Assembly: GCA_041690135.1 (NCBI GenBank) | Contig: JAWLHY010000003.1 | Coordinates: forward strand, 576,001 to 640,000 | Source of the DNA: Armatimonadota bacterium | Lineage (GTDB): Bacteria > Armatimonadota > SYMT01 | DNA: 64,000 nucleotides | Direction: 5' to 3' | Shown: in pieces, positions 1 to 64,000 of the stretch | Layout of the letters: every line of letters starts with the position of its first letter | How positions within the stretch are numbered: the stretch's first letter is position 1 | Notes under the pieces: generated by a model | The model's input: only the letters and a program-made list of their open reading frames with translations | Database searches by the model: none | Told to the model about the DNA's origin: nothing | Made by a program: the position numbers and the translations under genes

Positions 1-489
1 GGGAACACCGACAAGAAGATCGCGCCCGACGGTTACGTCATCCGCGGAGTGCCGTCCGAGCCGTTGCGCGACGTCATCCGGATCTGGGAGGAGGCCGTGC
101 CCAGCCTGGTGATCGAAGTGTCTTCCAAAGGAAGTCGCAGTGAAGACCGGGGTGAGAAGTTCCTCAAGTACCAGGATGTGCTGGGCTGCCCGGAATACCT
201 CATTTACGACGACGACACCGAAGAGCTGCTGTTCTACCGCCGTATCGCCGGGAAGTACCGGCTCCAGGCGCCGAGTCACGACGGGCGCTACACCAGTCAC
301 GAGTTGGGGGTACAGTTCGCCCGGGATCCGGAAACACTGGTGCGCGTGTTCGATCTCGACGGCCGACCCGTCACTGCCCCGGAAGAACTGGCGGACCGCT
401 ACGCCATGGAGCAGCGCCGGCTCCGCGAGCTCGAGGAAGAGAACGAGCGGTTACTCGCCGAACTAGCACGCTTGCGAGCGCAGGGTTAA
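1..489 (+). CDS. Uma2 family (DUF820) restriction-endonuclease-like protein, 5' truncated by window edge
   Basis: Frame open from base 1. Motifs IAPDGYVI, PSLVIEVSS, DRGEKFLKY, EYLIYD, then a C-terminal coiled coil. Confidence 0.85.
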   Translation, partial: GNTDKKIAPDGYVIRGVPSEPLRDVIRIWEEAVPSLVIEVSSKGSRSEDRGEKFLKYQDVLGCPEYLIYDDDTEELLFYRRIAGKYRLQAPSHDGRYTSHELGVQFARDPETLVRVFDLDGRPVTAPEELADRYAMEQRRLRELEEENERLLAELARLRAQG

Positions 490-577
490 CGAGGCTCTTG
501 CGGGCAGTGAAGAGATCATCCCACGCCCCGCGACCGTGCCAGCCAATCGACGGACTCCTACCACCGGATAAATCCAC

Positions 578-1810
578 GTGCCAAATATCACCCGCGTCTC
601 GACGCGCGACGCCCGTTACACGCTCCAGCCCGGAGAAGGCGTCGACGCCGTCCACTCCGAACCCCAGTATTCCTACGCCGTCACCCTGCTGGAGACGGAC
701 GCCGGCGTTACCGGTACCGGCCTCACGTTTACCCTGGGAGCCGGGAACGACCTCGTCTGCCGGGCCATCGAGGCCCTGGCGGAACCGCTTGTCGGGCGCG
801 ATCTCGAGGAGTTGATGTCCGAGTTTGGGTGGATCCAGCGCTCCCTCGCCGATCACCCGCAGTACCGTTGGCTGGGGCCGCATAAGGGCGTGGTGCACCT
901 GGCGCTCGCCTCGCTCACCAATGCCTGCTTCGACCTCTGGGCCAAGAGCCGCGGCGTGCCCCTCTGGAAGTTGCTGCTCGATCTCACCCCGGAGCAGGTG
1001 GTGGCGCTGCTGGACCTGAGCTACCTCGACGACGCCCTCACCGCTCGCGAGGCCCTCACACTGCTCCGCGCTCACCAGTCCACGCGGGACGCCCGGGAGG
1101 GGATCCTCCGGGAGGGATATCCCGGCTACGACACTTCCGTGGGCTGGTTTCAGTACTCCGATGACGAGGTCCGGGAGAACAGCCGGCGGGCGCTGGCGGC
1201 GGGCTTCACGGCGATGAAACTGAAGGTCGGCTCGCCGGACCCCACCCGCGATATCCGGCGCGCGAACCTGATCCGCGACACGGCGGGCTCCGGCGTGCGG
1301 ATCATGCTGGACGCGAACCAGGCATGGAACCTGCCGACCGCGATCCGGGTCGGCCTGGAGCTCTCCCGGATGTCCCCCTACTGGATCGAGGAGCCCACTC
1401 ACCCCGACGACGTGTTCGCGCACCAGACCCTGGCCCGCGCCCTCGCCCCGATCCCGATCGCCCTGGGAGAACACGTGCCGCACCGCGTGCTGTTCAAGAG
1501 CTTCATGCAGGCGAGCGCCGCTCAATTCATTCAGGTCGATGCGCTCCGGGTCGCCGGGGTCAGCGAGTTCCTGGCGGTCAGCCTGCTCGCCCGCAAGTTC
1601 GGGTTGAAGGTGGTCCCTCACGTGGGCGACATGGGCCAGATCCATCAGCACCTGGTCCTGTTCAACCACGTTGCCCTGGGCCTGGAGAAGGTTTTCCTCG
1701 AGTACATCCCGCACCTTAGAAAGCATTTCGTCCATCCCGCCGTCGTCGAGGACGGCCGGTACCGGACGCCCCAGGAGCCGGGCAGCAGCTCCGATCTGGT
1801 GGGTGAGTAG
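578..1810 (+). CDS. Enolase-superfamily acid-sugar dehydratase (L-fuconate dehydratase-like)
   Basis: [11 protein letters not shown]-terminus, [36 protein letters not shown] and [12 protein letters not shown] motifs. Confidence 0.85.
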
Positions 1811-1814
1811 AACG

Positions 1815-3083
1815 ATGCCTGAAACCAGCAAGATCGAACGTGCCTATGAACTGGCCCGCGAGCACTACGCCGCACTCGGGGTCGATACCGCGCAAGCCCT
1901 GGAGACGCTGCGGAGCGTCGCCATTTCCCTTCACTGCTGGCAGGGAGACGACGTCGGCGGCTTTGAGAACGAGGCCGGCCTCACCGGCGGCGGCATCATG
2001 GCTACGGGAAACTATCCCGGTCGCGCCCGGACGCCGGACGAGCTCCGGGCCGACGCGGACCAGGCGCTGGCCCTCATCCCGGGCTGCCACCGGTTCAACC
2101 TCCACGCCATCTACGCCGAGTTCGGCGGCAAGAGAGTTGACCGGGACGAGATCGGTCCCGAGCACTTCTCCGGCTGGATCGACTGGGCTCGCGCGAAGGG
2201 GATCGGGCTGGACTTCAATCCCACTTTCTTCTCGCACCCCCTGGCGGACGATGGGTTCACCCTCGCCAGCGCGGACGAAGGGCGGCGGGCGTTCTGGGTG
2301 CGCCATGGCCTCGCCTGCCGCACCATCGGCGCCGCGATGGGGGAGGCGCTCGGCAAGCCGTGCGTGACCAACGTCTGGATCCCGGATGGCTACAAGGACA
2401 TGCCGGCCGACCGCAAGACCCCCCGCGAGCGCCTGAAGCGTTCCCTGGACGAGATGTTCGCGGCGCCGATCGACCCGCGCCACAACCTGGATGCGGTGGA
2501 GGGCAAGCTGTTCGGCCTCGGCTCCGAGAGCTACGTGGTCGGCTCGCACGAGTTCTACTACGGCTATGCGCTCTCGAACCGGAAGCTGCTCTGCCTGGAC
2601 GCCGGCCACTATCACCCCACCGAAACGATCTCGGACAAGATCAGCTCCGTGCTTACCTACCTGCCGGAGATCCTGCTGCACGTCAGCCGTGGGGTGCGGT
2701 GGGACAGCGATCACGTCGTCATCCTCTCCGACGACCTGCGCGCCATCGCCGAGGAGCTGGTCCGCGGCGACTACCTGGGGCGGGTGCACGTGGGGCTGGA
2801 CTTCTTCGATGCCAGCATCAACCGCGTGGCCGCGTGGGTGATCGGCACCCGGAGCATGATCAAGGCCCTCCTGATCGCCCTGCTGGAACCCTCCGCCCGC
2901 CTGCGGGAGCTGGAGGCCGAGGGAGATTTCACCACCCGCCTCGCCCTCTTGGAAGAGGCGAAGACCCTTCCGTTCGGCGCGGTGTGGGACTACTACTGCC
3001 TGCAGCAGGATGTCCCCGTCGGCCTGGACTGGATGGAGAACGTCCGCGCCTACGAGAAGACTGTTCTCGCCGAGCGGGGATAA
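1815..3083 (+). CDS. rhaA: L-rhamnose isomerase
   Basis: [70 protein letters not shown] lies 4 nt after the upstream stop. Confidence 0.95.
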
Positions 3084-3095
3084 GGGGCTCGAGTC

Positions 3096-3137
3096 GGACC
3101 TGAAGCGCATCGGCTCGTCGGGGAGCGCTTCAGGTCC
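3096..3137. terminator. 13-bp inverted repeat after rhaA (terminator or REP-like hairpin)
   Basis: GGACCTGAAGCGC...GCGCTTCAGGTCC between convergent genes; no clear U-tract. Confidence 0.5.
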
Positions 3138-3566
3138 GGACGATTTCGGCAGTTCGGGCGAAACGCTCCGTGAGGATGCAGGTCCAGGCTTATCCGCTCG
3201 ACTGCGGCTTCCGCAATTCCGAACAGCCTACTGAGCCTGGACTCGTCTCGTTTATTCGCGGCCTGGACGAGAGCTCTCGCGGAGTCCCGTCCTCAGACGG
3301 CCAACTTGCAATACTGGTCCAGGATCCTGGGAGCATCTGTCCCGATACGCTGGAGGCACAACAAGTTCGCGCCACCGGGACGGGAGCCCGTGTTTGGAAC
3401 CGCGAACTACCGTCTGAAGACGGGACTCCGCAATGGGGCATGACCTGCGCTGGTTCGTCCGGATGGACGGCGAATTCAGCAGGGAGGGGCGGGGCCGTTC
3501 CGGATCGGCCCCCGCAGTAAGACCTCAAGTCTCTTCCGAAGTGCTGCCAGGAGCGCCGATAGGCCC

Positions 3567-4928
3567 CTAAGACGCGGCTTTCTTTCCCCCGCCTCTAGCC
3601 TTGGCCGCCTTCAGCCCCTTGGGGGAGAGCACGCAGCGGAAACCGACGTGCGAGCTGCCGGTATCGATGGCGCCCTTGCCGCGCCCGCCCGGCATGTAGC
3701 GGGAGCAGTACTGATCCGTACAGAGGAAGGAGCCGCCGCGCTGGATCCGCTTCGGGATGCCGGGCTCGTCCGGATCGTGGCTGTCGGCGGGCCCCTGCGG
3801 GTTCTTGACCGGGCTCTGGGCGTAGTAGTCGGGCTGATACCAGTCAGAGCACCACTGCCACACGTTCCCCGCCATGTCGTGGAGGCCGAAACCGTTCGCG
3901 GGGAAGGCGCCCACCGGCGAGGTGCGGGCGTATCCGTCTTCCTTCTTGTTGGAGTTCGGGAAGCGGCCCTGGAAGGTGTTCCCCATGATCTTGCCGTTCG
4001 GCCGGAACTGGTCGCCCCAGGTGTACGGCATCTGGGTCAGCCCGCCCCGCGCGGCGTACTCGAACTCCGCCTCGGTGGGAAGGCGCTTGCCGGCCCACTT
4101 GCAATAGGCTTCGGCATCCTCGTAGGCGATGTGGACCACCGGGTGGGTCTCCCGCCCGGCGATGCTGCTGTCCGGCCCCTCCGGATGCTTCCAACTGGCG
4201 CCGGGTACATAGCGCCACCAGTGCCCCACGTTGTCCAGGGGAACGGCGTTGGCGGGCGGCGCGAAGACGACGGCGCCCGGCACCAGTACTTCCGGGGGAG
4301 CGCCGGGGAAGTCCTTCGGGTCCGGCTTGCGCTCGGCGACGGTAACGTAGCCCGTCGCCTTAACAAACTTCTGATACTGGGCGTTGGTCACCGGGTGGCG
4401 GTCCATCCAGAACCCGTCCAGCTCCACCGTGTGGATCGGGCGGGCGTCCCGGAACGGCTCATAGTCGGCGCCCATGGAGAACTTTCCAGAGGGGACCCAA
4501 ACCATGCCCTCCGGTGCGGGACCGGGGGCGGCCTCCTTCTTCACCACGGTCGGCTCGACCTTGCCGGCGTCTTTCACTTTGGCGCCGTGCGGGTCCGGCA
4601 TCTGGAAGCGCGGATCGGCATTCTTCAGCGGCACCACGCAGCAGGTCGGGCCGGACGCGCCATGGCCGTGCCCGTCGTCGGGGGTGTGTGCCGCGGTAGT
4701 CGCCGTGTCGGACTTCGCCGGAGTGTTCTCTTCTCCAGGGGCTTCCGCGGACGCGGTCTTTGCCGGATCGCCGGCAGAGGCGCTTTGCCCCGCCGGGGTA
4801 TTCGCCGGTACGGCCGCCCCCTCCGGGCCGTTGGCGGCCGGCGCGCACCCCACCAGCAGGGCCGCGGCGCTTCCCAGGAGACCCCGGCGCAGGTGGGCCG
4901 CGCTCCAGGCCTGTCTTCGTTGCTTCAT
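3567..4928 (-). CDS. Formylglycine-generating enzyme (SUMF1/FGE-sulfatase family), probable lipoprotein
   Basis: RLPTEAEFEYAARGG, NGFGLHDMAGNVWQW, RGGSFLCTDQYCSRY, HVGFRC; lipobox-like LVGC; adjacent to sulfatases. Start uncertain. Confidence 0.9.
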   Translation of the reverse strand: MKQRRQAWSAAHLRRGLLGSAAALLVGCAPAANGPEGAAVPANTPAGQSASAGDPAKTASAEAPGEENTPAKSDTATTAAHTPDDGHGHGASGPTCCVVPLKNADPRFQMPDPHGAKVKDAGKVEPTVVKKEAAPGPAPEGMVWVPSGKFSMGADYEPFRDARPIHTVELDGFWMDRHPVTNAQYQKFVKATGYVTVAERKPDPKDFPGAPPEVLVPGAVVFAPPANAVPLDNVGHWWRYVPGASWKHPEGPDSSIAGRETHPVVHIAYEDAEAYCKWAGKRLPTEAEFEYAARGGLTQMPYTWGDQFRPNGKIMGNTFQGRFPNSNKKEDGYARTSPVGAFPANGFGLHDMAGNVWQWCSDWYQPDYYAQSPVKNPQGPADSHDPDEPGIPKRIQRGGSFLCTDQYCSRYMPGGRGKGAIDTGSSHVGFRCVLSPKGLKAAKARGGGKKAAS

Positions 4929-5065
4929 CTCGAAACCGGATCCGGCCATCACATACCTCAAAAGCTCAACGCTCGTTCCCTGGGACGAAAGCGCAGGCGG
5001 TCGTCGCCCCCACTTTCCCTACTCCCCCGCACGCCCCGGGCGTTCCCAACCCGTGCCGGCATCTG

Positions 5066-6400
5066 CTATGGCTTACCCGGCCACCACGCGTCCAGGCGTT
5101 TCGTCATGCGCTTCACGCGGCCGGGTTCCTGCTCTGCCAGGTTGGTCGCTTCGTGCGGGTCCTTCTCCAGGTGGTACAGTTCGACTTTACCGTCCGGCTC
5201 GTTCTGGGAGGCGGGTATGATCAGCTTCCAGTCGTCCTCGATGGTCCACCGCCACCGCAGGCTGCTGGCCGGCCGGTTCAGATCCACGGCGTTGTGCGTG
5301 AAGCATTCTCCGAAGAGCCGCTTCCGGTTGCCTACTGCCTCGTTGTCCAGCAGGTTGAGGCCTTGCATGTCGGGGGTCGGTTTCAGACCCACGGCCCTGA
5401 GGAGCGTCGGGGCCAGGTCGATCGACATCGCGAGCTGCTTCGACATCTTCGGGCGCACGCGACCGGGCCAGCGGACCATAATCGGGGTGCGCAGTCCGCC
5501 GTCGTACTGCGACTGCTTTGACTTGGGCGCGTAGCGGGGCCGCTCGGGGTCCTGAATCCACCCGTTGTCGGCCACGTAAACCACGATCGTGTTCTCCGCC
5601 AGCCCGTGCCCGGAAAGGTAATCCATCAACTCGCCGCACGTCTCGTCGAACCACTCCACCATCGCCCAGTACTTCGCAACCTGGAGGGTGGGCGCCTTGT
5701 CCCGGTACTTGTCCAGCAGGCGCTGCGGGGGCGTGTGGGGGTCGTGCGGCAGCAGCGGCGCGTACCACACGAAGAACGGCTTCTTCTCCTTCTGGGCGCC
5801 CTCGATGAAATCGTAGATCGGCCGCATCGACTCTCGCCCGATCTTCAGGCCCTCGTCGCCGTGCCGGGAGCCCTGGGTCATCCCATGCGTGAACCCGCCC
5901 CGCTTGAAGTCGCCCTGCCACCACTTCCCGGTCTGGAAGCTCAGGTAGCCCTGCTCCCCCAGCACGCGCGGCAGCGTCGGCACCGCCTCGATGTGCCGGT
6001 TCATCACCTCGCGACCCTCCAGGAAAGCGGGCGACTGGTAGAAATCCCGCGGCCGCATGGTGGTCCCGGCGGGGAGAGGCGGGTCGTTGCTGGTGACCTT
6101 GTGTTGATGCGGGTACAGCCCCGTGATGATCGACGCCAGGCTCGGGCAGCAGAGGCTGGAGGGCACATAGCCCCGGGTGAAAGTGAGGCTCTGCGAGGCG
6201 AGGCGGTCCAGGTGCGGCGTCCGGATGTGGGGATGCCCCATGAAGGAGTAGTCCGTCCACGCGTGGTCGTCCGAAACGATCATCACGATGTTCGGCGGCT
6301 GCGACGTTCCGGGCTTCGGGTCCGCCGCCTGCGCGCACACGCCTGCCAGCGCCAGGCAGGCGAGGGCGACGATTCCGGCTAGGTTCTTCAAGGTCCGCAT
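5066..6400 (-). CDS. Sulfatase (type I), secreted
   Basis: Signal peptide, PNIVMIVSDDH, CCPSLASIITG, GKWW, DNG. The CxPxR Arg is replaced by Leu. Confidence 0.85.
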   Translation of the reverse strand: MRTLKNLAGIVALACLALAGVCAQAADPKPGTSQPPNIVMIVSDDHAWTDYSFMGHPHIRTPHLDRLASQSLTFTRGYVPSSLCCPSLASIITGLYPHQHKVTSNDPPLPAGTTMRPRDFYQSPAFLEGREVMNRHIEAVPTLPRVLGEQGYLSFQTGKWWQGDFKRGGFTHGMTQGSRHGDEGLKIGRESMRPIYDFIEGAQKEKKPFFVWYAPLLPHDPHTPPQRLLDKYRDKAPTLQVAKYWAMVEWFDETCGELMDYLSGHGLAENTIVVYVADNGWIQDPERPRYAPKSKQSQYDGGLRTPIMVRWPGRVRPKMSKQLAMSIDLAPTLLRAVGLKPTPDMQGLNLLDNEAVGNRKRLFGECFTHNAVDLNRPASSLRWRWTIEDDWKLIIPASQNEPDGKVELYHLEKDPHEATNLAEQEPGRVKRMTKRLDAWWPGKP

Positions 6401-6638
6401 GGTGGGGTGGGTTTACGACAGCAACAAAAAGGGATGGCCCGGCTGCTCCGCACGGGCTTCCTTTCCAGGTTCACCACTTCGGCCGCTATGTCCTGGTAAC
6501 ACGCGCACACGCCCGGTTTGGGGATACACCGGTTACGGCCGTCTCTGCGAGGAGGGGTAGAACCCAACCGACTTCACAGATCAAAGGCCGCCGCACCGCC
6601 GGAGCGCAGCCATCTTGAAACTGCACCCCGGCACCCGA

Positions 6639-6799
6639 CGTGGCAGGCCCCCTGGTCAGGGGCGGGACGGATTAGGACGAGGATAAGGATAAAGAGTCTC
6701 GGTTTCGGACCAGTGCCCTGATCAGGGGGCGGAGTGGATCAGGATAAGGATAAAGAGTCCCGTGTAATAACAGGTTCCCTGACCAGGGGGCTGGCCACG
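6639..6799. repeat. Palindromic repeat cluster (REP/MITE-like)
   Basis: Near-perfect 23-bp terminal inverted repeats (6639-6661, 6777-6799). Three CCCTG(G/A)(T/C)CAGGG cores at 6650, 6716 and 6777. GGATAAGGATAAAGAGTC duplicated at 6681 and 6742. Confidence 0.7.
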
Positions 6800-7304
6800 C
6801 CTGCCCGGCGGAGCATAGGGTCTCTTACAGGTTCTGGTGCAAGAGGCTTGATTGCTTCGACGAGAGGCTCATCTGGGCTGAGGAGTTGCTGCAGATTCAC
6901 CACTCCTCGCCATGACGTGTATTTGCACTACCTGTCCACCCGAGCACCCGAACACCTGACCACCTCTTCTTCATCTTTCAAATCTGCGTCATCTGTGGAC
7001 TCTACCTGAAAGCCTGAATGCCCAACGCCCAATCCTTGCGGAAATCGGGAAATCCTGCGGGAAAGCGGTAGGCCGGGAGAGACCGCCCGCGAACTGACGA
7101 TATACTCCTCATGACAGGCGGTCGCTCCGCGGCCGCAAGGAAAGAGGCTGGTTCTGGGCGAACGAGATAGCCGGCAGGTTTCGTATCCATGAAACCTGGA
7201 AGCGTGTTGTGCGTCCAAAACTAAGGCCTATCGGATTTCCCCGCCGGCCTCTGCGGTTCTCTGGTTGCGGGGCCAGACGGTCATCGGGATTCTCACGACG
7301 TCAT

Positions 7305-8741
7305 ATGATCAGCATAAAAGGCAACAAGGCACGTCTCTGCGATGGGATCACGCGGCGGGATTTTGTCCGCCTGGGCGCCCTCGGGGCCATGGGCTTGAGC
7401 CTGCCGGAGGTGCTCCGGGCCGAGGCTGCGGCGGCGGAGGTCGCCAAGGCTTCCGGCAAGAGTTCCGGACGTCAGAAGAACGTCATCCTCTTCTTCCTCA
7501 TGGGCGGGCAGTCGCAGCTCGACATGTGGGACATGAAGCCGGACGCACCCGAGGGAATCCGCGGCGAGTTCAAGCCGATCAACACCAACGTCGATGGGAT
7601 TCAGATTTGCGAGCACATGCCGCTGCTCGCGCGCCGGGCGGACAAGTACGCCATCATCCGCTCGATGACGCACCACGTGAAGAACCACGCCCCCGCGGGT
7701 TACTTCGCGCTCACCGGCATGGCTCCCAAGCGGGACGTCAATAACTTCGGCCTGAACTCGGACGACTATCCGGCGCTGGGCTCGGTGGTGTCGTACCTCG
7801 ACCCCAGCAAAAAGAACGTTCCCACTTATGTGCAGCTTTCGCCCGGACTGGTCGGCGACACCGGCATCCAGATGCCCGGCTTCCACGCCGGGGTCCTCTC
7901 GGCCAAGTACGACCCGCTCAAGGTGACGAACGACCCGGATCAGGCGGGGTTCCAGGTAGAAGAGCTCTCGCTTCCCCGGCACATCAGCGAGAAGCGGCTC
8001 AACGCGCGCCGCTCGCTGCTGCAGTTGGTGGAGGATGAGTTCCCCCTGATTACGGAGTCGCCCACCGTCGGCAAGCTGGACCAGTTCTATCAGCGCGCCT
8101 TCAACCTGGTTACCTCGCCGGAGGCCCGCAAGGCGTTCGATATCGAGTCGGAGCCGCTCAAGCTGCGGGAGCGCTACGGTCGCAACATCTACGCTCAGCA
8201 GTGCCTCCTGGCCCGCCGCCTGGTGGAATCCGGCGTGCGCCTCGTCACCATCGTGTGGGGCGGCCCCATCAACGCGCCGCTCGACTACTGGGACACCCAC
8301 CAGGGCAACTTCCCGAAGCAGAAGGACAAGCTGATCCCGATCTTCGACAAGTGCTACAGCGCCCTCCTGGACGACCTGACGGAACGCGGCCTGATGGAGG
8401 ACACCCTCGTGGTGGCGATGGGCGAGTTCGGCCGCACCCCGCGCGTCGGCCAGATCACCGCCAACGGCGGCACGGACGCCACCGGTCGCGACCATTGGCC
8501 GTTCTGCTACAGCATCACGCTGGCGGGCGCCGGCATCCGCGGCGGGCAGGTGATCGGCAAGAGCGACGAGACGACCGCCACCTACACGGAACGCCCCGTC
8601 ACCCCGATGGACCTCACCGCCACCATCTACCACGCGATGGGGATCAACTACCAGGCGGAAATGCACGACCAGTTGAACCGGCCGCTCCCCATCGTCCGGG
8701 ACGGCGAGCCCGTCTACGAGCTCTGGGGCAGCAAGGTCTGA
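7305..8741 (+). CDS. DUF1501 domain protein
   Basis: CDGITRRDF Tat-like leader, GGQSQLDMWDMKP, LLARRLVESG, WDTH, GEFGRTP, GRDHW. Confidence 0.92.
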   Translation: MISIKGNKARLCDGITRRDFVRLGALGAMGLSLPEVLRAEAAAAEVAKASGKSSGRQKNVILFFLMGGQSQLDMWDMKPDAPEGIRGEFKPINTNVDGIQICEHMPLLARRADKYAIIRSMTHHVKNHAPAGYFALTGMAPKRDVNNFGLNSDDYPALGSVVSYLDPSKKNVPTYVQLSPGLVGDTGIQMPGFHAGVLSAKYDPLKVTNDPDQAGFQVEELSLPRHISEKRLNARRSLLQLVEDEFPLITESPTVGKLDQFYQRAFNLVTSPEARKAFDIESEPLKLRERYGRNIYAQQCLLARRLVESGVRLVTIVWGGPINAPLDYWDTHQGNFPKQKDKLIPIFDKCYSALLDDLTERGLMEDTLVVAMGEFGRTPRVGQITANGGTDATGRDHWPFCYSITLAGAGIRGGQVIGKSDETTATYTERPVTPMDLTATIYHAMGINYQAEMHDQLNRPLPIVRDGEPVYELWGSKV

Positions 8742-8842
8742 GGGGTTTTTTCACCACGGAGCCACGGAGACTACCACGGAGAGAAACCCAAAGGGGCACC
8801 GTAGCTGACTTTCCGTGTCGCGTCCGGTAATCAGAAGCAGAG

Positions 8843-8872
8843 GAGCCAGGGCCGATTGCCCTGGCTCTTTTT
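8843..8872 (+). terminator. Rho-independent terminator
   Basis: GAGCCAGGGC-cgatt-GCCCTGGCTC followed by TTTTT. Confidence 0.8.
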
Positions 8873-9201
8873 GCTGTACAAGTCCGAATTACCGGTTAGC
8901 GGCGGCTACCGCCACCTTCGCCGATATCGGGCAGTTGCACTGCCCGATATCACTTTGGGCGCAGTTGCACTGCGCCGTCCTGGATTAGAACCTGTGTTGG
9001 AAGTCCAGGTTCCTTGGGCCCTGCCGTTTGACGCCAGTTCAGACTCTGAATGCGCCCACTCCCGTCCCGCCGCACCGCGGGCTCACTGGCGGCCCAGCCT
9101 GCCGAGGACTGAGCGTGAATACCGTCGAACATCCCCGCAGACCACGTTGCTTCCGCGCTTGGTGGTCCGCTGCCACGTTGCAGCCTACCGGAGTCGATCC
9201 T

Positions 9202-10614
9202 ATGAACCGCGCTGCCTCCCTTCTCGGCCTCTTTGCGGTGCTCGCCTGCCTCGTGCTCCCCGCGTCCCGAACGGCGCGCGCCGCCGAACCGGTGAAGAAG
9301 CCGAACATCGTCCTCTTCCTCGCGGATGATCTCGGCTGGGGCGACCTGGGCTGCTACGGCCACCCGACGATCAAGACCCCCAACCTGGATGCTTTCGCCC
9401 GGCAGGGCGTGCGGCTCACGCAGTGCTACGCCGCCAGCGCGGTCTGCTCCCCGTCCCGCTCGGCGCTGCTGACCGGGCGCACGCCCCACCGGAACGGCGT
9501 CTACACCTGGATCGCGGAGGACAGCGAGGTTCACCTGCCGCGGACCGAAGTCACGCTGCCGAAGCTGCTCAAGGAGCAGGGCTACACCACCTGCCACTCC
9601 GGTAAGTGGCACCTGAACGGCAAGTTCAACGATCCGGCCCAGCCCCAGCCCCACGACCACGGCTACGACTGGTGGCTCGGCACCCAGAACAACGCCGCGC
9701 CCAACCACAAGAACCCCACCAACTTCGTGCGGAACGGCACCCCCGTGGGCCCAATGGAAGGCTACTCGGCCGTGCTGGTGGTGGAGGAGGCGGTCCGCTG
9801 GCTGAAACAGCACCGGGACCGCTCCAAGCCGTTCTTCCTGGCGGTGTGGACCCACGAGCCGCACCTGCCGATCGAGAGCGATCCGAAGTTCCAGGAACCC
9901 TACACCCAATTGCCGGATCCCGATCTCCGGCAGCACCACGGCAACGTGACCCAGATGGACCACGCCTTCGGCAACCTGATGAAGGCGCTGGACGAAGAGA
10001 AGCTGACCGGTTCCACCCTCGTAGCGTTCACCTCGGACAACGGTCCGGAAGGTACCGGCGAGAAGGGCCGCACCCGAGGCTCTACGGGCGGCCTGCGAGG
10101 TCGCAAGCGCGCTATGTATGAGGGTGGCATCCGGGTGCCGGGCATCGTCCGCTGGCCAGGCCGCATCCCGGCCGGCACCACGAGCGACCTTCCGGTGATC
10201 GGCAGCGACTTCTTCCCCACGCTGCTCTCCGCCGCCGGCGCCCGCATCCCGGCGGACCGGACCCTGGACGGCACGAATGTCCTGGGTGCGCTCAACGGCA
10301 AGGCAGACACGCTTGAGCGGAAGATCCCGCTCTACTGGCGCCTGCGGATGGCCCCGAACAACCTCCACCTGGCCATGCGGAAGGGGGACTGGAAGATCAT
10401 CGCCGCCGAAGACGGCTCAAAGTGGGAGCTCTACCACCTGAAGTCCGACCCCCAGGAAACCACCGACCTCCGGGAGCGCGATCCCTCCCGTTTCGAAACC
10501 ATGCGGAAAGAGCTGCTCGCCCTGAACGCCCAGGTTGAGGCCGAAGGCCCGGACTGGTGGAAACGCCTCAGTCCTAACGGCGGCCGCCCCCTGAAGCAAG
10601 GCGCGGCCAAATAG
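9202..10614 (+). CDS. Sulfatase (arylsulfatase-like), secreted
   Basis: Signal peptide, PNIVLFLADDLG, CSPSRSALLTGR, GKWHL, SDNG, YEGGIRVP. Confidence 0.93.
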   Translation: MNRAASLLGLFAVLACLVLPASRTARAAEPVKKPNIVLFLADDLGWGDLGCYGHPTIKTPNLDAFARQGVRLTQCYAASAVCSPSRSALLTGRTPHRNGVYTWIAEDSEVHLPRTEVTLPKLLKEQGYTTCHSGKWHLNGKFNDPAQPQPHDHGYDWWLGTQNNAAPNHKNPTNFVRNGTPVGPMEGYSAVLVVEEAVRWLKQHRDRSKPFFLAVWTHEPHLPIESDPKFQEPYTQLPDPDLRQHHGNVTQMDHAFGNLMKALDEEKLTGSTLVAFTSDNGPEGTGEKGRTRGSTGGLRGRKRAMYEGGIRVPGIVRWPGRIPAGTTSDLPVIGSDFFPTLLSAAGARIPADRTLDGTNVLGALNGKADTLERKIPLYWRLRMAPNNLHLAMRKGDWKIIAAEDGSKWELYHLKSDPQETTDLRERDPSRFETMRKELLALNAQVEAEGPDWWKRLSPNGGRPLKQGAAK

Positions 10615-10940
10615 ATTAGTCTCTTATCAGTGCACTCCTGAGCAGAGCGCACACAATTGGCGTAGCTTCGGAAAGCTAGTGCGCGTCATTGCGAGCCCCG
10701 ACCGGTCCATTGCTGACTACGCGTACGATGCTCTGGATTGCGCCAATTCGCGTGCGAACTCCGTCCTCTGCGGGGCGTGGCAATCCCCCTGGTGAGCGAG
10801 TCTGGAGAGGGAATTCGGGAAGTCGCCCACTAGCCGTGGGTACCGCAGGAGGTTGTGCAATGCCGGCGTGCGTTGGCGAAAGGCGGCGATGCGGAGAGCA
10901 GGGGGATTGCCGCAAGCCTGCCCGGCGCAGCATAGGGTCG

Positions 10941-11276
10941 CTAAGGCTCCTTCGCAATGACACCGTCTTCCTCTTGGTTCCTGCTACGGCGGGTTAGGTC
11001 AACTGGAACGGACGGGCTTCCCCGCCATCTCCTGATGAGGTAGAGGACGAACGACCCGAGGCCCGCGAACTTGTAGCTCGGGTCCACGTAATGCTCGATG
11101 ACGTAGAACGCGAAATAGTAGAACCGCGCGAAGCACCAGACCGTCAGCGCCAGCAAGAACGCGACCCGCAGGGTGGGGTACTCCAATAGCAGCGCCGCGG
11201 CGGCCATCATCCCCGCCAGGAGGAACAGGAACCCCTTCAGGATGATCAGTTTCGAACTGGTGATGTCGCCCATCAT
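10941..11276 (-). CDS. Small conserved membrane protein
   Basis: Two to three hydrophobic segments and the motif WCFARFYYFAFYVIEHYVDP; GC-rich third codon positions. Confidence 0.7.
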   Translation of the reverse strand: MMGDITSSKLIILKGFLFLLAGMMAAAALLLEYPTLRVAFLLALTVWCFARFYYFAFYVIEHYVDPSYKFAGLGSFVLYLIRRWRGSPSVPVDLTRRSRNQEEDGVIAKEP

Positions 11277-11428
11277 TTGGGAACTCCCAGGCTGGCTATG
11301 CAGCGGAACGCGCGGAGGGTTCGGAAGGGCGCACCTGTCGCCAGTGGATCGTATTGCGTACTGCGTGTCGCGTATTGCTGCCCTACGGGCGCCTGTAGGG
11401 GTGCACTCGGATCTTTCGGCTCACACCC

Positions 11429-13189
11429 ATGCTTTGCTCACGTTTTTCCCGGACCGCTCTTCTCATTTGTGGGTTTTTGCTCCCGCTGGGTTCCCTTTCG
11501 GCCACGCAGGCGCAGCCGGCGGCCGCTGAGACCCGGAAGCCGAACGTCATCCTGATCATGACGGACGACCAGGGCTATGGGGATCTCGGCGCCCACGGCA
11601 ACCGGATGATCCGCACACCGAACCTCGACCGTCTCCATGCGGAGAGCATCCGGCTCACGGACTTCCACGTCGACCCGACCTGTGCCCCGACCCGTGCGGC
11701 ATTGCTCACCGGCCGCTACTCCACCCGTACGGGTGTGTGGCACACGATCGCCGGTCGCTCCTTGATGGCGCACGACGAGGTAACGTTGGCGCAGGCATTC
11801 CGGAAGGGCGGCTACCGCACCGGCATCTTCGGCAAGTGGCACCTGGGGGAGAACTATCCCATGCGCCCGCAGGACCGCGGCTTCGACGAGGTGCTGGTTC
11901 ACGGGGGTGGGGGAGTGGCGCAGACACCCGACACCTGGGGCAACGACTACTTCGACGACACCTACCTGCGGAACGGCAAGCCGGAGAAGGCAAAGGGGTA
12001 TTGCACCGACGTCTGGTTCGATTCCGCGCTCCGGTTCATCGAGAAGTCGGGGAAGCGGCCGTTCCTGGCCTACATCCCCACCAACGCTCCCCACAGTCCC
12101 TATTTCGTGGACCCGAAGTACGCGGAGCCGTATCGCAAACAGGGGGTCCCGGACCCGATGGCCCAGTTCTACGGGATGATCACCCACCTGGACGAGAACG
12201 TGGGCCGGCTGCGGCAGCGGCTGCGGGACCTGGGCCTGGAGCGAGACACCATCATCTTCTTCATGACCGATAACGGCTCGGCGGCGGGCATGGTCCGCGG
12301 CAAGACCACCGGGCCCGGCTGGAAGGGCTACAACGCCGGTCTTCGGGCTCTCAAGGGCAGCGAGTACGATGGGGGCCACCGGGTGCCGTTCTTCGCCTAC
12401 TGGCCGGGGGGCGGTCTCACCGGGGGCCGGGATATCGACACGCTGGCGGCGCACGTGGACGTGGTCCCCACCCTGGCGGAGATCTGCGGGCTGAAGCTGC
12501 CGGACCGCTCCCTCGACGGCCGCAGCCTGCTACCTCTGCTGAGGGGGGAGAAGCGCGCCTGGCCGGAGCGGACCCTGTTCGTCCACTCGCAGCGCGTGCA
12601 GGACCCGGTGAAGTGGAAGCAGTCCGCCGTAATGACCCGCCGCTGGCGGCTGGTCAACGGGAAGGAGCTGTACGACATCCAGGCGGACCGGGGCCAGACG
12701 CGGGACCTGGCCGCGGAGCACCCGGAGGTCGTGACGCAACTGCGCGGCGAGTACGAGAAGTGGTGGACCGATCTCTCCCCCGCCTTCACCCGCGACGTGT
12801 CGATTGTCCTCGGCGGCAAGGAGAACCCGGTCGCGATCACCGCCCACGACTGGCGCGCCGCGGACGCCCAGGTGCCGTGGAACCACGGGATGATCGCGCG
12901 GCAGCCCCTTTCCAACGGCTGGTGGGCGGTCGACGTGCGGCGCCCCGGCACCTACACGGTCACCCTCCGCAGTTGGCCGCGGGAAGCGCCGGATGCCCCA
13001 GCCCTGGATGCCGGTACCGCGAAGCTGTCCGTCGGTGGCGTGGAGCAGAGCCGGCCGGTCCCGGATGGCGCCCGGTCCGTCACGTTCCAGGTGAAACTGC
13101 CGGCCGGCCCAACAAAGCTCCAGACCTGGCTTACCCGCCCCAACGGCGAAGCACGCGGTGCCTTCTATGTCGAGGTGAACCGGAAATAG
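11429..13189 (+). CDS. Arylsulfatase with C-terminal beta-sandwich domain
   Basis: PNVILIMTDDQG, CAPTRAALLTGR, GKWHLG, TDNG, DGGHRVP. Confidence 0.93.
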   Translation: MLCSRFSRTALLICGFLLPLGSLSATQAQPAAAETRKPNVILIMTDDQGYGDLGAHGNRMIRTPNLDRLHAESIRLTDFHVDPTCAPTRAALLTGRYSTRTGVWHTIAGRSLMAHDEVTLAQAFRKGGYRTGIFGKWHLGENYPMRPQDRGFDEVLVHGGGGVAQTPDTWGNDYFDDTYLRNGKPEKAKGYCTDVWFDSALRFIEKSGKRPFLAYIPTNAPHSPYFVDPKYAEPYRKQGVPDPMAQFYGMITHLDENVGRLRQRLRDLGLERDTIIFFMTDNGSAAGMVRGKTTGPGWKGYNAGLRALKGSEYDGGHRVPFFAYWPGGGLTGGRDIDTLAAHVDVVPTLAEICGLKLPDRSLDGRSLLPLLRGEKRAWPERTLFVHSQRVQDPVKWKQSAVMTRRWRLVNGKELYDIQADRGQTRDLAAEHPEVVTQLRGEYEKWWTDLSPAFTRDVSIVLGGKENPVAITAHDWRAADAQVPWNHGMIARQPLSNGWWAVDVRRPGTYTVTLRSWPREAPDAPALDAGTAKLSVGGVEQSRPVPDGARSVTFQVKLPAGPTKLQTWLTRPNGEARGAFYVEVNRK

Positions 13190-13258
13190 TGCGCGCGCGT
13201 GCCTCGGGACGGACAGCCGTTCCCCTCGGCCGAGGGGACCGGCTGTCCGTCCCCGGGA

Positions 13259-14827
13259 TCAGTGGCTCGATGCGTGACGCATCCGGCTCGGGCGGAAACG
13301 AAGGAAGACGTGAACGCCCACCGGGAAATCGCCGTAGACCCTCCGCAATTCCGACGGCACCGCCTGCAGCGTGACGGACCCACCCAGCAGGGCATCGAAT
13401 CCGGAGAAGTGCCCCACCTCCCTCGAGTAACCCAGGGTGAAGGCGTTGACCGTGAAAAGCCGCTCGGCGTTCGGGCCGGCGCGGAAGAGGCCGTCCCGGT
13501 CGAGGCGCTCCACGCGGCCGAACAAGTAATTGCGCTGAGCCCAGTTATAGACCCCTTCCAGCCCAAAGGAGTCCTCGGTCCGGCCTCCATGCCCGTGTCC
13601 TTCCTCGTCGTTGCGGCCCCAAAGGAAGGAGGCGGCCCAGTAGCCTCGCTCCTGGTCCCGCACATAGGTGGCGGAGGCGCTGGTGCGGCGGACATCTCCC
13701 GGCTCATCCAGTTCCGGGGACTTCAACCAGCCACGCGAGACCTGCATGCTCCAGTTGGGTGAGGGGTTGTACCAGAGCCGGACCGAGGGGGAGTTGAGCC
13801 CCACCGAATCGAATGCCCAGCGGTTGGCGTCCGGCTCCCGGGCATTGAACCAGGACCCTTCCAGCTTCCACTTGCGGCCCTGGATGCCCCCGGTCACCAC
13901 CCCGTACGCGATATGGGTCGAGTCCTGCAGGTGGTGGGCCAGCGGGGTCTGCGGGTTATCCCAGGCACTGATCCGGTGGGGATAGGCGACCGGTCCCAGC
14001 GCGGGCTCGCCGACCGGAGCGAGGTAGAGCGACCAGGCCAGGTCGCGATTGATGGCGCGGGAGTACTGGGCGGCGATTTCCATGAAAAGGTCGTGAGGGT
14101 GCTGGCGGTCGATCAGGCCCTCTCCGGTCTGGAGAAGCTGTGGGACGCCGTTGTCCCCCACCGTCGCCGGTTCCAGGCTCATCATCAGCCGGAGCATCAG
14201 ATCGCCTTTCCCCAGTGACCGGTGCGCCATCCCCATGGCCCAGTTCTGGCTGACGAACCGGTCGAAGCCGCGGGGACCACCCTGGGCGACGTAGTCCAGG
14301 AAAGCGTTGCCCATCAACATCAGGTTCCAGTCGCCCCGGTTCCAATGCCGCATGAACATGGGGGTCGCGTCCGGCTGCCAGGAAGTCCCCGATCCCATCC
14401 GCCGATTCATGGTCAGGCCGGGGATGTCCGTGTCGAAGAAGCCGTGCATTGCCTCCCGCATGGCCGGGTGCCCCGCATGGCCGGGCATCCCTTCCCGGTG
14501 CTCCGGGCCGAGCGGCGAGGCCGGAGCCCCGCGGTGTGGGTCCGGGTGCTCCCCGGGTGGGGTCGCGGGTAACGTAGGCTCCTTCGGGTGCTCACCATGA
14601 GGCGCGGGCTTGGTCGCCGGTGCAGCCTGCGCCACCGCGAGGAGAAGGGAGGATCCTTCACTGGTGACGGGGGGTGAAACTGCAGGCAGGCCCAACTCAG
14701 CGGCAGGCTTCACGGCTTCCCCGGAAGGGCCCGGCGACGCATTCTCGGAGCAGGCGGGCGCACCCCCCAGGATCGCCGACAGCAGGCAGGACAGGACAAG
14801 CAGCGCGTGGGCGGAACGGCTCTTCAT
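13259..14827 (-). CDS. Putative outer-membrane beta-barrel with His/Met-rich N-terminal region
   Basis: Signal peptide, His/Met-rich linker (HREGMPGHAGHPAMREAMH), GSGTSWQP, DRQHPHDLFME and amphipathic strands. Confidence 0.7.
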   Translation of the reverse strand: MKSRSAHALLVLSCLLSAILGGAPACSENASPGPSGEAVKPAAELGLPAVSPPVTSEGSSLLLAVAQAAPATKPAPHGEHPKEPTLPATPPGEHPDPHRGAPASPLGPEHREGMPGHAGHPAMREAMHGFFDTDIPGLTMNRRMGSGTSWQPDATPMFMRHWNRGDWNLMLMGNAFLDYVAQGGPRGFDRFVSQNWAMGMAHRSLGKGDLMLRLMMSLEPATVGDNGVPQLLQTGEGLIDRQHPHDLFMEIAAQYSRAINRDLAWSLYLAPVGEPALGPVAYPHRISAWDNPQTPLAHHLQDSTHIAYGVVTGGIQGRKWKLEGSWFNAREPDANRWAFDSVGLNSPSVRLWYNPSPNWSMQVSRGWLKSPELDEPGDVRRTSASATYVRDQERGYWAASFLWGRNDEEGHGHGGRTEDSFGLEGVYNWAQRNYLFGRVERLDRDGLFRAGPNAERLFTVNAFTLGYSREVGHFSGFDALLGGSVTLQAVPSELRRVYGDFPVGVHVFLRFRPSRMRHASSH

Positions 14828-14910
14828 TTCGGAGTTCTCCGGCTGCGCTCCGCAGCCGGACCACTCTACCCTCGCCTGCTCCGCCGAAAAACACCGGCGG
14901 CCCTGGGCGA

Positions 14911-15786
14911 TTATGCGGCCCGCACCTCGATCTGGCCCTCTCGCACTCGGGTCTCCAATGTCGGTTGCTTGAAGGCGGAAGGCCCTTCTTCCACGTGACC
15001 ATCCGCCAGGCAGAAGCGCGAGCCGTGCCACGGGCAGACGACGCTGCCGTCCGGTTTCAACTCCCCCTCGGAAAGCGGACCGCCGAGGTGGGCGCACTTC
15101 TCCACGAGCGCGTGGATCCGGCCCTCCTGTCGCACGAGCAGCACGGGGGTTCCGTTGGCTTCCACCTTCCGCAGCTCGCCCTCCGGCAGCTCGGCTTCGG
15201 CCAGCACGGGGGTGAAGTCGTCCGGTCCGGAATACTCCGCCGCATGGTTCGTGCCGATATTATGCTCGTACACCAGGTGCCCGCCCAGGTAGGCCCCGGC
15301 CATCAGGGCAGTAAAGCCGAGGAGGCCCGTGCCGCGGCCCGCGTTCCGGTGCCCCCGCTTTCGAAGCGCCAGCGAAGCGGCAAACAGGAGCGTCGCGCCC
15401 CCGTTGAACGCCGCGTGGAGAATGCCCACCTTCCGGGCCTCCCCACTGGTGTGATGCCAGTCCGCCAGGCCGGTAATCGCCGTACCCACCGCCGCCACCA
15501 GGCCCAGGGTCACGGCCGCGTCGGCCCCCGCGGACAACTCCTCTTTACCCCGCGCCGCATCGACCATGTCCAGGGTGACCGCCGTGGTCCAGGCCCCCAC
15601 GGGTACGTCCGTCAACACCGGATGCAGTGGATGTCCGAGCCAGGTACCGTGCAGAAAGTTGCGCGTCTTCACGGCCGCGGGCTCGGACCGATCCAGCACG
15701 GCCGCAACCGGCTTATCCAGTACCTCGCCGACCTGTTCGGTCCACTCCTGGTCTTCCAGCGTCTGCAGCGGTGTGGGCAGCGGCAT
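14911..15786 (-). CDS. DUF2231-type membrane domain fused to Rieske [2Fe-2S] domain
   Basis: WLGHPLHPVLTDVP, GLADW, YLGGHLVY; Rieske CAHLGG...CPWHGS; GGAGG RBS. Confidence 0.9.
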   Translation of the reverse strand: MPLPTPLQTLEDQEWTEQVGEVLDKPVAAVLDRSEPAAVKTRNFLHGTWLGHPLHPVLTDVPVGAWTTAVTLDMVDAARGKEELSAGADAAVTLGLVAAVGTAITGLADWHHTSGEARKVGILHAAFNGGATLLFAASLALRKRGHRNAGRGTGLLGFTALMAGAYLGGHLVYEHNIGTNHAAEYSGPDDFTPVLAEAELPEGELRKVEANGTPVLLVRQEGRIHALVEKCAHLGGPLSEGELKPDGSVVCPWHGSRFCLADGHVEEGPSAFKQPTLETRVREGQIEVRAA

Positions 15787-15937
15787 CTTCCATTCCTCCG
15801 GTATTTGCGGTCGGGAGCGGGTCATTCCCAGGCGCGATTGGGGGTCCGGCAAACGCCGGCAGGGGTGCCCGTCTCCCGGTCTCTTACCTCGATGCTCGTC
15901 TGAGCAAACCCTCTCCGGACGGGTGTTCCTCAGAAGA

Positions 15938-16531
15938 CTAATTCGGAGGGGAAGTTTGGCGCTCCGGCTTTGCTCTCTCGCAGGCGGATAGGATGCGGTT
16001 CCCGGCTGCATCGTACTTCGGGTTGAAGGGCGGCAACTTCGGAGAGCTCAGCACCGAGAAGACTACCAGCACGCCCGCCAGAGCGGCGAGGCTGACCAGC
16101 CGTGGGAAGGGGTTCAGAGCGGTAAGCCCCTGCCGTGCGGCGCCCGGTAGGAGCAGCGTTGTAACCACCCCATACGCCACCAGGCTTTGCTCCGGCGCGG
16201 CTCCCAGTCCAAATACTCCCTTTGGGCAGGCGAGCACCCCCGACCAGACAAGAGAGCTGTGGACGGCGGCCACCCCCAATCCGGAGAATGCCAGGGGTAG
16301 CGCCAACAGACTCAGCGTTCCAGGAGCAACAGGCAGTGCGGTGGCCAGACCCACGCCAAGCAGGGCGACAATCGCCATGATGAAGGTACGCTGGTAAAAG
16401 CAGAGCGGGCAGGCGTTCAGGCCCAGCCCCATGCTGAGGTAGAGGCTGCCCAGAAGGGTGCCCGCGGCGGCGAGGAGGGCCAGGCGCTCCCAGGGTACCA
16501 GTCTGACGGGCGTATCTTTGGCTTCTTTCAT
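15938..16531 (-). CDS. Disulfide bond formation protein B-like
   Basis: ACPLCFYQR motif in a multi-TM protein; ATGA overlap with the upstream gene. Confidence 0.8.
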   Translation of the reverse strand: MKEAKDTPVRLVPWERLALLAAAGTLLGSLYLSMGLGLNACPLCFYQRTFIMAIVALLGVGLATALPVAPGTLSLLALPLAFSGLGVAAVHSSLVWSGVLACPKGVFGLGAAPEQSLVAYGVVTTLLLPGAARQGLTALNPFPRLVSLAALAGVLVVFSVLSSPKLPPFNPKYDAAGNRILSACERAKPERQTSPPN

Positions 16532-17406
16532 GACGGCACGGCCTTTCCTGCCGGGTAGGGTTCGAGCTCTTCCGCGGGACGCCCGGTAGAGGCCTCGCGA
16601 GCGGGGATATCCATCTTTTCCAAGTTCGCAACGGGTGTCTTCACGAGACCCCAGAGGCCCTGCCACTCCTCGCCGTCAAACTCCCGCAGGCCGTAGCGGA
16701 GGGTGCGCGCGTCGTCGCGGCGCCGGAAGGTGCGGCCGAGGCGATCCCACCAGGAGAAGATGCTGGAATAGTTGGAGTCGGTTTCCGGCTGCCAGTCCGA
16801 GTGATGGACGCGGTGCATGTTGGGCGAGACGATCACCGTGCGCAAGAAGCGGTCGTACCGCTCCGGCAGGGCGACGTTACTGTGATGGAATGCGATCACC
16901 GGCAGGAGAAATGTCTCGTAGAGCACCACCTGCCAGAGCGTTAGCCCCAGGAGCGGTACGATGGCGAGCCGCAGTGTCGAGGAGATGATGATCTCGCCGA
17001 AGTGGAAACGCAGGGCGGTCGTCACGTCCATCTCGGGATCGCTGTGATGCATCCGGTGGAAGCGCCAGAGGAACGGCACGCGGTGGTTGGCCCGGTGCCA
17101 CACGTACATCCAGGCATCGAACAGCAGCAGCGCCAGCGGCAGCTCCACCCAGGCGGGTGCGGTGAGTTGGTGCAGCAGGCCGAAGCGAGTCTCCTCCGAC
17201 CATGCGGCCGCGCCCGCGATCGCGGCAGCGAAGAGGAGACCGAGGACCGCCATGTTGAGACCGGCCATCACGAGGTTCCGGAAGGCGTGGCGGTACCGGT
17301 GGGGACGATCGACAAACACGGGAACCCAGGTCTCCAGGCACCAGAGGAGCACCAGTACTCCCACCGCGATGCCCGTCTGGACCTGCAACAAACTCGGTGT
17401 ATCCAC
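16528..17406 (-). CDS. Sterol desaturase / fatty acid hydroxylase family membrane di-iron enzyme
   Basis: His boxes HRANH, HRMHHSD, FHHSN, HRVHHS. Confidence 0.92.
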   Translation of the reverse strand: MDTPSLLQVQTGIAVGVLVLLWCLETWVPVFVDRPHRYRHAFRNLVMAGLNMAVLGLLFAAAIAGAAAWSEETRFGLLHQLTAPAWVELPLALLLFDAWMYVWHRANHRVPFLWRFHRMHHSDPEMDVTTALRFHFGEIIISSTLRLAIVPLLGLTLWQVVLYETFLLPVIAFHHSNVALPERYDRFLRTVIVSPNMHRVHHSDWQPETDSNYSSIFSWWDRLGRTFRRRDDARTLRYGLREFDGEEWQGLWGLVKTPVANLEKMDIPAREASTGRPAEELEPYPAGKAVPS

Positions 17407-17408
17407 GG

Positions 17409-17759
17409 CTATTCATCCTCTCCCCGCACGAGCGGTCCGCGCCAGGCCCGGATCCCTCCGGCCAGGTTGCGAACGTTCCTGAATCCTCGCTGGGCCAGCA
17501 CCCGGCTGGCCTGGGCACTTTTCAGCCCCACATTTCAATAGACCACGACCGGCTCGTCAGGATTCAGGTCCGCGGACACCGCTTCGAGGGTGCCGGACGG
17601 CACGTGTCGCGCGCCCGGCAGATGCCCGGAGGTGAACTGCTCCGTGGCGCGAATGTCCAGCAGAAGCAGCGGCCGAACGGACGCCATTTCCGCCTCCAGC
17701 GCGGCGGCCGAAACTTCCGGAACCGATGGAGAAACGAGAGCGAGTAGACGAGACAGCAT
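17409..17759 (-). CDS. Rhodanese-domain protein, predicted selenoprotein (U75 at the catalytic Cys position), 116 aa
   Basis: LLDIR..F..GHLPGA...PVVVY-TGA(17537-17535)-NVGLKSAQASRVLAQRGFRNVRNLAGGIRAW. Read-through completes the domain and stops 2 nt before the next start. Confidence 0.85.
17493..17511 (-). promoter_or_regulatory. Candidate bacterial SECIS hairpin (rhodanese)
   Basis: GGCCAGC-CGGGU-GCUGGCC; loop begins 30 nt after the UGA, G at loop position 2. Confidence 0.55.
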
Positions 17760-17827
17760 GGGACCTCCTTTGCCCTCAGCTTCTCACCCGGGGATATAAA
17801 CAACTAGACAGGTTTCATGGGCCAGCC

Positions 17828-17842
17828 ATAGAGAAAGGCTAT
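17828..17842. promoter_or_regulatory. LysR-type binding site (T-N11-A)
   Basis: ATAG-AGAAAGG-CTAT dyad in the divergent interval, just before the LysR start. Confidence 0.65.
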
Positions 17843-17846
17843 AGCG

Positions 17847-18776
17847 GTGGAGATCACCTTCCGGCAGCTCCGCTATTTCCGCGCCGTGGCGGAACACGGG
17901 AACTTCACACGGGCGGCCGAGGCGCTGCTGGTGGCGCAGCCCACCGTCAGCCTTGCTATCAAGGACCTGGAGCGGGAGACGAAGGCGGTCCTGTTCGAGC
18001 CCGCGGGCCGCCAGGTGCGGTTGACGGCCGCGGGGCGCCTCCTGCTGCGCCACTGCGAGCGCATCCTGGGGGAAATGGACGCCATCGAGATCTCCCTGAG
18101 TGAGTTGTGGGGTGGGCAGGCAGGGAAGCTGGTCGTGGGGGCGAGCAGCACGCCCGGCACCTATCTGCTGCCCGAAATCCTCGGCAAGTTCCGAGCCGGG
18201 TCCCCACGGGTGGAAGTGGCGCTGGAGGTGACGGATACCGGCGAAGTGCTCCGCCGCGTGCAGGACGGCCGTCTCGACCTCGGGGTTGTCGGGGAAGCCC
18301 CCTTCGATCCGGCGCTCCACATCATGACCTTCCGCCGGGAAAGGCTGGTGCTGATCCTCTCCCCCGAACACCGTCTGGCCCGCCAGCGCTGGGTGACACT
18401 GCCGGACCTCTCCGGAGAGGCTTTTATCTGCCGGGAGGCGGGCTCCAGCACGCGAGAGATCGTCCGGCGCGCCCTGGAAGCACGAGGCATGGAGCTCCCG
18501 GTCACGATGGAGCTGGGAAATACCGAGGCGGTGAAGCGAGCGGTCTCCGCCGGCTTAGGTATCGCCTTCGTTTCGGAGCACGCGGTCGGGCTGGAAGTCC
18601 GGGCCGGCGTGCTCGTCACGCGAGAGATGCCGGACCTGGAGCTGACCCGCGGCCTTTACGTCGTCCGGAGAAGCAGCCTTCCCCTCACCCGGCTGCACGA
18701 GCGCTTCCTGGAGGTGCTCCTCGGCCATGGCGGGGTCTCGCCGCCGGTGCCGCCGGATGGCGCCGCCCCCTTCTGA
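17847..18776 (+). CDS. LysR family regulator, CysL-like subgroup
   Basis: HTH FTRAAEALLVAQPTVS; GASSTPGTYLLP; REAGSSTRE; EAVKRAVSAGLG. Confidence 0.92.
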   Translation: MEITFRQLRYFRAVAEHGNFTRAAEALLVAQPTVSLAIKDLERETKAVLFEPAGRQVRLTAAGRLLLRHCERILGEMDAIEISLSELWGGQAGKLVVGASSTPGTYLLPEILGKFRAGSPRVEVALEVTDTGEVLRRVQDGRLDLGVVGEAPFDPALHIMTFRRERLVLILSPEHRLARQRWVTLPDLSGEAFICREAGSSTREIVRRALEARGMELPVTMELGNTEAVKRAVSAGLGIAFVSEHAVGLEVRAGVLVTREMPDLELTRGLYVVRRSSLPLTRLHERFLEVLLGHGGVSPPVPPDGAAPF

Positions 18777-18823
18777 AGACGATTCCTTGGGCGAATGGGC
18801 GCCGCCCCGGCACTGACGGTATC

Positions 18824-19258
18824 ATGGGTGCAATGCGTCCGTTCCTAAGCCACGCGGTGCGACTGGTCTTCTTACCGGTCGTGGTCCTTCTCCTGGGTTT
18901 CGCGCCCGGACCGTGGTATTGCGCCGATGGTTCTCCGTGCGCGGCGACCGCCGCCGCCTGCTGCTGCGGCTGTGCGGAAGCCGGGGGGACGGAGATCCAC
19001 GTCTGCGAGGACGCCGCCCCCGGCGAGGCGCTTTCCCCGGAAACCTGCGGCTGCTACCGGCTGGCGGTGGCGCCCGAATGCGTACCCGCGGGGGATCGCG
19101 AGCGACCCGACGTGGAGCCGGGCTTGCCGGCCCCGGTTGCGGTGATCGTCCCGCCGTTGCTGGTCGCCTCCCCGCGCGCTACTCCCGCCTCGGCGCACAG
19201 TCCACCTACCCATCTCATCTCCTCCGGGGACCCTCGCGGTCCGCCGCCCATCGGATAG
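18824..19258 (+). CDS. Cys-rich exported leader protein with C-terminal RGPP (DUF2946/arrest-peptide-like)
   Basis: N-terminal hydrophobic segment, WYCADGSPC...CCCGC...CGC, Pro-rich tail ending PRGPPPIG. Confidence 0.7.
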   Translation: MGAMRPFLSHAVRLVFLPVVVLLLGFAPGPWYCADGSPCAATAAACCCGCAEAGGTEIHVCEDAAPGEALSPETCGCYRLAVAPECVPAGDRERPDVEPGLPAPVAVIVPPLLVASPRATPASAHSPPTHLISSGDPRGPPPIG

Positions 19259-19333
19259 AGACCTGCAGTCCGTACCCACGCGACCCGGGTGGTACCGCGT
19301 GAGCAGTGATTCCTATCCATTGGAGATGATCTT

Positions 19334-20254
19334 TTGAGAGCCTATGCAGTTCTGCCGGCCTTGTGGCTGGTTGTAGTATCTGTCGCGGCGCCGGGGCCCG
19401 TGCGCGCCGCAACCCTACTAACCGCACCCCGGATGGCCGTTTGCGCCGTCTGTCGTGAGGGCGAGGAGCCGGTGCTGGCAACGGCGGTCCACCAGGGCCG
19501 CGAGTTCACCTTCTGCAGCGAGGAGTGCAAGAAGACCTTCCTCGCCAACCCGGCCGAGTTCTTGACCCATTCCCCAGCCGAACCGAAGCCTGCAGCCCCT
19601 AACCTTCAACCTTCAACTTCCAACCTTCAACCTGCCAACCCTGATCCCGTTATGCCAAACCGCAGAAGTCCTGGAGGCTCTGCGGCTCCCAGCTGACCGA
19701 GTTGACCCGGTGAGGGAACCTCCGTGCGAGGTTCAGGAGATCTACTGGCAACGCGTTTCAACCTGGGTATCCGGTACATTCCGGACGGAGTGATCGATCG
19801 GGCCAAATGGCGGAACACCCTGATGTACCGCCTGAGCCAGGACCTGCAAGCGGGTGTCGAATACAACCCGCTGGCGGATGATGTCGGGCTACTGGTCAAC
19901 TGGCGCGCCCTCCGCGAGACGGAGAATCGTCCGGCGCTTTCATTCGGCACTTCGTCGGACCGGATCGGCACCCCCTACGGGCGGGCTTACTTCGCCACGC
20001 TTTCGAAGGACCTGGAGCCGCGCATCGGGCTGCCCGTCAGCGTGTACGGGGGCGTGCTCTGGGGCTCGTTCGAGGATGAGTTCGTCTTCCCGTTCGGGGC
20101 GAACTTCCGGCTGGGCAACCAGTGGACGTTCACCCCACAGTACGACGGACACGCCTCCCACGGGCTGCTCACCTATTCGTGGGATCGTTACAGCGTCAGC
20201 GGCCTGCTGATCCGCTGGCGCTACCCGGGCGTGGCGTTTAATATCGGCTTCTGA
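19334..20254 (+). CDS. Secreted YHS-domain/beta-barrel fusion, predicted selenoprotein with UxxU (U121, U124), 306 aa
   Basis: Signal peptide and YHS (CAVC...FTFCSEECKKTF). TGA at 19694 and 19703 are in frame with a barrel-like ORF that ends in Phe and has no signal peptide of its own. Confidence 0.7.
19716..19734 (+). promoter_or_regulatory. Candidate SECIS hairpin (YHS-UxxU gene)
   Basis: GAACCUC-CGUGC-GAGGUUC; loop begins 26 and 17 nt after the two UGAs. Confidence 0.6.
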
Positions 20255-20353
20255 ACCCGATCGGTGCTCTCTCTGACACGGAGGGACACAGATTGGACGG
20301 GACGGAACGCAGAAGAACACGGCGGGACCGAGCCGTTCGCGGGCGATGGGGTC

Positions 20354-20422
20354 ACCACGGAGCGCATAGAGACCACGGAGTGGAACCCCTTCCTTCTCCG
20401 AGGTCTCCGTGCGCTCCGTGGT
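20354..20422. repeat. ACCACGGAG...CTCCGTGGT REP-like inverted repeat
   Basis: Repeated (AC)CACGGAG units with reverse-complement copies between convergent genes; related units at 8753-8782. Confidence 0.65.
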
Positions 20423-20432
20423 GATTTCGTTC

Positions 20433-21320
20433 TTAAAAGAACGTCTCGAACGCAAACCGCAGCTCGTAGGGGTAGTCGCTGTGGTCCTGGGCGCCGCTGC
20501 GGGCGACCGGGACGAACACCCCGAACCGGAGCTGGTGATTGCCCTGGATGAACATCTGCGTGACGTGGAACCCGAACAGCCGGTGCCCGTTGTTCGCGTC
20601 GCGCCCGCTGCCCAGCGGGTCGTCCGCGTGGAACTCCCCGTGGATGCCGAAGGCGGTGTTCAGTCCCAGATCGGATGCCTCCACCTGCGGCTTGAACCAC
20701 CGCCCGTAAGCCGCGTCGAACATCAACATATCGCCCATGCGGAAGCCGCCCCCCACGTCGCGGTTCCAGACCACGCTGGCCCAGGTGGTGTCGTCCAGCC
20801 GCTCCAGGTCCCAGGCATACCCCAGCATGATCCCGGGATTGCCCGTCCCGGTCTGCGAGTGCGGGTCGAGGCGCTCCCCGGCGAGGCGGTGGCCGTCGTC
20901 GCCGGTGGGAAGCTTGATCCCATAGAAGATCGACTGCTGCTGATTGACGCCGATCTCCTGCCGCGCGGCGATCCGAGTCTTGGCGCGCAGGCTGAGGTCA
21001 CCCACCCCGGAAACCGTGGTGGAGCGCACCCCGCCTCCCGCCCGCCGCTCGTGGAGCGCGTTGTAGTAGGGGATCATCAGGCGGACGTTCAGCTTCGGAC
21101 TGAAGCCGTAGTCCACCATATACTCCTGCTCGAACATCCGCATCCGCTCGCCGCCCCGGCGGACAGTACCCGCGTCGAAGTATTTGAACTTCACTTCCGG
21201 GTGAATGACGCCAAACCCGAAGGTGATCGGCGTCTCCCCCCAGAGCGGCTCATGCGCCCGGGCCGGGGTAGCCCCAAGCAGCAGCGCCGCCAGGAGGCCG
21301 ATGCGTAGCATGCAATTCAT
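20433..21320 (-). CDS. Putative outer-membrane beta-barrel transporter
   Basis: Signal peptide with mature N-terminal His (A-HEP), SGVGDLSLR, GIKLPTG, QTGTG, C-terminal Phe. Confidence 0.75.
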   Translation of the reverse strand: MNCMLRIGLLAALLLGATPARAHEPLWGETPITFGFGVIHPEVKFKYFDAGTVRRGGERMRMFEQEYMVDYGFSPKLNVRLMIPYYNALHERRAGGGVRSTTVSGVGDLSLRAKTRIAARQEIGVNQQQSIFYGIKLPTGDDGHRLAGERLDPHSQTGTGNPGIMLGYAWDLERLDDTTWASVVWNRDVGGGFRMGDMLMFDAAYGRWFKPQVEASDLGLNTAFGIHGEFHADDPLGSGRDANNGHRLFGFHVTQMFIQGNHQLRFGVFVPVARSGAQDHSDYPYELRFAFETFF

Positions 21321-21332
21321 CGGATCGCCTCC

Positions 21333-21884
21333 TTATCGCTTCGGCCTCTTGTCTTCGGCGCCGTAGATCGCGGTGACCGCCAGGGAGCCCTTGCTGTCCG
21401 GACCCTGCGGATCGGGTTTCCAGAGCCCTTCCACCTCGACCTGGTCACCTACATGCCGGTTCAGCTGCACAGCAGTGTCCGGGTCCTCTTTCGCAGCCAC
21501 CACAGAGAGCGAGGTGGGGGATTTCATGCCGTCCAATTCGAGGAGCAATGTGTCTCCCCGTTTTACGACGGTGCCGGAGACGACCAACTCCACCTGGTCC
21601 TCGATCGGCTTGTAGCCGGCCTCCCGGATCTTCTCGAGCATCTTCGGGATCTCGGGCCAGGCACCGGGCTTCACCTTTACCTCCATGTGCGGAGGTCGAA
21701 GAATCAACTTGGATTGAGCAACGCCATCCAGGCGCTGCAGCCCCTTACGGAGCGTAATGCCTCAGGTCGCTCACGTGGCCCCTTTGATACCCAGCTTGAC
21801 GAGCTTGACATCGGCCAGGCCCGGAGAGGCGAGCAAGGAAGTAAGGGCGACGGAAGCCCCGAAGAAGAGAACCTTTCTAAACAT
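21333..21884 (-). CDS. Secreted HMA (MerP/CopZ-like) protein with C-terminal OB-like domain, predicted selenoprotein with UxxU (U38, U41), 183 aa
   Basis: Signal peptide, VKLGIKGAT-TGA(21773)-AT-TGA(21764)-GITLRKGLQRLDGV...IREAGY. This matches the HMA pattern GMTCxxC...L..L.GV...I..AGY. Confidence 0.85.
21720..21753 (-). promoter_or_regulatory. Two tandem candidate SECIS hairpins (HMA-UxxU gene)
   Basis: GCUCC-GUAA-GGGGC (loop 22 nt after UGA1) and AGCGCC-UGGAU-GGCGUU (loop 31 nt after UGA2). Confidence 0.5.
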
Positions 21885-21967
21885 GCGCAGTCGATCCAAT
21901 CCAGTTCCCGCGCCGGGAACAGTCACGCCGATCCATGCGGATGGCATAGGGAGTGGGGATGAAATGG

Positions 21968-22097
21968 ATGTTGTTGGAAAACCCACGGATGTCATGGGCC
22001 ACAGGACCGTAGGGAATGTGACGCCGTTCCATTCCGCTGGTCCGGCACTTGATCCCGTGGCGCCAAGAGTGCGCAGTCCGGGTTTCCCAACAGCAAC
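21968..22097 (-). ncRNA. Candidate structured 5' leader RNA
   Basis: Long closing stem UGCUGUUGGGAAACCC/GGGUUUUCCAACAACA enclosing GCACU/AGUGC and GGACC/GGUCC plus GGAAUG/CAUUCC stems. Confidence 0.4.
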
Positions 22098-22189
22098 CGT
22101 AAAGATCCCCTCCGGCAATCCTGACCCGCATCCCGGTGAGATTCCGGGGCGAAGGGCGGAGCACGCCGGAGTTTGGAGCAGTGGAGGGA

Positions 22190-22678
22190 CTACGCAGTGG
22201 GCGGGGCTCGTGATGGCCCCAAAGAGAGGAGCGGAGGCGGGCTATGCCCCAGCGGATCAGCGGGGCGGGTACCGAACGTCGCCGTCAGCAGAGGGGGCGA
22301 CAGGTGAGCCGGCGGCAACAAACCGTCGGGAGCCGACTCGGGGTGTGAGGTCGTGGAGGTTCGCAGCGAGGGCGCGGCCGGCCGGGAAGAGACGATGAAC
22401 CGGCAGTGATCGCCGGTAGAAATCTGGGCTCCCGGACCCGGAGGCGCAGCCGCCAGCCCGGGATACCGGCCATGTCCGCAGCGAAGTTGCACCGGTGAGA
22501 CGCAGCAGGAAGCAGCTTCTACCCCGGCGGTACGGTCGTCCTTCGCGCAGTGGTACCCCCGGCTGTCGGCCACGCAGGGAGTGCCGTCCGGGCAGGACCA
22601 GTACGCGGCAAAGGGTGCGACCGGTCCCAGGACCAGCGTCAGGATCAGCAGTATCGCCAGGAGCAGCCGTCTCATCAT
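22190..22678 (-). CDS. Cys-rich exported leader protein with C-terminal RAPP (DUF2946/arrest-peptide-like)
   Basis: Signal peptide, WSCPDGTPC...HC...SCC...C..HC, ends PSRAPPTA. Confidence 0.75.
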   Translation of the reverse strand: MMRRLLLAILLILTLVLGPVAPFAAYWSCPDGTPCVADSRGYHCAKDDRTAGVEAASCCVSPVQLRCGHGRYPGLAAAPPGPGAQISTGDHCRFIVSSRPAAPSLRTSTTSHPESAPDGLLPPAHLSPPLLTATFGTRPADPLGHSPPPLLSLGPSRAPPTA

Positions 22679-22883
22679 GGGTAAGCGAGACCGGAAAGGA
22701 TCCGTCTCTGCTTAACCATACGGCACCCTCGGTCCCGGCGTCATCGCGAACGTGACAGTCGCGGGCACCTCTTTCCGTCCTAACTCCGCTGAAGGCCTCG
22801 AGCGAGTTCGGACGATCCGCATCCTGGGAAATACGACTTTGAAGCGACTCGAACTGAGCTGCGGGAGTGGACTGGAGGTAGGG

Positions 22884-23585
22884 ATGGAACGGGCGCAATT
22901 CTGGAAGGGGCTCGCGATCGGGATCGCGGCCACCCTGCTGGCGGCCGTTCTGATCATGCTAGTTTCGCTAACGGTGATGAGCGCGAACCAGGATGCAGGT
23001 GGTATCCCTCCGATGAACGGCGCCCGGCATGAGGATCCTCCCACGCGCCGCGAGACGAATGGCGGGATGATGGACCCGGACGGCATGATGGGCGGCGGCA
23101 GGATGATGGACGGCATGCCGCCCTGGATGATGAGCCGGCCGGATACCGGCGCGGCGGGTGGCGGCCCGGAGATGATGCGGGACATGCGGACCATCCGCCA
23201 ACTTCTGACCCAGCATGAGAAGATCGAGCGTTACCTGTGGGAGATCCCCGGCGGGGTCCGCGCCGTGACGACCAGCGAAGATCCGCAGGTGGCCCAGGCG
23301 ATCCGCACGCATGTCCGCCAGATGAAGGAGCGGCTCGAGCAGGGGCAGCCGATCCGGATGATGGACCCCCTCTTCCGCGAGCTCTTCCGGCATCACGAGA
23401 AGATCAACATACAGGTCGAAGAGGTGCCGGGCGGCGTACGCGTGACGGAAACCTCGCAGGACCCACAGGTGACGGCGCTTATCCGCCAGCATGCAAACCG
23501 GGCCGTCTCCGAGTTCGTGGAGCGGGGCATGCCGCGGGCCATGGAGCCGACGCCGCTGCCGCCTGGCTATGAGACCGGCCGGTGA
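22884..23585 (+). CDS. Membrane-anchored Met-rich hypothetical protein
   Basis: One TM segment, GGMMDPDGMMGGGRMMDGM, two internal repeats (HEKI....IPGGVR..TSEDP.V...IR.H). Confidence 0.75.
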   Translation: MERAQFWKGLAIGIAATLLAAVLIMLVSLTVMSANQDAGGIPPMNGARHEDPPTRRETNGGMMDPDGMMGGGRMMDGMPPWMMSRPDTGAAGGGPEMMRDMRTIRQLLTQHEKIERYLWEIPGGVRAVTTSEDPQVAQAIRTHVRQMKERLEQGQPIRMMDPLFRELFRHHEKINIQVEEVPGGVRVTETSQDPQVTALIRQHANRAVSEFVERGMPRAMEPTPLPPGYETGR

Positions 23586-23617
23586 GCGGCCGGTGTGCAC
23601 CCCCACTCCAGTCAGGC

Positions 23618-24700
23618 TCAGAACTGCGAGAAGAGCAGTCCGCCCGCCAGCCCCAACACCAGGACGAACAGGCCCAGGCAGGCCGCCGCGCGATAGGAGC
23701 CCAGCACCTTCCCCAGCATCCAGAGGGAGGGGAAGCTGACCGAGGGCAGCACCACCAGCAGCGCCACGGCCGGGCCTTCGCCCATTCCGGCCCGGGTAAA
23801 CTCCGAGACCCAGAGGACTTCCGTGAAGGTCGGGACCATCAGCAGGGTCCCGAGCAGGGAGGCCGCCGCGGTGGGCAGCAGCCCGTTGCCGAAGCTCCGC
23901 GCCACCGCTTCCACCGGCAGCGCGGTCTTGAGCAGCCCGATCAGGAGAAAGCCGAGCAGCAGCATCGGCAGGACCATCCGGGCGATGGCGGCGGTCTGGG
24001 CCAGCCAGCGAGCGAGCATCTCGCCGACGGAGGTATCCGGCGGCGGACCTACCGGACAGACTTCCTCTTCCTGCTTGCCCGGTATCAACCGGCTCGCCAG
24101 GTACGTGGCGCCCAGGGCAGCGGCCACTCCCAGAACCAGCCGGGCCACGGCCAGCTTTACCGGCAGCAACTCGAAGGCGAGGATGAGGGTGACGGTGTTC
24201 AGCGCCGGCGCGGTGACGAAGTAAGCCATGGCCGCACCCCGTCCGGCGCCGGAGGCCCGCAGCCCCGCGGTAGCTCCCACCGCGCAGCAGGAGCAGAACA
24301 TACTCGGGAGCCCCATGATTAGGCCCGCAAACTGCTGCCGGAACCCGTTTCCGCCCAGATGTCGCCGGATCAACTCCGGCAGAAAGGCCTGGACCGCGCC
24401 GCCGATGAAGAGGCCGAGCAGGGTCGCCGACCAGACCGCATTCACATAATCGACGGTGTAGAGGAACGGCAAGGCCCACTGCGGTGCGTGCTGAAGATCC
24501 AGCGAGAGCGGAAACTTCGTGCCCAGGGGAGTGACGTTGACGATCCCCAGCTTGTTCAGCAGTGAGAGGATGCGGTACTGGAACACCAGCCCGAACAACA
24601 CCGCGAAGACGCCGAACACGACCCCATTGCGCTGGCGACGACTGAGAGGGGTGGGCCGGACGCTCTCCGGCTCTGGCATGGGGGCTGCAAGCGTGGACAT
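23618..24700 (-). CDS. Predicted permease (DUF318/ArsP_1 family)
   Basis: Multi-TM; PSMFCSCC, YFVTAPALN, LPSVSFPSL. Confidence 0.8.
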   Translation of the reverse strand: MSTLAAPMPEPESVRPTPLSRRQRNGVVFGVFAVLFGLVFQYRILSLLNKLGIVNVTPLGTKFPLSLDLQHAPQWALPFLYTVDYVNAVWSATLLGLFIGGAVQAFLPELIRRHLGGNGFRQQFAGLIMGLPSMFCSCCAVGATAGLRASGAGRGAAMAYFVTAPALNTVTLILAFELLPVKLAVARLVLGVAAALGATYLASRLIPGKQEEEVCPVGPPPDTSVGEMLARWLAQTAAIARMVLPMLLLGFLLIGLLKTALPVEAVARSFGNGLLPTAAASLLGTLLMVPTFTEVLWVSEFTRAGMGEGPAVALLVVLPSVSFPSLWMLGKVLGSYRAAACLGLFVLVLGLAGGLLFSQF

Positions 24701-25123
24701 CCCGGAGTGGACCCTCTGGAACCTCCCGGCTATTTCAGTAAACCGCGCGGGAGGTGGTGAGTGAAGCGACGGCCTGGGCCACTCGGCACCCGGCCGGACT
24801 GTCGCGACGACTATTCACTTCACCATACCGGCCCGACCCCAATCCTTCCAATCAAAATCCTCGATGGGGAGGGAGATGAGCTATCGAGGGTCGCTATTCA
24901 GGTGCTCTTCGATAAGGATTAACTGTGCTTGGCACGCAGATCTCGGATCCCCCAAGCGGCCCGGTCTGGGCGCGGCTAGGTGGAGCGAACACCGTCCTGC
25001 CCTTGAGCGTGGAATCGCCGCATGCCGCGGCGTTTTGCGATCCTGGACCCGGTGCCTGATGTGGCTATCGGAGGTCGTCCCAGGATGCGGAAGCCGGGTC
25101 TGATGTCACCCAACTTGCACGAC

Positions 25124-25840
25124 CTAACCGGCCTGGGCCCGCCGGTTCACCTCGTTCCAGTCGATATGGTCGAGGAACTTGCCGACGTAATCGCCCTTGC
25201 GGTTCTGGTAGTCCACGTAGAACGCGTGCTCGTACACGTCGCACACCAGCAAAGGCTGCCCGAACCAGAGCACACCGACCTCGTGGAGATCGCTGGCCAC
25301 GTTATAGAGCTGACCGTTTACGGCGTCGCGCGCCAGGATGCCCCAGCCGTTCGCCGCTATGCAGGTGGCCCGGAAATCATCCATCCATCGCTCCACTGAG
25401 CCGAACCGCTTCGTCAGGGCCATGCGAATATCTTCCTGAGGTCCTGCCTTTTGCGCCGTCATGTTCTCGAAGTAAAGCTCGTGGAGCACGACGCTGTTCG
25501 CCCGATTCACGCGGTCCTTCACCAGCAGGCTGTGGGCCGGCGACGAAAGCGGCTGATTTCCCTCCAGCATCTGGCCGAGCTGCTGCTCGTCACTCAGGAA
25601 TGCCTTGAGTGCGCCCCCGTAGTGGGCCGTGTGGTGCGGCGCGAGCTGAGCGCGCGAGAGGAACCCCGGCAGCTCGGCATAGGGCAGGGGCTTCGGCTTC
25701 GCGGTCACCAACCCCGAATTGGCGGGAAACGCTTTTCCCTCCGCCGCCTCCGCGGGCGCTACCTCGGCGACCATGATGCCGGCGGCGCAGCCGGCAAATC
25801 CACGCAGCACCTCACGGCGAACGATCCTGGGAGTATTCAT
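25124..25840 (-). CDS. Fe/Mn superoxide dismutase family (ChrC-like), Tat-like signal
   Basis: RREVL leader; HHTAHY, NSVVLHELYF, DVYEHAFYVDY. Confidence 0.85.
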   Translation of the reverse strand: MNTPRIVRREVLRGFAGCAAGIMVAEVAPAEAAEGKAFPANSGLVTAKPKPLPYAELPGFLSRAQLAPHHTAHYGGALKAFLSDEQQLGQMLEGNQPLSSPAHSLLVKDRVNRANSVVLHELYFENMTAQKAGPQEDIRMALTKRFGSVERWMDDFRATCIAANGWGILARDAVNGQLYNVASDLHEVGVLWFGQPLLVCDVYEHAFYVDYQNRKGDYVGKFLDHIDWNEVNRRAQAG

Positions 25841-26034
25841 TGCAGCTTCCTTACAGGGCAGAGCATTGACCTACGGCGATTATATACCTCAACAGGCTGT
25901 ACGATCTGCAGCGCTGGCCGGGATCCGGCATACCTAAGCGGAGGAACCTTCCGTAGAAGGGACCAAGATCGAACCGGCCGGGGCTCACGTCGTGCAAGCA
26001 TCTGGAATCCCTGATTCCGTCGCGATTCGAAGTG

Positions 26035-26754
26035 ATGGTTGAGATGAATAACAGTGAACCGTTGCACCCTTCAGCGGCTCAGGTGGCTCGCAGGGCCCTG
26101 GTGCTCGCAGCAGTCACCTGCCGTGGTTCGATCGACCGTGCCTCCGGCGTGCCGGAAGCCGAGGCCCTTTACGTCAGTATACTGGAATGGCTTACGAGCA
26201 CCCGATTGTGGGCTGACGTGCAGCCTGATGAGAAAAGCCTCCTGGAAACACCCTTGGGGAGCTTGCCCGAGCGGGACGTGATCCGAGCCACCTGGCGGGT
26301 CGAAGGCATGGCGGTTCTGGCGTGGGCATTGAAGCTGCTGGATCCCCCGAGGCATGACGCGAAGGTCGATCCTTATGCCGTTGCGGAGGCCGTTGGCTTC
26401 TTGAGCGATGAAGTCCCAAATCTGATTAGCGCGGCAGAGCTCCAGCCATACGAGCATCTTGTGAGTTATCGGGAACTTCTGTACGCGGTCCACTCCCGGC
26501 TGCGGGCGTATCTCCGCCACCCCGCTTCCAAGGATTTCCGCGGTTGGATCGAAGAGGATTGGCTGGATTTGCTCCGGGTGAACACTTGCGAGCTTCTGGC
26601 GGGAGATGATCTCGGCATCGACGGGGTTCCCGTGGCGGAGGCTGACCTGGAGCGCATTCGCGAAGTGGAGTGGGTGACGACGGAACGGCATCGCGCCGTC
26701 CTCTGGCTCCTAGGGGATGCGGCTTCTTACTCCGAGGTGCACGTCGACACGTGA
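26035..26754 (+). CDS. DUF4272-like protein
   Basis: ARRALVL, WRVEGMAVLAWAL, ERHRAVLWL, ends VDT; lower GC than neighbours. Confidence 0.7.
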   Translation: MVEMNNSEPLHPSAAQVARRALVLAAVTCRGSIDRASGVPEAEALYVSILEWLTSTRLWADVQPDEKSLLETPLGSLPERDVIRATWRVEGMAVLAWALKLLDPPRHDAKVDPYAVAEAVGFLSDEVPNLISAAELQPYEHLVSYRELLYAVHSRLRAYLRHPASKDFRGWIEEDWLDLLRVNTCELLAGDDLGIDGVPVAEADLERIREVEWVTTERHRAVLWLLGDAASYSEVHVDT

Positions 26755-26809
26755 GAAGCCGGCGTGCCACCGCGCGGGATGCGCAGAGAATGGGAGTAGG
26801 GTAAGGGGA

Positions 26810-27049
26810 TCAACCCGGCATCCGAAGCCGCGCCTCCTCGCCCATTTCGAAGGCGTGGCACTCGCGCAGCCTGGACAGCGCGCTCTGCAAATCTGTGAAG
26901 TCCACCGCCGCGGAGAACCGCTGGGCCCGGTCGAGCATCCGCAGCAGTGGTTGAGGATTTCGCTCACGCGAAAGCGCCCGGAGAGCGATGAGGTAGTCCT
27001 CACGATACGCAGTGGGGATGAGAACTCGCCGTTCGCCACCGGCAATCAA
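26810..27049 (-). pseudogene. C-terminal remnant of a Fic-family protein
   Basis: IPTAYREDYLIALRALSR...RMLDRAQRF resembles the post-Fic C-terminus; the Fic core and a plausible start are absent. Confidence 0.5.
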
Positions 27050-27249
27050 CTCTGCCTTCGCCCTGTCTTGCGGCTCGGGAGACGAGCGTCGTGAGCTCGG
27101 ATGAACTCACAAACACTTCCGGGAGATGGCGCAGCCGATTTTGTGCCGTATAAGTGCGCGGAATCGCCTGCGACGCCGGAAACGTGCAACCTAACTCGCT
27201 GGTATGCCAGAATCATACAACGTAAACATGGGTGCTGCGAGAGTGCTCT

Positions 27250-27421
27250 GTCCATCCGCCGCTTCGTTGTCCACGGCTTGGACGAGGGCGCGCATGTCGG
27301 CGATGGAATAAGCCAGGCCGGGGCCGGGACCGCCGACCATCTGCGGGATGTGGTCCCAGATGACGCAGCCGTGGTAGTCCAAGGCTCGCAACGCCTGCAT
27401 CACGCGGTGCATTTCCTGGTA
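27250..27421 (-). repeat. Diverged duplicate of the 3' end of the mannonate dehydratase gene (copy of 27853-28024)
   Basis: 172-bp direct repeat at 603-bp offset encoding YQEMHRVMQ...DHIPQMVGGPGPGLAYSIA. Confidence 0.9.
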
Positions 27422-27453
27422 TGCGAAGCAGGTCACTTACGGTGGGATGCGCG

Positions 27454-27828
27454 TCACCAACCGCACTCGGGATACTCCGACTTGATTCGCTCCACCTCTC
27501 CCCGTGCAAGCCATTTCCACAGTTGGAGCAAAGTCCGGCGATCAACGTCGACAACCAGCGAGGCTAACAGTTCTTCGTAATCCTGATCCGCATACTTCTC
27601 GAGAGTGGCCGTCTCATCCCGGCTCCCCGTGATGATGTACATCGGACCTTCATCGAAACCGTAGCGGAGCCAGGCGTCTGGATGTTCTTCGTAGTCTCCT
27701 TCTTCCATGCCTTCGAGGTCTTCGTCGAACAACTCGTCAACGGCTCGTGATAAGTCGGCATCCGAGGGGTCGGCTGTGTCGCCCCCATACCTCTCCGCGA
27801 GAATGACCCAACCCTTTTGATCACCCAA
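27454..27828 (-). CDS. Small acidic hypothetical protein (immunity-protein-like)
   Basis: AAAGGAG RBS then TTG; D.EHPDAWL motif, LLQLWKWLARGE, terminal Trp. Confidence 0.6.
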   Translation of the reverse strand: MGDQKGWVILAERYGGDTADPSDADLSRAVDELFDEDLEGMEEGDYEEHPDAWLRYGFDEGPMYIITGSRDETATLEKYADQDYEELLASLVVDVDRRTLLQLWKWLARGEVERIKSEYPECGW

Positions 27829-28909
27829 GGCAGCTCCTTTCAGGGCGGAAGTGCCCATCGGCAGCCTCGTTGTTCACGGCCTGGACCAGGGCGCGCATGT
27901 AGGCGATGGAATACGCCAGGCCGGGGCCGGGACCGCCGACCATCTGCGGGATGTGGTCCGGGATGATGCAGCCGTCGTACTCCACGGCCCGCAGCACCTG
28001 CATCACCCGATGCATATCCTGGTAGCCGTCGTCGATGAAGGTCTCCTGCCACGGCTCCGGCATGGGGTTGCTGACGTTGCGGAAGTGGACCTTGAACAGC
28101 TTGCCGCGCTCCCCGAAGTAGCGGACCGCCTCGACCACGTCGCAGCCCATGCCGATCTTGCCGCCTTCGAGCCAGCAGCCGACGCAGAGGCAGACGCCGA
28201 AGTTGGGGCTGTCCGCGATCTCCAGCGCGCGCCGGTAGCCGTCGAAGTTGCCGAAGATGCAGCGCGGCACGCCGCCCAGGGCGTAGACCGGCGGGTCATC
28301 CGGGTGGAAGCCGATGTAGACGCCCTCTTCCTCGGCCACGTGCATCACCTTCCGGATGAAGTAGGCGTAGTTGTCCCACAACTCGTCTTCGCTGTACTCC
28401 CGGCCATGGGTGAGCTCCCCTTCGTAGACCTTGCCGTTCCAGTGGCCCTTCGCCTGGGAGATGTCCAATTGCCGGGCGCGGACCCCGCCCCGGCCCGCGG
28501 TGTGGCTGGTGGTCCAGATCCCGTTCCCCATGTGGGCATAGGTGTGGTAGTGGACTCCCGCGGCGCCGAGCATCCGCAGGAAGTTGCAGAAGTCCTCGAT
28601 CTTCTCGTCGCGGCCCGACAGGTTCAGGGTGATCTGCTCCACGTTGTGCACGTCGTGCCGGGCGATGCGGTAGATCTGCATTCCGTAATCCGCCAGCCGC
28701 CGGGCGAACTCCCGGTAGCGTTCCACCGTGTGGTCGGCGGGGTTCGCCACGTTGAGCATCGCCCACTCGACCCCAAGCTGCTGCAGCAGGAGCAGCTCGT
28801 CGTCAGTCGCGTCGGAGGAGACGTAGGTCCCGATCTGGATGCCGGGCCGGGAGCCGAAGTACCCGGGCACCGCGCGCAGGGGATAGGAACCTGTTTGTGT
28901 GTCAGTCAT
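27821..28909 (-). CDS. Mannonate dehydratase (UxuA)-like protein
   Basis: LWDNYAYFI, FHPDDPP, VHFRNV, ETFIDDG, IPDHIP. Confidence 0.85.
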   Translation of the reverse strand: MTDTQTGSYPLRAVPGYFGSRPGIQIGTYVSSDATDDELLLLQQLGVEWAMLNVANPADHTVERYREFARRLADYGMQIYRIARHDVHNVEQITLNLSGRDEKIEDFCNFLRMLGAAGVHYHTYAHMGNGIWTTSHTAGRGGVRARQLDISQAKGHWNGKVYEGELTHGREYSEDELWDNYAYFIRKVMHVAEEEGVYIGFHPDDPPVYALGGVPRCIFGNFDGYRRALEIADSPNFGVCLCVGCWLEGGKIGMGCDVVEAVRYFGERGKLFKVHFRNVSNPMPEPWQETFIDDGYQDMHRVMQVLRAVEYDGCIIPDHIPQMVGGPGPGLAYSIAYMRALVQAVNNEAADGHFRPERSCLG

Positions 28910-29142
28910 CGTTGAAGATCCGGGAGTAGCTAAAGGGTAGGGGAAATAACTCGCCAATTTGATCCGGTCTTGTGGTGCACCAACCCCTTAGGGGTTTCAC
29001 ATCGCAGTAGCCGCGGAATTCCATTCCGTGGCGGGCACCGGTGAAGCGCGTCCGTCTCGGCCTCCAGAACTGCTCAGATGCTCCCGCGTGACCTTTGTGA
29101 AACGATAGGAACAAGGGTCCAGATGCCAGTAGTTTCTCCGAG

Positions 29143-29286
29143 GGCGGGCAAGGCGCCCGCCCCATTCGGCTTTTGCACCTTTACTGATCGCAGTCTCCGG
29201 CGGGCGGGACGCCCGCCCCACTCTGGTGATCGTGATCGTGATCGTGATCGTGATCGTGATCGAACTCTGGCGGGCGGGACGCCCGC
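29143..29286. repeat. REP-like GGCGGGCGGGACGCCCGC units flanking a (GTGATC)6 microsatellite
   Basis: Units at about 29143, 29199 and 29269; hexamer array at 29226-29261. Confidence 0.8.
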
Positions 29287-29333
29287 GCTCCTTCTATTCG
29301 CCTCATTCGCGCTATTCGCGGATCACTCTTCCC

Positions 29334-31190
29334 CTACCGGGGCCGTTTGGCGGACTTGAGGGCGGCGATCACGTACTGGTCGATGGAGGGATACTTCACG
29401 TCCGGCGCGCCGGGATACATCACCTCGCACAGCACGCCCATTTCGCGACACCGCTCCTGCAGCTTCACCCCGAAGTTGGCGGTGTGGGTCGGGTCCTTTT
29501 CATCCTTCCCCAGGTTGGGCGGCGTGCCGAAGGTGAGGTAGACCGGCGGGTCGTCCTTCGTCACCAGCGCGTAGGGCGAGTACTCGGCGATCCAGGGCAG
29601 GATCTTCTCGCGCCCCGCCAGGAACTCGTCGAACTGCGAGATCTTCCGCGTCGGGTCGCCCTTGAAGCCGAAGGCATGGCCGCCGTAGCGGCTGTTCGGG
29701 GTCCACTCCTTCATCTGCTGCGGATCCAGCGTCGTCTGGGCGCCCGCCACGGCGGCGCACCAGAGACGCGTCGACTCCCGCGCGATCGGATCGCTGCTCT
29801 GCGGATCGGCCAGATCCGGATGGAACGCGAGCCAGAGGGAAGAGCACGCACCGGCGGAACCCCCGCTGGCGGCGATCCGCTCCTTGTCCAGGTTCCACTC
29901 CTTCGCCTTGCTCCGGACGAACTGCAGCGCGCGGGCGGCATCGTCGAGGGGCGCCTTCACCGGGGGCTGGACATCGCCCGCCTGCGAGGTAAAGCGGTAG
30001 TTGATCGAGACGACGGAGATCCCGGCATTCAGATAGGGGGTGGGGCTACCCATGCTGTGCTTGTCGCCGTTCAACCACCCGCCCCCGTGGATGAAGAAGA
30101 GCACCGGGGTGGGCTTGCCCGACTTCGCCTGGTAGAAGTCGAGCACGTTGCGCTCGTGCGGACCGTAGCGAACGTTTGCCTGGGTTGGCTTCATCGGCGG
30201 GACCGGCCAGCCTTTGAGGGTCGCAATGAGGTAGGCGGTGGTGTCCGCATGCTTCACGTCCGGGGCGCCCGGATAGACCAGCTCGCACGGGACTTCCACC
30301 TCCCGGCACTTCTCCTGAAGCCTCACGCCGTAGTTCGCGGTGTGGGTCGGGTCCCGCTGCTCCTTTCCGAGTGCGGGCGGCGCGGTGTAGGCCAGGTAGA
30401 CCGGCGGGTCATCCTTCGAGACGTGCTCGTAGGGCGAGTATTCCTTGATCCAGGGCAATACCTCCTCCCGGCGGGCCAGGAACTCCGCGAAGCGCGTGTC
30501 GCGGGACTTCAGGTCGTTGGGGTCCATGAAACCAAAGGCGTGACCGCCGTACCGGCTGTTCGGGGTCCACTCCTTGAGCTGGAGCGGGTCGAGCGAGGTC
30601 TGGGCCCCGCTCACCGCCGCGCACCAGAGACGGGTCGACTCCCGGGCCACGGGGTCCGCGCTCTTCCGGTCCGCCAGGTCCGGGTGGAAGGCCAGCCAGA
30701 GCGAAGAGCAAGCCCCCGCCGAGCCGCCGCTGGCCCCGATGCGCCGCTTGTCCAGGTTCCACTCTTTCGCCTTGCTCCGGACGAACTGCAGGGCCCGCGC
30801 CGCGTCGTGAATGGGCCACTCCACCGGCGGCTTCACCCCCGCCAGCTGCGCCTGCCAAGAATACCGGTAGTTGATGGAGACCACCGAGATCCCGGCGCTC
30901 AGATACTGCGCCACGTTGCTCACCCCACGCTTGTCGCCCGCTACCCAGCCGCCCCCGTGGATGAAGAACAGCACGGGCGTGGGCCGCCCCGACTTCGCCT
31001 GGTAGAAGTCGAGGACCTGTCGCTCGTGGGAGCCGTAGGGGACATTCTCGAACGTCGGCTTCGGCGCCGGGGAAGCGACGCCGGCGCCTGCCTGCGCGGC
31101 CTGTGCTCTGGCCGGAACGGCGCCGGTGACGGCTCCGTACAGAGTGAGGACGCCGGCGGCAGCCAGCAGGGGAAGGGCGGTGACTTTCAT
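29334..31190 (-). CDS. Secreted tandem double alpha/beta hydrolase (esterase)
   Basis: Two similar domains, each with HGGGW, GGSAG and DPTH. Confidence 0.9.
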   Translation of the reverse strand: MKVTALPLLAAAGVLTLYGAVTGAVPARAQAAQAGAGVASPAPKPTFENVPYGSHERQVLDFYQAKSGRPTPVLFFIHGGGWVAGDKRGVSNVAQYLSAGISVVSINYRYSWQAQLAGVKPPVEWPIHDAARALQFVRSKAKEWNLDKRRIGASGGSAGACSSLWLAFHPDLADRKSADPVARESTRLWCAAVSGAQTSLDPLQLKEWTPNSRYGGHAFGFMDPNDLKSRDTRFAEFLARREEVLPWIKEYSPYEHVSKDDPPVYLAYTAPPALGKEQRDPTHTANYGVRLQEKCREVEVPCELVYPGAPDVKHADTTAYLIATLKGWPVPPMKPTQANVRYGPHERNVLDFYQAKSGKPTPVLFFIHGGGWLNGDKHSMGSPTPYLNAGISVVSINYRFTSQAGDVQPPVKAPLDDAARALQFVRSKAKEWNLDKERIAASGGSAGACSSLWLAFHPDLADPQSSDPIARESTRLWCAAVAGAQTTLDPQQMKEWTPNSRYGGHAFGFKGDPTRKISQFDEFLAGREKILPWIAEYSPYALVTKDDPPVYLTFGTPPNLGKDEKDPTHTANFGVKLQERCREMGVLCEVMYPGAPDVKYPSIDQYVIAALKSAKRPR

Positions 31191-31330
31191 GACGCAGGAT
31201 CCTGGGAAGAGGCAAGACGCTCCGGAAGAGGCCGGCACGGGGCACGTAAGCGACGTGACCGCGAGAAGGTGGCCGGGCGACCTCTTCCTATTATTAGCGG
31301 TCACCCGGCCTGCAACCTCTTGTCAGCGAA

Positions 31331-33316
31331 TCACCGGCGCCACGCGGGACTTGCCGCATCCCGTACCAGCAAGCGAGGTTCCCGGCCGTCGCTCCGGACC
31401 ACCCACACGTCGGTCTTTTCGCTCTCATCCGGGGACTTCGCGCGCTCGAACGCGATCCACTGCCCATCCGGGGAAATGCTGAAGGTGCGGACGTAGTCCG
31501 GAAACCGGGTCAACTGGGCCGTACGCCGCGTGGCAAAGTCGTAGCGGAAGAGATTTGACGACTCTTCGAGGAGATCCGCGCGGTGCGACCAGAGGAAGCC
31601 GGAGCCATCCGGAAGCCAGCGAAGGTCCTGGGCCAGCTGGTATCTCACCTCATCGAAGGTGACCAGTTTCTTCCCCAACTGGGCGCTGCCCTCCCGACCC
31701 TGGTAGATGCTGGAGTCCCCCTGGTCGTTGACGGTGTAGATGAGCTGATCCGCGAGCTCCGGCGTGGGGCCCCAATCCCACACCGTGGTTCCTAACGGGG
31801 CATCTTTTTTGAAGCCCAGCAATGGCTCGAACACATGACTGCCCGCCGGCAGGTTTAACGGCCAGCTCTCCAGGGTTCCGACCCCCTGGCGATAGCTGAT
31901 CCGGGAGCCATCCCGGCGCCAGACAGGGCGGTAGGCGCCGTAATACTCGATGCCGTCCCCCGATATGCCGAAATCCGGGGCTTTGATTGTCTTCCCGGCC
32001 TGCACGTCGGTGCCCGGCATGAACCACCGGTACTTGCCATAGGTGGCGACGATCGGCTGGACTCCGGTCCCGAAGTCCGCTACGTTCGGAAACACGACGG
32101 TCCTGGCGGCGCCGACCGGCACGGTGATGCTCTGCGCCTCGGCCGCCCCGACCACGTACACGATGAACACCCCGGCACTGGCGGCGGCAGGAAGAAAGGC
32201 CGGCTGGATGTTGCGGAAGGTCACGCTGACCGTCCCCTTGGGGAAACGCTTGAAATCTTCCGGCAGCGGTGGGTTGGTGACCTTTCGCAGGCCCGTGCCG
32301 TCCGGTCGGATCGTGTACACGTCCGAGTGATAGAGGGAGGTCGCCGCCGCATGGCCGCTGGTAAACGCCAACTCCTTACCGTCGGGACGCCAGGCGAGAC
32401 CGTTGATCCCCAGCGCGGCGGTCGCCGCGGGATGCGTCCAGAGTCGCCGATCGTTGCGACCGTCCGGATCGATAACGCGGATCTCCTTTCCGCCACGGAT
32501 ATAGGCGATCTCGCCACCGGCCGGAACGCCGCCTGGCTTCGGCTGGGTGTCCGATTCCGGCCGAGCGTCCGCTTTCGACCGGACTTCCGGTTTCGGCTGG
32601 GGGTCCGGCTCACCACGCCGTGGTTCGGGTACCGGCTTCGCAGAGGGCGCAGCCGGAGGGACCGGAGCGGGCCGAGCCGGTGCAGCCGCTACCCGGTCCT
32701 CGGACGTCTTGCCGAAGGTGAGATTATCCAGGATGAGGGCGGTCTGGCCTTTTGGGATCCGCAGTTGCACCCGTCGGAGGGGCACCTCGGCCACAAAACC
32801 CGCGAAGGCGGCGTGGGGTCGGGGCCGGGAATGAACGGTCAGCGTGAGGCTCTTGCCGTCGTCGGTCTCCACAGAGATATCGATCGAGGAGACCTGGGGC
32901 TGCGCGGTCCAGAGATCGACCGCGAAGGCGGTCGTCCCCTCCGGAGGGGTGATGTCGAGGGTAGCATTCCCCGGCTGATTGGATGGCGACCAGCGGAGTG
33001 CAGCCCCCGTCCCGGTACGGTAGAGCGGCTGGTTCTCCACATAGCCACCGTCCGTCACGGTGACGACTCCGGGCCCGAACCGGCCCCCACCCGAGGTACG
33101 GATCCGCACGCTCCGTGTGGCTAACCCCTCCGGATTGCGAAACAGGGCAAATCCGTTCCGGCGGGCAAGCCCTTCGAAATCGATCGTCGTCAGTCCGGGA
33201 GAAGCCGCGACAAAGGCTTCGCGATCGGGAAACTGGCGAAGGCCGTCTGGCTGTCCGGCACCCGAGGCCAGAACCGGGACCGTCAGCGCGAGCAGAAGTA
33301 ACGTCCTGAGGAGCAT
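31331..33316 (-). CDS. Secreted multidomain protein with TolB/PD40-like beta-propeller repeats
   Basis: Signal peptide, Pro-rich linker, WRPDGKELAF, SPDGQWIAF, SPAW. Confidence 0.75.
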   Translation of the reverse strand: MLLRTLLLLALTVPVLASGAGQPDGLRQFPDREAFVAASPGLTTIDFEGLARRNGFALFRNPEGLATRSVRIRTSGGGRFGPGVVTVTDGGYVENQPLYRTGTGAALRWSPSNQPGNATLDITPPEGTTAFAVDLWTAQPQVSSIDISVETDDGKSLTLTVHSRPRPHAAFAGFVAEVPLRRVQLRIPKGQTALILDNLTFGKTSEDRVAAAPARPAPVPPAAPSAKPVPEPRRGEPDPQPKPEVRSKADARPESDTQPKPGGVPAGGEIAYIRGGKEIRVIDPDGRNDRRLWTHPAATAALGINGLAWRPDGKELAFTSGHAAATSLYHSDVYTIRPDGTGLRKVTNPPLPEDFKRFPKGTVSVTFRNIQPAFLPAAASAGVFIVYVVGAAEAQSITVPVGAARTVVFPNVADFGTGVQPIVATYGKYRWFMPGTDVQAGKTIKAPDFGISGDGIEYYGAYRPVWRRDGSRISYRQGVGTLESWPLNLPAGSHVFEPLLGFKKDAPLGTTVWDWGPTPELADQLIYTVNDQGDSSIYQGREGSAQLGKKLVTFDEVRYQLAQDLRWLPDGSGFLWSHRADLLEESSNLFRYDFATRRTAQLTRFPDYVRTFSISPDGQWIAFERAKSPDESEKTDVWVVRSDGREPRLLVRDAASPAWRR

Positions 33317-33636
33317 CCGGGTCCTTCCTTTCTGGCCCTATCGGGCAACGAAAGGGAACCCCATCGCGGGGTCCCGCGTGGCTCTGCCACGATGATGCTA
33401 TCCGAAGTCGCGGCACCACTGCATGACGGTTGGATTAATAACCGGAGGCGTGAATGCGCTGGACCGTGCCCCTGAAGTGACCAAACATAGCTCTGAAGGG
33501 CAACGGTCGCTCCGTAGTTAACTAGGCTGGTAGTTCTGCCTCCGCATCCACTTCGGTCCGTTATTCAGCCTTCGAAACCAGCGCCTCACTCCCTGCGGGG
33601 GTGCCGGTTCATGGACCCATCTCGAATTAACCCATC

Positions 33637-35646
33637 ATGTTTCGTACCAGCCTGGCCGTGTTACTCCTGGCCGCCACCACGGCGGGCGCCAATGCGCAGG
33701 AGTCCGCGAAGCCGCCTACCCAGGCGGAGGATCTCGGTAGCGCGAGCCTGGAGGACCTTCTTGGTACGGAAGTGACCTCCGTCTCGAAGCGGGAAGAACG
33801 ACTGGCCAACGCGGCGGCGGCCATCTATGTGATCACGCAGGAAGATATCCGTCGTTCCGGCGCGACGACGATCGCCGAAGCTCTCCGGATGGCACCGGGC
33901 CTGAACGTGGCTCGGATCAACGGGCATGACTGGGCGATCTCGTCCCGGGGCTTCAACAGCTTTTTCGCGAACAAACTCCTGGTCCTGATCGATGGCCGGA
34001 GCGTCTACACCCCACTCTTCTCGGGCGTTTTTTGGGACGTTCAGGACACGCTCCTGGAAGACATCTACCGCATCGAAGTAATCCGGGGACCGGGCGCGGC
34101 ACTCTGGGGAGCCAACGCGGTGAACGGGGTGATCAATATCATCACTCACAACGCGAAAGCGACCCAGGGCCTTCTCGCGACAGCCGCCACCGGTACGGAC
34201 GAGCGGTTTCTCGGTGGAGTCCGCTACGGCGATACGGTCGGGAAAACCGCGTACCGGGCCTTCGCCAAGTATTTCGACCGGGACGATCTTTTCGCCCCCG
34301 GGGGCGGAAGCGGCGGGGACGGCTACCGGATAGCGCGGGGCGGCTTCCGCTCGGATACCGACCTCCGCATCGACGAGACCCTCACGGTCACCGGCGAGTT
34401 CTACGACGGCTCCACGACCACCCGGCTGGGAGTGCCGACACCTGCAGCCCCCTTCACCCGTCTGACAGAGGACGATTACCCCCTCTCCGGTGGCCATCTC
34501 CTGGCCCGCTGGAACCGCCGCTCCTCGGCCACGTCGCAGTCGTCGGTGCGCGCCTACTTTGACCGTACCGAGCGAGAGAGCCCGGTTCACCGGGAGGCCC
34601 GGAATACGGTAGACGTGGAGTTCCAGCGGCAGCAAGTGCCCGCTTCCCGGCACGACCTGGTCTGGGGTCTCGGCTACCGGTTCACGCAGGACCGCCTGCA
34701 GAACTCTCCCACCATCCGCTGGGTAGACCGCAGCCGCGGAGACCACCTCTTCAGCGCCTTTGCACAGGACGACATCACGCTCCAGCCGGAGCGCCTGCGT
34801 TTGACGCTGGGAACGCGACTGGAGCACAACGACTACACGGGCTTCGAGATTCAGCCAAACGTTCGGTTCCTCTGGACCCCCACCGAGACCCAGAGTGTCT
34901 GGGGGGCGGCTTCCCGCGCCGTACGCACGCCGTCGCGGTTCGAACATACGGTCCGAGCCGTGTACAGCGCCTTCCCGTTGCCCGGTCCCCCCGGCGTCGG
35001 AGAAGCCCTGGTGGTCGGCACTCCCGACTACGGTTCGGAAGAGTTGATTGCGTACGAGCTGGGGTACCGGACGCAGTTGACGCCGCGGTTCTCCCTCGAT
35101 CTCGCTTCCTTCTACAACGACTACGACGATCTCCGGACCCTGGAACCCGGAAAGCCCTTCTTCGAACCCGGCCCGCCCCCCCGCGCCGTAACTCCCCTGA
35201 TCGCCCGTAATCGCCTTTCCGGACGGACCTACGGGGCGGAGCTTGCGGCTAACTGGAGCGTAACCGACCGGTGGCGGCTCAGCTTTTCCTACTCCGCGCT
35301 ACGGGTGGGTCTCCGACCGGACGCAAACAGCCGGGATCCCCTCGCCCGGGTGCCCGAAGGGGACACGCCGGAACACCAGCTCCACCTGCGCTCCTACCTG
35401 GATCTTTCCTCCAGGCTCAGCTTTGACGTACTCCTCTACCATGTCTCGCGCCTGGAAACCGGCAATATCCCGGCCTATACTCGCGCCGATGCGAGAATCG
35501 GCTGGCGGCCATCCCGGAACATGGAGGTCAGCCTCACCTTCCAGAACCTCTTCGACCGCCGGCATCAGGAGTTTCCCACCACGTTCCTGGTCACGCCGAG
35601 CGAAATTGGCCGGAGCGTGTACGGAAAGCTGACATGGCGCCGCTGA
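33637..35646 (+). CDS. TonB-dependent receptor
   Basis: Plug domain (VITQEDIRRSG, LVLIDGR, RIEVIRGPGAALWGANAVNGVINII), NLFD, terminal GRSVYGKLTW. Confidence 0.93.
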   Translation: MFRTSLAVLLLAATTAGANAQESAKPPTQAEDLGSASLEDLLGTEVTSVSKREERLANAAAAIYVITQEDIRRSGATTIAEALRMAPGLNVARINGHDWAISSRGFNSFFANKLLVLIDGRSVYTPLFSGVFWDVQDTLLEDIYRIEVIRGPGAALWGANAVNGVINIITHNAKATQGLLATAATGTDERFLGGVRYGDTVGKTAYRAFAKYFDRDDLFAPGGGSGGDGYRIARGGFRSDTDLRIDETLTVTGEFYDGSTTTRLGVPTPAAPFTRLTEDDYPLSGGHLLARWNRRSSATSQSSVRAYFDRTERESPVHREARNTVDVEFQRQQVPASRHDLVWGLGYRFTQDRLQNSPTIRWVDRSRGDHLFSAFAQDDITLQPERLRLTLGTRLEHNDYTGFEIQPNVRFLWTPTETQSVWGAASRAVRTPSRFEHTVRAVYSAFPLPGPPGVGEALVVGTPDYGSEELIAYELGYRTQLTPRFSLDLASFYNDYDDLRTLEPGKPFFEPGPPPRAVTPLIARNRLSGRTYGAELAANWSVTDRWRLSFSYSALRVGLRPDANSRDPLARVPEGDTPEHQLHLRSYLDLSSRLSFDVLLYHVSRLETGNIPAYTRADARIGWRPSRNMEVSLTFQNLFDRRHQEFPTTFLVTPSEIGRSVYGKLTWRR

Positions 35647-36245
35647 ACTCCGGTTTCCGGAGCCGTCCGCAACGCTTCTCATCCGGATCGCTCTCCCGCA
35701 GGCGGCTGCTTGCCGCCTGCACAGCGAGCGTTCTCTTCGTGGGCGGGATTGCAGCCCACCCCCCACAGGCGCGGGCGGATGCACCGACCGAATATCAGAT
35801 CAAGGCGGCTTTCCTGTTCAACTTCGCGAAGTTCGTGGAATGGCCGGAACGCGCCTTTGCCCGCGCCGACAGTCCGATCGTCATCGGCGTGCTGGGCGAC
35901 GATCCCTTCGGTGCCGATCTGGACCGGCTGGTCCGGGGGAAGCGGATTGAGAATCGTGAACTGGTGATCCGCCGGTACCAGGATGTAGACCGGGCCGCCG
36001 GCGCTCATATCTTGTTCATCAGCGCTTCGGAGCAGCGGCGACTGCCCGCTATTCTGGCCGACCTGCGATCCTCTCCGGTGCTCACCGTGGGTGAGGTGCC
36101 CCAGTTCAACCGCCTGGGCGGCATCATCCAGTTCGCCATGGAGAACCGGAAGGTTCTGTTCGATATCAACCCGGGGGCCGCGGAACGAGCGCGATTGCGG
36201 CTCCGCGCGCAGCTACTTCGTCTTGCCCGGAAATCCGAGTCCTGA
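35634..36245 (+). CDS. YfiR family (DUF4154) periplasmic protein
   Basis: EYQIKAAFLFNFAKFVEWP, FDIN...A...LLRLA. Confidence 0.9.
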   Translation: MAPLNSGFRSRPQRFSSGSLSRRRLLAACTASVLFVGGIAAHPPQARADAPTEYQIKAAFLFNFAKFVEWPERAFARADSPIVIGVLGDDPFGADLDRLVRGKRIENRELVIRRYQDVDRAAGAHILFISASEQRRLPAILADLRSSPVLTVGEVPQFNRLGGIIQFAMENRKVLFDINPGAAERARLRLRAQLLRLARKSES

Positions 36246-36248
36246 TCC

Positions 36249-37820
36249 ATGCTCGTAAGGCACCGGTTCATCAACCTATCCATCCGCTGGAAACTGAGCC
36301 TGATCACCACATTGGTCAGCGTGGTGTCGCTGTTTCTCGCGTGCGGCGCGTTTCTCGCCTACGAGATGTTGATGTTCCGCCACACCACGACGGAGAAAGC
36401 GTCCGCGCTGGCTCGCGTCGTCGCAGCGAACTGCCGGGCAGCCCTGACGTTCGACGATCCCCAGGACGCAGCGGACACCCTGGAGTCACTGTCGGCGGAG
36501 CGTCACATCATTTGCGCCGCGCTTTACAGTCAGGACCGTCAGGTATTTGCCACCTATTGCCGCCCGGACCGGGCGAGCGAGGCAGAAGCTCTCATCCCAC
36601 CCGCTCCGGAGCCGGAAGGGATGCTGTTCCGCGGGGCCCACGGGGAGCTTTTCCAGCGCGTGAGCTTTCATGGAGAGGAGTTAGGGACCGTCTACATCCG
36701 CTCGGACCTGGAGGAAATGCACTCCCGGCTACGCCGCTATCTCGGCATCACAGTGCTCGTTCTGCTCGCGTCCGCGGCGGTGGCGCTGGTCCTTTCCACC
36801 CGGCTTCAGCAGGTCATCTCCAAGCCGCTCCTGCAGCTTTCGGACACCGCTCGCCTGGTCTCGGAACAGAAGGACTATTCGGTGCGCGTGGCGCCCTACA
36901 GCCGGGATGAGATCGGCGTGCTGATCGAGGGCTTCAATGAGATGCTGGCGCAAATCCAGGAGCGGGACGCGGCGCTTCTGGAATCTCAGGAGGAACTAGA
37001 GCACCGCGTGGAGCTCCGGACGCAGGAACTACAACAGGAGATCGCCGAGCGGAAACGGGCGCAAGATGAAGTGCACCAGCTCAATGCCCAGTTGGAAGAG
37101 CGCGTGGCGCAGCGGACCGCGGAGCTCGAGGCAGCGAACAAGGAACTCGAAGCGTTCAGCTACTCTATCTCCCATGACCTGAATGCTCCTCTCCGGGCGA
37201 TGGACGGCTATTCCCGCATCATCCTCGAGGAATATGCCGGCGAGATTCCCGAGGAAGGACGGCGCTACCTGGAACTGGTTCGCGCGAACGCCAACCAGAT
37301 GGGAGAGCTGATCCACGATCTCCTGGCTTTCTCACGTCTCAGCCGGCAGCCGCTCCAGAAAGAGGCCGTCGCTCCACGGGTGATCGTGGAAGAGGTGCTC
37401 GCGGAACTGGAGCTCCAGCGGGGGGACCGGAAACTGGTGGTGCAGGTCGGCGAGCTGCCTACCTGCCGGGCCTCTTCAGCGCTCTTGCGCCAGGTGTACG
37501 CGAACCTCCTCGGTAATGCGTTCAAGTACACCCGCGCTCGGGAGGAAGCCGTGATCGAGATCGGCAGCCAGGAGGAAGACGGATCGACGGTCTACTACGT
37601 GAAAGATAACGGGGTGGGGTTCGATATGCGGTACGCGCACAAGTTGTTCGGGGTATTCCAGCGGCTGCACCGCGCGGAGGAATACGAGGGTACGGGGGTA
37701 GGCCTGGCGATCGTCCAGCGAATCGTGCACCGGCATGGCGGCCGGATCTGGGCGGAAGCAGAGCGAAACCGGGGTGCCGCGTTCTACTTTACGCTGGAAG
37801 GGAGCAAGAACCATGTTTGA
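36249..37820 (+). CDS. Membrane sensor histidine kinase (periplasmic domain, HAMP, HisKA, HATPase)
   Basis: FSYSISHDL, NLLGNAFKY, DNGVGF, GTGVGL. Confidence 0.93.
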   Translation: MLVRHRFINLSIRWKLSLITTLVSVVSLFLACGAFLAYEMLMFRHTTTEKASALARVVAANCRAALTFDDPQDAADTLESLSAERHIICAALYSQDRQVFATYCRPDRASEAEALIPPAPEPEGMLFRGAHGELFQRVSFHGEELGTVYIRSDLEEMHSRLRRYLGITVLVLLASAAVALVLSTRLQQVISKPLLQLSDTARLVSEQKDYSVRVAPYSRDEIGVLIEGFNEMLAQIQERDAALLESQEELEHRVELRTQELQQEIAERKRAQDEVHQLNAQLEERVAQRTAELEAANKELEAFSYSISHDLNAPLRAMDGYSRIILEEYAGEIPEEGRRYLELVRANANQMGELIHDLLAFSRLSRQPLQKEAVAPRVIVEEVLAELELQRGDRKLVVQVGELPTCRASSALLRQVYANLLGNAFKYTRAREEAVIEIGSQEEDGSTVYYVKDNGVGFDMRYAHKLFGVFQRLHRAEEYEGTGVGLAIVQRIVHRHGGRIWAEAERNRGAAFYFTLEGSKNHV

Positions 37821-38256
37821 CGGTCCGGCGGAGGTCCTCCTGGTAGAGGACAATCCTCACGATCTGGAGCTGACGCTGCACGCCTGGAGAAAAGTGGGAA
37901 GCTCAGCCAGAATCCATGTCGCCCGCGACGGCGCGGAAGCACTCGACTTTCTGTTCGGTGGCGGCGAATCCACCACGACAGGGGGTGATCCCAACCCCCG
38001 GGTGGTTCTTCTGGATCTCAAGCTGCCTCTCATATCCGGATTGGAGGTCCTGCGGACGATCAAGAGCGACGCCCGCACCCGCTCGATTCCGGTTGTGGTG
38101 CTCACTTCCTCGAAAGAGGAGTGCGACATCAGCGAGTGTTACGACCTGGGCGTGAACAGCTACATCGTGAAGCCGGTCCGCTCCGAACAGTTCACGAACG
38201 CCGTCCGCGAGCTGGCTTCCTATTGGCTTGCGCTCAACCAGCCTCCCCAGGCCTGA
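37813..38256 (+). CDS. Single-domain response regulator (Rcp-like)
   Basis: LLVEDN, LLDLKLP, LTSS, NSYIVKP. Confidence 0.92.
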   Translation: MFDGPAEVLLVEDNPHDLELTLHAWRKVGSSARIHVARDGAEALDFLFGGGESTTTGGDPNPRVVLLDLKLPLISGLEVLRTIKSDARTRSIPVVVLTSSKEECDISECYDLGVNSYIVKPVRSEQFTNAVRELASYWLALNQPPQA

Positions 38257-38269
38257 CCTCCGGACGACC

Positions 38270-40222
38270 ATGCCTGTTCCTTTACACGTACTCTTCGTCG
38301 AGGACCGCCCCTCGGACGTCGACCTGCTGCTGTTCGAGCTGCGTCGCTCCGGCTACGAGGTTACGTGGCAGCGCGTGGATGAAGAGCCGGATTACCGCGA
38401 GCAGTTGAGGCCGGACCTCGATGTGATCCTGACCGATTACAACCTGCCGCAGTTCGACGCCACGACCGCTCTCCAGATTCTCCACGAGACGGGATTGGAT
38501 ATCCCCTTCATCGTTGTGAGCGCCTCCATCCCCGAGGAGTTCGCGGTGGAAATGATGAAGCAAGGCGCGGCGGACTACCTGCTCAAAGACCGCCTCGGCC
38601 GGTTGGGAGCGGCCATCGACAGCGCGCTGCAGAAGCACCAGGTTCGGGAGGCACGCCGGAAGGCCGAGGAGGCTTTGCGAGAGTCGGAAGCTCGTCATCG
38701 GGCCATTTCAGAGCTTTCTTCGGACTACGCCTATTCTCTCTACATTTCTCCCGACGGCAGTGTGGTCAGCGAGTGGATAACCGATGCCTTCATGCGCATC
38801 ACGGGCTTCACCCTGGACGAGGTTTCAGCTCGCGGAGGGTGGATGAGCCTGGTTCATCCCGCGGACCGCGAACGGCTCGAGTCCCGCTGGCAGGACCTTC
38901 TCGCCGGGTGCTCCACCACAGCGGAGCTGCGGGTCGCCACCCGATCCGGCGGGTTTCGTACTATCCGCGATCGGGCACGCCCGGTCTACGACCCCGCGAC
39001 CGGGCGCGTGCATCGGATCTACGGTGCGGCGGAGGACATCACCCAGCAGCGGCTGCTGGAGGAGCAGCTGCGTCACTCTCAGAAGATGGAAGCGATCGGC
39101 CGGCTGGCCGGGGGAGTCGCCCACGACTTCAACAACACGCTCTCCGTCATTCGGGGCTATACGGAGTTTGCCCTGGAAGATCTGCCTCCGGACACTCCCC
39201 TCCGCGAAGATCTGGAAGAGATTCGTAAAGCCGCCGACCGCGCGAGCAGCCTTACCCGCCAACTGCTCGCCTTCAGTCGCAAGCAAGTACTCGCCCCGCA
39301 TGATGTTTCGATCCGTGAGTTGATCCAGGGAGTCGAAAGGATGACCCGCCGCGTGATCGGCGAGGACATCGAGCTGGAGACCCGGTTCTCGCCGGGCCTG
39401 GACACGGTCTTCATCGACTCGGGACAGATGGAGCAGGTGCTGCTGAACCTCGTGGTGAACGCACGAGACGCAATGCCCGGAGGAGGGCGCCTGACCATTT
39501 CCACCGGGAGTGTCGAGCCCGACGAGTTGTTCATTGCCCGCCACCCCGAGGCGCGTCCGGAGCCTTATGTGGTCGTTGAGGTAAGCGATACCGGCTGCGG
39601 AATGACCCGTGAAGTGCTGCAGCGGGTTTTCGAACCTTTCTTCACCACGAAAGAGGCCGGCAAGGGCACCGGTCTCGGCCTGGCTACTGTCTACGGTACC
39701 ATCCAGCAGAGCGGCGGCTTTATCACGGTCTACAGCGAACCGAACTTGGGAACGACGTTCAAGCTCTATCTCCCCTGCATCACCTCCCGACCGCCGGAAA
39801 CCGGCTCCGCTACCGGCACCAGCGGCGCCGGCCATGCGTCGGAGACGGTCCTTCTGGTGGAAGACGAGGCGGAAGTCCGTAAACTCACGTTCCGTTTGCT
39901 CTCCCGGTATGGCTACCGTATTCTCGAAGCTGCGTCGGCGGAGGAGGCCCTGGCCCTGGCGCGACACCACCGGAACCCGATCCACTTGCTGTTGACCGAC
40001 CTGGTGCTGCCCGGAATGCCCAGTCGCGAGTTGATTGAGGAGCTCCGGCGCATGCATCCCGAGGCCCGGTTGCTCCTGACCTCGGGTTATCCGGATGAGG
40101 TGCTGGTCGGTCGCGGGCTGATTCAGCCGGGCGAGATGCTGCTCCAGAAGCCCTTCACCGCGCAGGACCTTGCCCGCAAGGTACGCGGGGCCCTGGACCG
40201 GATTCCGGACCCACTTCGCTAG
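38270..40222 (+). CDS. Hybrid histidine kinase (REC-PAS-HisKA-HATPase-REC)
   Basis: QKMEAIGRLAGGVAHDFNN, FEPFFTTK, GTGLGL, two receiver domains. Confidence 0.93.
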   Translation: MPVPLHVLFVEDRPSDVDLLLFELRRSGYEVTWQRVDEEPDYREQLRPDLDVILTDYNLPQFDATTALQILHETGLDIPFIVVSASIPEEFAVEMMKQGAADYLLKDRLGRLGAAIDSALQKHQVREARRKAEEALRESEARHRAISELSSDYAYSLYISPDGSVVSEWITDAFMRITGFTLDEVSARGGWMSLVHPADRERLESRWQDLLAGCSTTAELRVATRSGGFRTIRDRARPVYDPATGRVHRIYGAAEDITQQRLLEEQLRHSQKMEAIGRLAGGVAHDFNNTLSVIRGYTEFALEDLPPDTPLREDLEEIRKAADRASSLTRQLLAFSRKQVLAPHDVSIRELIQGVERMTRRVIGEDIELETRFSPGLDTVFIDSGQMEQVLLNLVVNARDAMPGGGRLTISTGSVEPDELFIARHPEARPEPYVVVEVSDTGCGMTREVLQRVFEPFFTTKEAGKGTGLGLATVYGTIQQSGGFITVYSEPNLGTTFKLYLPCITSRPPETGSATGTSGAGHASETVLLVEDEAEVRKLTFRLLSRYGYRILEAASAEEALALARHHRNPIHLLLTDLVLPGMPSRELIEELRRMHPEARLLLTSGYPDEVLVGRGLIQPGEMLLQKPFTAQDLARKVRGALDRIPDPLR

Positions 40223-41205
40223 CGATCCAGCTCCAGGTCCAGAAACGCCTGCCCCACCTGCGGATCGAATTCCGATCCCAGGCCGGCGGCGAGGATGTCT
40301 CGGGCCTGGGAACGTGGCCGCGCCGGACGATAGGCGCGATCCGCGGTCATTGCCTCATAGGCATCGACGACCCGGATGACACGGGAAAGATAGGGAATCC
40401 GGTTGCCGCTGAGGCGATCCGGATATCCCGTGCCGTCTGTGTTTTCGTGATGATGGCGGATAATGGTCGCCACTTCCGAGAGCTGGGCTACTTTCCCGGC
40501 AATCTCGGCGCTCCGAATCGGATGCATCCGCATCAAGGCCCATTCTTCTTCGGTCAGGGGGCCGGCTTTACGGAGGACGTGCTCCGGAACGGCGATCTTT
40601 CCGACGTCGTGGAGAAGCGCAGAGAATTCCAGTACGCGCAGGCGCGCCTCCGGCATCCCCAGTTTGTGCCCAAAGTGGAGCGATATCCGGGTTACCTCGG
40701 CTGAATGACAGGCGGTGTAGGAGTCTTTGGCGTCCACTGCGGCCACCAGGGCTTGAATAGTGCCGTGGAGCATCTCCGTAGTGAGGTCGAGCGTCCGCTG
40801 CCGGTCCCATTCCAGGCGGGCCAGGTTCTGCTCGATCACCCGGTTGAGCTGGGGCATCTCCACCGGTTTGGCGAGGAAGTCGGTCGCACCGGCACCCATG
40901 GCCGAGCGAGCGAGGCTGACCTCGTCGTAGGCGGTGAGCAAGATAAACGGCAAACCTTTCAGGTGCTGGTTGACGAACCCGAGCAGGTCCAGCCCCGTAC
41001 CATCTCCCATCTCATAATCGCAGATCACCAGGCTAAAAGGGCTCGAGGCCAAACGCTCTCGAGCCGCACTGACGCCGGTTGCCGTCTCGGCGTCATATCC
41101 CATCCGGCGCAGCCCCCGGACGAGAAACTTGCGAACCGCTTCATCATCATCCACCACCAGGATCGGCGGCGTGAATGGTACAGAGGTGAGGGGGGATACA
41201 GTCAT
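40219..41205 (-). CDS. Response regulator with HD-GYP phosphodiesterase domain
   Basis: REC domain, LHDVGK, HHENTDGTGYP. Confidence 0.92.
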   Translation of the reverse strand: MTVSPLTSVPFTPPILVVDDDEAVRKFLVRGLRRMGYDAETATGVSAARERLASSPFSLVICDYEMGDGTGLDLLGFVNQHLKGLPFILLTAYDEVSLARSAMGAGATDFLAKPVEMPQLNRVIEQNLARLEWDRQRTLDLTTEMLHGTIQALVAAVDAKDSYTACHSAEVTRISLHFGHKLGMPEARLRVLEFSALLHDVGKIAVPEHVLRKAGPLTEEEWALMRMHPIRSAEIAGKVAQLSEVATIIRHHHENTDGTGYPDRLSGNRIPYLSRVIRVVDAYEAMTADRAYRPARPRSQARDILAAGLGSEFDPQVGQAFLDLELDR

Positions 41206-41414
41206 TCATCACCATTTCAGGGTTCGGGATCCGCGCGACGACGCTCCCTTCCTGTATACCGAACCGGCTCCCCTCTTAGCACACCGGTCTCTCCGCGGCA
41301 GCCGCCTTCCCAGTGGGAACGCCATCCCGGCAACCCTTCGCTTGGGGTAGACTCGCGTCGCGCCTCCCGAAGGTTACCGGGGCGGTCGGGGCAAATCATG
41401 GTCTCATGTTCACC

Positions 41415-42593
41415 ATGCTCCGCGCCTGCACTGCCGCCGTCCTCCTGTTCGGAACCAGCGCGCTCCTCGCGAGTTGCGGCGAGCCACCCGTTGCCCGAGC
41501 CGCCACGGAGCGCGTGGAGCTGGTTCGGGTCCCGGACGGCGGCATCCAGCCGCAGGCGGTTGCCGATGAGCGCGGTACGGCGCACGTGGTTTATCTGAAG
41601 GGGGATCCCGGCGCCTGCGACGTGTTTTACACCCGGCGCACCGGGGCGAGTTGGTCTGTCCCCCTGCGCGTGAACCGCCGCCCGGGGAGCGCGGTGGCGA
41701 TGGGCACGATCCGAGGTCCGCAACTCGCCCTGGGCAAGAACGGCAGCGTCCACGTCGTCTGGTTTGGCTCCCGCCAATCCGGGCTGCAGGGTCCGGAAGG
41801 CAGTGCGCCCCTCCTCTACGCTCGGCTTTCTGAAGGCGGCGGGGCCTTCGAGCCGGAGCGGAACCTGATGCAGGCCAGCACCGCCCTCGACGGTGGTCCG
41901 GGGGTGGCGGCCGACGTCATGGGGAACGTTTATGTTGCCTGGCAGGCCGCCGCGCGCAAGGGCGAGGGCGAAGAAAACCGGCGCCTCTGGATCGCCCGCT
42001 CTACTGATGACGGCAAGAGCTTTTCCCAGGAGACCCCCGCGGGCACCGAGCCGACCGGCGCCTGTCCCTGCTGCAGCACAGAGGTCTTTGCCGACCGCAA
42101 GGGCCATTTATATACCCTCTACCGGATGGCCGCGAACCGGACGGAGCGGGATATGGTGCTCGTGACCTCCGCGAACCAGGGCCGCACCTTCCAGACCACG
42201 CGGATCGATCCGTGGCCGGTGGATTCCTGACCGATGAGCAGCGAGGCCCTCGTCGAGGGCCCGAACGGCGTGTCGGCTGCCTGGGAAACGCAGGGGCAGG
42301 TGAAGTTCGCCCGGGTGGAGCCCGGCGCGGCAAAACTCTCCACCCCCACCGCGGCACCAGGGACCGGCCGAAACCGGAAGCACCCGGTGCTCGCGGTGAA
42401 CGCAAAGGGAGAGACCCTGCTGGCCTGGACGGAGGGAACCGGCTGGAACCGCGGCGGCGCCCTGGCGTGGCAGCTATTCGACGCTGCGGGCCGTCCGCTG
42501 CCGGAGAAGGGCCGCATCGAGGGCGGCATCCCGGTGTGGGGCCTCGCCGCGACGGTGACCCGGCCGGATGGCGGCTTTCTGCTCATCCATTAA
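41415..42593 (+). CDS. BNR/Asp-box lipoprotein, predicted selenoprotein (U272), 392 aa
   Basis: Lipobox LASC, Asp boxes STDDGKSF and SANQGRTF, GACPCC, then WPVDS-TGA(42228)-PMSS continuing in frame to 42593. Confidence 0.8.
42245..42261 (+). promoter_or_regulatory. Candidate SECIS hairpin (BNR gene)
   Basis: GGCCCU-CGUCG-AGGGCC; loop begins 20 nt after the UGA. Confidence 0.6.
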
Positions 42594-42630
42594 AAGAGCA
42601 GGAAGCCGCACCGGGGGTCCGGCACACCCC

Positions 42631-43671
42631 TCAGGCCGCCTGCTTCAGCACCACCTTCAAGGCACCGGTTTCTCCCGCGCGACTGAACACGTCGTAGGCC
42701 TCCATGGCATCCGAGAGGGGGAACGTGTGGGTCGCAAAAAGTGTCGGATCGAAACGCCCCGCCTGGATCAACTTCAGAAGCTGCGGCACGCTCACCGTGT
42801 CCACCAGCCGGGTGGTGATGGTGACGTTGTGGGCCCAGAGCCGCTCCAGGTGCAGGCAGGCCGGCTTACCGTGAACCCCGATGTTGGCGACCCGGCCGCC
42901 GGGCCGCACCAGGTCAGTGCAAAGCTCAAAAGTCTCCGGGACGCCGACTGCTTCCATCGCCACGTCCACGCCGGCGCCGCCGGTCAGCTCCATCACCCGG
43001 TCTCGGGTATCTTCGCTACTTCGAAGGGTTACGTCCGCGCCGAACTGGCGGGCGAGCTCCAGCCGGGCTTCTTCCAGGTCGATGGCGATGATCCGGCTGG
43101 GGCTGTAGAGCCGGGACAGCAACACCGCCGCCAGGCCGATCGGTCCCGCGCCCACGATCGCCACGACGTCGCCGGGTTTTACCTGGCCGTTCAGCACGCC
43201 GCACTCATACGACGTCGGGAGGATATCGGCAAGAAAGAGCACCTGCTCGTCGGTCAGCTCGTCCGGGACTTTGTAGAGACTGGTTTCCGCGTAGGGAACG
43301 CGCGCGTACTCGGCCTGGAGGCCGTGGATGAGATGGCCGAAGAGCCAGCCGCCGTGGCGGCAGTGGGAGTACATCCCTTCACGGCAGTAGTCGCAGCGAC
43401 CATCCGCTGTAATCGCCGGGATGAGCACCCGGTCGCCCTTCTTGAGGCCGGAGACGCTGGGGCCGATCTCCTCCACCACGCCCACCGCTTCATGTCCCAG
43501 AACAGTACCCGGCACCACTTCCGGAACGTCGCCTTTCAGGATGTGGAGGTCGGTGCCGCAGATGGTCGCGGTGGTAATCCGGACGATGGCGTCTGCGCCA
43601 GACTCGATCCGGGGATCTTCCACCCGCTCCCACGTCTTGCGGCCGGGCCCGTGAAAAACTACAGCATGCAT
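42631..43671 (-). CDS. Zinc-dependent alcohol dehydrogenase (MDR family)
   Basis: ICGTDLH, GHEAVG, GAGPIG. Confidence 0.92.
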   Translation of the reverse strand: MHAVVFHGPGRKTWERVEDPRIESGADAIVRITTATICGTDLHILKGDVPEVVPGTVLGHEAVGVVEEIGPSVSGLKKGDRVLIPAITADGRCDYCREGMYSHCRHGGWLFGHLIHGLQAEYARVPYAETSLYKVPDELTDEQVLFLADILPTSYECGVLNGQVKPGDVVAIVGAGPIGLAAVLLSRLYSPSRIIAIDLEEARLELARQFGADVTLRSSEDTRDRVMELTGGAGVDVAMEAVGVPETFELCTDLVRPGGRVANIGVHGKPACLHLERLWAHNVTITTRLVDTVSVPQLLKLIQAGRFDPTLFATHTFPLSDAMEAYDVFSRAGETGALKVVLKQAA

Positions 43672-43844
43672 GGCTCTCTCCTATCCTGTAGGGAAGGTTT
43701 GCAGGGATATTACCCGCAGGATACCCGTTGGCGGAGAGCCTGATCGCGGTTTGTTCCGCGGATAGGCGCATCCGAGGTAGAGAAAGCCCTGGGTCCGGTG
43801 AACCCGGGCCCAGGGAGTGCAAGTGTGCCGAAGGGGACTGCGTT

Positions 43845-44324
43845 TTAATCAGAGGCCCGGTAGACCCTCCGGTAGCCAGCTACGCGGGCCTCTCCGGCAG
43901 GCCACATGATATAGCCGTAGGCGTGGCCGGAGCGGTTGTAGGGATTGCCCCGGAGGTTGGCGAGTTTACGCGACGTGATAATCCGGATGCGGCTCACCAT
44001 GACCCGACGCGGGTCATCCATCACGCGTCCCTCAGCCCGGACCCACTGCCCGTCGTCGAACCCGTCTTCGTCGACCTTCTCGCCATTGGGTCCCTTCAGG
44101 ACATAGGCATCCCCGAAGTGCAGTGTGTAGTCGGTCCGGCTGCGGCCGACGGCGATTTGCATCTTTTGCTCGTTCAACGTCCCTTTGGGCGGGCTGCTGA
44201 TCTGTCCCACGACCACGACCGGAGTGCCTTCCGGCAGGTGCGGAGTGGGACCACTCCGCGCTTCCATCCCCCGGCCGCACAGCAGCAAGCCGGTCATTAG
44301 AGCTGACGCGAGAACTGCACGCAT
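43845..44324 (-). CDS. Secreted hypothetical OB-fold-like protein
   Basis: GGAGGAG RBS, signal peptide, GQWVRAEGRV. Confidence 0.6.
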   Translation of the reverse strand: MRAVLASALMTGLLLCGRGMEARSGPTPHLPEGTPVVVVGQISSPPKGTLNEQKMQIAVGRSRTDYTLHFGDAYVLKGPNGEKVDEDGFDDGQWVRAEGRVMDDPRRVMVSRIRIITSRKLANLRGNPYNRSGHAYGYIMWPAGEARVAGYRRVYRASD

Positions 44325-44467
44325 CGTCTCCTCCATGCATGGAAGTGGGGCTCCGGAAACCCGCGAGATTGCAGTGTTCGTCCGAAGCCCCATTCTGCTG
44401 CGCATTTCCCCACGCCGCCCCCACCTCAAACGAGCGCAAGCGGAGCGAAGATGGGCACTACCGGGGG

Positions 44468-44929
44468 TTACTTACCCGCCTTGGCCTTGTCGTGGCCTTT
44501 GTGCTTTCCGTGGCTATCGTGCCCCTTGTGCAAACCGTTGTCGGCATGGACCTTGTGAAACTTCCCGGGATGGGCATGGAAGGTCTTGCGAGTCTGCGCG
44601 TTCGCGAAGAGGAAGAGCGCCCCCTGGTGCTCCATCCTCGGGCTCTTCGCCGTAAGGGTAAACGGCTTCCCGCTCACCGGGTCCTTAGCCTTCTTCAGGT
44701 ACTTCGCCGGGTGCTTCTTGATCTCGTCGATGCAGCCGGGGCAGCAGACCGGGACCCGCTCGTTGTTCACCATCAGGGCCGGCGCTTTCGCTGGGTGGGC
44801 CACCGGGGCCTCCATCACGGGACAGATGACGGCGCCCTTCGCATTGGCCTTCTTGTCGGCGGAGGCCGACCCGCCGAGCACGATCGTGGCCAGCAGGGTG
44901 GCGGAAAGGATGATCAATCGTCTGGTCAT
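44468..44929 (-). CDS. Secreted double YHS-domain protein with His-rich tail
   Basis: CPVM...CCPGC...PAKY; DPVSG...FLFAN; HKGHDSHGKHKGH. Confidence 0.8.
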   Translation of the reverse strand: MTRRLIILSATLLATIVLGGSASADKKANAKGAVICPVMEAPVAHPAKAPALMVNNERVPVCCPGCIDEIKKHPAKYLKKAKDPVSGKPFTLTAKSPRMEHQGALFLFANAQTRKTFHAHPGKFHKVHADNGLHKGHDSHGKHKGHDKAKAGK

Positions 44930-45013
44930 GGTTCTTTCTTTCGGTTGAGGGAGCCGCGGGCCGACCTTCCGGATCGGTCCGCGACTTTAAGGTGGTAGGG
45001 ATCTGCGGCGGTG

Positions 45014-46348
45014 TTAGCGCACCGCCACCTGCCCCTTGTACATCTCCATGCCGCAGGTGAACGGCACCATGCCGCTCTTCTTCGGCGTAAAAGTCACTAC
45101 GGTCTTCTGGCCCGGCTTCAGCTTCCGCTTGATCCCCAAGCTGGGGAACTGGAGGACCTCGCCGCAGCCGGCCTTTTCCTTCAATACGAACGTCAGGGCA
45201 ACCGGCTGACCCGCCTTCACGCTGACCTTCGCCGGCAAGTACTCCCCATCGATGACCACCGTGGCTCGCTGGGCGCCCCGGCTGGTTGCCGCCGGCGTGG
45301 TCTTCGCAACGGATCCCCAGAGGTCCTCGGCCAGGAACGTAAACGGCACCGTATAGACCCGGTTGTTGTGAACGAACTGCGCCCAGGTCTTATAAAGACC
45401 CCCCGTGGGCACGGTGAGCTTGAAGGAGAAAGAAGGTCCCTTCTCCGTCACCATTGCGGGCGTCACCCGGAACGGCTCTTTCTCTCCGTGCATGGATGGC
45501 TGCGAGGGCGACGTCAGCGCGTGGGTATGCACCACTTCCTGTCCGTTCTGGCTGATGGCGAGCAGGTGGCCCATCGCCCCGATGAACGGCTGCATGTTCC
45601 GGACCGGCCTCCCGCGCCGGTCCTTGACCGTGTAGGTCAACAGGGCCGGCCTCTCCATCCGCAGCGGCTCCCCCTGGATCTTCAGCTCGAAGCGGAGGTC
45701 CCCTACCTGCATCACCCGCTTCGCACTGGGCGAAAGGGCTACCGTCCGCCCCTCGCCTCCGCCAATGGTCAGCGGAAGCGGGATCACCTGGTTGTCGCCG
45801 TCCGACGGGGTGAAGTCGGCGTAGAGCGTGTACTCGCCGGGCACCGGGAAGGTCCAGGTCTTCCGGAAGACTCCGTCCTCGCCCCGCACCGGGTGCTGGT
45901 GCTCAAACCAGCGGAGATCGCGCGTCACCATCAACAGGTGGAACAGGCGCTCATGGATCACCTCGAAGTCGGTGACGAGCTTGCCACTCTCTTTGTACTT
46001 GACGGCGAAGGCCAGCTCCACGGGCTTTCCGGCCACGGGGTTGGGAGATGTCTCGAGCTCGACCGTATATTCGTGCAGGTCGCCCTTCTCGAGTAGAGCC
46101 GCCAGCTTCTCGTATTTCGCCGGCTCCCCTTTGAACTTGACCACGCACTGCTGCGAGCAGAAGTAGAAGCTCTTGTTTCCGAGCTTGTGCTTCCACTTCG
46201 CCGTGTCGGAGTCGACCGTCATCCGGCAGACCGGGTCCTTCACATCGTGCGCGGATGCCGGGGCGCCCCCCGCGAACAAGAAACCCAGCGCGACGACCGC
46301 CCCCAGAGCCCAGCGACTCCAGCCTCTCTGCATCGAGTGTTTCATCAT
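45014..46348 (-). CDS. Secreted YHS + His-rich beta domains + cupredoxin-like protein
   Basis: DPVCRM...FYFCSQQC; HERLFHL..HQHP; GAMGHL..HTH; C-terminal GC...FTCGMEMYKG. Confidence 0.85.
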   Translation of the reverse strand: MMKHSMQRGWSRWALGAVVALGFLFAGGAPASAHDVKDPVCRMTVDSDTAKWKHKLGNKSFYFCSQQCVVKFKGEPAKYEKLAALLEKGDLHEYTVELETSPNPVAGKPVELAFAVKYKESGKLVTDFEVIHERLFHLLMVTRDLRWFEHQHPVRGEDGVFRKTWTFPVPGEYTLYADFTPSDGDNQVIPLPLTIGGGEGRTVALSPSAKRVMQVGDLRFELKIQGEPLRMERPALLTYTVKDRRGRPVRNMQPFIGAMGHLLAISQNGQEVVHTHALTSPSQPSMHGEKEPFRVTPAMVTEKGPSFSFKLTVPTGGLYKTWAQFVHNNRVYTVPFTFLAEDLWGSVAKTTPAATSRGAQRATVVIDGEYLPAKVSVKAGQPVALTFVLKEKAGCGEVLQFPSLGIKRKLKPGQKTVVTFTPKKSGMVPFTCGMEMYKGQVAVR

Positions 46349-46371
46349 CTATTCCTCACCAAGCGTTCACG

Positions 46372-47304
46372 TTAGAAACCGTAAGAGTAGCCGGCGATCA
46401 CTCGCAGGCGGTCGCGCGGGGTACCGTCCCAACCGGCGATGTCGGACTGGATTCCGAAGTCCACGACCGAGCGGACTCCCACCTGCTTGCGGAACCCGAG
46501 GCCGATGCCCACGACTCCACCAGTACCGCGTTCCTCACCCGCCCGCACGGAGAGCTCCGCGAGGGCGGTCGAGTCGAAGCGGGTCGGGTACCCCACGGGG
46601 CGGCTGTAGCCCAGCACCACACCGGGGACGAACTGCCGCTCATCCCGCGCCGCGCCGGGGATGCCGGCGAGGTCCAGGTTCACGTGGAACCGGCCGTACT
46701 GCCCCGCCTGGCGGCTGGCGATGCCCCGCAGCCGGAAGGCCACCCCCTTCGCGTCTCTTCCGGTCGGGGCGAACAGGTCCGCCCGCAGAGAGAGCGCCGG
46801 GGTGTTGCCATACTGCCGATTGAAGTTGTGGAACAGCCCCACCGACACATCGCCCGGATCGAACCGGGTGTCATCCGTGCCGGCCCGGCCACCCACGCTC
46901 GGCTCAAACCCGACGTGGAGGTGGCTGTTCATGGCGAAGCCGTAGAGGTACTCCGCGTCCAGTCCTACCCCCAGCGGCCGGTTCCGTGGCCAGCCCAGGT
47001 TCAGCCCGAACTCCAGCGCCTGCTCCCGGAAGGCGATCGCCTCCGCGTCGTCGAACGAGAGCGGCCGGTGCGCGTCGATGTTGTTGTGGTCGACCGCGTG
47101 AGCCGATGTGGCGCTCGCGAACGCCGTCACGATCGCCAATCCCCAGGTCAGGATCCGCCGAGCGTTCGGGTGGGTGATGCGTATTGCGTATTGCGTAAGG
47201 GCTCGAACCCTCACACTTCCACACTTCCACCCCCCCATACTTCCGCACTCTCTGGCCGTCCGGAAGCCCAGCCACCGGCTTGTAGCCGATTTCAGCCCCT
47301 TCAC
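46372..47304 (-). CDS. Putative outer-membrane beta-barrel protein
   Basis: AHA-VDHNNID, amphipathic strands, terminal GYSYGF. Start uncertain because short tandem repeats lie in the 5' region. Confidence 0.7.
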   Translation of the reverse strand: MKGLKSATSRWLGFRTARECGSMGGWKCGSVRVRALTQYAIRITHPNARRILTWGLAIVTAFASATSAHAVDHNNIDAHRPLSFDDAEAIAFREQALEFGLNLGWPRNRPLGVGLDAEYLYGFAMNSHLHVGFEPSVGGRAGTDDTRFDPGDVSVGLFHNFNRQYGNTPALSLRADLFAPTGRDAKGVAFRLRGIASRQAGQYGRFHVNLDLAGIPGAARDERQFVPGVVLGYSRPVGYPTRFDSTALAELSVRAGEERGTGGVVGIGLGFRKQVGVRSVVDFGIQSDIAGWDGTPRDRLRVIAGYSYGF

Positions 47305-48890
47305 TTCGCACCTCGCACTTCGGTCCGATACGGGTTCTCGACGGGACCGCGGGCCGGAGCGTAGGTGTCCGGCTCCTTCCCTTCACGTTGCGCCCACTCG
47401 TCGAAGGAGAGTGCTTTCGCCTCCTTCAGCTTGGGGTGGGCCTTCACGTAGGCCTCGAAGGCGGCCCGGGAGGTGAAGGCGCGGCTCCACTCCTCGCAGC
47501 CGGTGTGGCTCTCTTCCTGCTCCAGGAACACCGCCCCCGGGGTGGAGGTCTTCAGGTTCCCCTGCTCATCGGAGATCACCACCAGCACCCGGTCCGGGTT
47601 CTCGGTGGGGATCCGCAGGATCGCCCGGCCTTTGGTTTCGGCCGACATGTCGCGAGCGCAGAGAACGCACCGTGTGCGCATCGTCCACCCGTCGGCACTG
47701 ACCGCCGCGTTCCGCCATGCCTCATTGCCCTCCCACAGCGGCATGGAGCAGTGGTGGCAGTCCGCCATGCTCATCCAGCCCAGTTCGGGCATCCACATCA
47801 ACTCCGGGGTCATGCCCTTCATCATTCCCATGCCGGGCATGCCCACGAAGTGCCGGTGGTCGTGCAGCCGGTCCGCCGACTCCGTCCCCGGCTTCTCGCC
47901 CCGGTGGGCCTCGGCGGAGACCATCCAGATGGCGAGCTTGATCTGCTCTTCCTTCTCCCGCTCCGACAGCCACTCCGAGGCGAGGATGTCGTTCACCATG
48001 TCGTGGAGCATGTGCAGGTTATCGAAGGCGTTGGCGATGTGCGGGAAGCGCGCCCCGAACACCGGGCTGACTTCCGCGAACATCGGCATGAACGGCCGGT
48101 CCGTGCGGTACAACTCCACCTTCCGGTACTGCTCTCCCGCCAGGTCGTAGGAGGCCTTCTGGTCCTCCGGCGCAACCCGGTAGAGCAGGTCGTACATCGC
48201 TCCCTGGAGCCAGTGGTACCCCCAGAAGAGTCCGTTCACCTTCGGGTAGGTGTTGCGGAACTTCTGACTGTACGGCTGGCTGTACAGGTAGTCCATGTTC
48301 AGCGGCAGAGGCGTGACGGCGTACGGCACGCTCTCGAAGTAGTACTTCCAGAGCCGCTCGATCTCGCGGTCCTTCTCCGCCTGCGTCAGTTTCTTGCTGG
48401 CGAGGACGTCGACCGTCTGGGCATGCAGGATGTGGGTCCAGTCGAAGACCTGCTCCAACACGCCGTACTTGCGCACGAACGTGGGCGAGAGGGCCGCCTC
48501 GTCGGGCATGAACTTCGGCGGGTCCTTCAGCACCCGGTCGATGCGGGCGAAGGTCTTCGTCTCCAACCGGCCCGCTTTGCCGGTCACCAGGTCCTCGTAG
48601 GCCATCGCGTGCCCTACGGAGACCCCGTTCAGGTCCCGCGCCAGCCGGGGCAGGTTGTAGACGTCGAAGTTGTACCGGCCCCGCTTGTAGAAGATGTGGT
48701 TCTGCTTCTTGTTGTCCAGCCACCCGGGCAGGTTCTCCGGCACCCGCGGCAGCGCTTCCCGCCGTTGTGCGGCGCTGCTCCCCGCCTCTCCCGGCCCTGG
48801 AACCCTCTCAACCACCTGCGCCGCGCCAGCCCCCAACGCCAGCGAGAGTAGAAGAGCACCCCCAGCTAACGAACTTGGAAATCGGTTCAT
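47301..48890 (-). CDS. Secreted His-rich helical protein with C-terminal NosL/MerB-like Cys domain
   Basis: GHAMAYE, HILH, HWLQ, FDNLHMLHD; Met-rich linker; CHHC...RCVLC...HTGC. Confidence 0.7.
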   Translation of the reverse strand: MNRFPSSLAGGALLLSLALGAGAAQVVERVPGPGEAGSSAAQRREALPRVPENLPGWLDNKKQNHIFYKRGRYNFDVYNLPRLARDLNGVSVGHAMAYEDLVTGKAGRLETKTFARIDRVLKDPPKFMPDEAALSPTFVRKYGVLEQVFDWTHILHAQTVDVLASKKLTQAEKDREIERLWKYYFESVPYAVTPLPLNMDYLYSQPYSQKFRNTYPKVNGLFWGYHWLQGAMYDLLYRVAPEDQKASYDLAGEQYRKVELYRTDRPFMPMFAEVSPVFGARFPHIANAFDNLHMLHDMVNDILASEWLSEREKEEQIKLAIWMVSAEAHRGEKPGTESADRLHDHRHFVGMPGMGMMKGMTPELMWMPELGWMSMADCHHCSMPLWEGNEAWRNAAVSADGWTMRTRCVLCARDMSAETKGRAILRIPTENPDRVLVVISDEQGNLKTSTPGAVFLEQEESHTGCEEWSRAFTSRAAFEAYVKAHPKLKEAKALSFDEWAQREGKEPDTYAPARGPVENPYRTEVRGAK

Positions 48891-48952
48891 CCCATTTTCC
48901 TTTTTCTTATTCCGCGTCTTCCGCGTTTTCCGCGGGCAGAAATCGGGTGCCC

Positions 48953-49450
48953 TTATTTCGCGAGTTCGAGCATCTGCTCGAGGTTGAGCGGCTTCGCATC
49001 CTTCAGCAGGGCGGGGTTCGCCTCTACCCACTTCTGGAAGGCGACCTGGGTAGTCAAGGCGCGGTAGCCGAGCTCGCAGCTCCGGTGGCTCACCTTATGG
49101 CCCACGAACACGGCCGTCTCGGGAGCCACGCTCCAGGTCCCTCCTTTCCGGGTCAGCAGGACCGGTTTGCCCTTGATCTCGGAGGGAGCCAGGATCGTGA
49201 CGTCGCCCTTGTAGGTCTTTGCATCGGTGAGGGCGCACCACACGCACCGGTACTCGATCCGCTTGCGGCCGAACTTGAGCGCTACTTCGTTGTCGAGCTT
49301 ATCCGTGTCCTGAACCACGTCCAGCTTGCACACCGGGCACTTCGCCTCATGGGCCAGGGCCGGGCGCTGGTCGGAATTCAAGACTGCGCCGCCGAGCAGC
49401 GCAGCCAGGGTGCCGGCCAGCAACGTCCGGCGGTGGAAAACGGTCTTCAT
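48953..49450 (-). CDS. Tat-like exported NosL/MerB-like Cys protein
   Basis: GAGGAG RBS, RRTLL leader, CPVC...RCVWC...HRSC. Confidence 0.7.
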   Translation of the reverse strand: MKTVFHRRTLLAGTLAALLGGAVLNSDQRPALAHEAKCPVCKLDVVQDTDKLDNEVALKFGRKRIEYRCVWCALTDAKTYKGDVTILAPSEIKGKPVLLTRKGGTWSVAPETAVFVGHKVSHRSCELGYRALTTQVAFQKWVEANPALLKDAKPLNLEQMLELAK

Positions 49451-49843
49451 CGCTATCTCCTCAATCCGGTCTGAAACCCGCATGGTCAGAGCCGGAGGTT
49501 CTCGCATGGATCAGTTCTCGAACCCCATTCGAGCCGCTCGGCTATCGCCGTGTGGATCACGCGCCCTGTTCCGGCGGAACTGGCCCGGATGGGACGGGAG
49601 CCGCGGACGGCACGAGAGCATGCTCCGGGGACCTCTGCAGCACGCACCGAGACGCAATGGGGCCTCGGATAGGCAGCTAGAGGGATACGGCGGCAGCGCC
49701 CTTCATCGGATCACAGTTTCTGACCGGGTGCGGCGGAATCCGGGACTATGCCGGGTCTCCCGGGTATGGGAGTAGAGGCTTCGTCCATTCAACCGCGGGA
49801 ACAGACCCGTGGAACGATCAGGCGCAGAAACACCCGCTGGTGA

Positions 49844-50302
49844 TCAGGCCGTGGGGGGAGCGCGAGAAGGAGCGGAAGAGAGAGCTACCTGGGGTAGCGG
49901 GGGCTGGTCGCCAGAGGGAACGGCATGGGTCACCGTCGAGGGTGCCGGCCACGTGAGCCTCTGGGGCAAAACGGCCACGAAAGAGATGGCCGTGCTTAAA
50001 GGCGATAAGGATTCTCGAAGGGCCGCTGGTGCGGGGGACGCGGGCGCCTCGACGACGCAGCAGCAATTCCCCCGGTTAGCGGCCAGGACCTCCGGAGCGG
50101 AAGATCCGGCGGCGGGATCGCAGCAGCACCCACCGGCTTGCCCGGCGCCCGCCGTCAGCGTAAACTGGCGAGAGACCGCCTCGCCGGCCGCCATCCGCGT
50201 TCCGCAGGCGAGTGCGCGGACGGGGAACCCGGCAAGGGTGAAAGCCATTGCCAGGACCAGCGTCCACACCATCCAGCGGCGGCGATCCAGCGGAGTCGAC
50301 AT
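49844..50302 (-). CDS. Cys-rich exported leader protein with C-terminal RAPP (DUF2946/arrest-peptide-like)
   Basis: Hydrophobic N-terminus, GCCC...NCCC, ends PSRAPPTA. Confidence 0.75.
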   Translation of the reverse strand: MSTPLDRRRWMVWTLVLAMAFTLAGFPVRALACGTRMAAGEAVSRQFTLTAGAGQAGGCCCDPAAGSSAPEVLAANRGNCCCVVEAPASPAPAALRESLSPLSTAISFVAVLPQRLTWPAPSTVTHAVPSGDQPPLPQVALSSAPSRAPPTA

Positions 50303-50348
50303 CGAAAACCCTGAGGAACGGAACGGCAGGAGCGCCGCCCACAACCGA

Positions 50349-50377
50349 AGTATACCCCCAAGGGGTATCTCCGTCAA
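50349..50377 (-). promoter_or_regulatory. Sigma70 promoter with overlapping CsoR/RcnR-type operator
   Basis: TTGACG-N17-TATACT on the minus strand; ATACCCC-CAA-GGGGTAT dyad at 50352-50368. Confidence 0.8.
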
Positions 50378-50445
50378 ACCCACGGGAAATTTTCTTTTCT
50401 CCTGCCCGTAGTGTGGGTAGGTAGGGCAAGCAGGAGGGAGACTGA

Positions 50446-51234
50446 ATGAAGGCAATCATCCTGGCGGCGGGCTATGCCATGCGCCTGCGGCCCCTTACCG
50501 AGAACTGTGCCAAGCCGCTGCTGCCCGTCGGCGGCAAGCCCATGATCGACTATCTCTACGAGAAGATCACCCAGGTGCCGGAAGTTGATGCAGTCCACGT
50601 GGTCACCAACCAGAAATTCACGGCCCAGTTCGAGGGGTGGGCCCGGAACCATCAGCATCCGCTGCCGATTACCGTTCACAACGACGGCACCCTGAGCAAC
50701 GATGACCGGCTGGGCGCCATCGGCGACATCCAGTTCACGATTGAGCGCGGGAACCTGGCGGGCGACGACCTGTTGATCATCGCCGGGGACAACCTTTTCG
50801 ATTTCAGCCTCACCGACTACGTGGAGTTCTGGAAAAGCAAGGGGGACGGAAGCTGCATCGCGCTCTACCGGTGCGGAAGCCTCGACCTGGTCCGCGAGTA
50901 CAGCAGCGTGGACCTGACGGAAGGGGACCGGGTCGCGGCGTTTACGGAAAAGCCGGCGAACCCTACTTCGGACCTGGTCGGCATCGCGACCTACATCTAC
51001 CACCGGCGCCACGTGCCGCTCGTCCGGCAATACCTGGAGGAGGGCAACCCGCCCGATGCCCCAGGGAACTTCATTGCCTGGCTACACCGGCGGGAACCCG
51101 TCTACGGCTACGCCTTCTCGGGGGAATGGCTCGACATCGGCTCCCACGAACAGCTCCTCGCCGCGGATAACCGCATGCGCCAGCGGAACGGCCTCCCACC
51201 CCGCGCCGAGTACGACGCGGCGGACTGCTCATAG
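50446..51234 (+). CDS. Sugar-phosphate nucleotidyltransferase family protein
   Basis: IILAAGYAMRLRPLT..AKPLLPV, AGDNLF, WLDIG. Confidence 0.9.
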   Translation: MKAIILAAGYAMRLRPLTENCAKPLLPVGGKPMIDYLYEKITQVPEVDAVHVVTNQKFTAQFEGWARNHQHPLPITVHNDGTLSNDDRLGAIGDIQFTIERGNLAGDDLLIIAGDNLFDFSLTDYVEFWKSKGDGSCIALYRCGSLDLVREYSSVDLTEGDRVAAFTEKPANPTSDLVGIATYIYHRRHVPLVRQYLEEGNPPDAPGNFIAWLHRREPVYGYAFSGEWLDIGSHEQLLAADNRMRQRNGLPPRAEYDAADCS

Positions 51235-51615
51235 GAACCGTACCCGCTTCCCCAGCCGTGCAGATCAACGTCCTGGTGGGTCGTTCGCAAGTGCCGGTTA
51301 TCAGTACCCGACCTGTCTCGCGGGCTCCCGTGGGCGTGGCTTCTGGTAACCGGAACGGATCCTGTGCTTGCACCGGCGGAAGTAGAGCGGGTAGCTCCGT
51401 CACCGCCGGGCCCTGACATTGTACCCGTCGTGCCGTGTGGGACGCCGCTAACTCTGGGGCAGGACCCGCACGGCAAATCACCCTGTAACATCCGCTCCTA
51501 TCCCGCAAGGCGGTGGAGCACGTCGTCATGAATCCGAACCGGGTTGAAGATCGATGTCGCCCATCGCCTGGCGGTTCCTATGAACTGATGCTCGGACAAC
51601 CTAGCCTTCGGGAGG

Positions 51616-52458
51616 TCAGGGTTCGATGCCCAACTCCCGGAGCTTCGCGGCGAGGCGTTCGGCCCGTTCTCGTTCGGCTTCGGCCCGCTCCCGTTCGGCA
51701 TCGGCCCGCTGGCGCTCGACCTCCGCCCGCTCTCGTTCCAGGCGGGCCTGTTCCGCACCTGCTTCGCCTGGGGTCGGGAGGAGACGGCCGTCGGGATAGG
51801 CCCAGCGGAGCCAGTCCGCCTCGACACCCTGGTAGCTGCCGCGCCATCGGACCAGCGCCAGTCCGAGAGGATGACAGGGCAGGCGCCCTTCCCCATCCGC
51901 TTCCACGGGGAGATATACCCCGTTCTGGAGCTGGAAGCCGGCCAGTTCACCAGACCAGGGATCGTAGTAAAAATAGCCCGGCACGCGCAGCTCGTTCTGG
52001 TAGACCAGCTTCTTCTCCCCGCGGTCGACATCCGCGGTCGTGCGCGACAGCAACTCAATGACGACGTCCGGCACGCGTCCTTCCTGCCACACGACCCAAC
52101 TCTTGCGTTCCCGGTGCGGTACGCCGAGCACCACGAACACGTCCGGACCGCGGAAGTGCCGGTTGCGAAGCTGCTCCTCACTGAAGTAGACGAACATGTT
52201 CCCGCCGACGAAGAAGTCGTCCCGATCCGCCCAGGCGAGCCGCAGCGGTTCCATCAGGAGATGCATCTGCTCGACGTGGCGCCAGCTTTCCATCGGTTCT
52301 CCGTCGCTGTAGGGAAGATCGTCCTCGGTGGGCAGGCGCACCCCTTCCGGCAGGCCGTTCGGTCCCGGCGGAAGATCATCTTCCATCGGCATTCGAATGA
52401 ACTTCGAGCGCTTCGGTGTCTCCGCAGCGGGTTGGGGCGCGGGAATCTCGACAGCCAT
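51616..52458 (-). CDS. Uma2 family (DUF820) protein
   Basis: LPYSDGEPMES, GPDVFVV, PDVVIELLS, coiled-coil tail ending LRELGIEP. Confidence 0.9.
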   Translation of the reverse strand: MAVEIPAPQPAAETPKRSKFIRMPMEDDLPPGPNGLPEGVRLPTEDDLPYSDGEPMESWRHVEQMHLLMEPLRLAWADRDDFFVGGNMFVYFSEEQLRNRHFRGPDVFVVLGVPHRERKSWVVWQEGRVPDVVIELLSRTTADVDRGEKKLVYQNELRVPGYFYYDPWSGELAGFQLQNGVYLPVEADGEGRLPCHPLGLALVRWRGSYQGVEADWLRWAYPDGRLLPTPGEAGAEQARLERERAEVERQRADAERERAEAERERAERLAAKLRELGIEP

Positions 52459-52773
52459 AGTTGGTACTTCGCTTCCGGTGTCGCAGGGAGTCAGCTCCCT
52501 CCTTATTCTACATTCAAGGCCCGTCGTCTGCATGCTACCCGGCGCTTTGAAGGGATACATCAGGTTCTACCCTCACTCGCGATCCCATGCGGTTGCAACC
52601 TGGACCCTTCAACCCGTAACCTTCAACCCCTGGCCCCCGAGGGGGCTTCAACCACCCCCTGCCGCTAAACCGCACCCGCTTCGAGGTTTCTCGGGGGATC
52701 TCAACGGTTTTCCTGCGAACTCCGGCGCCCGGTTGCCGTCAGAGGACAGTGATCTACGGCGACGAGGACTCTG

Positions 52774-54498
52774 ATGAAAGACCCCTGCAACTTCGAATCG
52801 CGGTGCGCCACGGCCCGGCCGGGCCACGAATTGGCCCGGCTGAACCGGCGGACGCTGTTACAGCGGACCGCGACCGGGGTGGCGGGGCTCACCTGCGCCG
52901 ATTTCCTCCGCTTCTTCCTGCAGAACGGGATGCCCTATCCCGGCCGGGACGCGGTAATGGCGGCCGAGGCGTCCCAGGCCGCGCGGGAGCCGCGGTTCCT
53001 GATCTACTGGTACATGGAGGGCGGCTGGGAGTCGTACGACATGTTCAGCCCGGTAATGACCCCCAACCACATCTTCCAGCGGTTGGACGATCTCTCCAAG
53101 GAGCGGTACCGGGTCCTCAACTGGGGCAAACCGGGGTACGGTATCTACAAGCACGGCAACATCCGCTACGGCTACCTGGCGGAAAACGGCAAGCACCACT
53201 TCCCGGAGATGGCGGTGCTCAGCTCCATGCACACCGGCTCGTTCCACTCGGGCGAGCGGCTCATGGTGCACATGGGCAGCTACAACCTGAGGCTCCAGGC
53301 CGACCGGGAGGATGATGAACGCTCCGTGATGCAGGCGTTCTCGGAGGTGTATGGTCAGCCATATGTGCTCCCCAACCTCTCCTGGCACTACTGGCTCTCG
53401 GATGGGGAGCTGAACGAGGTCCAGTACACCGGACGCAAGGGCTACTACCACGCCCTCGGTCCCACGCACGCCCACAGCATCTACGCCGGCACGCCGGCCA
53501 ACCTCAAGCAGTTCCTGGTCCGGATGCGCCAGACCTCGAGCGACCCCGTGAACCGCGAGATCCAGAAGTTCCTGGACGACGCGCACCGGCTCTCGACGAG
53601 CGACCAGCACCTGGAAGCGGTCCGCAGCTACAACTCGGCCCGGCAGATCTACCTCAACCTCACCCAGCGCGGCCTCAAGCTGGATGAAAACATGCTCTCC
53701 CAGCTCTTCACCGACGCCACGCTGCGGGAGCGGTTCGAGATCAAGCCGGACGATGAGCTGCTCACCTACCGGAGCGTGAACGGCAACAAGGCCCGCACCA
53801 AGTTCGCGCCGCGGACCAACGTCCAGGCGATGATGACCTACGAGTTGATGCGCGCCGGCCTGAGCTGCGCCTTCTTCATCGAGACCCGCGACATCCGCAA
53901 GTTCGACAGCCACTTCACCCGCAAGAACCTCTGGGAGGCCGACCGCCGCACCCCGCGTGGCCAGCCGGACCAGACGCAGATGATGAACGAGGATCTCTGG
54001 AAGCCGCTGAACGCGCTGGTCGAGCTGTTGAAGAGTACCCCCTGCCCCGGCACGCCGGGCAAGAGCCTCTACGACGTGACCACCATCGTCCTCACCTCGG
54101 AGTTCGGCCGCACGATCCACGGTGAGGTGGACGCCATCCAGAAGATGAAGATCTCCGACCAGGAGAAGCAGGAGCTGATCGACGGCCAGGATATCTCCCA
54201 GCACTGGAAGGTGACCTCGGCGGCGTTCCTGGGGGGCCGGGTCAAGGGCGACCGCCAGTACGGCGGCATCGGCGAGAACACCCTGATGGCGATTCCGATC
54301 CTGCCCGACGGCAGCATGGATCCCGCCTACGACCCGAACACCGGCGAGCTGAAACCAGGCGCCCGCAAGGACCCGAAGTCGTGGATCCCCAACCACGGCG
54401 ATGTCTACGCGACCGCCCTCTACCTCTCGGATATCGACCCCAAGGGCCGCGGCCGCAACGACCGGGGACCGCTGAAGTTCATCAAGAAGGGCGCCTGA
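52774..54498 (+). CDS. Divergent DUF1501-like protein
   Basis: RRTLL leader, EGGWESYDMFSP, FDSH, TSEFGRT. Confidence 0.75.
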   Translation: MKDPCNFESRCATARPGHELARLNRRTLLQRTATGVAGLTCADFLRFFLQNGMPYPGRDAVMAAEASQAAREPRFLIYWYMEGGWESYDMFSPVMTPNHIFQRLDDLSKERYRVLNWGKPGYGIYKHGNIRYGYLAENGKHHFPEMAVLSSMHTGSFHSGERLMVHMGSYNLRLQADREDDERSVMQAFSEVYGQPYVLPNLSWHYWLSDGELNEVQYTGRKGYYHALGPTHAHSIYAGTPANLKQFLVRMRQTSSDPVNREIQKFLDDAHRLSTSDQHLEAVRSYNSARQIYLNLTQRGLKLDENMLSQLFTDATLRERFEIKPDDELLTYRSVNGNKARTKFAPRTNVQAMMTYELMRAGLSCAFFIETRDIRKFDSHFTRKNLWEADRRTPRGQPDQTQMMNEDLWKPLNALVELLKSTPCPGTPGKSLYDVTTIVLTSEFGRTIHGEVDAIQKMKISDQEKQELIDGQDISQHWKVTSAAFLGGRVKGDRQYGGIGENTLMAIPILPDGSMDPAYDPNTGELKPGARKDPKSWIPNHGDVYATALYLSDIDPKGRGRNDRGPLKFIKKGA

Positions 54499-54517
54499 GC
54501 GTAGTAGGACATCGAGG

Positions 54518-55891
54518 TCAGGCGAAAATCTCGCGGACCACGCTGCCGTACACATCCGTGAGCCGGAAGTCGCGGCCCCCGTGGCGGAAGGTGAGCTTCG
54601 TGTGGTCGAGGCCCAGCAGGTGGAGGATCGTGGCGTGGAGGTCGTGGATGTGGACCTTCCCCTCCACGGCCTCGTAGCCGTGCTCGTCGGTGGCGCCGTG
54701 GACATGCCCGCCCTTCACGCCCCCGCCGGCCAGCCACATGCAGTAGCCCTTGTTGTTGTGGCCGCGGCCGTCCTGGGTGGGATCTTCCGGGGTGCGGCCG
54801 AACTCGCCGCCCCACACCACCAGGGTATCCTCCAACAGGCCGCGCTGCTCTAGGTCCGCCAGCAGCCCCGCGATGGGACGGTCGATCTGCTGGCAGTTCT
54901 TCGGCATGAGCGTGCTGAGGAAGCCGTGATGGTCCCACTCGGTGTGCGTGATCTCGATAAAGCGGACCCCCGCCTCCGCGAACCGCCGGGCCAGCAGGCA
55001 TTGGCGCCCGAAGAGGTCCGTGGGGCCCTTGTCGATGCCGTAGAGATCGAGGGTGGCGTGCGACTCGCCGCCGAGATCCATCACCTTCGGTAGCTCCGCC
55101 TGCATCCGGAAAGCCAGTTCGTAGGACTGGATCATCCCCTCCACGCGCGGATCGGCAGTCTTCTCCGTCAGGTCACGGTTCATGGCCTGCAGGAGGTCGA
55201 GCTGCCGGCGTTGTCCGGTCTCGGTGATCCTGGGATTGGAGAGGTTGCCGAGCGCCAGGTTTTTGCTGGGCCGGTTCGCGTCGCCCAGGAGCGTGGCGGA
55301 GTACGCGGCGGGCAGGAAAGCGCTGCTGTAGTACCGGAGCCCGCCGAGCGCCGTGAGGGGATTGATGGAGATAAAGCCGGGCAGGCTCCGGTTCTCCGTG
55401 CCTAGGCCGTAAACCGTCCAGGCCCCCATGGAGGGCCGGACGAACTGGAAGCTGCCCGTGTGGAGTTGCTCCAGGGCCTGGGGGTGGTTCTCGTTGTCGG
55501 TGTGCATTCCCCGCAGCACGCACAGCTTGTCCGCGTGGCGGCCGGTTTCCGGGAGGAGCTCGGTGACCTCCAGCCCGCTCTGCCCGTGCCGCTGAAACTT
55601 CCAGCGCGCCCCGAGCAGCTTGCTGTTCTTGTTGCGGCCCGGCTTCCCGTGATCGACGGTAAGCCGCGGCTTCGGGTCAAACGTCTCCATGTGGGACGGC
55701 CCGCCCCGCATGCAAAGGAAGATCACCCGCCGGGCCCGGGCCGGAAAGTGCGGGAGCTTCGGCGCCAGGGGGCTCGGCGTCTCCCGCGCGGCGGCTTCCG
55801 CGGCCAGCCCGGTAAACGCCAGGTAACCGAAACCAGCCGAAGCGGCCTGCAGCAGCCGGCGGCGGGAGAGGGGTGCCTCATGGGAAAGCAT
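54518..55891 (-). CDS. DUF1501 domain protein
   Basis: GGPSHMETFDPKP, CLLARR, WDHH, GEFGRTP. Confidence 0.92.
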   Translation of the reverse strand: MLSHEAPLSRRRLLQAASAGFGYLAFTGLAAEAAARETPSPLAPKLPHFPARARRVIFLCMRGGPSHMETFDPKPRLTVDHGKPGRNKNSKLLGARWKFQRHGQSGLEVTELLPETGRHADKLCVLRGMHTDNENHPQALEQLHTGSFQFVRPSMGAWTVYGLGTENRSLPGFISINPLTALGGLRYYSSAFLPAAYSATLLGDANRPSKNLALGNLSNPRITETGQRRQLDLLQAMNRDLTEKTADPRVEGMIQSYELAFRMQAELPKVMDLGGESHATLDLYGIDKGPTDLFGRQCLLARRFAEAGVRFIEITHTEWDHHGFLSTLMPKNCQQIDRPIAGLLADLEQRGLLEDTLVVWGGEFGRTPEDPTQDGRGHNNKGYCMWLAGGGVKGGHVHGATDEHGYEAVEGKVHIHDLHATILHLLGLDHTKLTFRHGGRDFRLTDVYGSVVREIFA

Positions 55892-55928
55892 GGCGCGTGG
55901 GGGTCCTTTCAGGGTTCACGGGCTACGA

Positions 55929-58814
55929 TCACCGGAGATAGCGGAACTCTCCACTGGCAAACACCGCCTGGCATAAGCTGGTCCAGCGTTCTTTCCGCAG
56001 GTCTTCCGGGGTAGGCGGTATCTTCTGCTTTGGATCGGCCAAGAGCGACTCGGGCGCGTTCAGGTACTCCTGCGCTCGGGCCGTTTCCCCAGCATTGGGG
56101 TCTCGGCTGAAGGCGAGCCGGTAGAGGAGGCGCACGCGGTCGCCGTCGGTCAGCGACGAATCCCCCAACAGCCGCTCCGCCGTGTGCCGGGCCTGGGCAA
56201 TCACCCAGGGGCTGTTCATCAGGTAGAGCGCCTGCGAGGGAACCGTGCTCTCCTCCCGCTGGGCCACCGGGCGCTCCGGCGAGGCGAAGTCGAAGAGGCT
56301 GTAGATCTCCGGCAGCACGCCCCGGATCACCGGCAGGTAGACGCTGCGGTGCGGGTGCTCGATCTGCGGCGGCAGGATCACCGGCTGGAAGGTGCGGTAC
56401 TCGTCCTCCCGGCGCGGGTGGAACCGCGCGAGGAACGGTCGCTCCGGTGGGTTCGGATCGAGTTGACCGCTGACGGCCATGATCGCGTCGCGGAACACCT
56501 CCGCGTCCAGGCGGCGCGGGCTCATCCGCCAGAGATAGATGTTGTCCGGGTCCTTTTCCAGGTTCGCCGGCACCGCGTCCGTCGCCAGGCGATAGGTCCG
56601 GCTCAACACGATCTCCCGGATGAGGCGCTTGAGGGACCAATGATCGACGAAGGAGCTGGCCAGATAATCAAGAAGCTCCGGGTGCGAGGGCGGGGATCCG
56701 GTGACGCCGAAGTCGTCCGGGGTGGAGACAAGGCCGCGGCCGAAGAGGTGGAGCCACACGCGGTTCACGAACACGCGGGCGGTGAGCGGGTTCCGCGGGT
56801 GCGTCAGCCACTCGGCAAGTTGGAGACGGCCGCTGCCTGCGGGATCGGGGCTCGCGGCCCCGGAGAGGGAGATCACCTGCAGGGTGCCGCGGGGCACCTC
56901 GTTGCCGAGATTGGTGGTTTCGCCGCGCACGTGGACCCGGCAGTTCTCGGGCATTGCCCGCTCGCGCACGCCCATCGCCCAGGCCGGCTCCGCGGGTGGG
57001 CTGTCGATCAGGGCGTTCAGTTCATCCTGCAGCTTCTTGATCCGCGCGTCCCAGTCCCGGATCTCCGCTTCCATCTGGACGATGCTCTGCTGGAGCGCCG
57101 CCTGGTCCGCCCCCGGCTTCTGCAACTGGTTCTTCGCGTCGGCCACCCGGCGCACCACCCGGTAGCGGTCGGAGCGTGCGGTGTTGAACGCCAGGTTCTG
57201 GGCCTGCAGCTTCCGGTAGTACTCCCGCGCGGGTTCGGTCAGCCGCTCCGCGTCCGGTCCCAGTGGCTGAAGCTCCGTATGGTGGAAGGCCGTCGCCTTG
57301 ATCCCGCGTGGACCGTACCCGTAGAGCGTTTCCGTGCTCCGCAGGATGCCGGCGAGCGCGTAGTAGTCCTTCGTGGGGATGGGGTCGAACTTGTGGTCGT
57401 GGCAGCGCGCGCAGGCGATCGAAAGGCCGAGGACGGAGCGCCCGATCACGTCGATCTGCTCGTCGATCATGTCCATCCGGAAGACTTCCGGCTTCAACTC
57501 CTCGAACGATTTCGGTCCCATCGCGAGGAACCCGGTCGCGATCCGCTGCTCATCCCGCTGGGAAGGCGAACCTGCAGGCAGGAGGTCGCCGGCGATCTGC
57601 TCCCGGATGAAATGGTCGTACGGCTTGTCCGCGTTGAAGCTGTCGATCACGTAATTCCGGTACCGCCACGCGTGATACCAGAAGATGTTCCTGTCCCGCC
57701 CGTTGCTATCGGCGTAGCGGGCCGCGTCCAGCCAGTGGCGACCCCAGCGCTCGCCAAAGTGCTTCGACCCCAGCAGCCGATCCACCACCCGCTCGTAGGC
57801 GCGGTCCAGGTTCGGAGCCCCGCCACCCCCCGGGTGGTTAAAGTTCCGAGTTCCGCGTTCCGCGTTTCGAGTCGGCGCAGGTCCTGGACCTGGGTTTCCA
57901 GTCCGCGACGGCGGACTTGGGTTAGTCAACCGCGTGGTTTCAACCCGCGGCCCAGCCGGCTTCCGAGTTCCAAGACCACTGCCTTCCGCCTTCTGTCTTC
58001 TGCCTTCTGTTCCTGGTTCGGTCAGCCGCGCGAGCTTGCCCGTATGGGTTTCACCCCGCGGCGCGCATTCCTTGAGGAACTGTTCGACTTCCTCCGGAGT
58101 GGGCGGGATGCCAATCAGGTCGAAGGTGACCCGCCGGATGAGACTGCGAAGATCCGCCTCGCGGACCGGGCGCAGCTTCTGCTGTTCCAGCCGGGCCAGC
58201 ACGAACCGGTCGATGGTGCCGCGGGGCCAGGCCGTATCCCGGACGGCGGGAAGCCGGGGTACGGTAGGGGGCCGGAACGACCAGAACTTCCGGCCCTCTT
58301 CGACGGTCATCCCCTTCTTCACGGCCACCGTGGCGCCGGTGCGCGGGTCCGGTGCGCCCATCTTGATCCACTGCTCGAAGTCGGCGATCACCGGGGCCGG
58401 AAGCTTCCCGGCCGGGGGCATCTTCGGGGCCTTGCCGGCGTGGTGAAGGGTGCGGAGGAGCAGGCTCGCACCGGGTTCGCCCGGCACCAGGCTGGGGCCG
58501 CTCTCACCGCCCTTGAGGAGACCCTCCCGCGTATCGAGGGCCAAGCCCGCCATCAACTGATTTTGCTTCGCCGCCGCGGCGGAGTGGCAGGAATAGCACT
58601 GCTTCACCAGGACCGGACGGATCTTCGTTTCGAAGAAGGCGATCCCCGCCGGATCGGGCTTCTCCGCCGCTCCGGCGGGAGCAGGAGACATTCCCCCTAC
58701 CCATCCCGCTCCAAGAAGGCTGAGGAGCGCGCCACCGAGACGCCGGAATATGCGGGGAGAGCATGCGAGCGGCAACCGGTCTCGCTTCTTCGCTGTTTCT
58801 GAGCGGTCCTTCAT
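55929..58814 (-). CDS. Planctomycete cytochrome c + DUF1549 + DUF1553 protein
   Basis: FFETKIRPVL..CYSCH, GERWGRHWLD, CARCHDHKFDP, NPLTARVFVNR, PSHPELLD. Start uncertain. Confidence 0.92.
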   Translation of the reverse strand: MKDRSETAKKRDRLPLACSPRIFRRLGGALLSLLGAGWVGGMSPAPAGAAEKPDPAGIAFFETKIRPVLVKQCYSCHSAAAAKQNQLMAGLALDTREGLLKGGESGPSLVPGEPGASLLLRTLHHAGKAPKMPPAGKLPAPVIADFEQWIKMGAPDPRTGATVAVKKGMTVEEGRKFWSFRPPTVPRLPAVRDTAWPRGTIDRFVLARLEQQKLRPVREADLRSLIRRVTFDLIGIPPTPEEVEQFLKECAPRGETHTGKLARLTEPGTEGRRQKAEGSGLGTRKPAGPRVETTRLTNPSPPSRTGNPGPGPAPTRNAERGTRNFNHPGGGGAPNLDRAYERVVDRLLGSKHFGERWGRHWLDAARYADSNGRDRNIFWYHAWRYRNYVIDSFNADKPYDHFIREQIAGDLLPAGSPSQRDEQRIATGFLAMGPKSFEELKPEVFRMDMIDEQIDVIGRSVLGLSIACARCHDHKFDPIPTKDYYALAGILRSTETLYGYGPRGIKATAFHHTELQPLGPDAERLTEPAREYYRKLQAQNLAFNTARSDRYRVVRRVADAKNQLQKPGADQAALQQSIVQMEAEIRDWDARIKKLQDELNALIDSPPAEPAWAMGVRERAMPENCRVHVRGETTNLGNEVPRGTLQVISLSGAASPDPAGSGRLQLAEWLTHPRNPLTARVFVNRVWLHLFGRGLVSTPDDFGVTGSPPSHPELLDYLASSFVDHWSLKRLIREIVLSRTYRLATDAVPANLEKDPDNIYLWRMSPRRLDAEVFRDAIMAVSGQLDPNPPERPFLARFHPRREDEYRTFQPVILPPQIEHPHRSVYLPVIRGVLPEIYSLFDFASPERPVAQREESTVPSQALYLMNSPWVIAQARHTAERLLGDSSLTDGDRVRLLYRLAFSRDPNAGETARAQEYLNAPESLLADPKQKIPPTPEDLRKERWTSLCQAVFASGEFRYLR

Positions 58815-59107
58815 CCCCAACGCTATCCCCCGGTCGCCGGCATTTCCCACTGCCCTCTGTGACCCCGTGGAACGCTCCAGGTTTCGCGCGCCGATAGGCA
58901 CACTGCGGCAACTCTCTTCCAGCTTTCAGAGAGTGCGGCAGCGATCCCGTGCCGTCTATCACGACCAACGGGCGTGGCCGGTCTCCCAGCCGACGTAGGT
59001 TTACGCCCCGAGGGGGTGCGGGCGCCGGGTACCCACGAAGTGGGTGTGGGCAGTTGCCTCGTGTAGCCGCGAGTTCACTCGCCCAGCCGCACCGTATGCC
59101 TATGGCT

Positions 59108-61000
59108 CTAACGGAAGGTCCACTCCTTGAGGAGCGCATTCCCAGCGCCACGCACGCGGACATACTCGATCCGGATCTCGCCGGGAGCGGTCCCCGGGTC
59201 CAGGCGGAGCGCCGTCAGCGGTCCGGGGACCGGCAGCTCTACGCGGTAGTCGTGCCATTCGCCATCGTGCTTCACCTCGAGACCGACGGATCGGTCGCGG
59301 TGGAAATTGGGGGCGGCCCGGGTTGTCCAGAACACCTGGCCGGGTCCCCGGCTTGCCGACTTCATCCGCAGCTCCACGGTAAACGGTCCGCCCCGGAGGC
59401 TCAGGCCCCGAGCCATGAGGAAGGGATCGTCTCCGGTGGAGCGGACGACGAGCTTCCCGGCGTTGATGGAGAGCAGAACCTGGGCGTTCCCGGACCACCC
59501 GTTCGTCTCCTGCCCATAGGCCGGGTTGGGGATGGGGACCAGCGCGCCGGTCTCCTTCAGGTGGCGGTCGATGAGTGCGTTCAACTCCCGCAACCGCTCC
59601 GGCATCTCCGCGGCGCGGTTGCGCGTCTCGCCGAGATCTTCCGCAAGATGGTAGAGCTCGAAGCGGTCCTCCTGCTTGGGACCGTCCGCGAAGAAGCGGA
59701 TCAACTTCCAATCACCCCGGCGGACCCAGACGGAGGGCAGGTTGCCGGTCGCGGGGGTGTAATGCGGAAAATGGCAGAAGAGGGCCTCCCGTTCCAGCCG
59801 CGGCGCGCCCCGCAGGACCGGCAAGAGGCTGATGCCGTCGAACTGCTGTCCGGGACGAGCGGCGAGGCCCGTGGCTTCCAGCAGGGTGGGGTAGAAATCG
59901 ATACTGGAGACCACCACATCGCTCTGGGTTCCGGGCTTCACCCGGCCGGGCCACGCGACGATCAACGGCGTACGCGTCCCGCCTTCATAGATGGTTGCCT
60001 TGCCGCCCCGCAGCGGATGGTTGCTGGTGGGAGGTCCTCCCTCGACCACGCTGTACATGTTGCCGCCGTTATCGGACGCGAAGACGATCAGGGTATCCGG
60101 TCCGAGCCCCAGTTCCTCGATCGCGTCCAGCAGCTTTCCGACCGCGCCGTCCATCGCCTCGACCATGGCGGCCATCACCGGGTTCCGCTGCGGGTCGCTG
60201 GGATCGATCCGCTGGCGCGAGGCCTCGATCAGGTCCGGCTTGCCCTGGAACGGGGCGTGGACCGAGAAAAGCCAGTAGTTCAGGAAGAAGGGTCGGTCGC
60301 GGTTCTGCCGGAGCCACTGGATCGCTTCCTGGGTCAGGCGGTCGTCGATGTGCTCCCCGGCCGGGCCGTTGGGGAACGCCGGGATCTTATAGGGCGACAG
60401 GTAGCTCGGCGGTCCGGGGTAAGAGCCGCCGGGCCGGTTCCACTCGAACCCCTGGCTCTCGGGCAGGTATGGCTCCCAGCCCAGGTGCCACTTGCCGAAG
60501 TGTGCGGTGCGGTAGCCCCCGTCTTTCAGGGCTTCCGCCAGCGTGTAGTAATCGTGCGGCAGCCGGGTGCAAGTCTGCGGAGTGACCGCCTTCTGATGGG
60601 GCGGAGCCTGGGCCGGCAGCTTCGGGTCCAGCACCTCCTGGCGGAGGTGGCCCGCCGGGGTGGTGAACCGCAGGCGACCGGGATAGAGACCCGTGAGAAT
60701 GCTGGCCCGCGTGGGGGAGCAGAGCGGATTGGCGGCGTAGGCGCTGGTGAAGCGCATCCCCCGCCGGGCCAGCCGCTCCAGGTTGGGGGTCCGGTAATAG
60801 CGGCTGCCGTAGACGGAGGTGTCCATCCAGCCGAGGTCGTCGGCCAGGATGAAGATCACGTTCGGCCGCTTCTTCCCCCGGCCTGTGCCCGCCTCCTGTG
60901 CCCCGGCATCCCGCACGCCGGCCGTCCCCACCACCAGCAGTACGAGGACGAGCCCTAACCCATGAACCAGTCGGGAACGGTTGCTACCAGTGGTGCACAC
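59108..61000 (-). CDS. Sulfatase with C-terminal carbohydrate-binding-like domain
   Basis: ADDLG, CSPTRASILTG, GKWHLG, SDNGG; tail LRLDPG. Confidence 0.92.
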   Translation of the reverse strand: MCTTGSNRSRLVHGLGLVLVLLVVGTAGVRDAGAQEAGTGRGKKRPNVIFILADDLGWMDTSVYGSRYYRTPNLERLARRGMRFTSAYAANPLCSPTRASILTGLYPGRLRFTTPAGHLRQEVLDPKLPAQAPPHQKAVTPQTCTRLPHDYYTLAEALKDGGYRTAHFGKWHLGWEPYLPESQGFEWNRPGGSYPGPPSYLSPYKIPAFPNGPAGEHIDDRLTQEAIQWLRQNRDRPFFLNYWLFSVHAPFQGKPDLIEASRQRIDPSDPQRNPVMAAMVEAMDGAVGKLLDAIEELGLGPDTLIVFASDNGGNMYSVVEGGPPTSNHPLRGGKATIYEGGTRTPLIVAWPGRVKPGTQSDVVVSSIDFYPTLLEATGLAARPGQQFDGISLLPVLRGAPRLEREALFCHFPHYTPATGNLPSVWVRRGDWKLIRFFADGPKQEDRFELYHLAEDLGETRNRAAEMPERLRELNALIDRHLKETGALVPIPNPAYGQETNGWSGNAQVLLSINAGKLVVRSTGDDPFLMARGLSLRGGPFTVELRMKSASRGPGQVFWTTRAAPNFHRDRSVGLEVKHDGEWHDYRVELPVPGPLTALRLDPGTAPGEIRIEYVRVRGAGNALLKEWTFR

Positions 61001-61264
61001 TTTCGACGATCCCTCCGCTATGAACCGGGCAATTCTTTGCCAGAGCAGGACGCCTCCGGATGCTCCGGCCCTTTCCTTCTCTCCCCTTGGCGTCCTTCGC
61101 GTCTTGGCGGTTAGATCGGGTTGCCCAGCTCCGACAACACAAATTCAACCATTTTGGGACCACTCCCCTCCCTTCCGCCCGCGATCGCCCGCAACTTCGA
61201 CCGGTTGAGTACACTCGGAAGTGGGGACGATAAAGCGTAAGGGTTTCAATTCGGGAGGCGGACA

Positions 61265-62632
61265 ATGCTGCGCCTGGTCGGTAACGATCTTTCGGTCAAC
61301 TGTGCGGGGATGAAGCGCCGTAGTTTCCTGCAGGCCGGTTTCCTGGGCCTGGCGGGGCTGTCGATGGCGGATCTGCTCCGGATCCAGGCGGTCCAGGCCG
61401 CGCAAGGGGCGCCGAAGAAGAAGACGGCTTGCATCCTGGTGTGGCTGGATGGCGGTCCGCCCCAGCACGAGACCTACGACCCGAAGCCGGACGCCCCCGA
61501 GGAGTACCGCGGCGCCTACAAGCCGATCGACACCAGCGTCTCCGGGCTGCGCCTTTGCGAGTTGATGCCGGAGCAAGCGAAGATGGCCCACCGGATGGCG
61601 TTCGTCCGGTCGGTCCACCACGACAACGGGGACCACTTCGCGGGCGCGCACATCATGCTCACGGGCCGCTGGGGCGCTACCGGGGCGGACACCACCCCGC
61701 GCGCGCCTTCCGCCGCCAGCTTTGTCGCGGCCGTCCGCGGCGCCAACCGCGAGGGGCTGCCGCCCTACGTCGGGCTCGATAACCTCCACTCCGTGGGGAT
61801 CGTGCCCGGCTATCACGGCGCGAACTGGATGGGCGCGAAGTACAATCCGTTCATCGCGGACGACACCTCCGGCGGCAAGGTCGTCGGCACCCCGACCCTT
61901 TTCAAACAGACCGCCGACCAGACGCGCCTGACGAAGCGCCGCAAACTGCTGGATAAGGTGGATTGCCTCCGCAAGACGTTCGAACACGAGCCGAGCGTCA
62001 ACGCCACCGATCACTTCACGCAACTCGCCCTCCACACGCTCTTGAGCTCCGAGGTGCGCCAGGCGTTCGACCTCGACGCCGAGCCGGCCAAGGTGGCCGA
62101 GCGCTACGGTAACCACCCCTGGGCCCGCTACACCCTGCTCGCCCGCCGCCTCGTGGAGCATGGCGTCACCTTCGTCACCGTGAACATGGGCGGCTGGGAC
62201 ATGCACGACAACATCGCGGCCGTGGTGAAGCAGCCGGCCCTGGAGATGGACCGGGCCGTGGGCAATCTGGTCCGCGACCTGGACGAGCGCGGCATGCTGG
62301 ATCACGTTCTGGTGGTGGTGATGGGCGAGTTCGGCCGCACCCCCAAGCTGAACACGAACGGCGTGCCGGGCCAGACCGGCCTGCCCGGCCGGGACCACTG
62401 GGGCCAGGTGATGTCGGTGGCGATGGCTGGCGGCGGCCTCCGCATGGGACAGGCGATCGGCGCCTCCAACGACAAGGGCGAGTATCCCGCCGCCAGCCCG
62501 TACACTCCCGGCGACGTGCTGGCGACGATGTATCAGGTCCTCGGCGTGAACCCCCACACTGAGTTCCTCGATCGTGAGGGACGCCCCATGGTCGTTCTTC
62601 CGGAGGGGGAGCCCATCTCCGAACTGGTCTGA
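61265..62632 (+). CDS. DUF1501 domain protein
   Basis: RRSFL, GGPPQHETYDPKP, WDMH, GEFGRTP, GRDHW. Confidence 0.92.
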   Translation: MLRLVGNDLSVNCAGMKRRSFLQAGFLGLAGLSMADLLRIQAVQAAQGAPKKKTACILVWLDGGPPQHETYDPKPDAPEEYRGAYKPIDTSVSGLRLCELMPEQAKMAHRMAFVRSVHHDNGDHFAGAHIMLTGRWGATGADTTPRAPSAASFVAAVRGANREGLPPYVGLDNLHSVGIVPGYHGANWMGAKYNPFIADDTSGGKVVGTPTLFKQTADQTRLTKRRKLLDKVDCLRKTFEHEPSVNATDHFTQLALHTLLSSEVRQAFDLDAEPAKVAERYGNHPWARYTLLARRLVEHGVTFVTVNMGGWDMHDNIAAVVKQPALEMDRAVGNLVRDLDERGMLDHVLVVVMGEFGRTPKLNTNGVPGQTGLPGRDHWGQVMSVAMAGGGLRMGQAIGASNDKGEYPAASPYTPGDVLATMYQVLGVNPHTEFLDREGRPMVVLPEGEPISELV

Positions 62633-62638
62633 ACGTAC

Positions 62639-62687
62639 CGGGTAAGGGTGCGGCGCGATCATCCCTCACGCGCCGCACCCTTACCCG
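62639..62687 (+). terminator. Perfect 19-bp hairpin, probable terminator
   Basis: CGGGTAAGGGTGCGGCGCG...CGCGCCGCACCCTTACCCG followed by TTGTT. Confidence 0.7.
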
Positions 62688-62932
62688 TTGTTCTCGATTG
62701 GGTCCGCTCACGCCATCTATCTGACAACGACTTCTAGAGCGAGCGTCGCGGCCCTCGGGCACACAAGCCTCGGCCCGAGTCTCAAACGGCGGTCATGGTC
62801 CGTGGTCACCAAAGTGGCTCTGCGCTAGTGCTGCCCCAACTCCGTCGTATGTCAAATGCGATGTGGGCACTACGTCCGCTATCTGTCTCCGGGTATGATG
62901 TTCATGAACGTGATAGCTGCGTGAGAGACTAA

Positions 62933-63169
62933 ACAGTTCATTCGGCTACAGTCGAAGAGGCGCGGACCCAGTTGGCTGACCTCATCCGGGCGGCCGTTGC
63001 CGGCGAAGAAGTCTTGATCCTGACCGGGGAGGAACTGGCGGTCCAACTGGTCCCACGGGCACCGAAGAAACGCACCCGGCAGTTCGGTAGTGCGCGCGGT
63101 TTGATCACGATGGAACCAGACTTCGATGAGCCGCTGGAAGATTTCGGAGAGTACACGAAGGTGAGGTGA
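62933..63169 (+). pseudogene. Orphan Phd/YefM-like antitoxin lacking a canonical start
   Basis: TVEEARTQLADLI...GEEVLI...RQFGSARGLI.M.PDFDEPLEDF. In-frame TAA at 62930; no toxin gene follows. Confidence 0.65.
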
Positions 63170-63268
63170 GGGGAGTGCCATATTTTGCACTCCCCTTCGG
63201 GGCAGTGGCTTAGGGCTGCCCACCGACGCTCCCATCTAACATACTGGGCACGTTGCTGGGCACGCAGA

Positions 63269-64000
63269 TCAGGCCTTGTGCATCGGGAGCTTCCACGGCT
63301 TCCGGTAGGGGCGCTCGTAGGACTGGGTGTTGCGTCCGGCTTTGCCCACCAGGTCCATCTTCGCCTTGTTCCACCGCACCGTCTCTCCGGCCAGCAGTGC
63401 CACGTTCGCCAGGTGGCAAACGATGGTGGTCTGCGCCATGGAGGCCAGGTTGGACCGCGGCTGCTCGCGCGATTTCACGCAGTCGAGCCAGTTCTGCCAG
63501 TGGTCGTTGGTGCCCTCGGCCTGTTCCTTCGGCAGCTCCTTGCCGGAGGGGTCTAGCACCTGCCACCCGCCGCGCCACACGCGCAGGGTGCGGCCGTCCG
63601 CGCTCACGAACTCCGTTCCATGGTCCGGGCGTCCGGGATGATCGCGGCCCGTCTCCCAGTGGAGCACGAAATTCGGCTCCTCGAACCGCATGATCGATTG
63701 GACCGTATCCGGAGCGGTGCGGTCATCCTGCGGGAAGGCGAGGCGTCCCCCATAGGAGCTGACCTCTACCGGCATCACGATATCGGTGCCCTGGCTCATC
63801 CCGAGCAGGGCGATGTCCATCATGTGCACCCCCCAGTCGCCCGTCATGCCGGTGCCGTAGTTCATGAACCATCGCCAGTTGCTGTGGACGTGGTTGGGCG
63901 CGTAGGGGATCATCTCGGCGGGGCCGGTCCAGAGCTCGTAGTCCAGGCCCGGCGGCGGGCTGCTCGGCTGCTGGTTGCCGACCGTGGCGGTATCGGTCTT
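63269..64000 (-). CDS. Gfo/Idh/MocA oxidoreductase, 5' truncated by window edge
   Basis: LDYELWTGPA, WRWFMNYGTGMTGDWGVH, HWQNWLDCVKSR, CHLANVA. Confidence 0.9.
   Translation of the reverse strand, partial: KTDTATVGNQQPSSPPPGLDYELWTGPAEMIPYAPNHVHSNWRWFMNYGTGMTGDWGVHMMDIALLGMSQGTDIVMPVEVSSYGGRLAFPQDDRTAPDTVQSIMRFEEPNFVLHWETGRDHPGRPDHGTEFVSADGRTLRVWRGGWQVLDPSGKELPKEQAEGTNDHWQNWLDCVKSREQPRSNLASMAQTTIVCHLANVALLAGETVRWNKAKMDLVGKAGRNTQSYERPYRKPWKLPMHKA

Follow-up and report, generated by a model that had tools for sequence, protein, structure and literature searches.

Six in-frame TGA codons in the window, by which we mean the whole 64,000-nucleotide stretch of Armatimonadota DNA that was analysed, almost certainly encode selenocysteine (Sec), as judged from comparison with homologous sequences, and the four genes that contain them are therefore almost certainly selenoprotein genes. 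The best overall explanation, to which a probability of about 0.8 is assigned, comprises these six Sec codons and four selenoproteins and, at roughly even odds, a metal module formed by an HMA-like protein with a UxxU motif (HMA(U)), the exported protein OMP295 and a double-Sec barrel protein. All six codons, at 17537 (-), 19694 and 19703 (+), 21773 and 21764 (-) and 42228 (+), including two UxxU motifs, were found where the preliminary description had placed them, and three of the genes indeed lie within 4.5 kb (17409-21884). The genes concerned and their predicted products are:

17409..17759, - strand, rhodanese-domain selenoprotein, 116 aa with read-through (U75, codon 17535-17537)
17847..18776, + strand, LysR-type regulator, divergent from the rhodanese gene (Pfam HTH_1 and LysR_substrate)
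18824..19258, + strand, CysRich1, Cys-rich secreted protein upstream of the barrel gene, without Pfam or NCBIfam match
19334..20254, + strand, fusion of YHS domain, UxxU motif and barrel, 306 aa with read-through (U121 and U124, Sec codons 19694 and 19703; stop codon TGA at 20252-20254)
20433..21320, - strand, OMP295, exported protein of 295 aa ending in Phe, without Pfam or NCBIfam match
21333..21884, - strand, exported HMA-like selenoprotein, 183 aa with read-through (U38 and U41, Sec codons 21773 and 21764)
22190..22678, - strand, CysRich2, Cys-rich secreted protein with homologs beside HMA(U) or BNR genes
23618..24700, - strand, ArsP_1-family permease (Pfam ArsP_1, 101.8 bits)
41406..42593, + strand, BNR-like beta-propeller lipoprotein, 426 aa with read-through (lipobox L-L-A-S-C; U306, codon at 42228, numbered from 41313)

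Sec decoding and SECIS-like hairpins

SelB-type decoding is at the disposal of this genome. The proposed search for the Sec machinery recovered all four components: selA (566.6 bits), selB (383.6 bits) and selD (369.6 bits), each above its curated cut-off in the genome-wide profile search and the last itself containing one in-frame TGA, as well as a tRNA-Sec with anticodon TCA (C1:1152265-1152363) that adjoins selA-selD. The second proposed check, on homologous columns, likewise had a clear outcome, since homologs carry TGA or Cys at all six positions and coding is conserved on both sides, a W in the second motif position of P0007 being the sole aligned residue other than Cys. The rhodanese column holds U in 2 of 13 aligned homologs (G000, G005) and Cys in the other 11, and the BNR column U in 3 of 14 (G000, G004, G005) and Cys in 11. 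The HMA motif at nine loci of relatives, not counting that of the window, reads UxxU (4), CxxU (3), UxxC (1) or CxxC (1), and 10 of the 11 barrel loci of relatives that span the motif have UxxU, the remaining one CxxU. The distribution of selA agrees with this pattern: it was found in 40 of 61 relatives and in all 10 of those with a TGA-containing barrel, no barrel-domain match occurred in any of the 21 relatives without selA, and distant genomes with a UxxU barrel had selA in five of five cases. Database gene calls for the window are fragments of 176 aa (P0156), 274 aa (P0275) and 113 aa (P0395), and relatives of the HMA-like protein form 16 clusters, all shortened calls of 112-145 aa. With complete machinery, TGA/Cys columns and fragmentary entries, the earlier claim that annotation breaks these selenoproteins into fragments is borne out.

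It is very improbable that the codons are true stops (in pseudogenes, split genes or assembly errors) or specify Trp, Gly or Cys: gene callers do split the genes, and in some bacteria variant tRNAs insert Cys at Sec codons, but TGA recurs at the same codons across many independent genomes with conserved flanking coding, TGA forms are confined to genomes where selA was found, TGA serves as a normal terminator more often than any other codon here (21 of the window's 40 composition-supported ORFs of at least 150 aa), and, the one exception named above aside, every residue aligned to these codons is Cys.

Putative SECIS elements were compared with the bacterial model given in the available text of a 2026 review (PMC13188914), which asks for a loop of 3-9 nt with G in position 1 or 2, a stem of 4-16 bp, a distance of 16-37 nt after the UGA and a minimum free energy (MFE) of at most -7.5 kcal/mol. 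Hairpins conforming to it follow five of the six UGAs (rhodanese, barrel U121 and U124, HMA U41, BNR). HMA U38 is a marginal case: the hairpin 22 nt past it reaches -7.0 kcal/mol, short of the -7.5 asked for, and a stronger one lies 40 nt off, outside the 16-37 nt range. The candidate hairpins are:

17493..17511, - strand, rhodanese hairpin, 7 bp, loop CGGGU, 30 nt past the UGA, -12.7 kcal/mol
19716..19734, + strand, barrel hairpin, 7 bp, loop CGUGC, 26 nt past U121 and 17 nt past U124, -8.7 kcal/mol
21718..21753, - strand, HMA tandem of two hairpins, after both UGAs
21740-21753, - strand, HMA hairpin 1, 5 bp, GUAA loop, 22 nt past U38
21718-21738, - strand, HMA hairpin 2, 8 bp, UGGAU loop, 31 nt past U41 and 40 nt past U38
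42245..42261, + strand, BNR hairpin, 7 bp, GUC loop in the minimum-energy fold, 21 nt past the UGA, -12.4 kcal/mol

The hairpins described previously were thus recovered with their loops CGGGU, CGUGC and UGGAU, but the loop CGUCG given for the BNR gene appears only if the closing C-G pair is opened, the MFE loop being GUC. HMA hairpin 1 was missing from the earlier list.

Hairpin stability by itself is not convincing evidence for SECIS elements in a genome of 65% G+C. When 265 control Cys codons of the window were used for comparison, hairpins at least as stable followed 2.6% of them for rhodanese, 0.8% for HMA U41, 10.9% for HMA U38, 3% for BNR and 56-58% for the barrel. In favour of the elements, a strict hairpin rule was satisfied in 9 of 11 relatives, the corresponding figure for control Cys codons being 219 of 2360; a relaxed rule was satisfied by 31% of control Cys codons. 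Rfam returned no family at gathering score anywhere in the window, and RNAalifold found no consensus structure for the barrel gene in a first alignment of 11 sequences.

What exceeds chance is the comparative evidence, namely the TGA/Cys columns, the co-occurrence with selA and the covariation of the hairpins. Across 79 sequences of the barrel family, 82.4% of cells in the hairpin were paired (25-60% in slid controls), the covariation score was 0.292 (at most 0.110 in slid controls; the observed value was reached by none of 500 shuffles) and 46 cells were altered on both sides (7-14 in slid controls). Both HMA hairpins were recovered by RNAalifold in eight homologs, where pair 41:57 occurs as AU (4), CG (3) and GC (1). 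Taking the rhodanese and BNR genes together, hairpins of at least 7 bp accompany five of five Sec forms as against 2 of 21 Cys forms: the Sec homolog of the rhodanese in G005 also has 7 bp, a length reached in only 1 of 11 Cys homologs, and a BNR hairpin of 7-8 bp is present in three of three Sec forms and 1 of 10 Cys forms. The barrel gene offers a clean test case, with one SECIS hairpin for two UGA codons 9 nt apart.

The four proteins and the barrel family

Two of the four proteins belong to kinds of selenoprotein that are already known. In the rhodanese (Pfam PF00581, 70.9 bits, cut-off 22.2), which is probably cytoplasmic, U75 replaces the active-site Cys in the motif U-N-V-G, that is UxxG, within the column pattern C-x-x-G-x-[RK]-S. 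By its motif it resembles the UxxG rhodanese-like selenoproteins of forms 2 and 4 in the review (PMC13188914, available text), with which it shares a single rhodanese domain and Sec for the catalytic Cys. Assignment to form 3 (NF041203, CxU) was rejected, since the score was 38.7 bits where that model asks for 115 and the motif here is UxxG.

The second known kind is the HMA-type UxxU protein, in which G-A-T-U38-A-T-U41-G replaces GMTCxxC. U38 and U41 align to the Cys pair of the solved ATP7B, CopA and MerP domains (E 1e-10 to 1e-3), where the aligned CxxC lies in the GMTCxxC motif that binds Cu(I)/Hg(II). Scores were 24.7 bits for Pfam PF00403 (cut-off 24.8), 39.1 bits for the MerP model, well below its cut-off, and 36.9 bits for NF041115, the UxxU metal-binding (seleno)protein family (profile positions 3-68 of 74). 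Because the last value is under the cut-off of 95, the protein is not a member of NF041115 by NCBI's rule. It probably shares the HMA fold with both that family and the MerP/CopZ domains, and resembles NF041115 in having Sec at both metal-binding Cys positions, but differs from it by a putative signal peptide and an additional C-terminal domain of ~90 aa.

The fusion protein consists of a putative signal peptide, a YHS domain (Pfam PF04945, 31.8 bits, cut-off 30.3, residues 54-79), a Pro-rich linker, the motif U121-P-S-U124-P-G-E-G and a predicted 12-stranded outer-membrane beta-barrel. In the AlphaFold model (pLDDT 77, pTM 0.76) the barrel is predicted to be closed and to fall into the 12-stranded outer-membrane fold class, with the N-terminal 28 residues, including the UxxU motif, remaining unmodelled (pLDDT <50). 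Foldseek matched FapF (E 7.5e-5), KdgM (TM 0.57 for the query and 0.64 for the target, rmsd 4.2), NanC and OEP21. The likeness to FapF, KdgM and NanC is one of fold, as identity lies at 11-14%, the barrel gives no hit to a family model, and those proteins have neither a Cys/Sec motif nor the GTSSDRIGTP loop conserved in the barrel family. No NCBIfam model matched the window protein at E <=0.1, and it was accordingly not assigned to the YHS-domain selenoproteins NF041384 (GxU); its Sec residues lie ~40 residues past the YHS domain.

In the outer-membrane copper channels PcoB/CopB a disordered periplasmic N-terminal region with metal ligands is needed for Cu efflux, according to the available text of PMC12509749, and the window protein resembles them in combining a predicted outer-membrane barrel with an N-terminal segment that bears the UxxU motif and is unmodelled. 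However, that region is a poorly conserved His/Met-rich stretch in PcoB/CopB and a strictly conserved UxxUPGEG here, and membership was rejected, as Pfam gave only YHS at E <=0.1 and PcoB was absent among the Foldseek matches listed. A precedent for Sec in outer-membrane barrel proteins is provided by the GSU2204 / MtrB-PioB family barrel and the FCYXU-type TonB-dependent receptor in the available part of the review table (PMC13188914), although these are different and far larger barrels, have other motifs and contain a single Sec apiece.

When 185,579 species genomes were scanned, 493 matches to the barrel family were obtained, and the best 80 of these loci divide into UxxU (70), CxxU (8) and two unresolved; Cys-only forms (PTCAGCAGEAR) also exist. 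In the protein database the family accounts for at least 3,559 clusters, the best 120 of which are without Pfam domain, named "hypothetical protein" at most, and mostly cut at ~176 aa, right behind the two Sec codons. The family is absent from Pfam, NCBIfam and the available part of the 2026 review table, so that a widespread family of predicted outer-membrane barrels, almost certainly with two Sec, stands without an entry in these catalogues.

The Sec form of the BNR-like propeller lipoprotein is likewise unlisted there. Its AlphaFold model (pLDDT 88.8) matched propeller lectin and sialidase folds (E ~1e-11, TM ~0.55), so that a propeller fold is predicted in common with BNR/sialidase-like propellers and the Photorhabdus PLL/PHL lectins; the match to Pfam BNR_2 (PF13088) is weak, and membership was rejected at 24.4 bits against a cut-off of 31.4. 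It differs from sialidases and lectins in its invariant C-x-C-C and [C/U]-P-M-S-S motifs, a combination not known from any sialidase or lectin. Positions C251, C253, C254 and C306 are invariant in 39 sequences, and Sec occupies one of these four Cys positions, as U306 within [C/U]-P-M-S-S.

Gene neighbourhoods and possible function

One alternative is that the four genes record unrelated replacements of Cys by Sec, that their closeness is coincidental and that therefore no common system exists, a view that is tenable, if somewhat on the improbable side. It draws on the four separate contigs that carry the four homologs in G005, on the 19 kb between the BNR and HMA genes, on the frequency of selA in the phylum, and on the rhodanese, which is part of a separate conserved unit of LysR regulator, rhodanese and fatty-acid hydroxylase found in the same gene order in G005. 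However, OMP295, probably an outer-membrane protein, adjoins an HMA(U) homolog at six loci in five relatives (G002, G003, G004 with two copies, G005, G018), and the barrel joins OMP295 and HMA in two of them (G003, G018). HMA and BNR are tied by CysRich2 homologs in four relatives, lying beside HMA(U) in G003 and G005 and beside a BNR homolog in G004 and G006, the latter with barrel, CysRich2 and BNR on one contig. A CysRich1 homolog adjoins the barrel gene in L093/L035. Also among the neighbours of the selenoprotein genes are a Met-rich protein and the ArsP_1 permease, which scored 72.4 bits with NF033936 and 51.3 bits with NF040736, both under the cut-offs, and distantly resembles SO_0444 Cu/Zn efflux and SaoE transporters. 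The island of the window further contains a DsbB homolog and a superoxide dismutase.

The preliminary description had envisaged one mostly exported Sec-based system for soft metals. For HMA, OMP295 and barrel such a role is plausible, given the UxxU motif in the place of GMTCxxC, the nearby YHS domain and ArsP/SO_0444-like permease and the adjacency of OMP295 and HMA(U). It is unsupported in the case of the rhodanese and of the BNR protein, as the former sits in its separate unit and the latter has no metal-related homology; most barrels, moreover, are fused to thioredoxin. As to export, signal-peptide-like or lipobox N-termini were recognised by inspection in three of the four proteins. The odds are roughly even that HMA(U), OMP295 and the UxxU barrel work together in the envelope as a module for a soft thiophilic metal, with Cu(I) as the most likely class of cargo. 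At the barrel's periplasmic mouth, two selenolates would provide a site of low pKa that chelates tightly and oxidises reversibly; YHS or HMA domains might supply this site and, in other lineages, the fused TlpA/ResA-like thioredoxin might keep it reduced.

A redox function competes seriously with this reading, since most members of the barrel family have a TlpA/ResA-like thioredoxin, and not YHS, as their fusion partner. The codons would still be Sec, and the UxxU barrel would be no metal carrier: the fused thioredoxin would switch an outer-membrane-anchored Sec pair between its diselenide and diselenol forms, so as to reduce or oxidise envelope or external substrates such as disulfides, peroxides or chalcogen oxyanions, with YHS as an accessory in a minority of members. 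This version is judged rather unlikely. In its favour, 64 of the best 80 loci have a conserved in-frame upstream ORF of ~310 aa ending at the first TGA. The four scanned by Pfam gave AhpC-TSA/Redoxin (1e-17 to 1e-25) with CxxC intact, and ResA and TlpA were the top NCBIfam matches, under the equivalog cut-offs. Outside this lineage, most of the family has this module joined on ahead of UxxU; it is missing from the window protein, with YHS in its place. The DsbB homolog and the superoxide dismutase also suit a redox device, as do the selenoprotein families in the available part of the 2026 review table (PMC13188914), mostly with thioredoxin-fold or other redox domains. On the other hand, YHS/TRASH fusions recur in Sec and Cys forms alike: YHS is fused to the window protein and to some other members, and multiple YHS/TRASH domains are seen in the sequences of the Cys forms P0024 and P0034 (Pfam run on P0034 only). 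Furthermore, the conserved partner in this lineage is an HMA-like protein. The thioredoxin fusion itself fits redox relay and metal handling equally and does not separate the two, because TlpA is a reductant of copper-site cysteines.

Beyond the module, a bolder reading, which we regard as doubtful, would make the UxxUPGEG barrel an unrecognised outer-membrane machine, its Sec pair at the periplasmic mouth carrying a thiophilic cargo such as Cu(I), Hg(II), Ag(I) or a chalcogen species across and being recycled by a fused TlpA-like thioredoxin or fed by YHS/HMA chaperones, and the machine being widespread in soil and freshwater Acidobacteriota, Armatimonadota, Vulcanimicrobiota, Verrucomicrobiota and Planctomycetota. 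If it were true, selenium would be a structural requirement of an envelope transport step.

Current annotation overlooks the four genes and the barrel family, and recognition of the latter would regain hundreds of full-length proteins, thioredoxin and YHS modules included. The prokaryotic selenoproteome would gain a double-Sec outer-membrane family and the Sec form of a propeller lipoprotein, and the barrel family hints at a selenium-dependent envelope function in abundant, little-studied soil phyla.

Sec codons, Sec machinery and homologous columns

Four genes that ORF calling had split were each joined into one reading frame when in-frame TGA codons were read as selenocysteine (Sec, U), just as the preliminary description had stated:

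17409-17759, minus strand: rhodanese of 116 aa with U75 (Pfam Rhodanese, 70.9 bits)
19334-20254, plus strand: YHS+barrel protein of 306 aa with U121 and U124 (Pfam YHS, 31.8 bits)
21333-21884, minus strand: HMA-like protein of 183 aa with U38 and U41 (Pfam HMA, 24.7 bits, cut-off 24.8)
41313 or 41406 to 42593, plus strand: BNR-like lipoprotein with U306 (Pfam BNR_2, 24.4 bits, cut-off 31.4)
C1:1152265-1152363, outside the window: tRNA-Sec (anticodon TCA), just after selA and selD

The source genome (G000; 9.1 Mb, 65% G+C, 25 contigs), in which the window is C3:576001-640000, was found to possess tRNA-Sec, selA, selB and selD, the machinery on which a selenoprotein reading depends. The genes selA (566.6 bits), selD (369.6 bits) and selB (383.6 bits, on contig C8) all score above the NCBI curated cut-offs, and selA, selD and the only tRNA-Sec detected by ARAGORN form a single cluster outside the window (G000:C1:1149453-1152363; loci L001 and L012), in which selD, because of its one in-frame TGA, encodes a Sec-containing selenophosphate synthetase. 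TGA also serves as an ordinary stop: of the 40 composition-supported ORFs of at least 150 aa in the window, 21 terminate with it, and so does the barrel gene itself. Among relatives, selA was present in 40 of 61 genomes and in all ten with a TGA-containing barrel gene, and no barrel-domain match was obtained in any of the 21 relatives lacking selA; distant genomes with a UxxU barrel likewise possess selA (5/5).

The genomes of 60 relatives were searched in six frames with each read-through protein and the matches were aligned. The aligned columns hold TGA or Cys in the relatives and coding is kept on both sides of every TGA, which supports the preliminary reading of these genes as selenoprotein genes. 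The rhodanese column corresponds to the catalytic Cys in C-x-x-G-x-[RK]-S: G000 and G005 have U there and 11 others have Cys. The BNR column lies in W-x-[IV]-x-x-[U/C]-P-M-S, where G000, G004 and G005 have U and 11 others have Cys; invariant residues in a 39-sequence alignment are C251, C253, C254, C306(U) and P307-M308-S309-S310. The HMA motif reads GATUATUG in the relatives G002, G003, G004a and G005, CxxU in G004b, G018 and G007, UxxC in G041, and CxxC in the P-type ATPase domain of G058, and in solved domains of ATP7B, B. subtilis CopA and MerP the positions aligned with U38 and U41 are held by the Cys pair of GMTCxxC. The barrel motif P-x-U-x-x-U-P-G-E-G was retained in 10 of the 11 motif-covering loci of relatives, with CPGU in the remaining one.

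A second rhodanese-like match of the source genome, outside the window (G000:C5:442496-442783, minus strand), contains one in-frame TGA within a 548-aa open frame and may be another selenoprotein.

Hairpins downstream of the TGA codons

The consensus for bacterial SECIS elements stated in a 2026 review (PMC13188914) comprises a stem of 4-16 bp, a loop of 3-9 nt with G in the first two loop positions, a distance of 16-37 nt after the UGA and a minimum free energy of at most -7.5 kcal/mol. This model is passed by the hairpins of the rhodanese (7 bp, loop CGGGU, 30 nt, -12.7 kcal/mol), the barrel protein (7 bp, CGUGC, 26 nt after U121 and 17 nt after U124, -8.7 kcal/mol), HMA U41 (8 bp, UGGAU, 31 nt, -14.1 kcal/mol) and the BNR-like protein (7 bp, GUC, 21 nt, -12.4 kcal/mol). 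HMA U38 is borderline: 22 nt after it comes a 5-bp GUAA hairpin of -7.0 kcal/mol, and the strong hairpin is 40 nt off. Both HMA hairpins are kept across eight homologs, including relatives with the second U only (L031, L019, L023); since both stay even when Cys takes the place of the first Sec, hairpin 1 should not simply be regarded as the SECIS belonging to the first UGA, and a simple scheme of one hairpin per UGA does not account for the pattern. A scan of the whole window with Rfam, which does not capture bacterial SECIS elements, gave no match at gathering thresholds.

Hairpin energy compared with control Cys codons had little discriminating power in so G+C-rich a genome, and comparative tests were used for that reason. 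A hairpin of at least 7 bp with a G-containing loop was present in 3/3 Sec forms of the BNR-like protein versus 1/10 Cys forms, and in 2/2 Sec forms of the rhodanese versus 1/11 Cys forms. For the barrel, RNAalifold returned no structure from a first ungapped alignment of 11 sequences because the hairpin offset varies by 0-5 nt among sub-lineages; the hairpin was then settled with 79 sequences, ungapped from the second UGA, and a named structure. In the 7-pair helix of columns 14-20/26-32, 82.4% of cells were paired versus 25-60% with a slid partner, the covariation score was 0.292 versus at most 0.110 in slid controls, and 46 cells versus 7-14 were changed on both sides, values reached by 0 of 500 shuffles, although the relatedness of the sequences makes these figures overstate independence. 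Pair 15:31 occurs as UA (30), CG (22), AU (6) and UG (6), a mismatch at 17:29 is conserved in the largest clade, and in one sub-lineage the hairpin is displaced by 5 nt.

As far as computation can establish it, all six codons are decoded as Sec, with a probability of about 0.9 or higher for each gene and a slightly lower one for HMA U38; machinery, TGA/Cys columns and hairpin comparisons together support the four genes well as selenoproteins. A composition (GC3) scan for extra in-frame TGAs recovered only two of the six known codons and two new hits, at 37334 and 37905 (both minus strand), which were taken as antisense frames of the histidine-kinase gene at 36249-37820 (plus strand) and look like artefacts.

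Known kinds and a widespread barrel family

Two of the four window genes are of known kinds. Rhodanese-like selenoproteins with UxxG correspond to forms 2 and 4 in the table of the 2026 review, which also contains a UxxU "metal-binding protein" with two Sec, NF041115 (PMC13188914). The HMA-like protein scores 36.9 bits against the NF041115 cut-off of 95 and, unlike that type, carries both a signal peptide and an additional C-terminal domain; with its small group of 16 clusters, all truncated calls, it thus counts as a relative that NCBI's rule leaves outside the family. For the BNR-like protein a beta-propeller is predicted (pLDDT 88.8), with lectin and sialidase fold matches, and its family profile gave only weak designed-propeller matches against solved structures. 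Its homologs are overwhelmingly full-length Cys forms; of 3,685 clusters, the best 120 include three short ones of 273-274 aa, which mark Sec variants.

The barrel family is characterized by the motif U-x-x-U-P-G-E-G and a predicted 12-stranded outer-membrane barrel. Residues 110-306 were modelled by AlphaFold as a closed barrel (pLDDT 77, pTM 0.76), the first 28 residues, motif included, being unmodelled; the best solved matches by Foldseek were 12-stranded FapF (E 7.5e-5), KdgM (TM 0.57/0.64) and NanC. The barrel also has a conserved loop, GTSSDRIGTP. The family comprises 301 representatives at E <=1e-3 in a library clustered at 50% identity and at least 3,559 clusters at 90% identity at E <=1e-5. 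The best 120 of the latter are all without a Pfam domain, named at most "hypothetical protein" and mostly about 176 aa long because they were called from the first start codon past the second TGA. The expectation that standard annotation would render such genes as fragments was thus confirmed for these entries, as for the truncated HMA-like clusters. A cultured bacterium, Armatimonas rosea, is among the carriers, with a family protein of 170 aa (P0199) named "hypothetical protein".

A pattern scan of 185,579 species genomes yielded 493 confirmed barrel-family stretches. The best 80 of these belong to Acidobacteriota (mostly Pyrinomonadaceae), Armatimonadota, Vulcanimicrobiota/Xenobia, Abditibacteriaceae, Verrucomicrobiota and Planctomycetota, and their motif is UxxU in 70, CxxU in eight and unresolved in two. 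Cys-only forms (PTCAGCAGEAR) occur, some fused with several YHS/TRASH domains. The full-length member P0007 reads C-V-G-W-P-G-E-G; its second Sec position is occupied by Trp (codon TGG, a single base away from TGA), the sole residue other than Cys or Sec seen at either motif column. Some family contigs, among L092, L094, L097, L102 and L103 and further L108, L140, L148, L165 and L167, are labelled Actinomycetota, Selenomonadaceae, Burkholderiales or Clostridia; the barrel proteins of L092 and L094 are 74-75% identical to that of the window, whose nearest named protein match is from Armatimonadota. Such bin labels may not be reliable.

Upstream in-frame reading revealed motif and barrel as a constant C-terminal module behind variable N-terminal modules. 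In 64 of the best 80 of 493 loci a conserved ORF, about 310 aa long, runs up to the first TGA and stops there, and all four Pfam-scanned proteins of this group contain a TlpA/ResA-like thioredoxin with intact CxxC. Some members, including that of the window, carry YHS, Xenobia members a TRASH-like CxxC domain plus thioredoxin, and others a signal peptide as the only N-terminal module. In Pyrinomonadaceae and allies (L105, L110, L116-L171) a conserved domain of about 120 aa (V-V-C-C-A-[ED]-C-W-A-E-A-D-R), about 900 nt upstream of the UxxU motif, stands at the protein start ahead of the TlpA-like thioredoxin and has no Pfam match.

No model in Pfam or NCBIfam release 20 covers the barrel, and, supplementary tables aside, nothing like the family is contained in the family table of the 2026 review (PMC13188914) or in the deep-Sep paper. 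A literature search with selenoprotein, outer-membrane, SECIS and phylum terms, which does not reach supplementary tables, returned no description of it. Both this family and the propeller lipoprotein in its Sec form appear to be unlisted.

Gene neighbourhood and possible function

OMP295, an exported protein of 295 aa (20433-21320), adjoins the gene of the Sec-form HMA-like protein, HMA(U), in G002, G003, G004 (twice), G005 and the more distant G018, and in G003 and G018 the barrel gene comes next. In G003 and G005 a homolog of the Cys-rich secreted protein CysRich2 adjoins HMA(U); in G004 and G006 one adjoins the BNR homolog, and G006 carries barrel, CysRich2 and BNR on a single contig. In G005, rhodanese(U) is located in a separate unit with LysR and an FA-hydroxylase, and homologs of the four window genes lie on four contigs. 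The proposal of one system for soft metals therefore stands in part: adjacency of OMP295, HMA(U) and barrel and the CysRich2 links speak for it, the separate rhodanese unit and the dispersal in G005 against it.

Neighbours in the window are DsbB, an ArsP/SO_0444-like permease, a Met-rich protein and a second island, and they fit envelope metal and redox handling:

43845-50455: second metal-type island
44468-44929: YHS protein
45014-46348: YHS+YtkA+cupredoxin protein
46372-47304: Phenol_MetA_deg-like outer-membrane protein
within the island: uncharacterized 576-aa protein
48953-49507: MerB-like protein (28 bits, cut-off 27)

Reading through TGA in the second island (43.8-49.6 kb) disclosed no further convincing selenoprotein or in-frame Sec codon. 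A Cys-rich stretch with CCC motifs like those of the secreted protein CysRich1 lies farther upstream, in frame with the MerB-like ORF. The Met-rich protein (277 aa, 22752-23585, plus strand) contains the stretch MMDPDGMMGGGRMMDGMPPWMM and has no family match; a stretch of this kind is a typical feature of periplasmic proteins that bind Cu(I).

When the proteins of the window's selenoprotein island were compared by tblastn with the 80 wider loci, HMA(U) was detected in one locus, OMP295 in one, and ArsP, the Met-rich protein, LysR and rhodanese in none, so beyond close relatives this island does not hold together as a whole; DsbB, permease, Met-rich and second-island neighbours were beside none of these barrels.

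HMA(U), OMP295 and the UxxU barrel would together handle a thiophilic metal within the envelope, and the diselenol would form a high-affinity, reversibly oxidised site at the periplasmic end of the barrel. This site, proposed from sequence and model, is likened to the disordered His/Met-rich N-terminal domain that PcoB is described as requiring for copper efflux (PMC12509749). We give this metal reading roughly an even chance. A pure redox relay, with which the thioredoxin fusions in most of the family are compatible, is a serious but less likely rival; the same fusions equally fit the metal reading, in which they may hold the metal ligands reduced, as TlpA keeps copper-site ligands reduced. 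New selenoprotein families found via Cys/Sec pairs are a routine result; the barrel family merits the attention of specialists because of its size, its double Sec, its outer-membrane location and its modular fusions.

Follow-up and report, generated by a model that had tools for sequence, protein, structure and literature searches.

The window analysed here, a stretch of 64,000 nucleotides from an Armatimonadota genome, contains on its forward strand, at positions 19334–20254, a single frame of 306 codons closed by a TGA stop at 20252–20254. Gene calling divides this frame into two open reading frames, 19334–19696 (TTG start, 120 aa) and 19724–20254 (GTG start, 176 aa). As a preliminary description of the stretch had stated, the two share a frame and are separated only by TGA (19694–19696), CCG, AGT, TGA (19703–19705) and the six sense codons CCC GGT GAG GGA ACC TCC. 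When both TGA codons are translated as selenocysteine (Sec, U), the product runs through ...AAPS-U-P-S-U-PGEGTSVRGSG..., with the two Sec residues as U121 and U124, and it reads, in order, as a signal peptide, a YHS domain, a Pro-rich linker, the S-U-P-S-U-P-G-E-G segment and a 12-stranded outer-membrane barrel with a C-terminal Phe. The match of the family profile in a search of the whole genome extends from 19676 to 20251 with two TGA codons inside. From the reading frame and its conservation, we conclude that 19334–20254 is very probably one gene, encoding an exported protein of YHS domain, linker, Sec loop and barrel with both UGA codons read as selenocysteine, and that the gene callers split it at its two Sec codons.

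The TTG start is preceded, at a distance of 8 nt, by a Shine-Dalgarno-like GGAG (19322–19325), recognized by reading the sequence. Residues 1–25 (19334–19408) correspond to a signal peptide with Arg2, a hydrophobic core and V-R-A ahead of the likely cleavage site, and residues 36–79 (19439–19570) to a YHS/TRASH-type domain with Cys37, Cys40, Cys61 and Cys65, for which Pfam PF04945 (YHS) scores 33.4 bits against a gathering cut-off of 30.3 (E 4.6e-8, best stretch residues 54–79). The YHS selenoprotein family NF041384, in which the Sec of a GxU motif lies within the YHS domain, gave no NCBIfam match, and the two Sec residues of the present protein are located 42 and 45 residues past that domain. 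A Pro-rich, low-complexity linker (residues 80–117, 19571–19684), the length and content of which vary among relatives, leads to the conserved motif A-P-S-U-P-S-U-P-G-E-G (residues 118–128, 19685–19717), where Sec codon 1 occupies 19694–19696 and Sec codon 2 occupies 19703–19705. Positions 19757–20251 encode the barrel, which ends in ...NIGF and belongs to a downstream part with no hydrophobic N-terminus of its own.

It is the comparison with relatives, rather than the hairpin described below alone, that shows the arrangement of TGA codons not to be a matter of chance. An in-frame [U/C]-x-x-U-PGEG upstream of the barrel is present in all 44 readable related loci, from at least five labelled phyla; the labels of the family comprise Armatimonadota, Planctomycetota, Verrucomicrobiota, Acidobacteriota-type and Binatia. 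Two in-frame TGAs (or TGY and TGA) with the flanking residues were found in 26/26 readable genome loci, and the same TGA pair with its flanks in 18/18 further loci. The first site is TGA in 20 of 27 sequences and TGT or TGC in the other seven (L015, L016, L017, L019, L022, L023 and L027), while the second is TGA in all 27. The first Sec/Cys position does not vary in alignments A2 and A3, where the second one, the P-G-E-G residues and the C-terminal Phe each reach a conservation of 90% or more; third-codon positions vary within P-G-E-G, which indicates that selection acts on the protein. The motif just N-terminal of the barrel, first proposed as UxxU from the window by itself, recurs in the family as [U/C]-x-x-U, and cysteine at the Sec positions, left unverified in that proposal, occurs at the first site in the seven loci mentioned and at both sites in more distant homologues.

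A 50%-identity library yielded 318 representatives at E values up to 0.001. Among 16 distant representatives that were fetched, five have Cys at both sites (P0185, P0192, P0229, P0195 and P0132), three have lost both Cys/Sec residues (P0124, P0130 and P0135) and one has Trp at site 2 (P0159), so the motif is dispensable for some barrels of the superfamily; the other seven (P0167, P0169, P0172, P0199, P0205, P0213 and P0272) lack both the motif and a distinct signal peptide, with a profile match from position 31–34 onward only. Translation of the homologues through the stops recovered, together with the motif, an in-frame upstream signal peptide in 35 of 45 loci, the window included, as judged by a crude hydrophobicity script. 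The other 10, taken by reading through them rather than locus by locus, mostly have an in-frame Met with a hydrophobic stretch, free of Lys and Arg, directly behind it. These results bear out the earlier suggestion of one secreted protein spanning both TGAs. The converse outcome, homologous barrels with a start and a signal peptide of their own at this point, was not encountered, and, of the 25 aligned loci, just 12 retain the called GTG, the other 13 having GTC, GTA or ATC at this codon.

The called GTG (19724–19726) lies, as had been noticed from the sequence, within the loop of a perfect 7-bp Watson-Crick hairpin (19716–19734; arms 19716–19722 and 19728–19734, loop CGTGC at 19723–19727; −8.7 kcal/mol), placed 17 nt from the second UGA and 26 nt from the first. 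Bacterial SECIS elements have been defined by a loop of 3–9 nt, a stem of 4–16 bp, a G in the first two loop positions, a distance of 16–37 nt from the UGA and a minimum free energy (MFE) of at most −7.5 kcal/mol (PMC13188914), and the hairpin of the window satisfies these constraints. All four published constraints are satisfied at 30 of 41 distinct sites of the family, versus 80 of 1840 random windows (4.3%); the 11 sites that fail the strict script do so in some cases by 0.2–1 kcal/mol and in others as the MFE fold chooses another hairpin. The 76-nt stretch of the window is no better folded than its shuffles (z +0.65; 150/200 shuffles fold equally well), and RNAalifold over all 25 aligned sites returned no consensus structure, because two hairpin registers exist among them. 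In view of these two registers, pairs were counted for a named structure and each site was also tested separately; by this count, the hairpin columns are paired in 77.7% of cells, versus at most 47% in slid controls, and none of 500 shuffles reached as high a value.

The source genome encodes the machinery that such a reading would require. Its tRNA-Sec was found with 67.2 bits (ARAGORN call tRNA-SeC, anticodon tca), and selA (566.6 bits), selB (383.6 bits) and selD (369.6 bits) each score above their cut-offs. In a sample of the same phylum, selA is present in 28 of 29 family-positive genomes versus 78 of 172 family-negative ones, and it was found in 4/4 genomes checked from other phyla. The same sample gave 31 family matches: 28 with two TGAs, one with a single TGA, and two with none, which do not reach the motif. 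Very probably, then, the hairpin at 19716–19734 directs the reading of the UGAs at 19694 and 19703 as selenocysteine by means of SelA, SelB, SelD and tRNA-Sec.

Structure prediction supports the assignment of the C-terminal part, some 165 aa, as an outer-membrane beta-barrel, in agreement with the preliminary description, and gives it 12 strands. Two AlphaFold models of this part reach pLDDT values of 84.2 and 89.1 and pTM values of 0.81 and 0.84, with 12 strands assigned by DSSP. Foldseek and VIA retrieve the same families with these models, namely FapF, the COG4313 channel, KdgM, NanC and autotransporter barrels, at Foldseek E values of 2e-4 to 6e-4 and VIA Z-scores of 15.7–16.0 for the COG4313 channel, 15.7–15.9 for FapF, 13.6–15.7 for KdgM and 13–15 for NanC and the autotransporter barrels (Z 13–16 to the solved barrels 4rl8, 5o65, 4pr7, 2wjr and 1uyo). 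The COG4313 channel (4rl8), FapF (5o65) and the KdgM/NanC porins resemble the model in fold and size, with an rmsd of 2.5–3.0 over 151–167 residues, but share only 7–16% identity with it, possess no Sec or Cys pair and have unrelated substrates (amyloid subunits, hydrophobic compounds and acidic sugars). In the ESM Atlas, the clusters are labelled as 'hypothetical', as 'TonB-like barrel' and, in one case, as BcsS with the Pfam family YjbH (score 0.96); a Pfam search of the protein at E values up to 1 gave no YjbH match. The residues invariant across the barrels of the family are, in model numbering, R37, R50, D99, R100, D161 and H166, and S97 and S98, within G-T-S-S-D-R-I-G, are at least 90% conserved.

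The segment that carries the two Sec residues (model residues 11–31, 19694–19756) precedes the barrel. Its pLDDT rose from 52/43 to 73/71 once all alignment rows held the motif. Structural alignments begin at model residues 2–14 for plugged barrels, versus 30–33 for open porins, and those to FapF and the COG4313 channel begin at residues 2–13. In both of these proteins, an N-terminal segment is located within the pore. With moderate confidence, then, from a pLDDT of about 72 and the alignment ranges, the Sec segment is predicted to occupy a definite place, either at the barrel or within it.

The surroundings of the gene point to metals and to redox chemistry. Of the 18 further loci, 12 have an adjacent gene on the same strand for a secreted YHS plus TlpA-like thioredoxin protein, as do L010 and L013, and in L018, L026 and L028 a TlpA-like domain and a His-rich stretch are fused in frame to the protein; the YHS-TlpA partners carry W-C-x-P-C, including C-V-P-C as in TlpA. 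The distant homologue P0195 combines three YHS stretches, a CxxC and the barrel. Some loci also encode, near the gene, a P-type ATPase of the Cu type, an ArsR/SmtB regulator and an RND pump together with its adaptor; efflux genes lie within 7 kb in just 5 of the 18 further loci. When neighbours within 3 kb were clustered over 27 loci, no partner other than the YHS/TlpA parts was common to several phyla. In the window, no adjacent TlpA-like gene was found; encoded within 4.5 kb are a secreted HMA/MerP-like UxxU protein and an SO_0444-like permease. The HMA/MerP-like neighbour (21333–21884, reverse strand, 1.1 kb away) scores 36.8 bits with the UxxU metal-binding selenoprotein model NF041115, whose cut-off is 95. 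A rhodanese selenoprotein is encoded 2 kb upstream of the barrel gene, and the locus has three selenoprotein genes inside 4.5 kb.

The YHS fusion, the YHS-TlpA genes and fusions, the nearby Cu-ATPase, RND and ArsR genes, and the HMA/MerP-like UxxU protein with the SO_0444-like permease are the grounds on which we propose a metal and redox role. The exported product very probably comprises a periplasmic Cys4 YHS domain and a flexible Pro-rich linker, followed by the S-U-P-x-U-P-G-E-G loop and the barrel. The two selenols, which would be situated in the barrel lumen or at its periplasmic entrance and near the invariant R37, R50, D99, R100, D161 and H166, may bind a soft metal, for which Cu(I) is the likeliest candidate, and could close to a diselenide; the MerP-like and Zn/Cd-type matches fit Hg, Ag, Zn or Cd equally. 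The secreted YHS plus TlpA-like thioredoxin, adjacent in most relatives or else fused, would keep the Sec pair reduced and may also pass metal to it, and the barrel would let the metal cross the outer membrane, in one direction or the other. The chances of this mechanism (a two-selenol soft-metal site, YHS-TlpA reduction and metal crossing of the outer membrane), which draws on the gene context, appear to us about evenly balanced, and the same context favours the suggestion, first made from the sequence, of a metal-gating site. For the full account, in which the two-Sec gene and the metal mechanism are taken together, we consider the balance to lean moderately in favour. Soft-metal handling at the outer membrane is a poorly understood step, and two Sec residues on an outer-membrane barrel with a genetic link to a YHS-thioredoxin make a testable case of it.

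Two described systems come near to parts of this proposal. In PcoB, a copper barrel of the outer membrane, copper resistance depends on a flexible, metal-binding N-terminal region (PMC12509749). PcoB/CopB, encoded among copper genes, and the present protein, as proposed here, are alike in that such a region precedes an outer-membrane beta-barrel; they differ in that the region of PcoB is rich in His and Met and poorly conserved, whereas here the two-Sec loop is strictly conserved. PcoB (7pge) aligns to the model with Z 8.3–8.5 and an rmsd of 4.7 over 155 residues, there is no sequence relation, and membership in PcoB/CopB was rejected, with no Pfam or NCBIfam match. The second system concerns the reductant. 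In CuA assembly, TlpA maintains the cysteines that ligate copper in ScoI and CoxB in their reduced state, which permits copper binding (PMC6669012). Both that system and the one proposed here would pair a periplasmic thioredoxin-fold reductase with a metal-ligand pair; in the known one, however, the target is an inner-membrane Sco or oxidase subunit, while in the putative pairing it would be the Sec pair of an outer-membrane barrel, and the reductase is fused to YHS.

A bolder and distinctly tentative extension of the mechanism is that these proteins form a widespread, hitherto undescribed class of outer-membrane channel, in which the two-Sec N-terminal loop would occupy the pore and work as a valve for copper-like metals that redox chemistry can reset. 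The diselenide would be the closed or idle state and the diselenolate the metal-carrying one, with reset by the dedicated periplasmic YHS-TlpA reductase; if true, no outer-membrane channel under selenium gating and redox control would have been known before it.

The same single selenoprotein could also be understood with its U-x-x-U as a redox catalyst, the outer-membrane end of an electron relay fed by TlpA that would reduce or isomerise substrates in or past the outer membrane, such as peroxides, compounds of sulfur, selenium or tellurium, or envelope proteins that have become oxidised. Most UxxC/CxxU selenoproteins are thought to be redox enzymes (PMC13188914), the thioredoxin-fold reductase is the most constant partner and the rhodanese selenoprotein is only 2 kb away, but the YHS domain, the His-rich stretch and the HMA/MerP-like, Cu-ATPase, RND and ArsR/SmtB neighbours indicate metals, and neither a substrate nor a catalytic partner can be named. 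We regard a catalyst of this kind as unlikely, and its chemistry and that of a metal site are compatible with each other.

Considerably less probable is an autotransporter-like function, in which the N-terminal part (a YHS, TlpA-like or His-rich domain, or the Sec loop by itself) would reach the cell surface through the barrel and the linker would be left threaded in the pore. The architecture fits, from signal peptide through variable N-terminal domain and linker to a C-terminal 12-stranded barrel with a Phe end, and the barrels of EstA, NalP, AIDA-I, Hbp and BrkA align from model residues 10–14 at Z 13–15. However, most members have no passenger, the motif following the start codon after 23–41 residues, the barrel has some 165 aa versus 245–303 residues in the matched autotransporter barrels, and a TlpA-like reductase requires a periplasmic electron supply. 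Membership in the type Va autotransporters was rejected on the same absence of passengers in most members and on the lack of a match of the Pfam Autotransporter model at E values up to 1, Z-scores of 13–15 being common to all 12-stranded barrels.

To an enzymatic role of the barrel in the outer membrane, after the manner of the 12-stranded hydrolases LpxR and OMPLA, with use of the invariant Asp, His and Ser/Thr residues and the Sec pair in a regulatory or accessory role, we give a similarly small chance. LpxR aligns with Z 14.2–14.4 and OMPLA with 9.3, and the invariant D99, D161 and H166 together with the conserved S97 and S98 could furnish such residues; yet identity to LpxR is 14%, open porins of equal size score as well, lipid-related neighbours were not found among the loci surveyed, and the YHS/TlpA linkage would be left unexplained. 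Least probable are two genes as called, a secreted YHS protein ending at TGA 19694 and a barrel protein from GTG 19724 with both TGAs as ordinary stops, since the split by gene callers in the window, the length of the 120 listed homologues and a GAGG 7 nt ahead of the GTG are outweighed by frame and residues kept across both TGAs in 44/44 readable loci, Cys at TGA positions in homologues, a start codon missing from 13/25 aligned loci, an outer-membrane barrel left without a signal peptide, the enrichment of SECIS-type hairpins at the sites and the co-occurrence of the family with selA.

The preliminary description did not recognize a described selenoprotein family here, and this agrees with the searches: the barrel has no Pfam or NCBIfam match at E values up to 1, and the family is not among the 119 treated in the main text of the 2026 selenoprotein review (PMC13188914). 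As far as Pfam, NCBIfam and the main text of that catalogue go, this is a widespread, undescribed selenoprotein family. NF041115 resembles it in a U-x-x-U with two Sec residues in place of a metal-binding CxxC but has a soluble, ferredoxin-like HMA fold, and the barrel protein gave no match to that model. The barrels of the NF049945 and NF041027 families are much larger than the present one. Among outer-membrane barrels, the 2026 catalogue lists the FCYXU-type TonB-dependent receptor (NF049945) and the GSU2204 MtrB/PioB-type protein (NF041027), which, like the present family, are Sec-containing beta-barrels predicted by comparative genomics (PMC13188914); they differ in being listed with one Sec each and in belonging to unrelated families, and the window protein matched neither in an NCBIfam scan.

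The family is systematically mis-annotated: the 120 homologues listed are all 104–187 aa long, each called as a truncated protein, and none is named past 'hypothetical protein'. One profile across the motif could let annotation pipelines recover the family. None of the sequencing runs on record as RNA contains the gene, and in the runs compared with the window, contigs cover it piecewise, no contig extending over its full length. One of these short contigs, which comes from a different metagenome run (X4, record 18), includes the two TGA codons and the hairpin and is identical to the window over 19694–19740.

Two open reading frames called on the forward strand, ORF 1 (19334–19696, TTG start) and ORF 2 (19724–20254, GTG start), lie in the same frame, with only TGA (19694), CCG, AGT, TGA (19703) and six sense codons between them. 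The product of ORF 1 has a hydrophobic leader at its N-terminus and a YHS domain (33.4 bits, Pfam cut-off 30.3), and that of ORF 2, the barrel part, ends in Phe and has no signal peptide of its own. A perfect 7-bp hairpin (arms 19716–19722 and 19728–19734) has the called GTG within its 5-nt loop. This layout agrees with the preliminary description, which had read the locus as a single secreted YHS-UxxU-barrel protein (U, selenocysteine or Sec).

A search with the barrel part gives 1071 homologues (E up to 0.001); the 120 that were listed are all 104–187 aa long as called, and none has a name beyond 'hypothetical protein'. In-frame upstream translation of 27 loci from public genomes, one of them cut by a contig end, gave [U/C]-P-x-U-P-G-E-G in all 26 readable loci, preceded by V/A-P-S/T/A and, further upstream, by an in-frame leader. 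At the DNA level, the window counted, the second site is TGA in 27/27 sequences and the first is TGA in 20/27 and TGT or TGC in the other seven, whose records are mostly titled Verrucomicrobiota or Verrucomicrobiales. U-x-x-U-P-G-E-G is also found in 18 of 18 further loci from the window's phylum, as U-T-G-U in 13. Were the barrel an independent gene, as the rival reading holds, homologues would have their own start and signal peptide here and no upstream Cys/TGA conservation; the motif in all readable loci argues against this, as does the valine codon called as the start: among 25 aligned loci just 12 have GTG there, the others GTC (11), GTA (one) or ATC (one). A profile search of a library clustered at 50% identity returned 318 representatives (E up to 0.001), of which 16 were fetched. 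Cys occupies both sites in five of these (P0185, P0192, P0229, P0195 and P0132), P0195 joining its CxxC barrel to three YHS stretches; P0159 has Cys and Trp, three have lost both Sec/Cys (P0124, P0130 and P0135), and in seven the profile matches only downstream of the motif. Cys homology at the TGA positions, initially unverified, is therefore present, and both TGAs are, as judged from these alignments, conserved sense positions. One locus, L018, comes from a genome flagged as unpublished (G203). It supplies a single entry to each of three counts, the 26 readable motif loci, the three TlpA fusions and the four selA checks in other phyla, and all conclusions stand without it.

The window hairpin alone is not unusual, since 150 of 200 shuffled versions of the 76-nt stretch reach an equally good fold. 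For both UGAs it satisfies the four constraints on bacterial SECIS elements given in the Fig. 2 legend of a 2026 review (PMC13188914), with the loop CGUGC, 7 bp, spacings of 17 and 26 nt and −8.7 kcal/mol. A simple script passes 30 of the 41 distinct sites on all constraints, whereas of 1840 random windows drawn from these loci it passes 80; the count of 41 from 45 allows for identical 80-base sites shared by loci L009 and L049, whose contigs are equally long, and by L042 and L045. RNAalifold found no consensus structure in the aligned sites, because the hairpin occurs in two registers. When the columns of the window's register are scored, 77.7% of cells pair; with the partner column slid the figure is at most 47%, and none of 500 shuffles matches the observed value.

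The family had not been recognised as a described selenoprotein family, and the searches concur. No Pfam or NCBIfam model (June 2026) matches the barrel part, alone or in the fused protein, or the Cys form P0185. Nor is the family among the 119 in Table 1 of PMC13188914, where U-x-x-U entries are limited to Prx-like proteins, HMA-type NF041115 and FmdB, and outer-membrane barrels to one TonB-dependent receptor and one protein of the MtrB/PioB type. A search of main texts, and of passages of PMC9312934, gave no description of this family; supplements could hold more.

The AlphaFold model of the last 196 residues is, as anticipated, an outer-membrane barrel, with 12 strands (DSSP) and a pLDDT of 84.2. 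With the motif in every row of the alignment, pLDDT rose to 89.1 (pTM 0.84), and confidence in the Sec-bearing segment rose from 52/43 to 73/71. Foldseek and VIA-align group the model with solved outer-membrane barrels of 12 strands, among them FapF and the COG4313 channel (both at Z about 16), KdgM, NanC, autotransporter barrels and LpxR; PcoB aligns with a Z of only 8.3–8.5. Alignments to barrels with an occupied pore begin at model residues 2–14 and those to open porins at 30–33; these ranges hint that the model places the Sec loop at the pore or inside it. The residues invariant across 45 sequences are the first Sec/Cys, R37, R50, G64, D99, R100, G145, D161 and H166 (model numbering).

The window's genome (G000) encodes tRNA-Sec, selA, selB and selD, the last with an in-frame TGA, so that it is predicted to be itself a selenoprotein. 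The selA, selD and tRNA-Sec genes cluster at G000:C1:1149453-1152359, and selB is on another contig. The family occurs in 29 of 201 genomes sampled from the phylum, with 31 matches: two TGAs in 28, one in one, and none in two, neither of which covers the motif. Of the 29 carriers all but one, an 86% complete genome, have selA (28), as do 78 of 172 non-carriers; related genomes are not independent, and these are plain counts. All four carriers from other phyla have selA too.

Further candidate selenoprotein genes surround the barrel gene. On the reverse strand, a rhodanese-domain gene (17409–17759) is split by an in-frame TGA (17535–17537) at the active-site position (V-V-V-Y-U-N-V-G-L-K-S) and appears to belong to the known UxxG-motif rhodanese selenoproteins. 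A secreted HMA/MerP-like protein (21333–21884, reverse; TGAs 21771–21773 and 21762–21764) reads G-A-T-U-A-T-U-G, which would make it another gene with two Sec codons, at a distance of 1.1 kb from the barrel gene. It scores below threshold (NF041115, 36.8 bits; MerP, 39 bits; Pfam HMA, 24.6 bits) and has an additional C-terminal part of ~90 residues without a family; the downstream RNA folds better than shuffles (z −2.05). U-A-T-U is conserved in locus L010, which also retains, beside the HMA-like gene, a relative of the 295-aa product of 20433–21320 (reverse); the latter, with a signal peptide, the end F-E-T-F-F and no Pfam/NCBIfam family, is probably another outer-membrane barrel. Two small Cys-rich proteins (18788–19258, forward; 22190–22678, reverse) carry W-Y/S-C-x-D-G-x-P-C after a hydrophobic segment at the N-terminus, the former also C-C-C-G-C, and match no family; in L009 and L010 relatives lie directly upstream of the barrel gene, and in L017, L019 and L023 Cys/His-rich analogues are found near it. 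The window also encodes a secreted protein with a Met-rich stretch (22752–23585, forward) and an ArsP-type permease (23618–24700, reverse) resembling the SO_0444 Cu/Zn efflux family, at 72 bits far below the cut-off of 300.

The N-terminal extension is variable: a leader alone in some members, a YHS domain in the window, L013, L048 and L056, and a TlpA-like thioredoxin with a His-rich stretch in L018, L026 and L028. A gene for a secreted YHS protein with a TlpA/ResA-like thioredoxin (W-C-x-P-C) adjoins the barrel gene on the same strand in 12 of the 18 further loci, and likewise in L010 and L013. Within 7 kb, some loci have a copper-type P-type ATPase (TIGR01511, 612 bits), an RND pump with adaptor and an ArsR/SmtB regulator. 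TlpA is described as maintaining the cysteines that bind copper in ScoI and CoxB in their reduced state (PMC6669012), and PcoB as an outer-membrane barrel with a flexible, metal-binding N-terminal region on which copper resistance depends (PMC12509749). By analogy with these systems, and from the gene context, we propose a putative selenol-based metal/redox site at the barrel, which the YHS-TlpA partner would service.

The same genome holds a distant barrel paralogue without the Sec/Cys motif (G000:C1:191586-192023; L037 1423-1983; E 2.7e-12), with a TlpA-like stretch (C1:192451-192819) about 430 bp downstream, so the barrel-thioredoxin link may be older than the selenocysteine motif. Loci L042 (G137) and L045 (G164) are from genomes placed in different genera, yet their 80-base Sec sites are identical and so are the YHS-TlpA proteins encoded beside them, which suggests recent transfer or binning overlap; G164 has a second family copy on the same contig. 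Elsewhere in G000, three TlpA-like matches with one in-frame TGA each (C5:203604, C6:280961 and C7:221236) may be thioredoxin-fold selenoproteins.

Follow-up and report, generated by a model that had tools for sequence, protein, structure and literature searches.

MerP, encoded in mer operons, binds Hg(II) in the periplasm, and CusF is an OB-fold chaperone for Cu(I)/Ag(I) that supplies the envelope exporter CusCBA from the periplasm. HMA-type selenoproteins in which both ligand cysteines are replaced by selenocysteine (U-x-x-U) are already catalogued (NCBIfam NF041115, UxxU_metal_bind; predicted by genomics only), and the idea of such a protein is thus not new. Furthermore, a table of the GOS survey (PMC2398784) lists a 'Mercuric transport protein MerP' as a selenoprotein. 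The protein described here, encoded in a 64,000-nucleotide stretch of DNA from an Armatimonadota bacterium (the window), possesses the same U-x-x-U site. To judge from its sequence it is an uncatalogued variant, as it scores far below the NF041115 cut-off of 95 (36.9 bits; 23.3 bits in a six-frame search). Its best NCBIfam match is MerP (39.1 bits, below the cut-off of 92.55).

Two in-frame TGA codons at a metal site

The gene is located on the minus strand, with an ATG start at 21884 and a TAA stop at 21335-21333. Translated with table 11, it reads ...VKLGIKGAT*AT*GITLRKGLQRLDGV...IREAGY..., the two TGA codons (UGA1 and UGA2) being 9 nt apart, and the rest of the 183-codon frame is free of stops. 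The features of the gene are the following.

21333..21884, minus strand: predicted selenoprotein gene of 183 codons plus TAA, with signal peptide, HMA and OB-fold domains
21813..21884, minus strand: predicted Sec-type signal peptide, residues 1-24 (hydrophobic N-terminus ending ...SPGLA/DV)
21771..21773, minus strand: UGA1, codon 38, first metal-ligand position (frame translation)
21762..21764, minus strand: UGA2, codon 41, second metal-ligand position (frame translation)
21609..21809, minus strand: HMA (beta-alpha-beta-beta-alpha-beta) domain, residues 26-92, site G-A-T-U-A-T-U (Pfam, profile, Foldseek)
21357..21608, minus strand: C-terminal OB-fold domain, residues 93-176 (all-beta plus one helix in the model)

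The signal-peptide character is kept across the family alignments, and residues 3-18 are helical in the AlphaFold model of the HMA-OB protein (mean pLDDT 85.4); the N-terminus thus suggests that the protein is exported. The original prediction, made from the letters of the DNA, had read the gene as an exported HMA domain with both metal-binding cysteines replaced, followed by a second domain. The single sequence reaches 24.7 bits with Pfam HMA (PF00403; gathering threshold 24.8, E 3.2e-5), and PF00403 matches 22 of 25 relatives at E<=0.01 (best 1.6e-12). The HMA reading was borne out by the family profile, which retrieved 1p6t_A (1.9e-24; a two-domain chain), MerP 1afi_A (2.6e-9) and CopZ 6ff2_A (2.9e-9) from the PDB, and by superposition of the model on CopZ 6ff2_A (TMt 0.88, rmsd 1.6 A over 67 columns), the best Foldseek E-values for the HMA-OB model being only about 1e-3. 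The model consists of strands 26-34, 55-62 and 65-71, helices 40-50 and 79-88, and a strand from residue 92, with U38 and U41 at the junction of strand 1 and helix 1. Both TGAs fall exactly on the CxxC site of this CopZ/MerP-type domain, and in the alignment each residue of the site has its counterpart in the GMTCxxC of CopA, MerP and CopZ.

The second domain is an OB fold according to the model and Foldseek, which matched it to the anticodon-binding OB domains of Asp/Lys-tRNA synthetases and to PriB. No Pfam family was found in this part of the window's sequence, and DUF5818 was found in 3 of 25 relatives. Its only invariant residues across the wider family are G104 and G153, and a Met/His metal site is not conserved there.

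Exchange of cysteine and selenocysteine in the family

The family sample comprised 21 loci of the two-domain family from 401 genomes of the phylum; a metagenome locus cut at its N-terminus (L041) was left out of the comparisons, and a search of the genome contigs for related loci with the queries P0001 and A2 retrieved no relatives. Tabulation of the site revealed UxxU in 8 loci, CxxU in 6, Cx6U in 2, UxxC in 4 and CxxC in 1. All four states UxxU, CxxU, UxxC and CxxC are present, and 20 of the 21 loci are in a selenoprotein state. The position of UGA1 is occupied by U in 12 and by C in 9 loci; that of UGA2 is U in 14/14 UxxU/CxxU loci and in both Cx6U loci. The second ligand is therefore always Sec in the UxxU/CxxU loci, the branch that has the barrel gene next to it (see below), and the first one switches between the two residues. 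In the CxxU, UxxC and CxxC relatives, Cys is found in alignment with both TGA positions, and full-length CxxC homologs of the same architecture exist (e.g., P0018, 45% identity). P0019, P0023, P0026 and P0030 are further close CxxC homologs.

Apart from the window, 7 UxxU and 12 single-TGA loci represent TGA-containing orthologs in other organisms, and, with the window included, the TGA pair is found in 8 loci, which come from 8 genomes belonging to 4 families. As the same TGA pair, the same frame and the same flanking residues recur in 7 other genomes, with the frame conserved on either side of the TGAs, this is more than chance. On the family tree, UxxU requires 4 or more changes and CxxU likewise; the tree is poorly resolved, however, only 1 of its 18 inner branches being well supported, and the supported branches alone force no more than 1.

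The genome is equipped for selenocysteine insertion. SelB (383.6 bits, cut-off 242), SelA (566.6 bits) and SelD (369.6 bits) genes were all found above their curated cut-offs, as was tRNA-Sec (67.2 bits), which ARAGORN confirms with the anticodon tca. The selB gene is located at C8:51343-53220 of this genome. Other known selenoproteins are encoded with a single in-frame TGA each, i.e., fdhA (993.8 bits), Trx7/PDZ (387.5 bits) and selD, which itself carries 1 TGA. After these UGAs, a hairpin loop follows at 18 nt (fdhA), 25 nt (Trx7/PDZ) and 33 nt (selD); the single-Sec selD has an additional hairpin at 15 nt. This SelA/SelB/SelD/tRNA-Sec system would decode both UGAs of the HMA-OB gene as selenocysteine.

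Standard annotation presents a different picture. The longest table 11 ORF at this place has 124 aa and starts with TTG at 21707, the gene callers agree, and 16/16 close database homologs are without the N-terminus and begin past the TGAs, 7 of them two residues beyond the second TGA position. One could therefore regard the gene as a decaying pseudogene, or as a gene starting after the second TGA, with both TGAs as ordinary stops. Such a product would be without signal peptide, strand 1 and metal site, although every ortholog preserves both the signal peptide and the first beta-strand, in frame, ahead of the TGAs; moreover, two TGAs are kept in 8 loci, relatives place Cys at exactly those codons, and conserved hairpins lie 3' of the UGAs. 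We consider this reading very improbable. A genome-wide or local code change, with TGA read as Trp, Gly or Cys, would be suggested by the database homolog P0065, in which the second site is W (GATCATWA), much as would result from a pipeline translating TGA as Trp. But TGA is an ordinary stop elsewhere in the window, ending the LysR gene (17847-18776) and the Met-rich gene, in-frame TGAs occur only at Cys-equivalent sites, and the genome has the complete Sec system together with the fdhA, Trx7/PDZ and selD selenoprotein genes; a code change is hardly credible here. Standard annotation almost certainly cuts short a real gene in which both TGAs are selenocysteine codons, and a genuine double-Sec protein is highly probable.

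Hairpins following the two UGA codons

Two hairpins in tandem were predicted by folding downstream of the UGAs.

21740..21753, minus strand: hairpin A, 5 bp, loop GUAA, -8.4 kcal/mol
21718..21738, minus strand: hairpin B, 8 bp, loop UGGAU, -15.3 kcal/mol

To our knowledge, Rfam has no curated model for bacterial SECIS elements of such type; an Rfam scan of 21200-22000 (E<=10) resulted in a chance miRNA match only. The loop of hairpin A begins 22 nt past UGA1 and 13 nt past UGA2, that of hairpin B 31 nt past UGA2 and 40 nt past UGA1. According to PMC13188914, a bSECIS element has a loop of 3-9 nt with a G among its first two nucleotides and a stem of 4-16 bp, lies 16-37 nt after the UGA (legend of Fig. 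2) and folds with an MFE <= -7.5 kcal/mol. A measured from UGA1 and B measured from UGA2 agree with all these values, whereas the cross-pairs A-UGA2 (13 nt) and B-UGA1 (40 nt) are outside the 16-37 nt range.

Compared with dinucleotide shuffles, the whole region folds modestly better (z -1.8 to -2.7). Five CxxC HMA domains of the same genome had weaker structures in the same windows (-1.7 to -5.8 for A, -0.6 to -11.2 for B). The hairpins of the family keep fixed positions. A hairpin is present at A's place in 18/18 UxxU/CxxU/UxxC loci, and in 12/14 UxxU/CxxU loci its stability exceeds that of synonymous recodings (p<=0.05). Hairpin B is found in 14/14 loci with Sec at position 2, always with a G within the first two loop positions, and is more stable than recodings at p<=0.05 in 8/14 UxxU/CxxU loci; part of this stability is due to the preferred codons for the conserved peptide R-L-[DE]-G-V, and the recoding of other genomes was based on the codon usage of this genome. 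No comparable hairpin B was present in the 4 UxxC and the 1 CxxC loci, where the recoding test at this position gave p 0.59-0.98. B has compensatory changes (pair 41-57 is AU in 8, CG in 3 and GC in 2 cases), and A is conserved and uses three pairing registers. Structure-wide, pairing holds in 83.7% of the cells, a value reached by 0/500 shuffles and compared with 33-47% for slid controls; A's pairing is undercounted in this score, as its three registers share no single column register.

These data make it likely that hairpin B is the SECIS element for UGA2. UGA1 is the most probable partner of hairpin A because of the SECIS-compatible distance of 22 nt, and we rate the chance that A serves UGA1 as about even. 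Both hairpins are conserved, and the suggestion of one hairpin per UGA fits their spacing; against a dedicated pairing of A with UGA1 it counts that A is also kept in 6/6 CxxU genes having one UGA, that its loop is without the G required by the bSECIS rule in 3/8 UxxU genes (L023, L050, L054), and that the single-Sec selD has two hairpins too.

The same observations would fit a composite SECIS, in which A and B both belong to UGA2, B decodes UGA1 as well from 40 nt, and A has an accessory role, for example as spacer or pause site. A and B occur together in all six single-Sec CxxU genes, the loop G is constant in B and sometimes missing in A, and in selD a small proximal and a larger distal hairpin (15 and 33 nt) resemble A and B as measured from UGA2 (13 and 31 nt). 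However, the selD parallel is one case, the gap of 40-41 nt between UGA1 and B lies outside both the range in the legend of PMC13188914 and the 18-33 nt of the three reference genes of the same genome, and UxxC relatives, which have no B, decode their position-1 UGA with a hairpin located where A is (at 22 nt, or 17 nt in L061). A composite element is possible, if rather doubtful. Our more detailed proposal, in which each UGA is decoded via its own hairpin and the product is the periplasmic shuttle of an undescribed selenium-based soft-metal route, is equally tentative. Under this proposal, A would be the pre-existing proximal hairpin of the SECIS unit of a single-Sec ancestor, which by chance lay at SECIS distance from position 1; this would allow the first ligand to flip repeatedly between Cys and Sec, B would fix Sec at position 2, and the route would consist of the HMA-OB selenoprotein and a COG4313/FapF-type outer-membrane channel.

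A conserved barrel gene and its surroundings

The following neighbouring features are listed for the discussion of function, the permease and the YHS gene as context only.

20433..21320, minus strand: gene for a predicted outer-membrane 12-strand beta-barrel, 295 aa (model, Foldseek, synteny)
21321..21332, minus strand: 12-nt spacer with AGGAGG before the barrel ATG (21320) (sequence reading)
22190..22678, minus strand: upstream gene for a secreted Cys-rich protein, 162 aa (tblastn synteny)
23618..24700, minus strand: ArsP-type inner-membrane permease with a C-S-C-C motif (Pfam ArsP_1, 101.8 bits)
19334..19696, plus strand: YHS-domain (metal-binding) protein in a convergent neighbouring unit (Pfam YHS, 33.4 bits)

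The 12-nt spacer with its AGGAGG implies that the barrel gene is co-transcribed with the HMA-OB gene. The barrel model (pLDDT 93.5) matched FapF 5o67 (E 1e-11, TM 0.68) and the COG4313 channel 4rl8_A (E 1.1e-8, TMq 0.62) in Foldseek, and its Atlas neighbours are PF13557 clusters at 0.98. No Pfam or NCBIfam family was found in the window's barrel at E<=1, and a precomputed PF13557 match is present on 4 of the 93 listed proteins (92 barrel homologs plus the query). The mature N-terminus is strongly conserved (H-E-P-L-W-G-E-T-P). The closest named barrel homologs are proteins of Armatimonadota MAGs.

The original prediction had pointed to a beta-barrel gene starting 12 nt downstream, and this gene indeed is a conserved neighbour: 13/13 other UxxU/CxxU loci have a barrel homolog next to the HMA gene, on the same strand. 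In 12 of them it lies upstream (in L046 as a partial match only); in L044, as in the window, it lies downstream, and the linkage has therefore outlived a change in gene order. A terminator-like site lies about 100 nt past the barrel gene (20336-20319, minus strand), and a sigma-70 promoter scan of 20200-22800 returned 0 sites.

Homologs of the 162-aa Cys-rich protein, for which no Pfam/NCBIfam family was found, were detected by tblastn beside the HMA gene in 4/18 other loci (L044, L045, L056, L052), and the protein may belong to the module as well. That the two secreted proteins rich in Cys are paralogs was considered and rejected, as their match is limited to an 8-residue motif (E 0.25). YHS homologs are found near the HMA gene in L045 and L047. 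The ArsP-type permease is related to the SO_0444 Cu/Zn efflux family and to SaoE (NCBIfam: SO_0444 72.4 bits, cut-off 300; SaoE 51.3 bits). No mer or cop operon genes were present among 15 neighbouring ORFs scanned against Pfam.

Possible function of the protein pair

The product would be a Sec-exported protein of about 159 residues, composed of an HMA domain with the selenolate ligands U38-x-x-U41 and an OB fold. It would most likely bind a soft thiophilic metal ion in the periplasm, Cu(I)/Ag(I) or Hg(II), which most likely would be passed to or taken from the co-transcribed 12-strand outer-membrane channel. The HMA-OB protein and the barrel could thus form one leg of an envelope metal-handling route, which may also include the ArsP/SO_0444-like permease, the YHS protein and the Cys-rich and Met-rich secreted proteins. 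We lean towards a metal carrier working with the barrel, although only slightly. Export, the identity of the metal, the direction of transport and the hand-off to the barrel are inferences, as are the high-affinity diselenol chaperone of the original prediction and a physical cooperation of it with the barrel.

In the oxidising periplasm, a UxxU pair may form a diselenide, and the site would then not bind metals unless reduced. The easy formation of a diselenide in an oxidising compartment is established chemistry and would suit a site that is redox-active or carries chalcogen rather than metal, the protein exchanging species of the S(0)/Se(0) type with the outer-membrane channel. FapF and COG4313, to which the barrel is related in fold, are not known as metal channels, and most bacterial UxxC/CxxU/UxxU selenoproteins catalogued in the review tables of PMC9312934 and PMC13188914 are redox proteins. 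Nevertheless, fold and profile are those of HMA rather than thioredoxin-like, the site matches the GMTCxxC metal site of CopA, MerP and CopZ, and the neighbours (YHS domain, ArsP/SO_0444-like permease, Met-rich protein) are metal-related; we regard a redox or chalcogen function as improbable. The explanation that probably accounts best for all observations is a double-Sec periplasmic soft-metal carrier with a barrel partner and with the hairpins acting as SECIS elements.

For annotation, this means that a family which is nearly always a selenoprotein in the sampled phylum is represented by close database entries that are all truncated, and the metal-handling capacity of these genomes is under-read as a consequence. 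For selenium biology, a two-domain, exported, barrel-coupled variant would join the few predicted Sec-based metal-binding proteins. The locus is also a compact natural system for studying SelB/SECIS decoding of two UGAs 9 nt apart, with two conserved hairpins and natural single-UGA comparators, and the proposed tie of a COG4313/FapF-type channel to metal traffic can be approached via Cys-form homologs.

Relation to described proteins

The available parts of PMC9312934, PMC13188914, PMC2398784, PMC10778597 and bioRxiv 10.1101/2022.07.06.499078 contain no HMA-OB selenoprotein, no pairing of such a protein with a barrel and no tandem bacterial SECIS for adjacent UGAs. The barrel shares its 12-strand fold with the COG4313/Phenol_MetA_deg channels (PF13557; 4rl8) and with FapF (5o65, 5o67) at TM 0.62-0.68; in the literature we found no link of COG4313/FapF channels to metals or selenoproteins.

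The best structural and profile matches of the HMA domain are CopZ/Atx1 and the CopA/ATP7B domains (6ff2, 1p6t, 7xuk), which have the same metal-site geometry. However, these are cytoplasmic, Cys-based, single or tandem HMA domains serving P-type ATPases. With CusF/CusCBA, the protein may by analogy share the concept of a small periplasmic soft-metal carrier with an OB fold and an outer-membrane exit route; in contrast to CusF, its metal site is on the HMA domain, and the top Foldseek hits contain nothing that matches CusF in sequence or fold.

MerP (TIGR02052; 1afi, 1osd) is likewise an exported HMA protein with a GxTCxxC-type site, and the proposed transfer of metal to a membrane partner is parallel to that between MerP and MerT. 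Unlike MerP, the protein has an extra OB domain and an outer-membrane barrel rather than the inner-membrane MerT as its partner, and merT, merA and merR are absent from the 15 neighbouring ORFs scanned. NF041115, finally, describes a single domain of 74 positions, to which the protein of the window adds a signal peptide, an OB fold and a conserved barrel partner.

The HMA-OB gene and its domains

Two TGA codons (UGA1 and UGA2) are the only interruptions of the HMA-OB frame (translation table 11). They lie in the context K-G-A-T-U-A-T-U-G, downstream of a hydrophobic N-terminus ending ...PGLA/DV. The TAA stop codon is followed by 12 nt containing AGGAGG and then by the ATG of the barrel gene at 21320. 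The elements described in the original prediction, i.e., the frame, both TGA codons, the hairpins and the next gene, were all found:

21884..21333, minus strand: HMA-OB frame, ATG at 21884 to TAA at 21335-21333, 183 codons, read from sequence
21773-21771, minus strand: UGA1, in-frame TGA, codon 38
21764-21762, minus strand: UGA2, in-frame TGA, codon 41
21753-21740, minus strand: hairpin A, 5 bp, loop GUAA, -8.4 kcal/mol
21738-21718, minus strand: hairpin B, 8 bp, loop UGGAU, -15.3 kcal/mol
21320..20433, minus strand: barrel gene, 295 aa, directly downstream of HMA-OB

The N-terminal domain is of the HMA type. With the Pfam HMA model the single sequence reaches 24.7 bits (0.1 bit under the gathering score), and PF00403 is matched at E≤0.01 by 22 of the 25 family members. 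A family profile detects the solved HMA domains of B. subtilis CopA (1p6t_A, E 1.9e-24), MerP (1afi_A, 2.6e-9) and CopZ (6ff2_A, 2.9e-9), and the GMTCxxC cysteines of these domains align with the two Sec columns. Furthermore, the AlphaFold model of HMA-OB (mean pLDDT 85.4) can be superposed on CopZ 6ff2_A (TMt 0.88, rmsd 1.6 Å) and MerP 1osd_A (TMt 0.76). The second domain noted in the original prediction is present as well; in the model, residues 93-176 form a predicted OB fold, with Foldseek matches to the anticodon-binding domains of Asp/Lys-tRNA synthetases and to PriB. No Pfam family was found for this half of the window sequence. Just two glycines of the OB domain are invariant in the wider family, which does not suggest a second metal site.

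Selenocysteine decoding and homologs

The genome carrying the window (G000; 9.1 Mb, 25 contigs, 97% complete) possesses a complete Sec system, with selB (383.6 bits) and, on contig C1, a cluster of selA (566.6 bits), selD (369.6 bits) and tRNA-Sec (67.2 bits; confirmed by ARAGORN, anticodon tca). Its known selenoprotein genes fdhA (993.8 bits) and Trx7/PDZ (387.5 bits) have a single in-frame TGA each, and selD (C1:1150877-1151803) is a selenoprotein gene itself, with one in-frame TGA in the motif G-G-U-A-S-K. As ordinary genes of the window terminate at TGA (e.g., the LysR gene 17847-18776), an altered genetic code is ruled out as the cause of the in-frame TGAs.

A word-indexed search of 5.8 billion proteins revealed 16 HMA-OB homologs, all without the N-terminal part; seven of them start two residues past the second TGA position. 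This loss is the signature of gene callers halting at a recoded TGA. Full-length genes were recovered in six-frame searches of 61 related genomes and then of a 401-genome sample of the phylum, with a profile built from nine full-length members. For the state counts, all 21 matches spanning both domains were examined, and HMA-only matches in long P-type ATPase frames were left out. Sec is present in 20 of these 21 loci from the phylum sample, and the tally of Cys and Sec states proposed in the original prediction yielded all four states, with Cys counterparts at both Sec positions.

Metal-site states in the 21-locus set (U, Sec; C, Cys)
UxxU: 8 loci, window included
CxxU: 6 loci
Cx6U: 2 loci
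UxxC: 4 loci
CxxC: 1 locus

The Cx6U loci, L077 (G017:C40) and L078 (G300:C23), have a widened site, N-C-P-Y-G-L-A-G-U-W, with one TGA.

Full-length CxxC proteins of like architecture were found in a profile search of 1.84 billion representatives (P0018, with 45% identity, P0019, P0023, P0026, P0030). Another protein of the representative library, P0065, reads G-A-T-C-A-T-W-A, with Trp at the expected Sec/Cys position, and is probably a hidden CxxU member whose TGA was rendered as Trp by a pipeline. Among the homologs, in-frame residue conservation flanks the TGAs on both sides. Cys/Sec counterparts and conservation around the TGA are the criteria by which the field recognizes selenoproteins (PMC13188914), and the HMA-OB family displays both. 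The core of the original prediction is borne out: the TGAs are placed on the GMTCxxC cysteines, and HMA-OB, judged from its sequence, is almost certainly a real HMA protein with two Sec, probably exported and partnered by a barrel.

Outside the window, the same genome carries a second candidate double-Sec HMA-like gene (C1:974600-974815, minus strand; motif G-M-H-U-P-A-G-U), in which three residues separate the two TGAs. The product is lipoprotein-like, with a signal ending ...FVGC, and a GC-rich hairpin overlaps the UGAs and extends 3' of them.

Hairpins downstream of the UGA codons

Compared to dinucleotide shuffles, the UGA region has modest extra stability (z between -1.8 and -2.7). Across the family, 78 nt around the motif were folded for 19 loci, the two Cx6U loci being left out. 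A hairpin at position A is present in 18 of 18 Sec-containing loci of this set (-6.8 to -13.8 kcal/mol), its loop starting 21-22 nt past position 1 and 12-13 nt past position 2 (17 and 8 nt, respectively, in L061). It persists across three pairing registers and varied peptides (RK, KR, DK, EK, KK, NK, VK), and in L049 the stem sequence is entirely different. Hairpin B, whose loop starts 31-32 nt after position 2, was found in all 14 UxxU/CxxU loci, i.e., those with Sec at position 2 (-6.4 to -15.3 kcal/mol), and nothing comparable is present at its site in the four UxxC loci and the CxxC locus (-0.4 to -5.4). Folds of the two Cx6U genes contain a hairpin with the hairpin B core sequence about 32 nt after the TGA.

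When each window was compared with 500 synonymous recodings (G000 codon usage being applied to every genome), hairpin A was more stable at p≤0.05 in 12 and hairpin B in 8 of the 14 UxxU/CxxU loci. The corresponding p values were 0.59-0.98 for B in the UxxC and CxxC loci, and 0.06-0.34 (UxxC) and 0.43 (CxxC) for A. In the ungapped alignment of the 14 sequences, 83.7% of cells are paired, versus 33-47% with slid partners, and none of 500 column shuffles reached 83.7%. The covariation test that had been proposed for the hairpins gave a positive result for hairpin B pair 41-57 (AU in 8, CG in 3, GC in 2 sequences), where the synonymous third position of Val follows a non-synonymous change six codons upstream. 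As the core of B (CGCC...GGCG) is partly explained by preferred codons for the conserved R-L-[DE]-G-V peptide, lower-stem covariation is the more telling signal. In five HMA domains of the genome that have CxxC, the corresponding windows gave -1.7 to -5.8 for A and -0.6 to -11.2 for B, versus -8.4 and -15.3 here; for B this is no wide margin, given n = 5.

The published bacterial SECIS rule demands a 3-9 nt loop with a G among its first two nucleotides, a 4-16 bp stem, 16-37 nt from UGA to loop and MFE ≤-7.5 kcal/mol (PMC13188914). Under this rule, hairpin A qualifies for UGA1 (22 nt) but fails for UGA2 (13 nt), and hairpin B qualifies for UGA2 (31 nt) but fails for UGA1 (40 nt). In three reference genes of the genome, the UGA-to-loop distances are 18 nt (fdhA, loop GGUCU), 25 nt (Trx7/PDZ, loop AGGUG) and 33 nt (selD, loop GUG). 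The spacing, the A-position hairpin in UxxC genes and the occurrence of B only with Sec at position 2 fit the proposal of one hairpin per UGA. However, hairpin A with a G-first loop is still present in all six CxxU genes, which do not have UGA1, and its loop is without the required G in three of the eight UxxU genes (L023, L050 and L054; AAGC, AAAAA and AAUAA). Moreover, in the single-Sec selD a small proximal hairpin lies 15 nt and the main one 33 nt downstream of the UGA; relative to UGA2, A and B are arranged in the same way. These observations count against a strict one-to-one assignment, and one hairpin per UGA is unproven. Hairpin B would be the SECIS of UGA2, and hairpin A may be an older proximal element of the same SECIS unit that is by chance SECIS-compatible in its distance from position 1; where position 1 is Sec, we infer that A probably serves UGA1. 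UxxU and CxxU forms are interspersed on a poorly resolved tree, with at least four changes each on the ML tree, and the supported branches alone force no more than one UxxU/CxxU change. Such interspersion would be in keeping with a position 1 that flips easily and a position 2 that is fixed as Sec.

The barrel partner

The protein predicted as a beta-barrel, whose gene starts 12 nt downstream of HMA-OB, is modelled as a 12-strand barrel (pLDDT 93.5). The protein has no Pfam or NCBIfam match and resembles FapF (5o67; E 1e-11, TM 0.68) and the COG4313 channel 4rl8_A (E 1e-8). A precomputed PF13557 match exists for 4 of the 93 listed proteins (92 homologs and the query), and the Atlas position of the barrel is amid PF13557 clusters (0.98). 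With tblastn, which covered 18 other family loci (L077 and L078 left out), a barrel homolog was found adjoining the HMA gene on the same strand in 13 of 13 other UxxU/CxxU loci (in L046 as a partial match of 37 residues), and none at E≤1e-3 in the four UxxC loci or the CxxC locus. It lies upstream of the HMA gene in 12 loci and downstream in L044 and the window. This pairing, kept through a change of gene order, argues for functional coupling of the two proteins.

The final motif of the window barrel also ends the upstream genes of L023, L024 and L025. The mature N-terminus H-E-P-L-W-G-E-T-P (residues 23-31) shows little or no variation among 30 aligned homologs. The predicted signal cleavage would leave histidine as its first residue, and the segment possibly binds metal or acts as a plug.

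Neighbouring genes

The permease, YHS, Met-rich and two Cys-rich neighbours are metal-flavoured:

18824-19258 (about), plus strand: secreted Cys-rich protein without family
19334-19696, plus strand: YHS-domain protein, neighbour of the HMA-barrel pair
19724-20254, plus strand: 176-aa protein 3' of the YHS gene, without family, barrel-like C-terminus ending in F
22190-22678, minus strand: secreted Cys-rich protein, 162 aa, without family
22752-23585, plus strand: Met-rich protein, N-terminal membrane or signal segment, runs such as GGMMDPDGMMGGGRMMDGMPPWMM
23618-24700, minus strand: ArsP-type permease with C-S-C-C motif, related to SO_0444 Cu/Zn efflux and SaoE

The permease matches the SO_0444 family weakly (72 bits; cut-off 300); the CSC motif of ArsP/SO_0444-type permeases has been treated previously, and a Sec form, U-S-C, described (bioRxiv 10.1101/2022.07.06.499078). 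The Met-rich gene, on the opposite strand between the permease and Cys-rich genes, encodes a protein with no family match above any cut-off. Homologs of the 162-aa protein adjoin the HMA gene in four other loci (tblastn); homologs of the YHS protein and the 176-aa ORF are located beside the HMA-barrel pair in L047, and a YHS homolog in L045. The two Cys-rich proteins, one of which has an A-A-C-C-C-G-C run, share only a short W-x-C-x-D-G-x-P (E 0.25, not significant). An Fe/Mn superoxide dismutase (25124-25840, minus strand) has a long N-terminal extension, Sod_Fe_C alone being matched, from residue 135.

Proposed function

HMA-OB is a conserved two-domain gene with recoded TGAs, whose HMA metal site consists of two Sec and whose partner, also conserved, is an outer-membrane channel. 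Going by its signal-like N-terminus, the protein would be exported by the Sec pathway. Its two selenolates would hold a soft metal ion (Cu(I)/Ag(I) or Hg(II)), which may be handed to, or taken from, the barrel; the OB domain might serve for docking. Among the neighbours, the YHS, SO_0444-like and Met-rich proteins tip the choice of metal towards copper; no mer genes were found among the 15 neighbouring genes scanned. In the periplasm, the resting state of a UxxU pair may be a diselenide, requiring reduction or metal-driven opening, so that a redox or chalcogen-carrier role still competes with metal transfer. The proposed function as a high-affinity diselenol chaperone is unproven.

Comparison with known selenoproteins

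Four features were not found in NCBIfam, Pfam or the open-access papers searched: the exported HMA-OB architecture, its near-obligate Sec state in the phylum sample (20 of 21 loci), its pairing with a COG4313/FapF-type barrel, and a pair of conserved hairpins downstream of two neighbouring bacterial UGAs. Within NCBIfam, HMA-OB scores highest with the models for MerP (39.1 bits against a cut-off of 92.55) and UxxU_metal_bind, NF041115 (36.9 bits against 95), and it belongs to neither family. UxxU HMA-type selenoproteins as such were already known: a MerP selenoprotein is included in the table of the GOS survey (PMC2398784), and NCBIfam holds a model for a MerT/CopZ-fusion selenoprotein.
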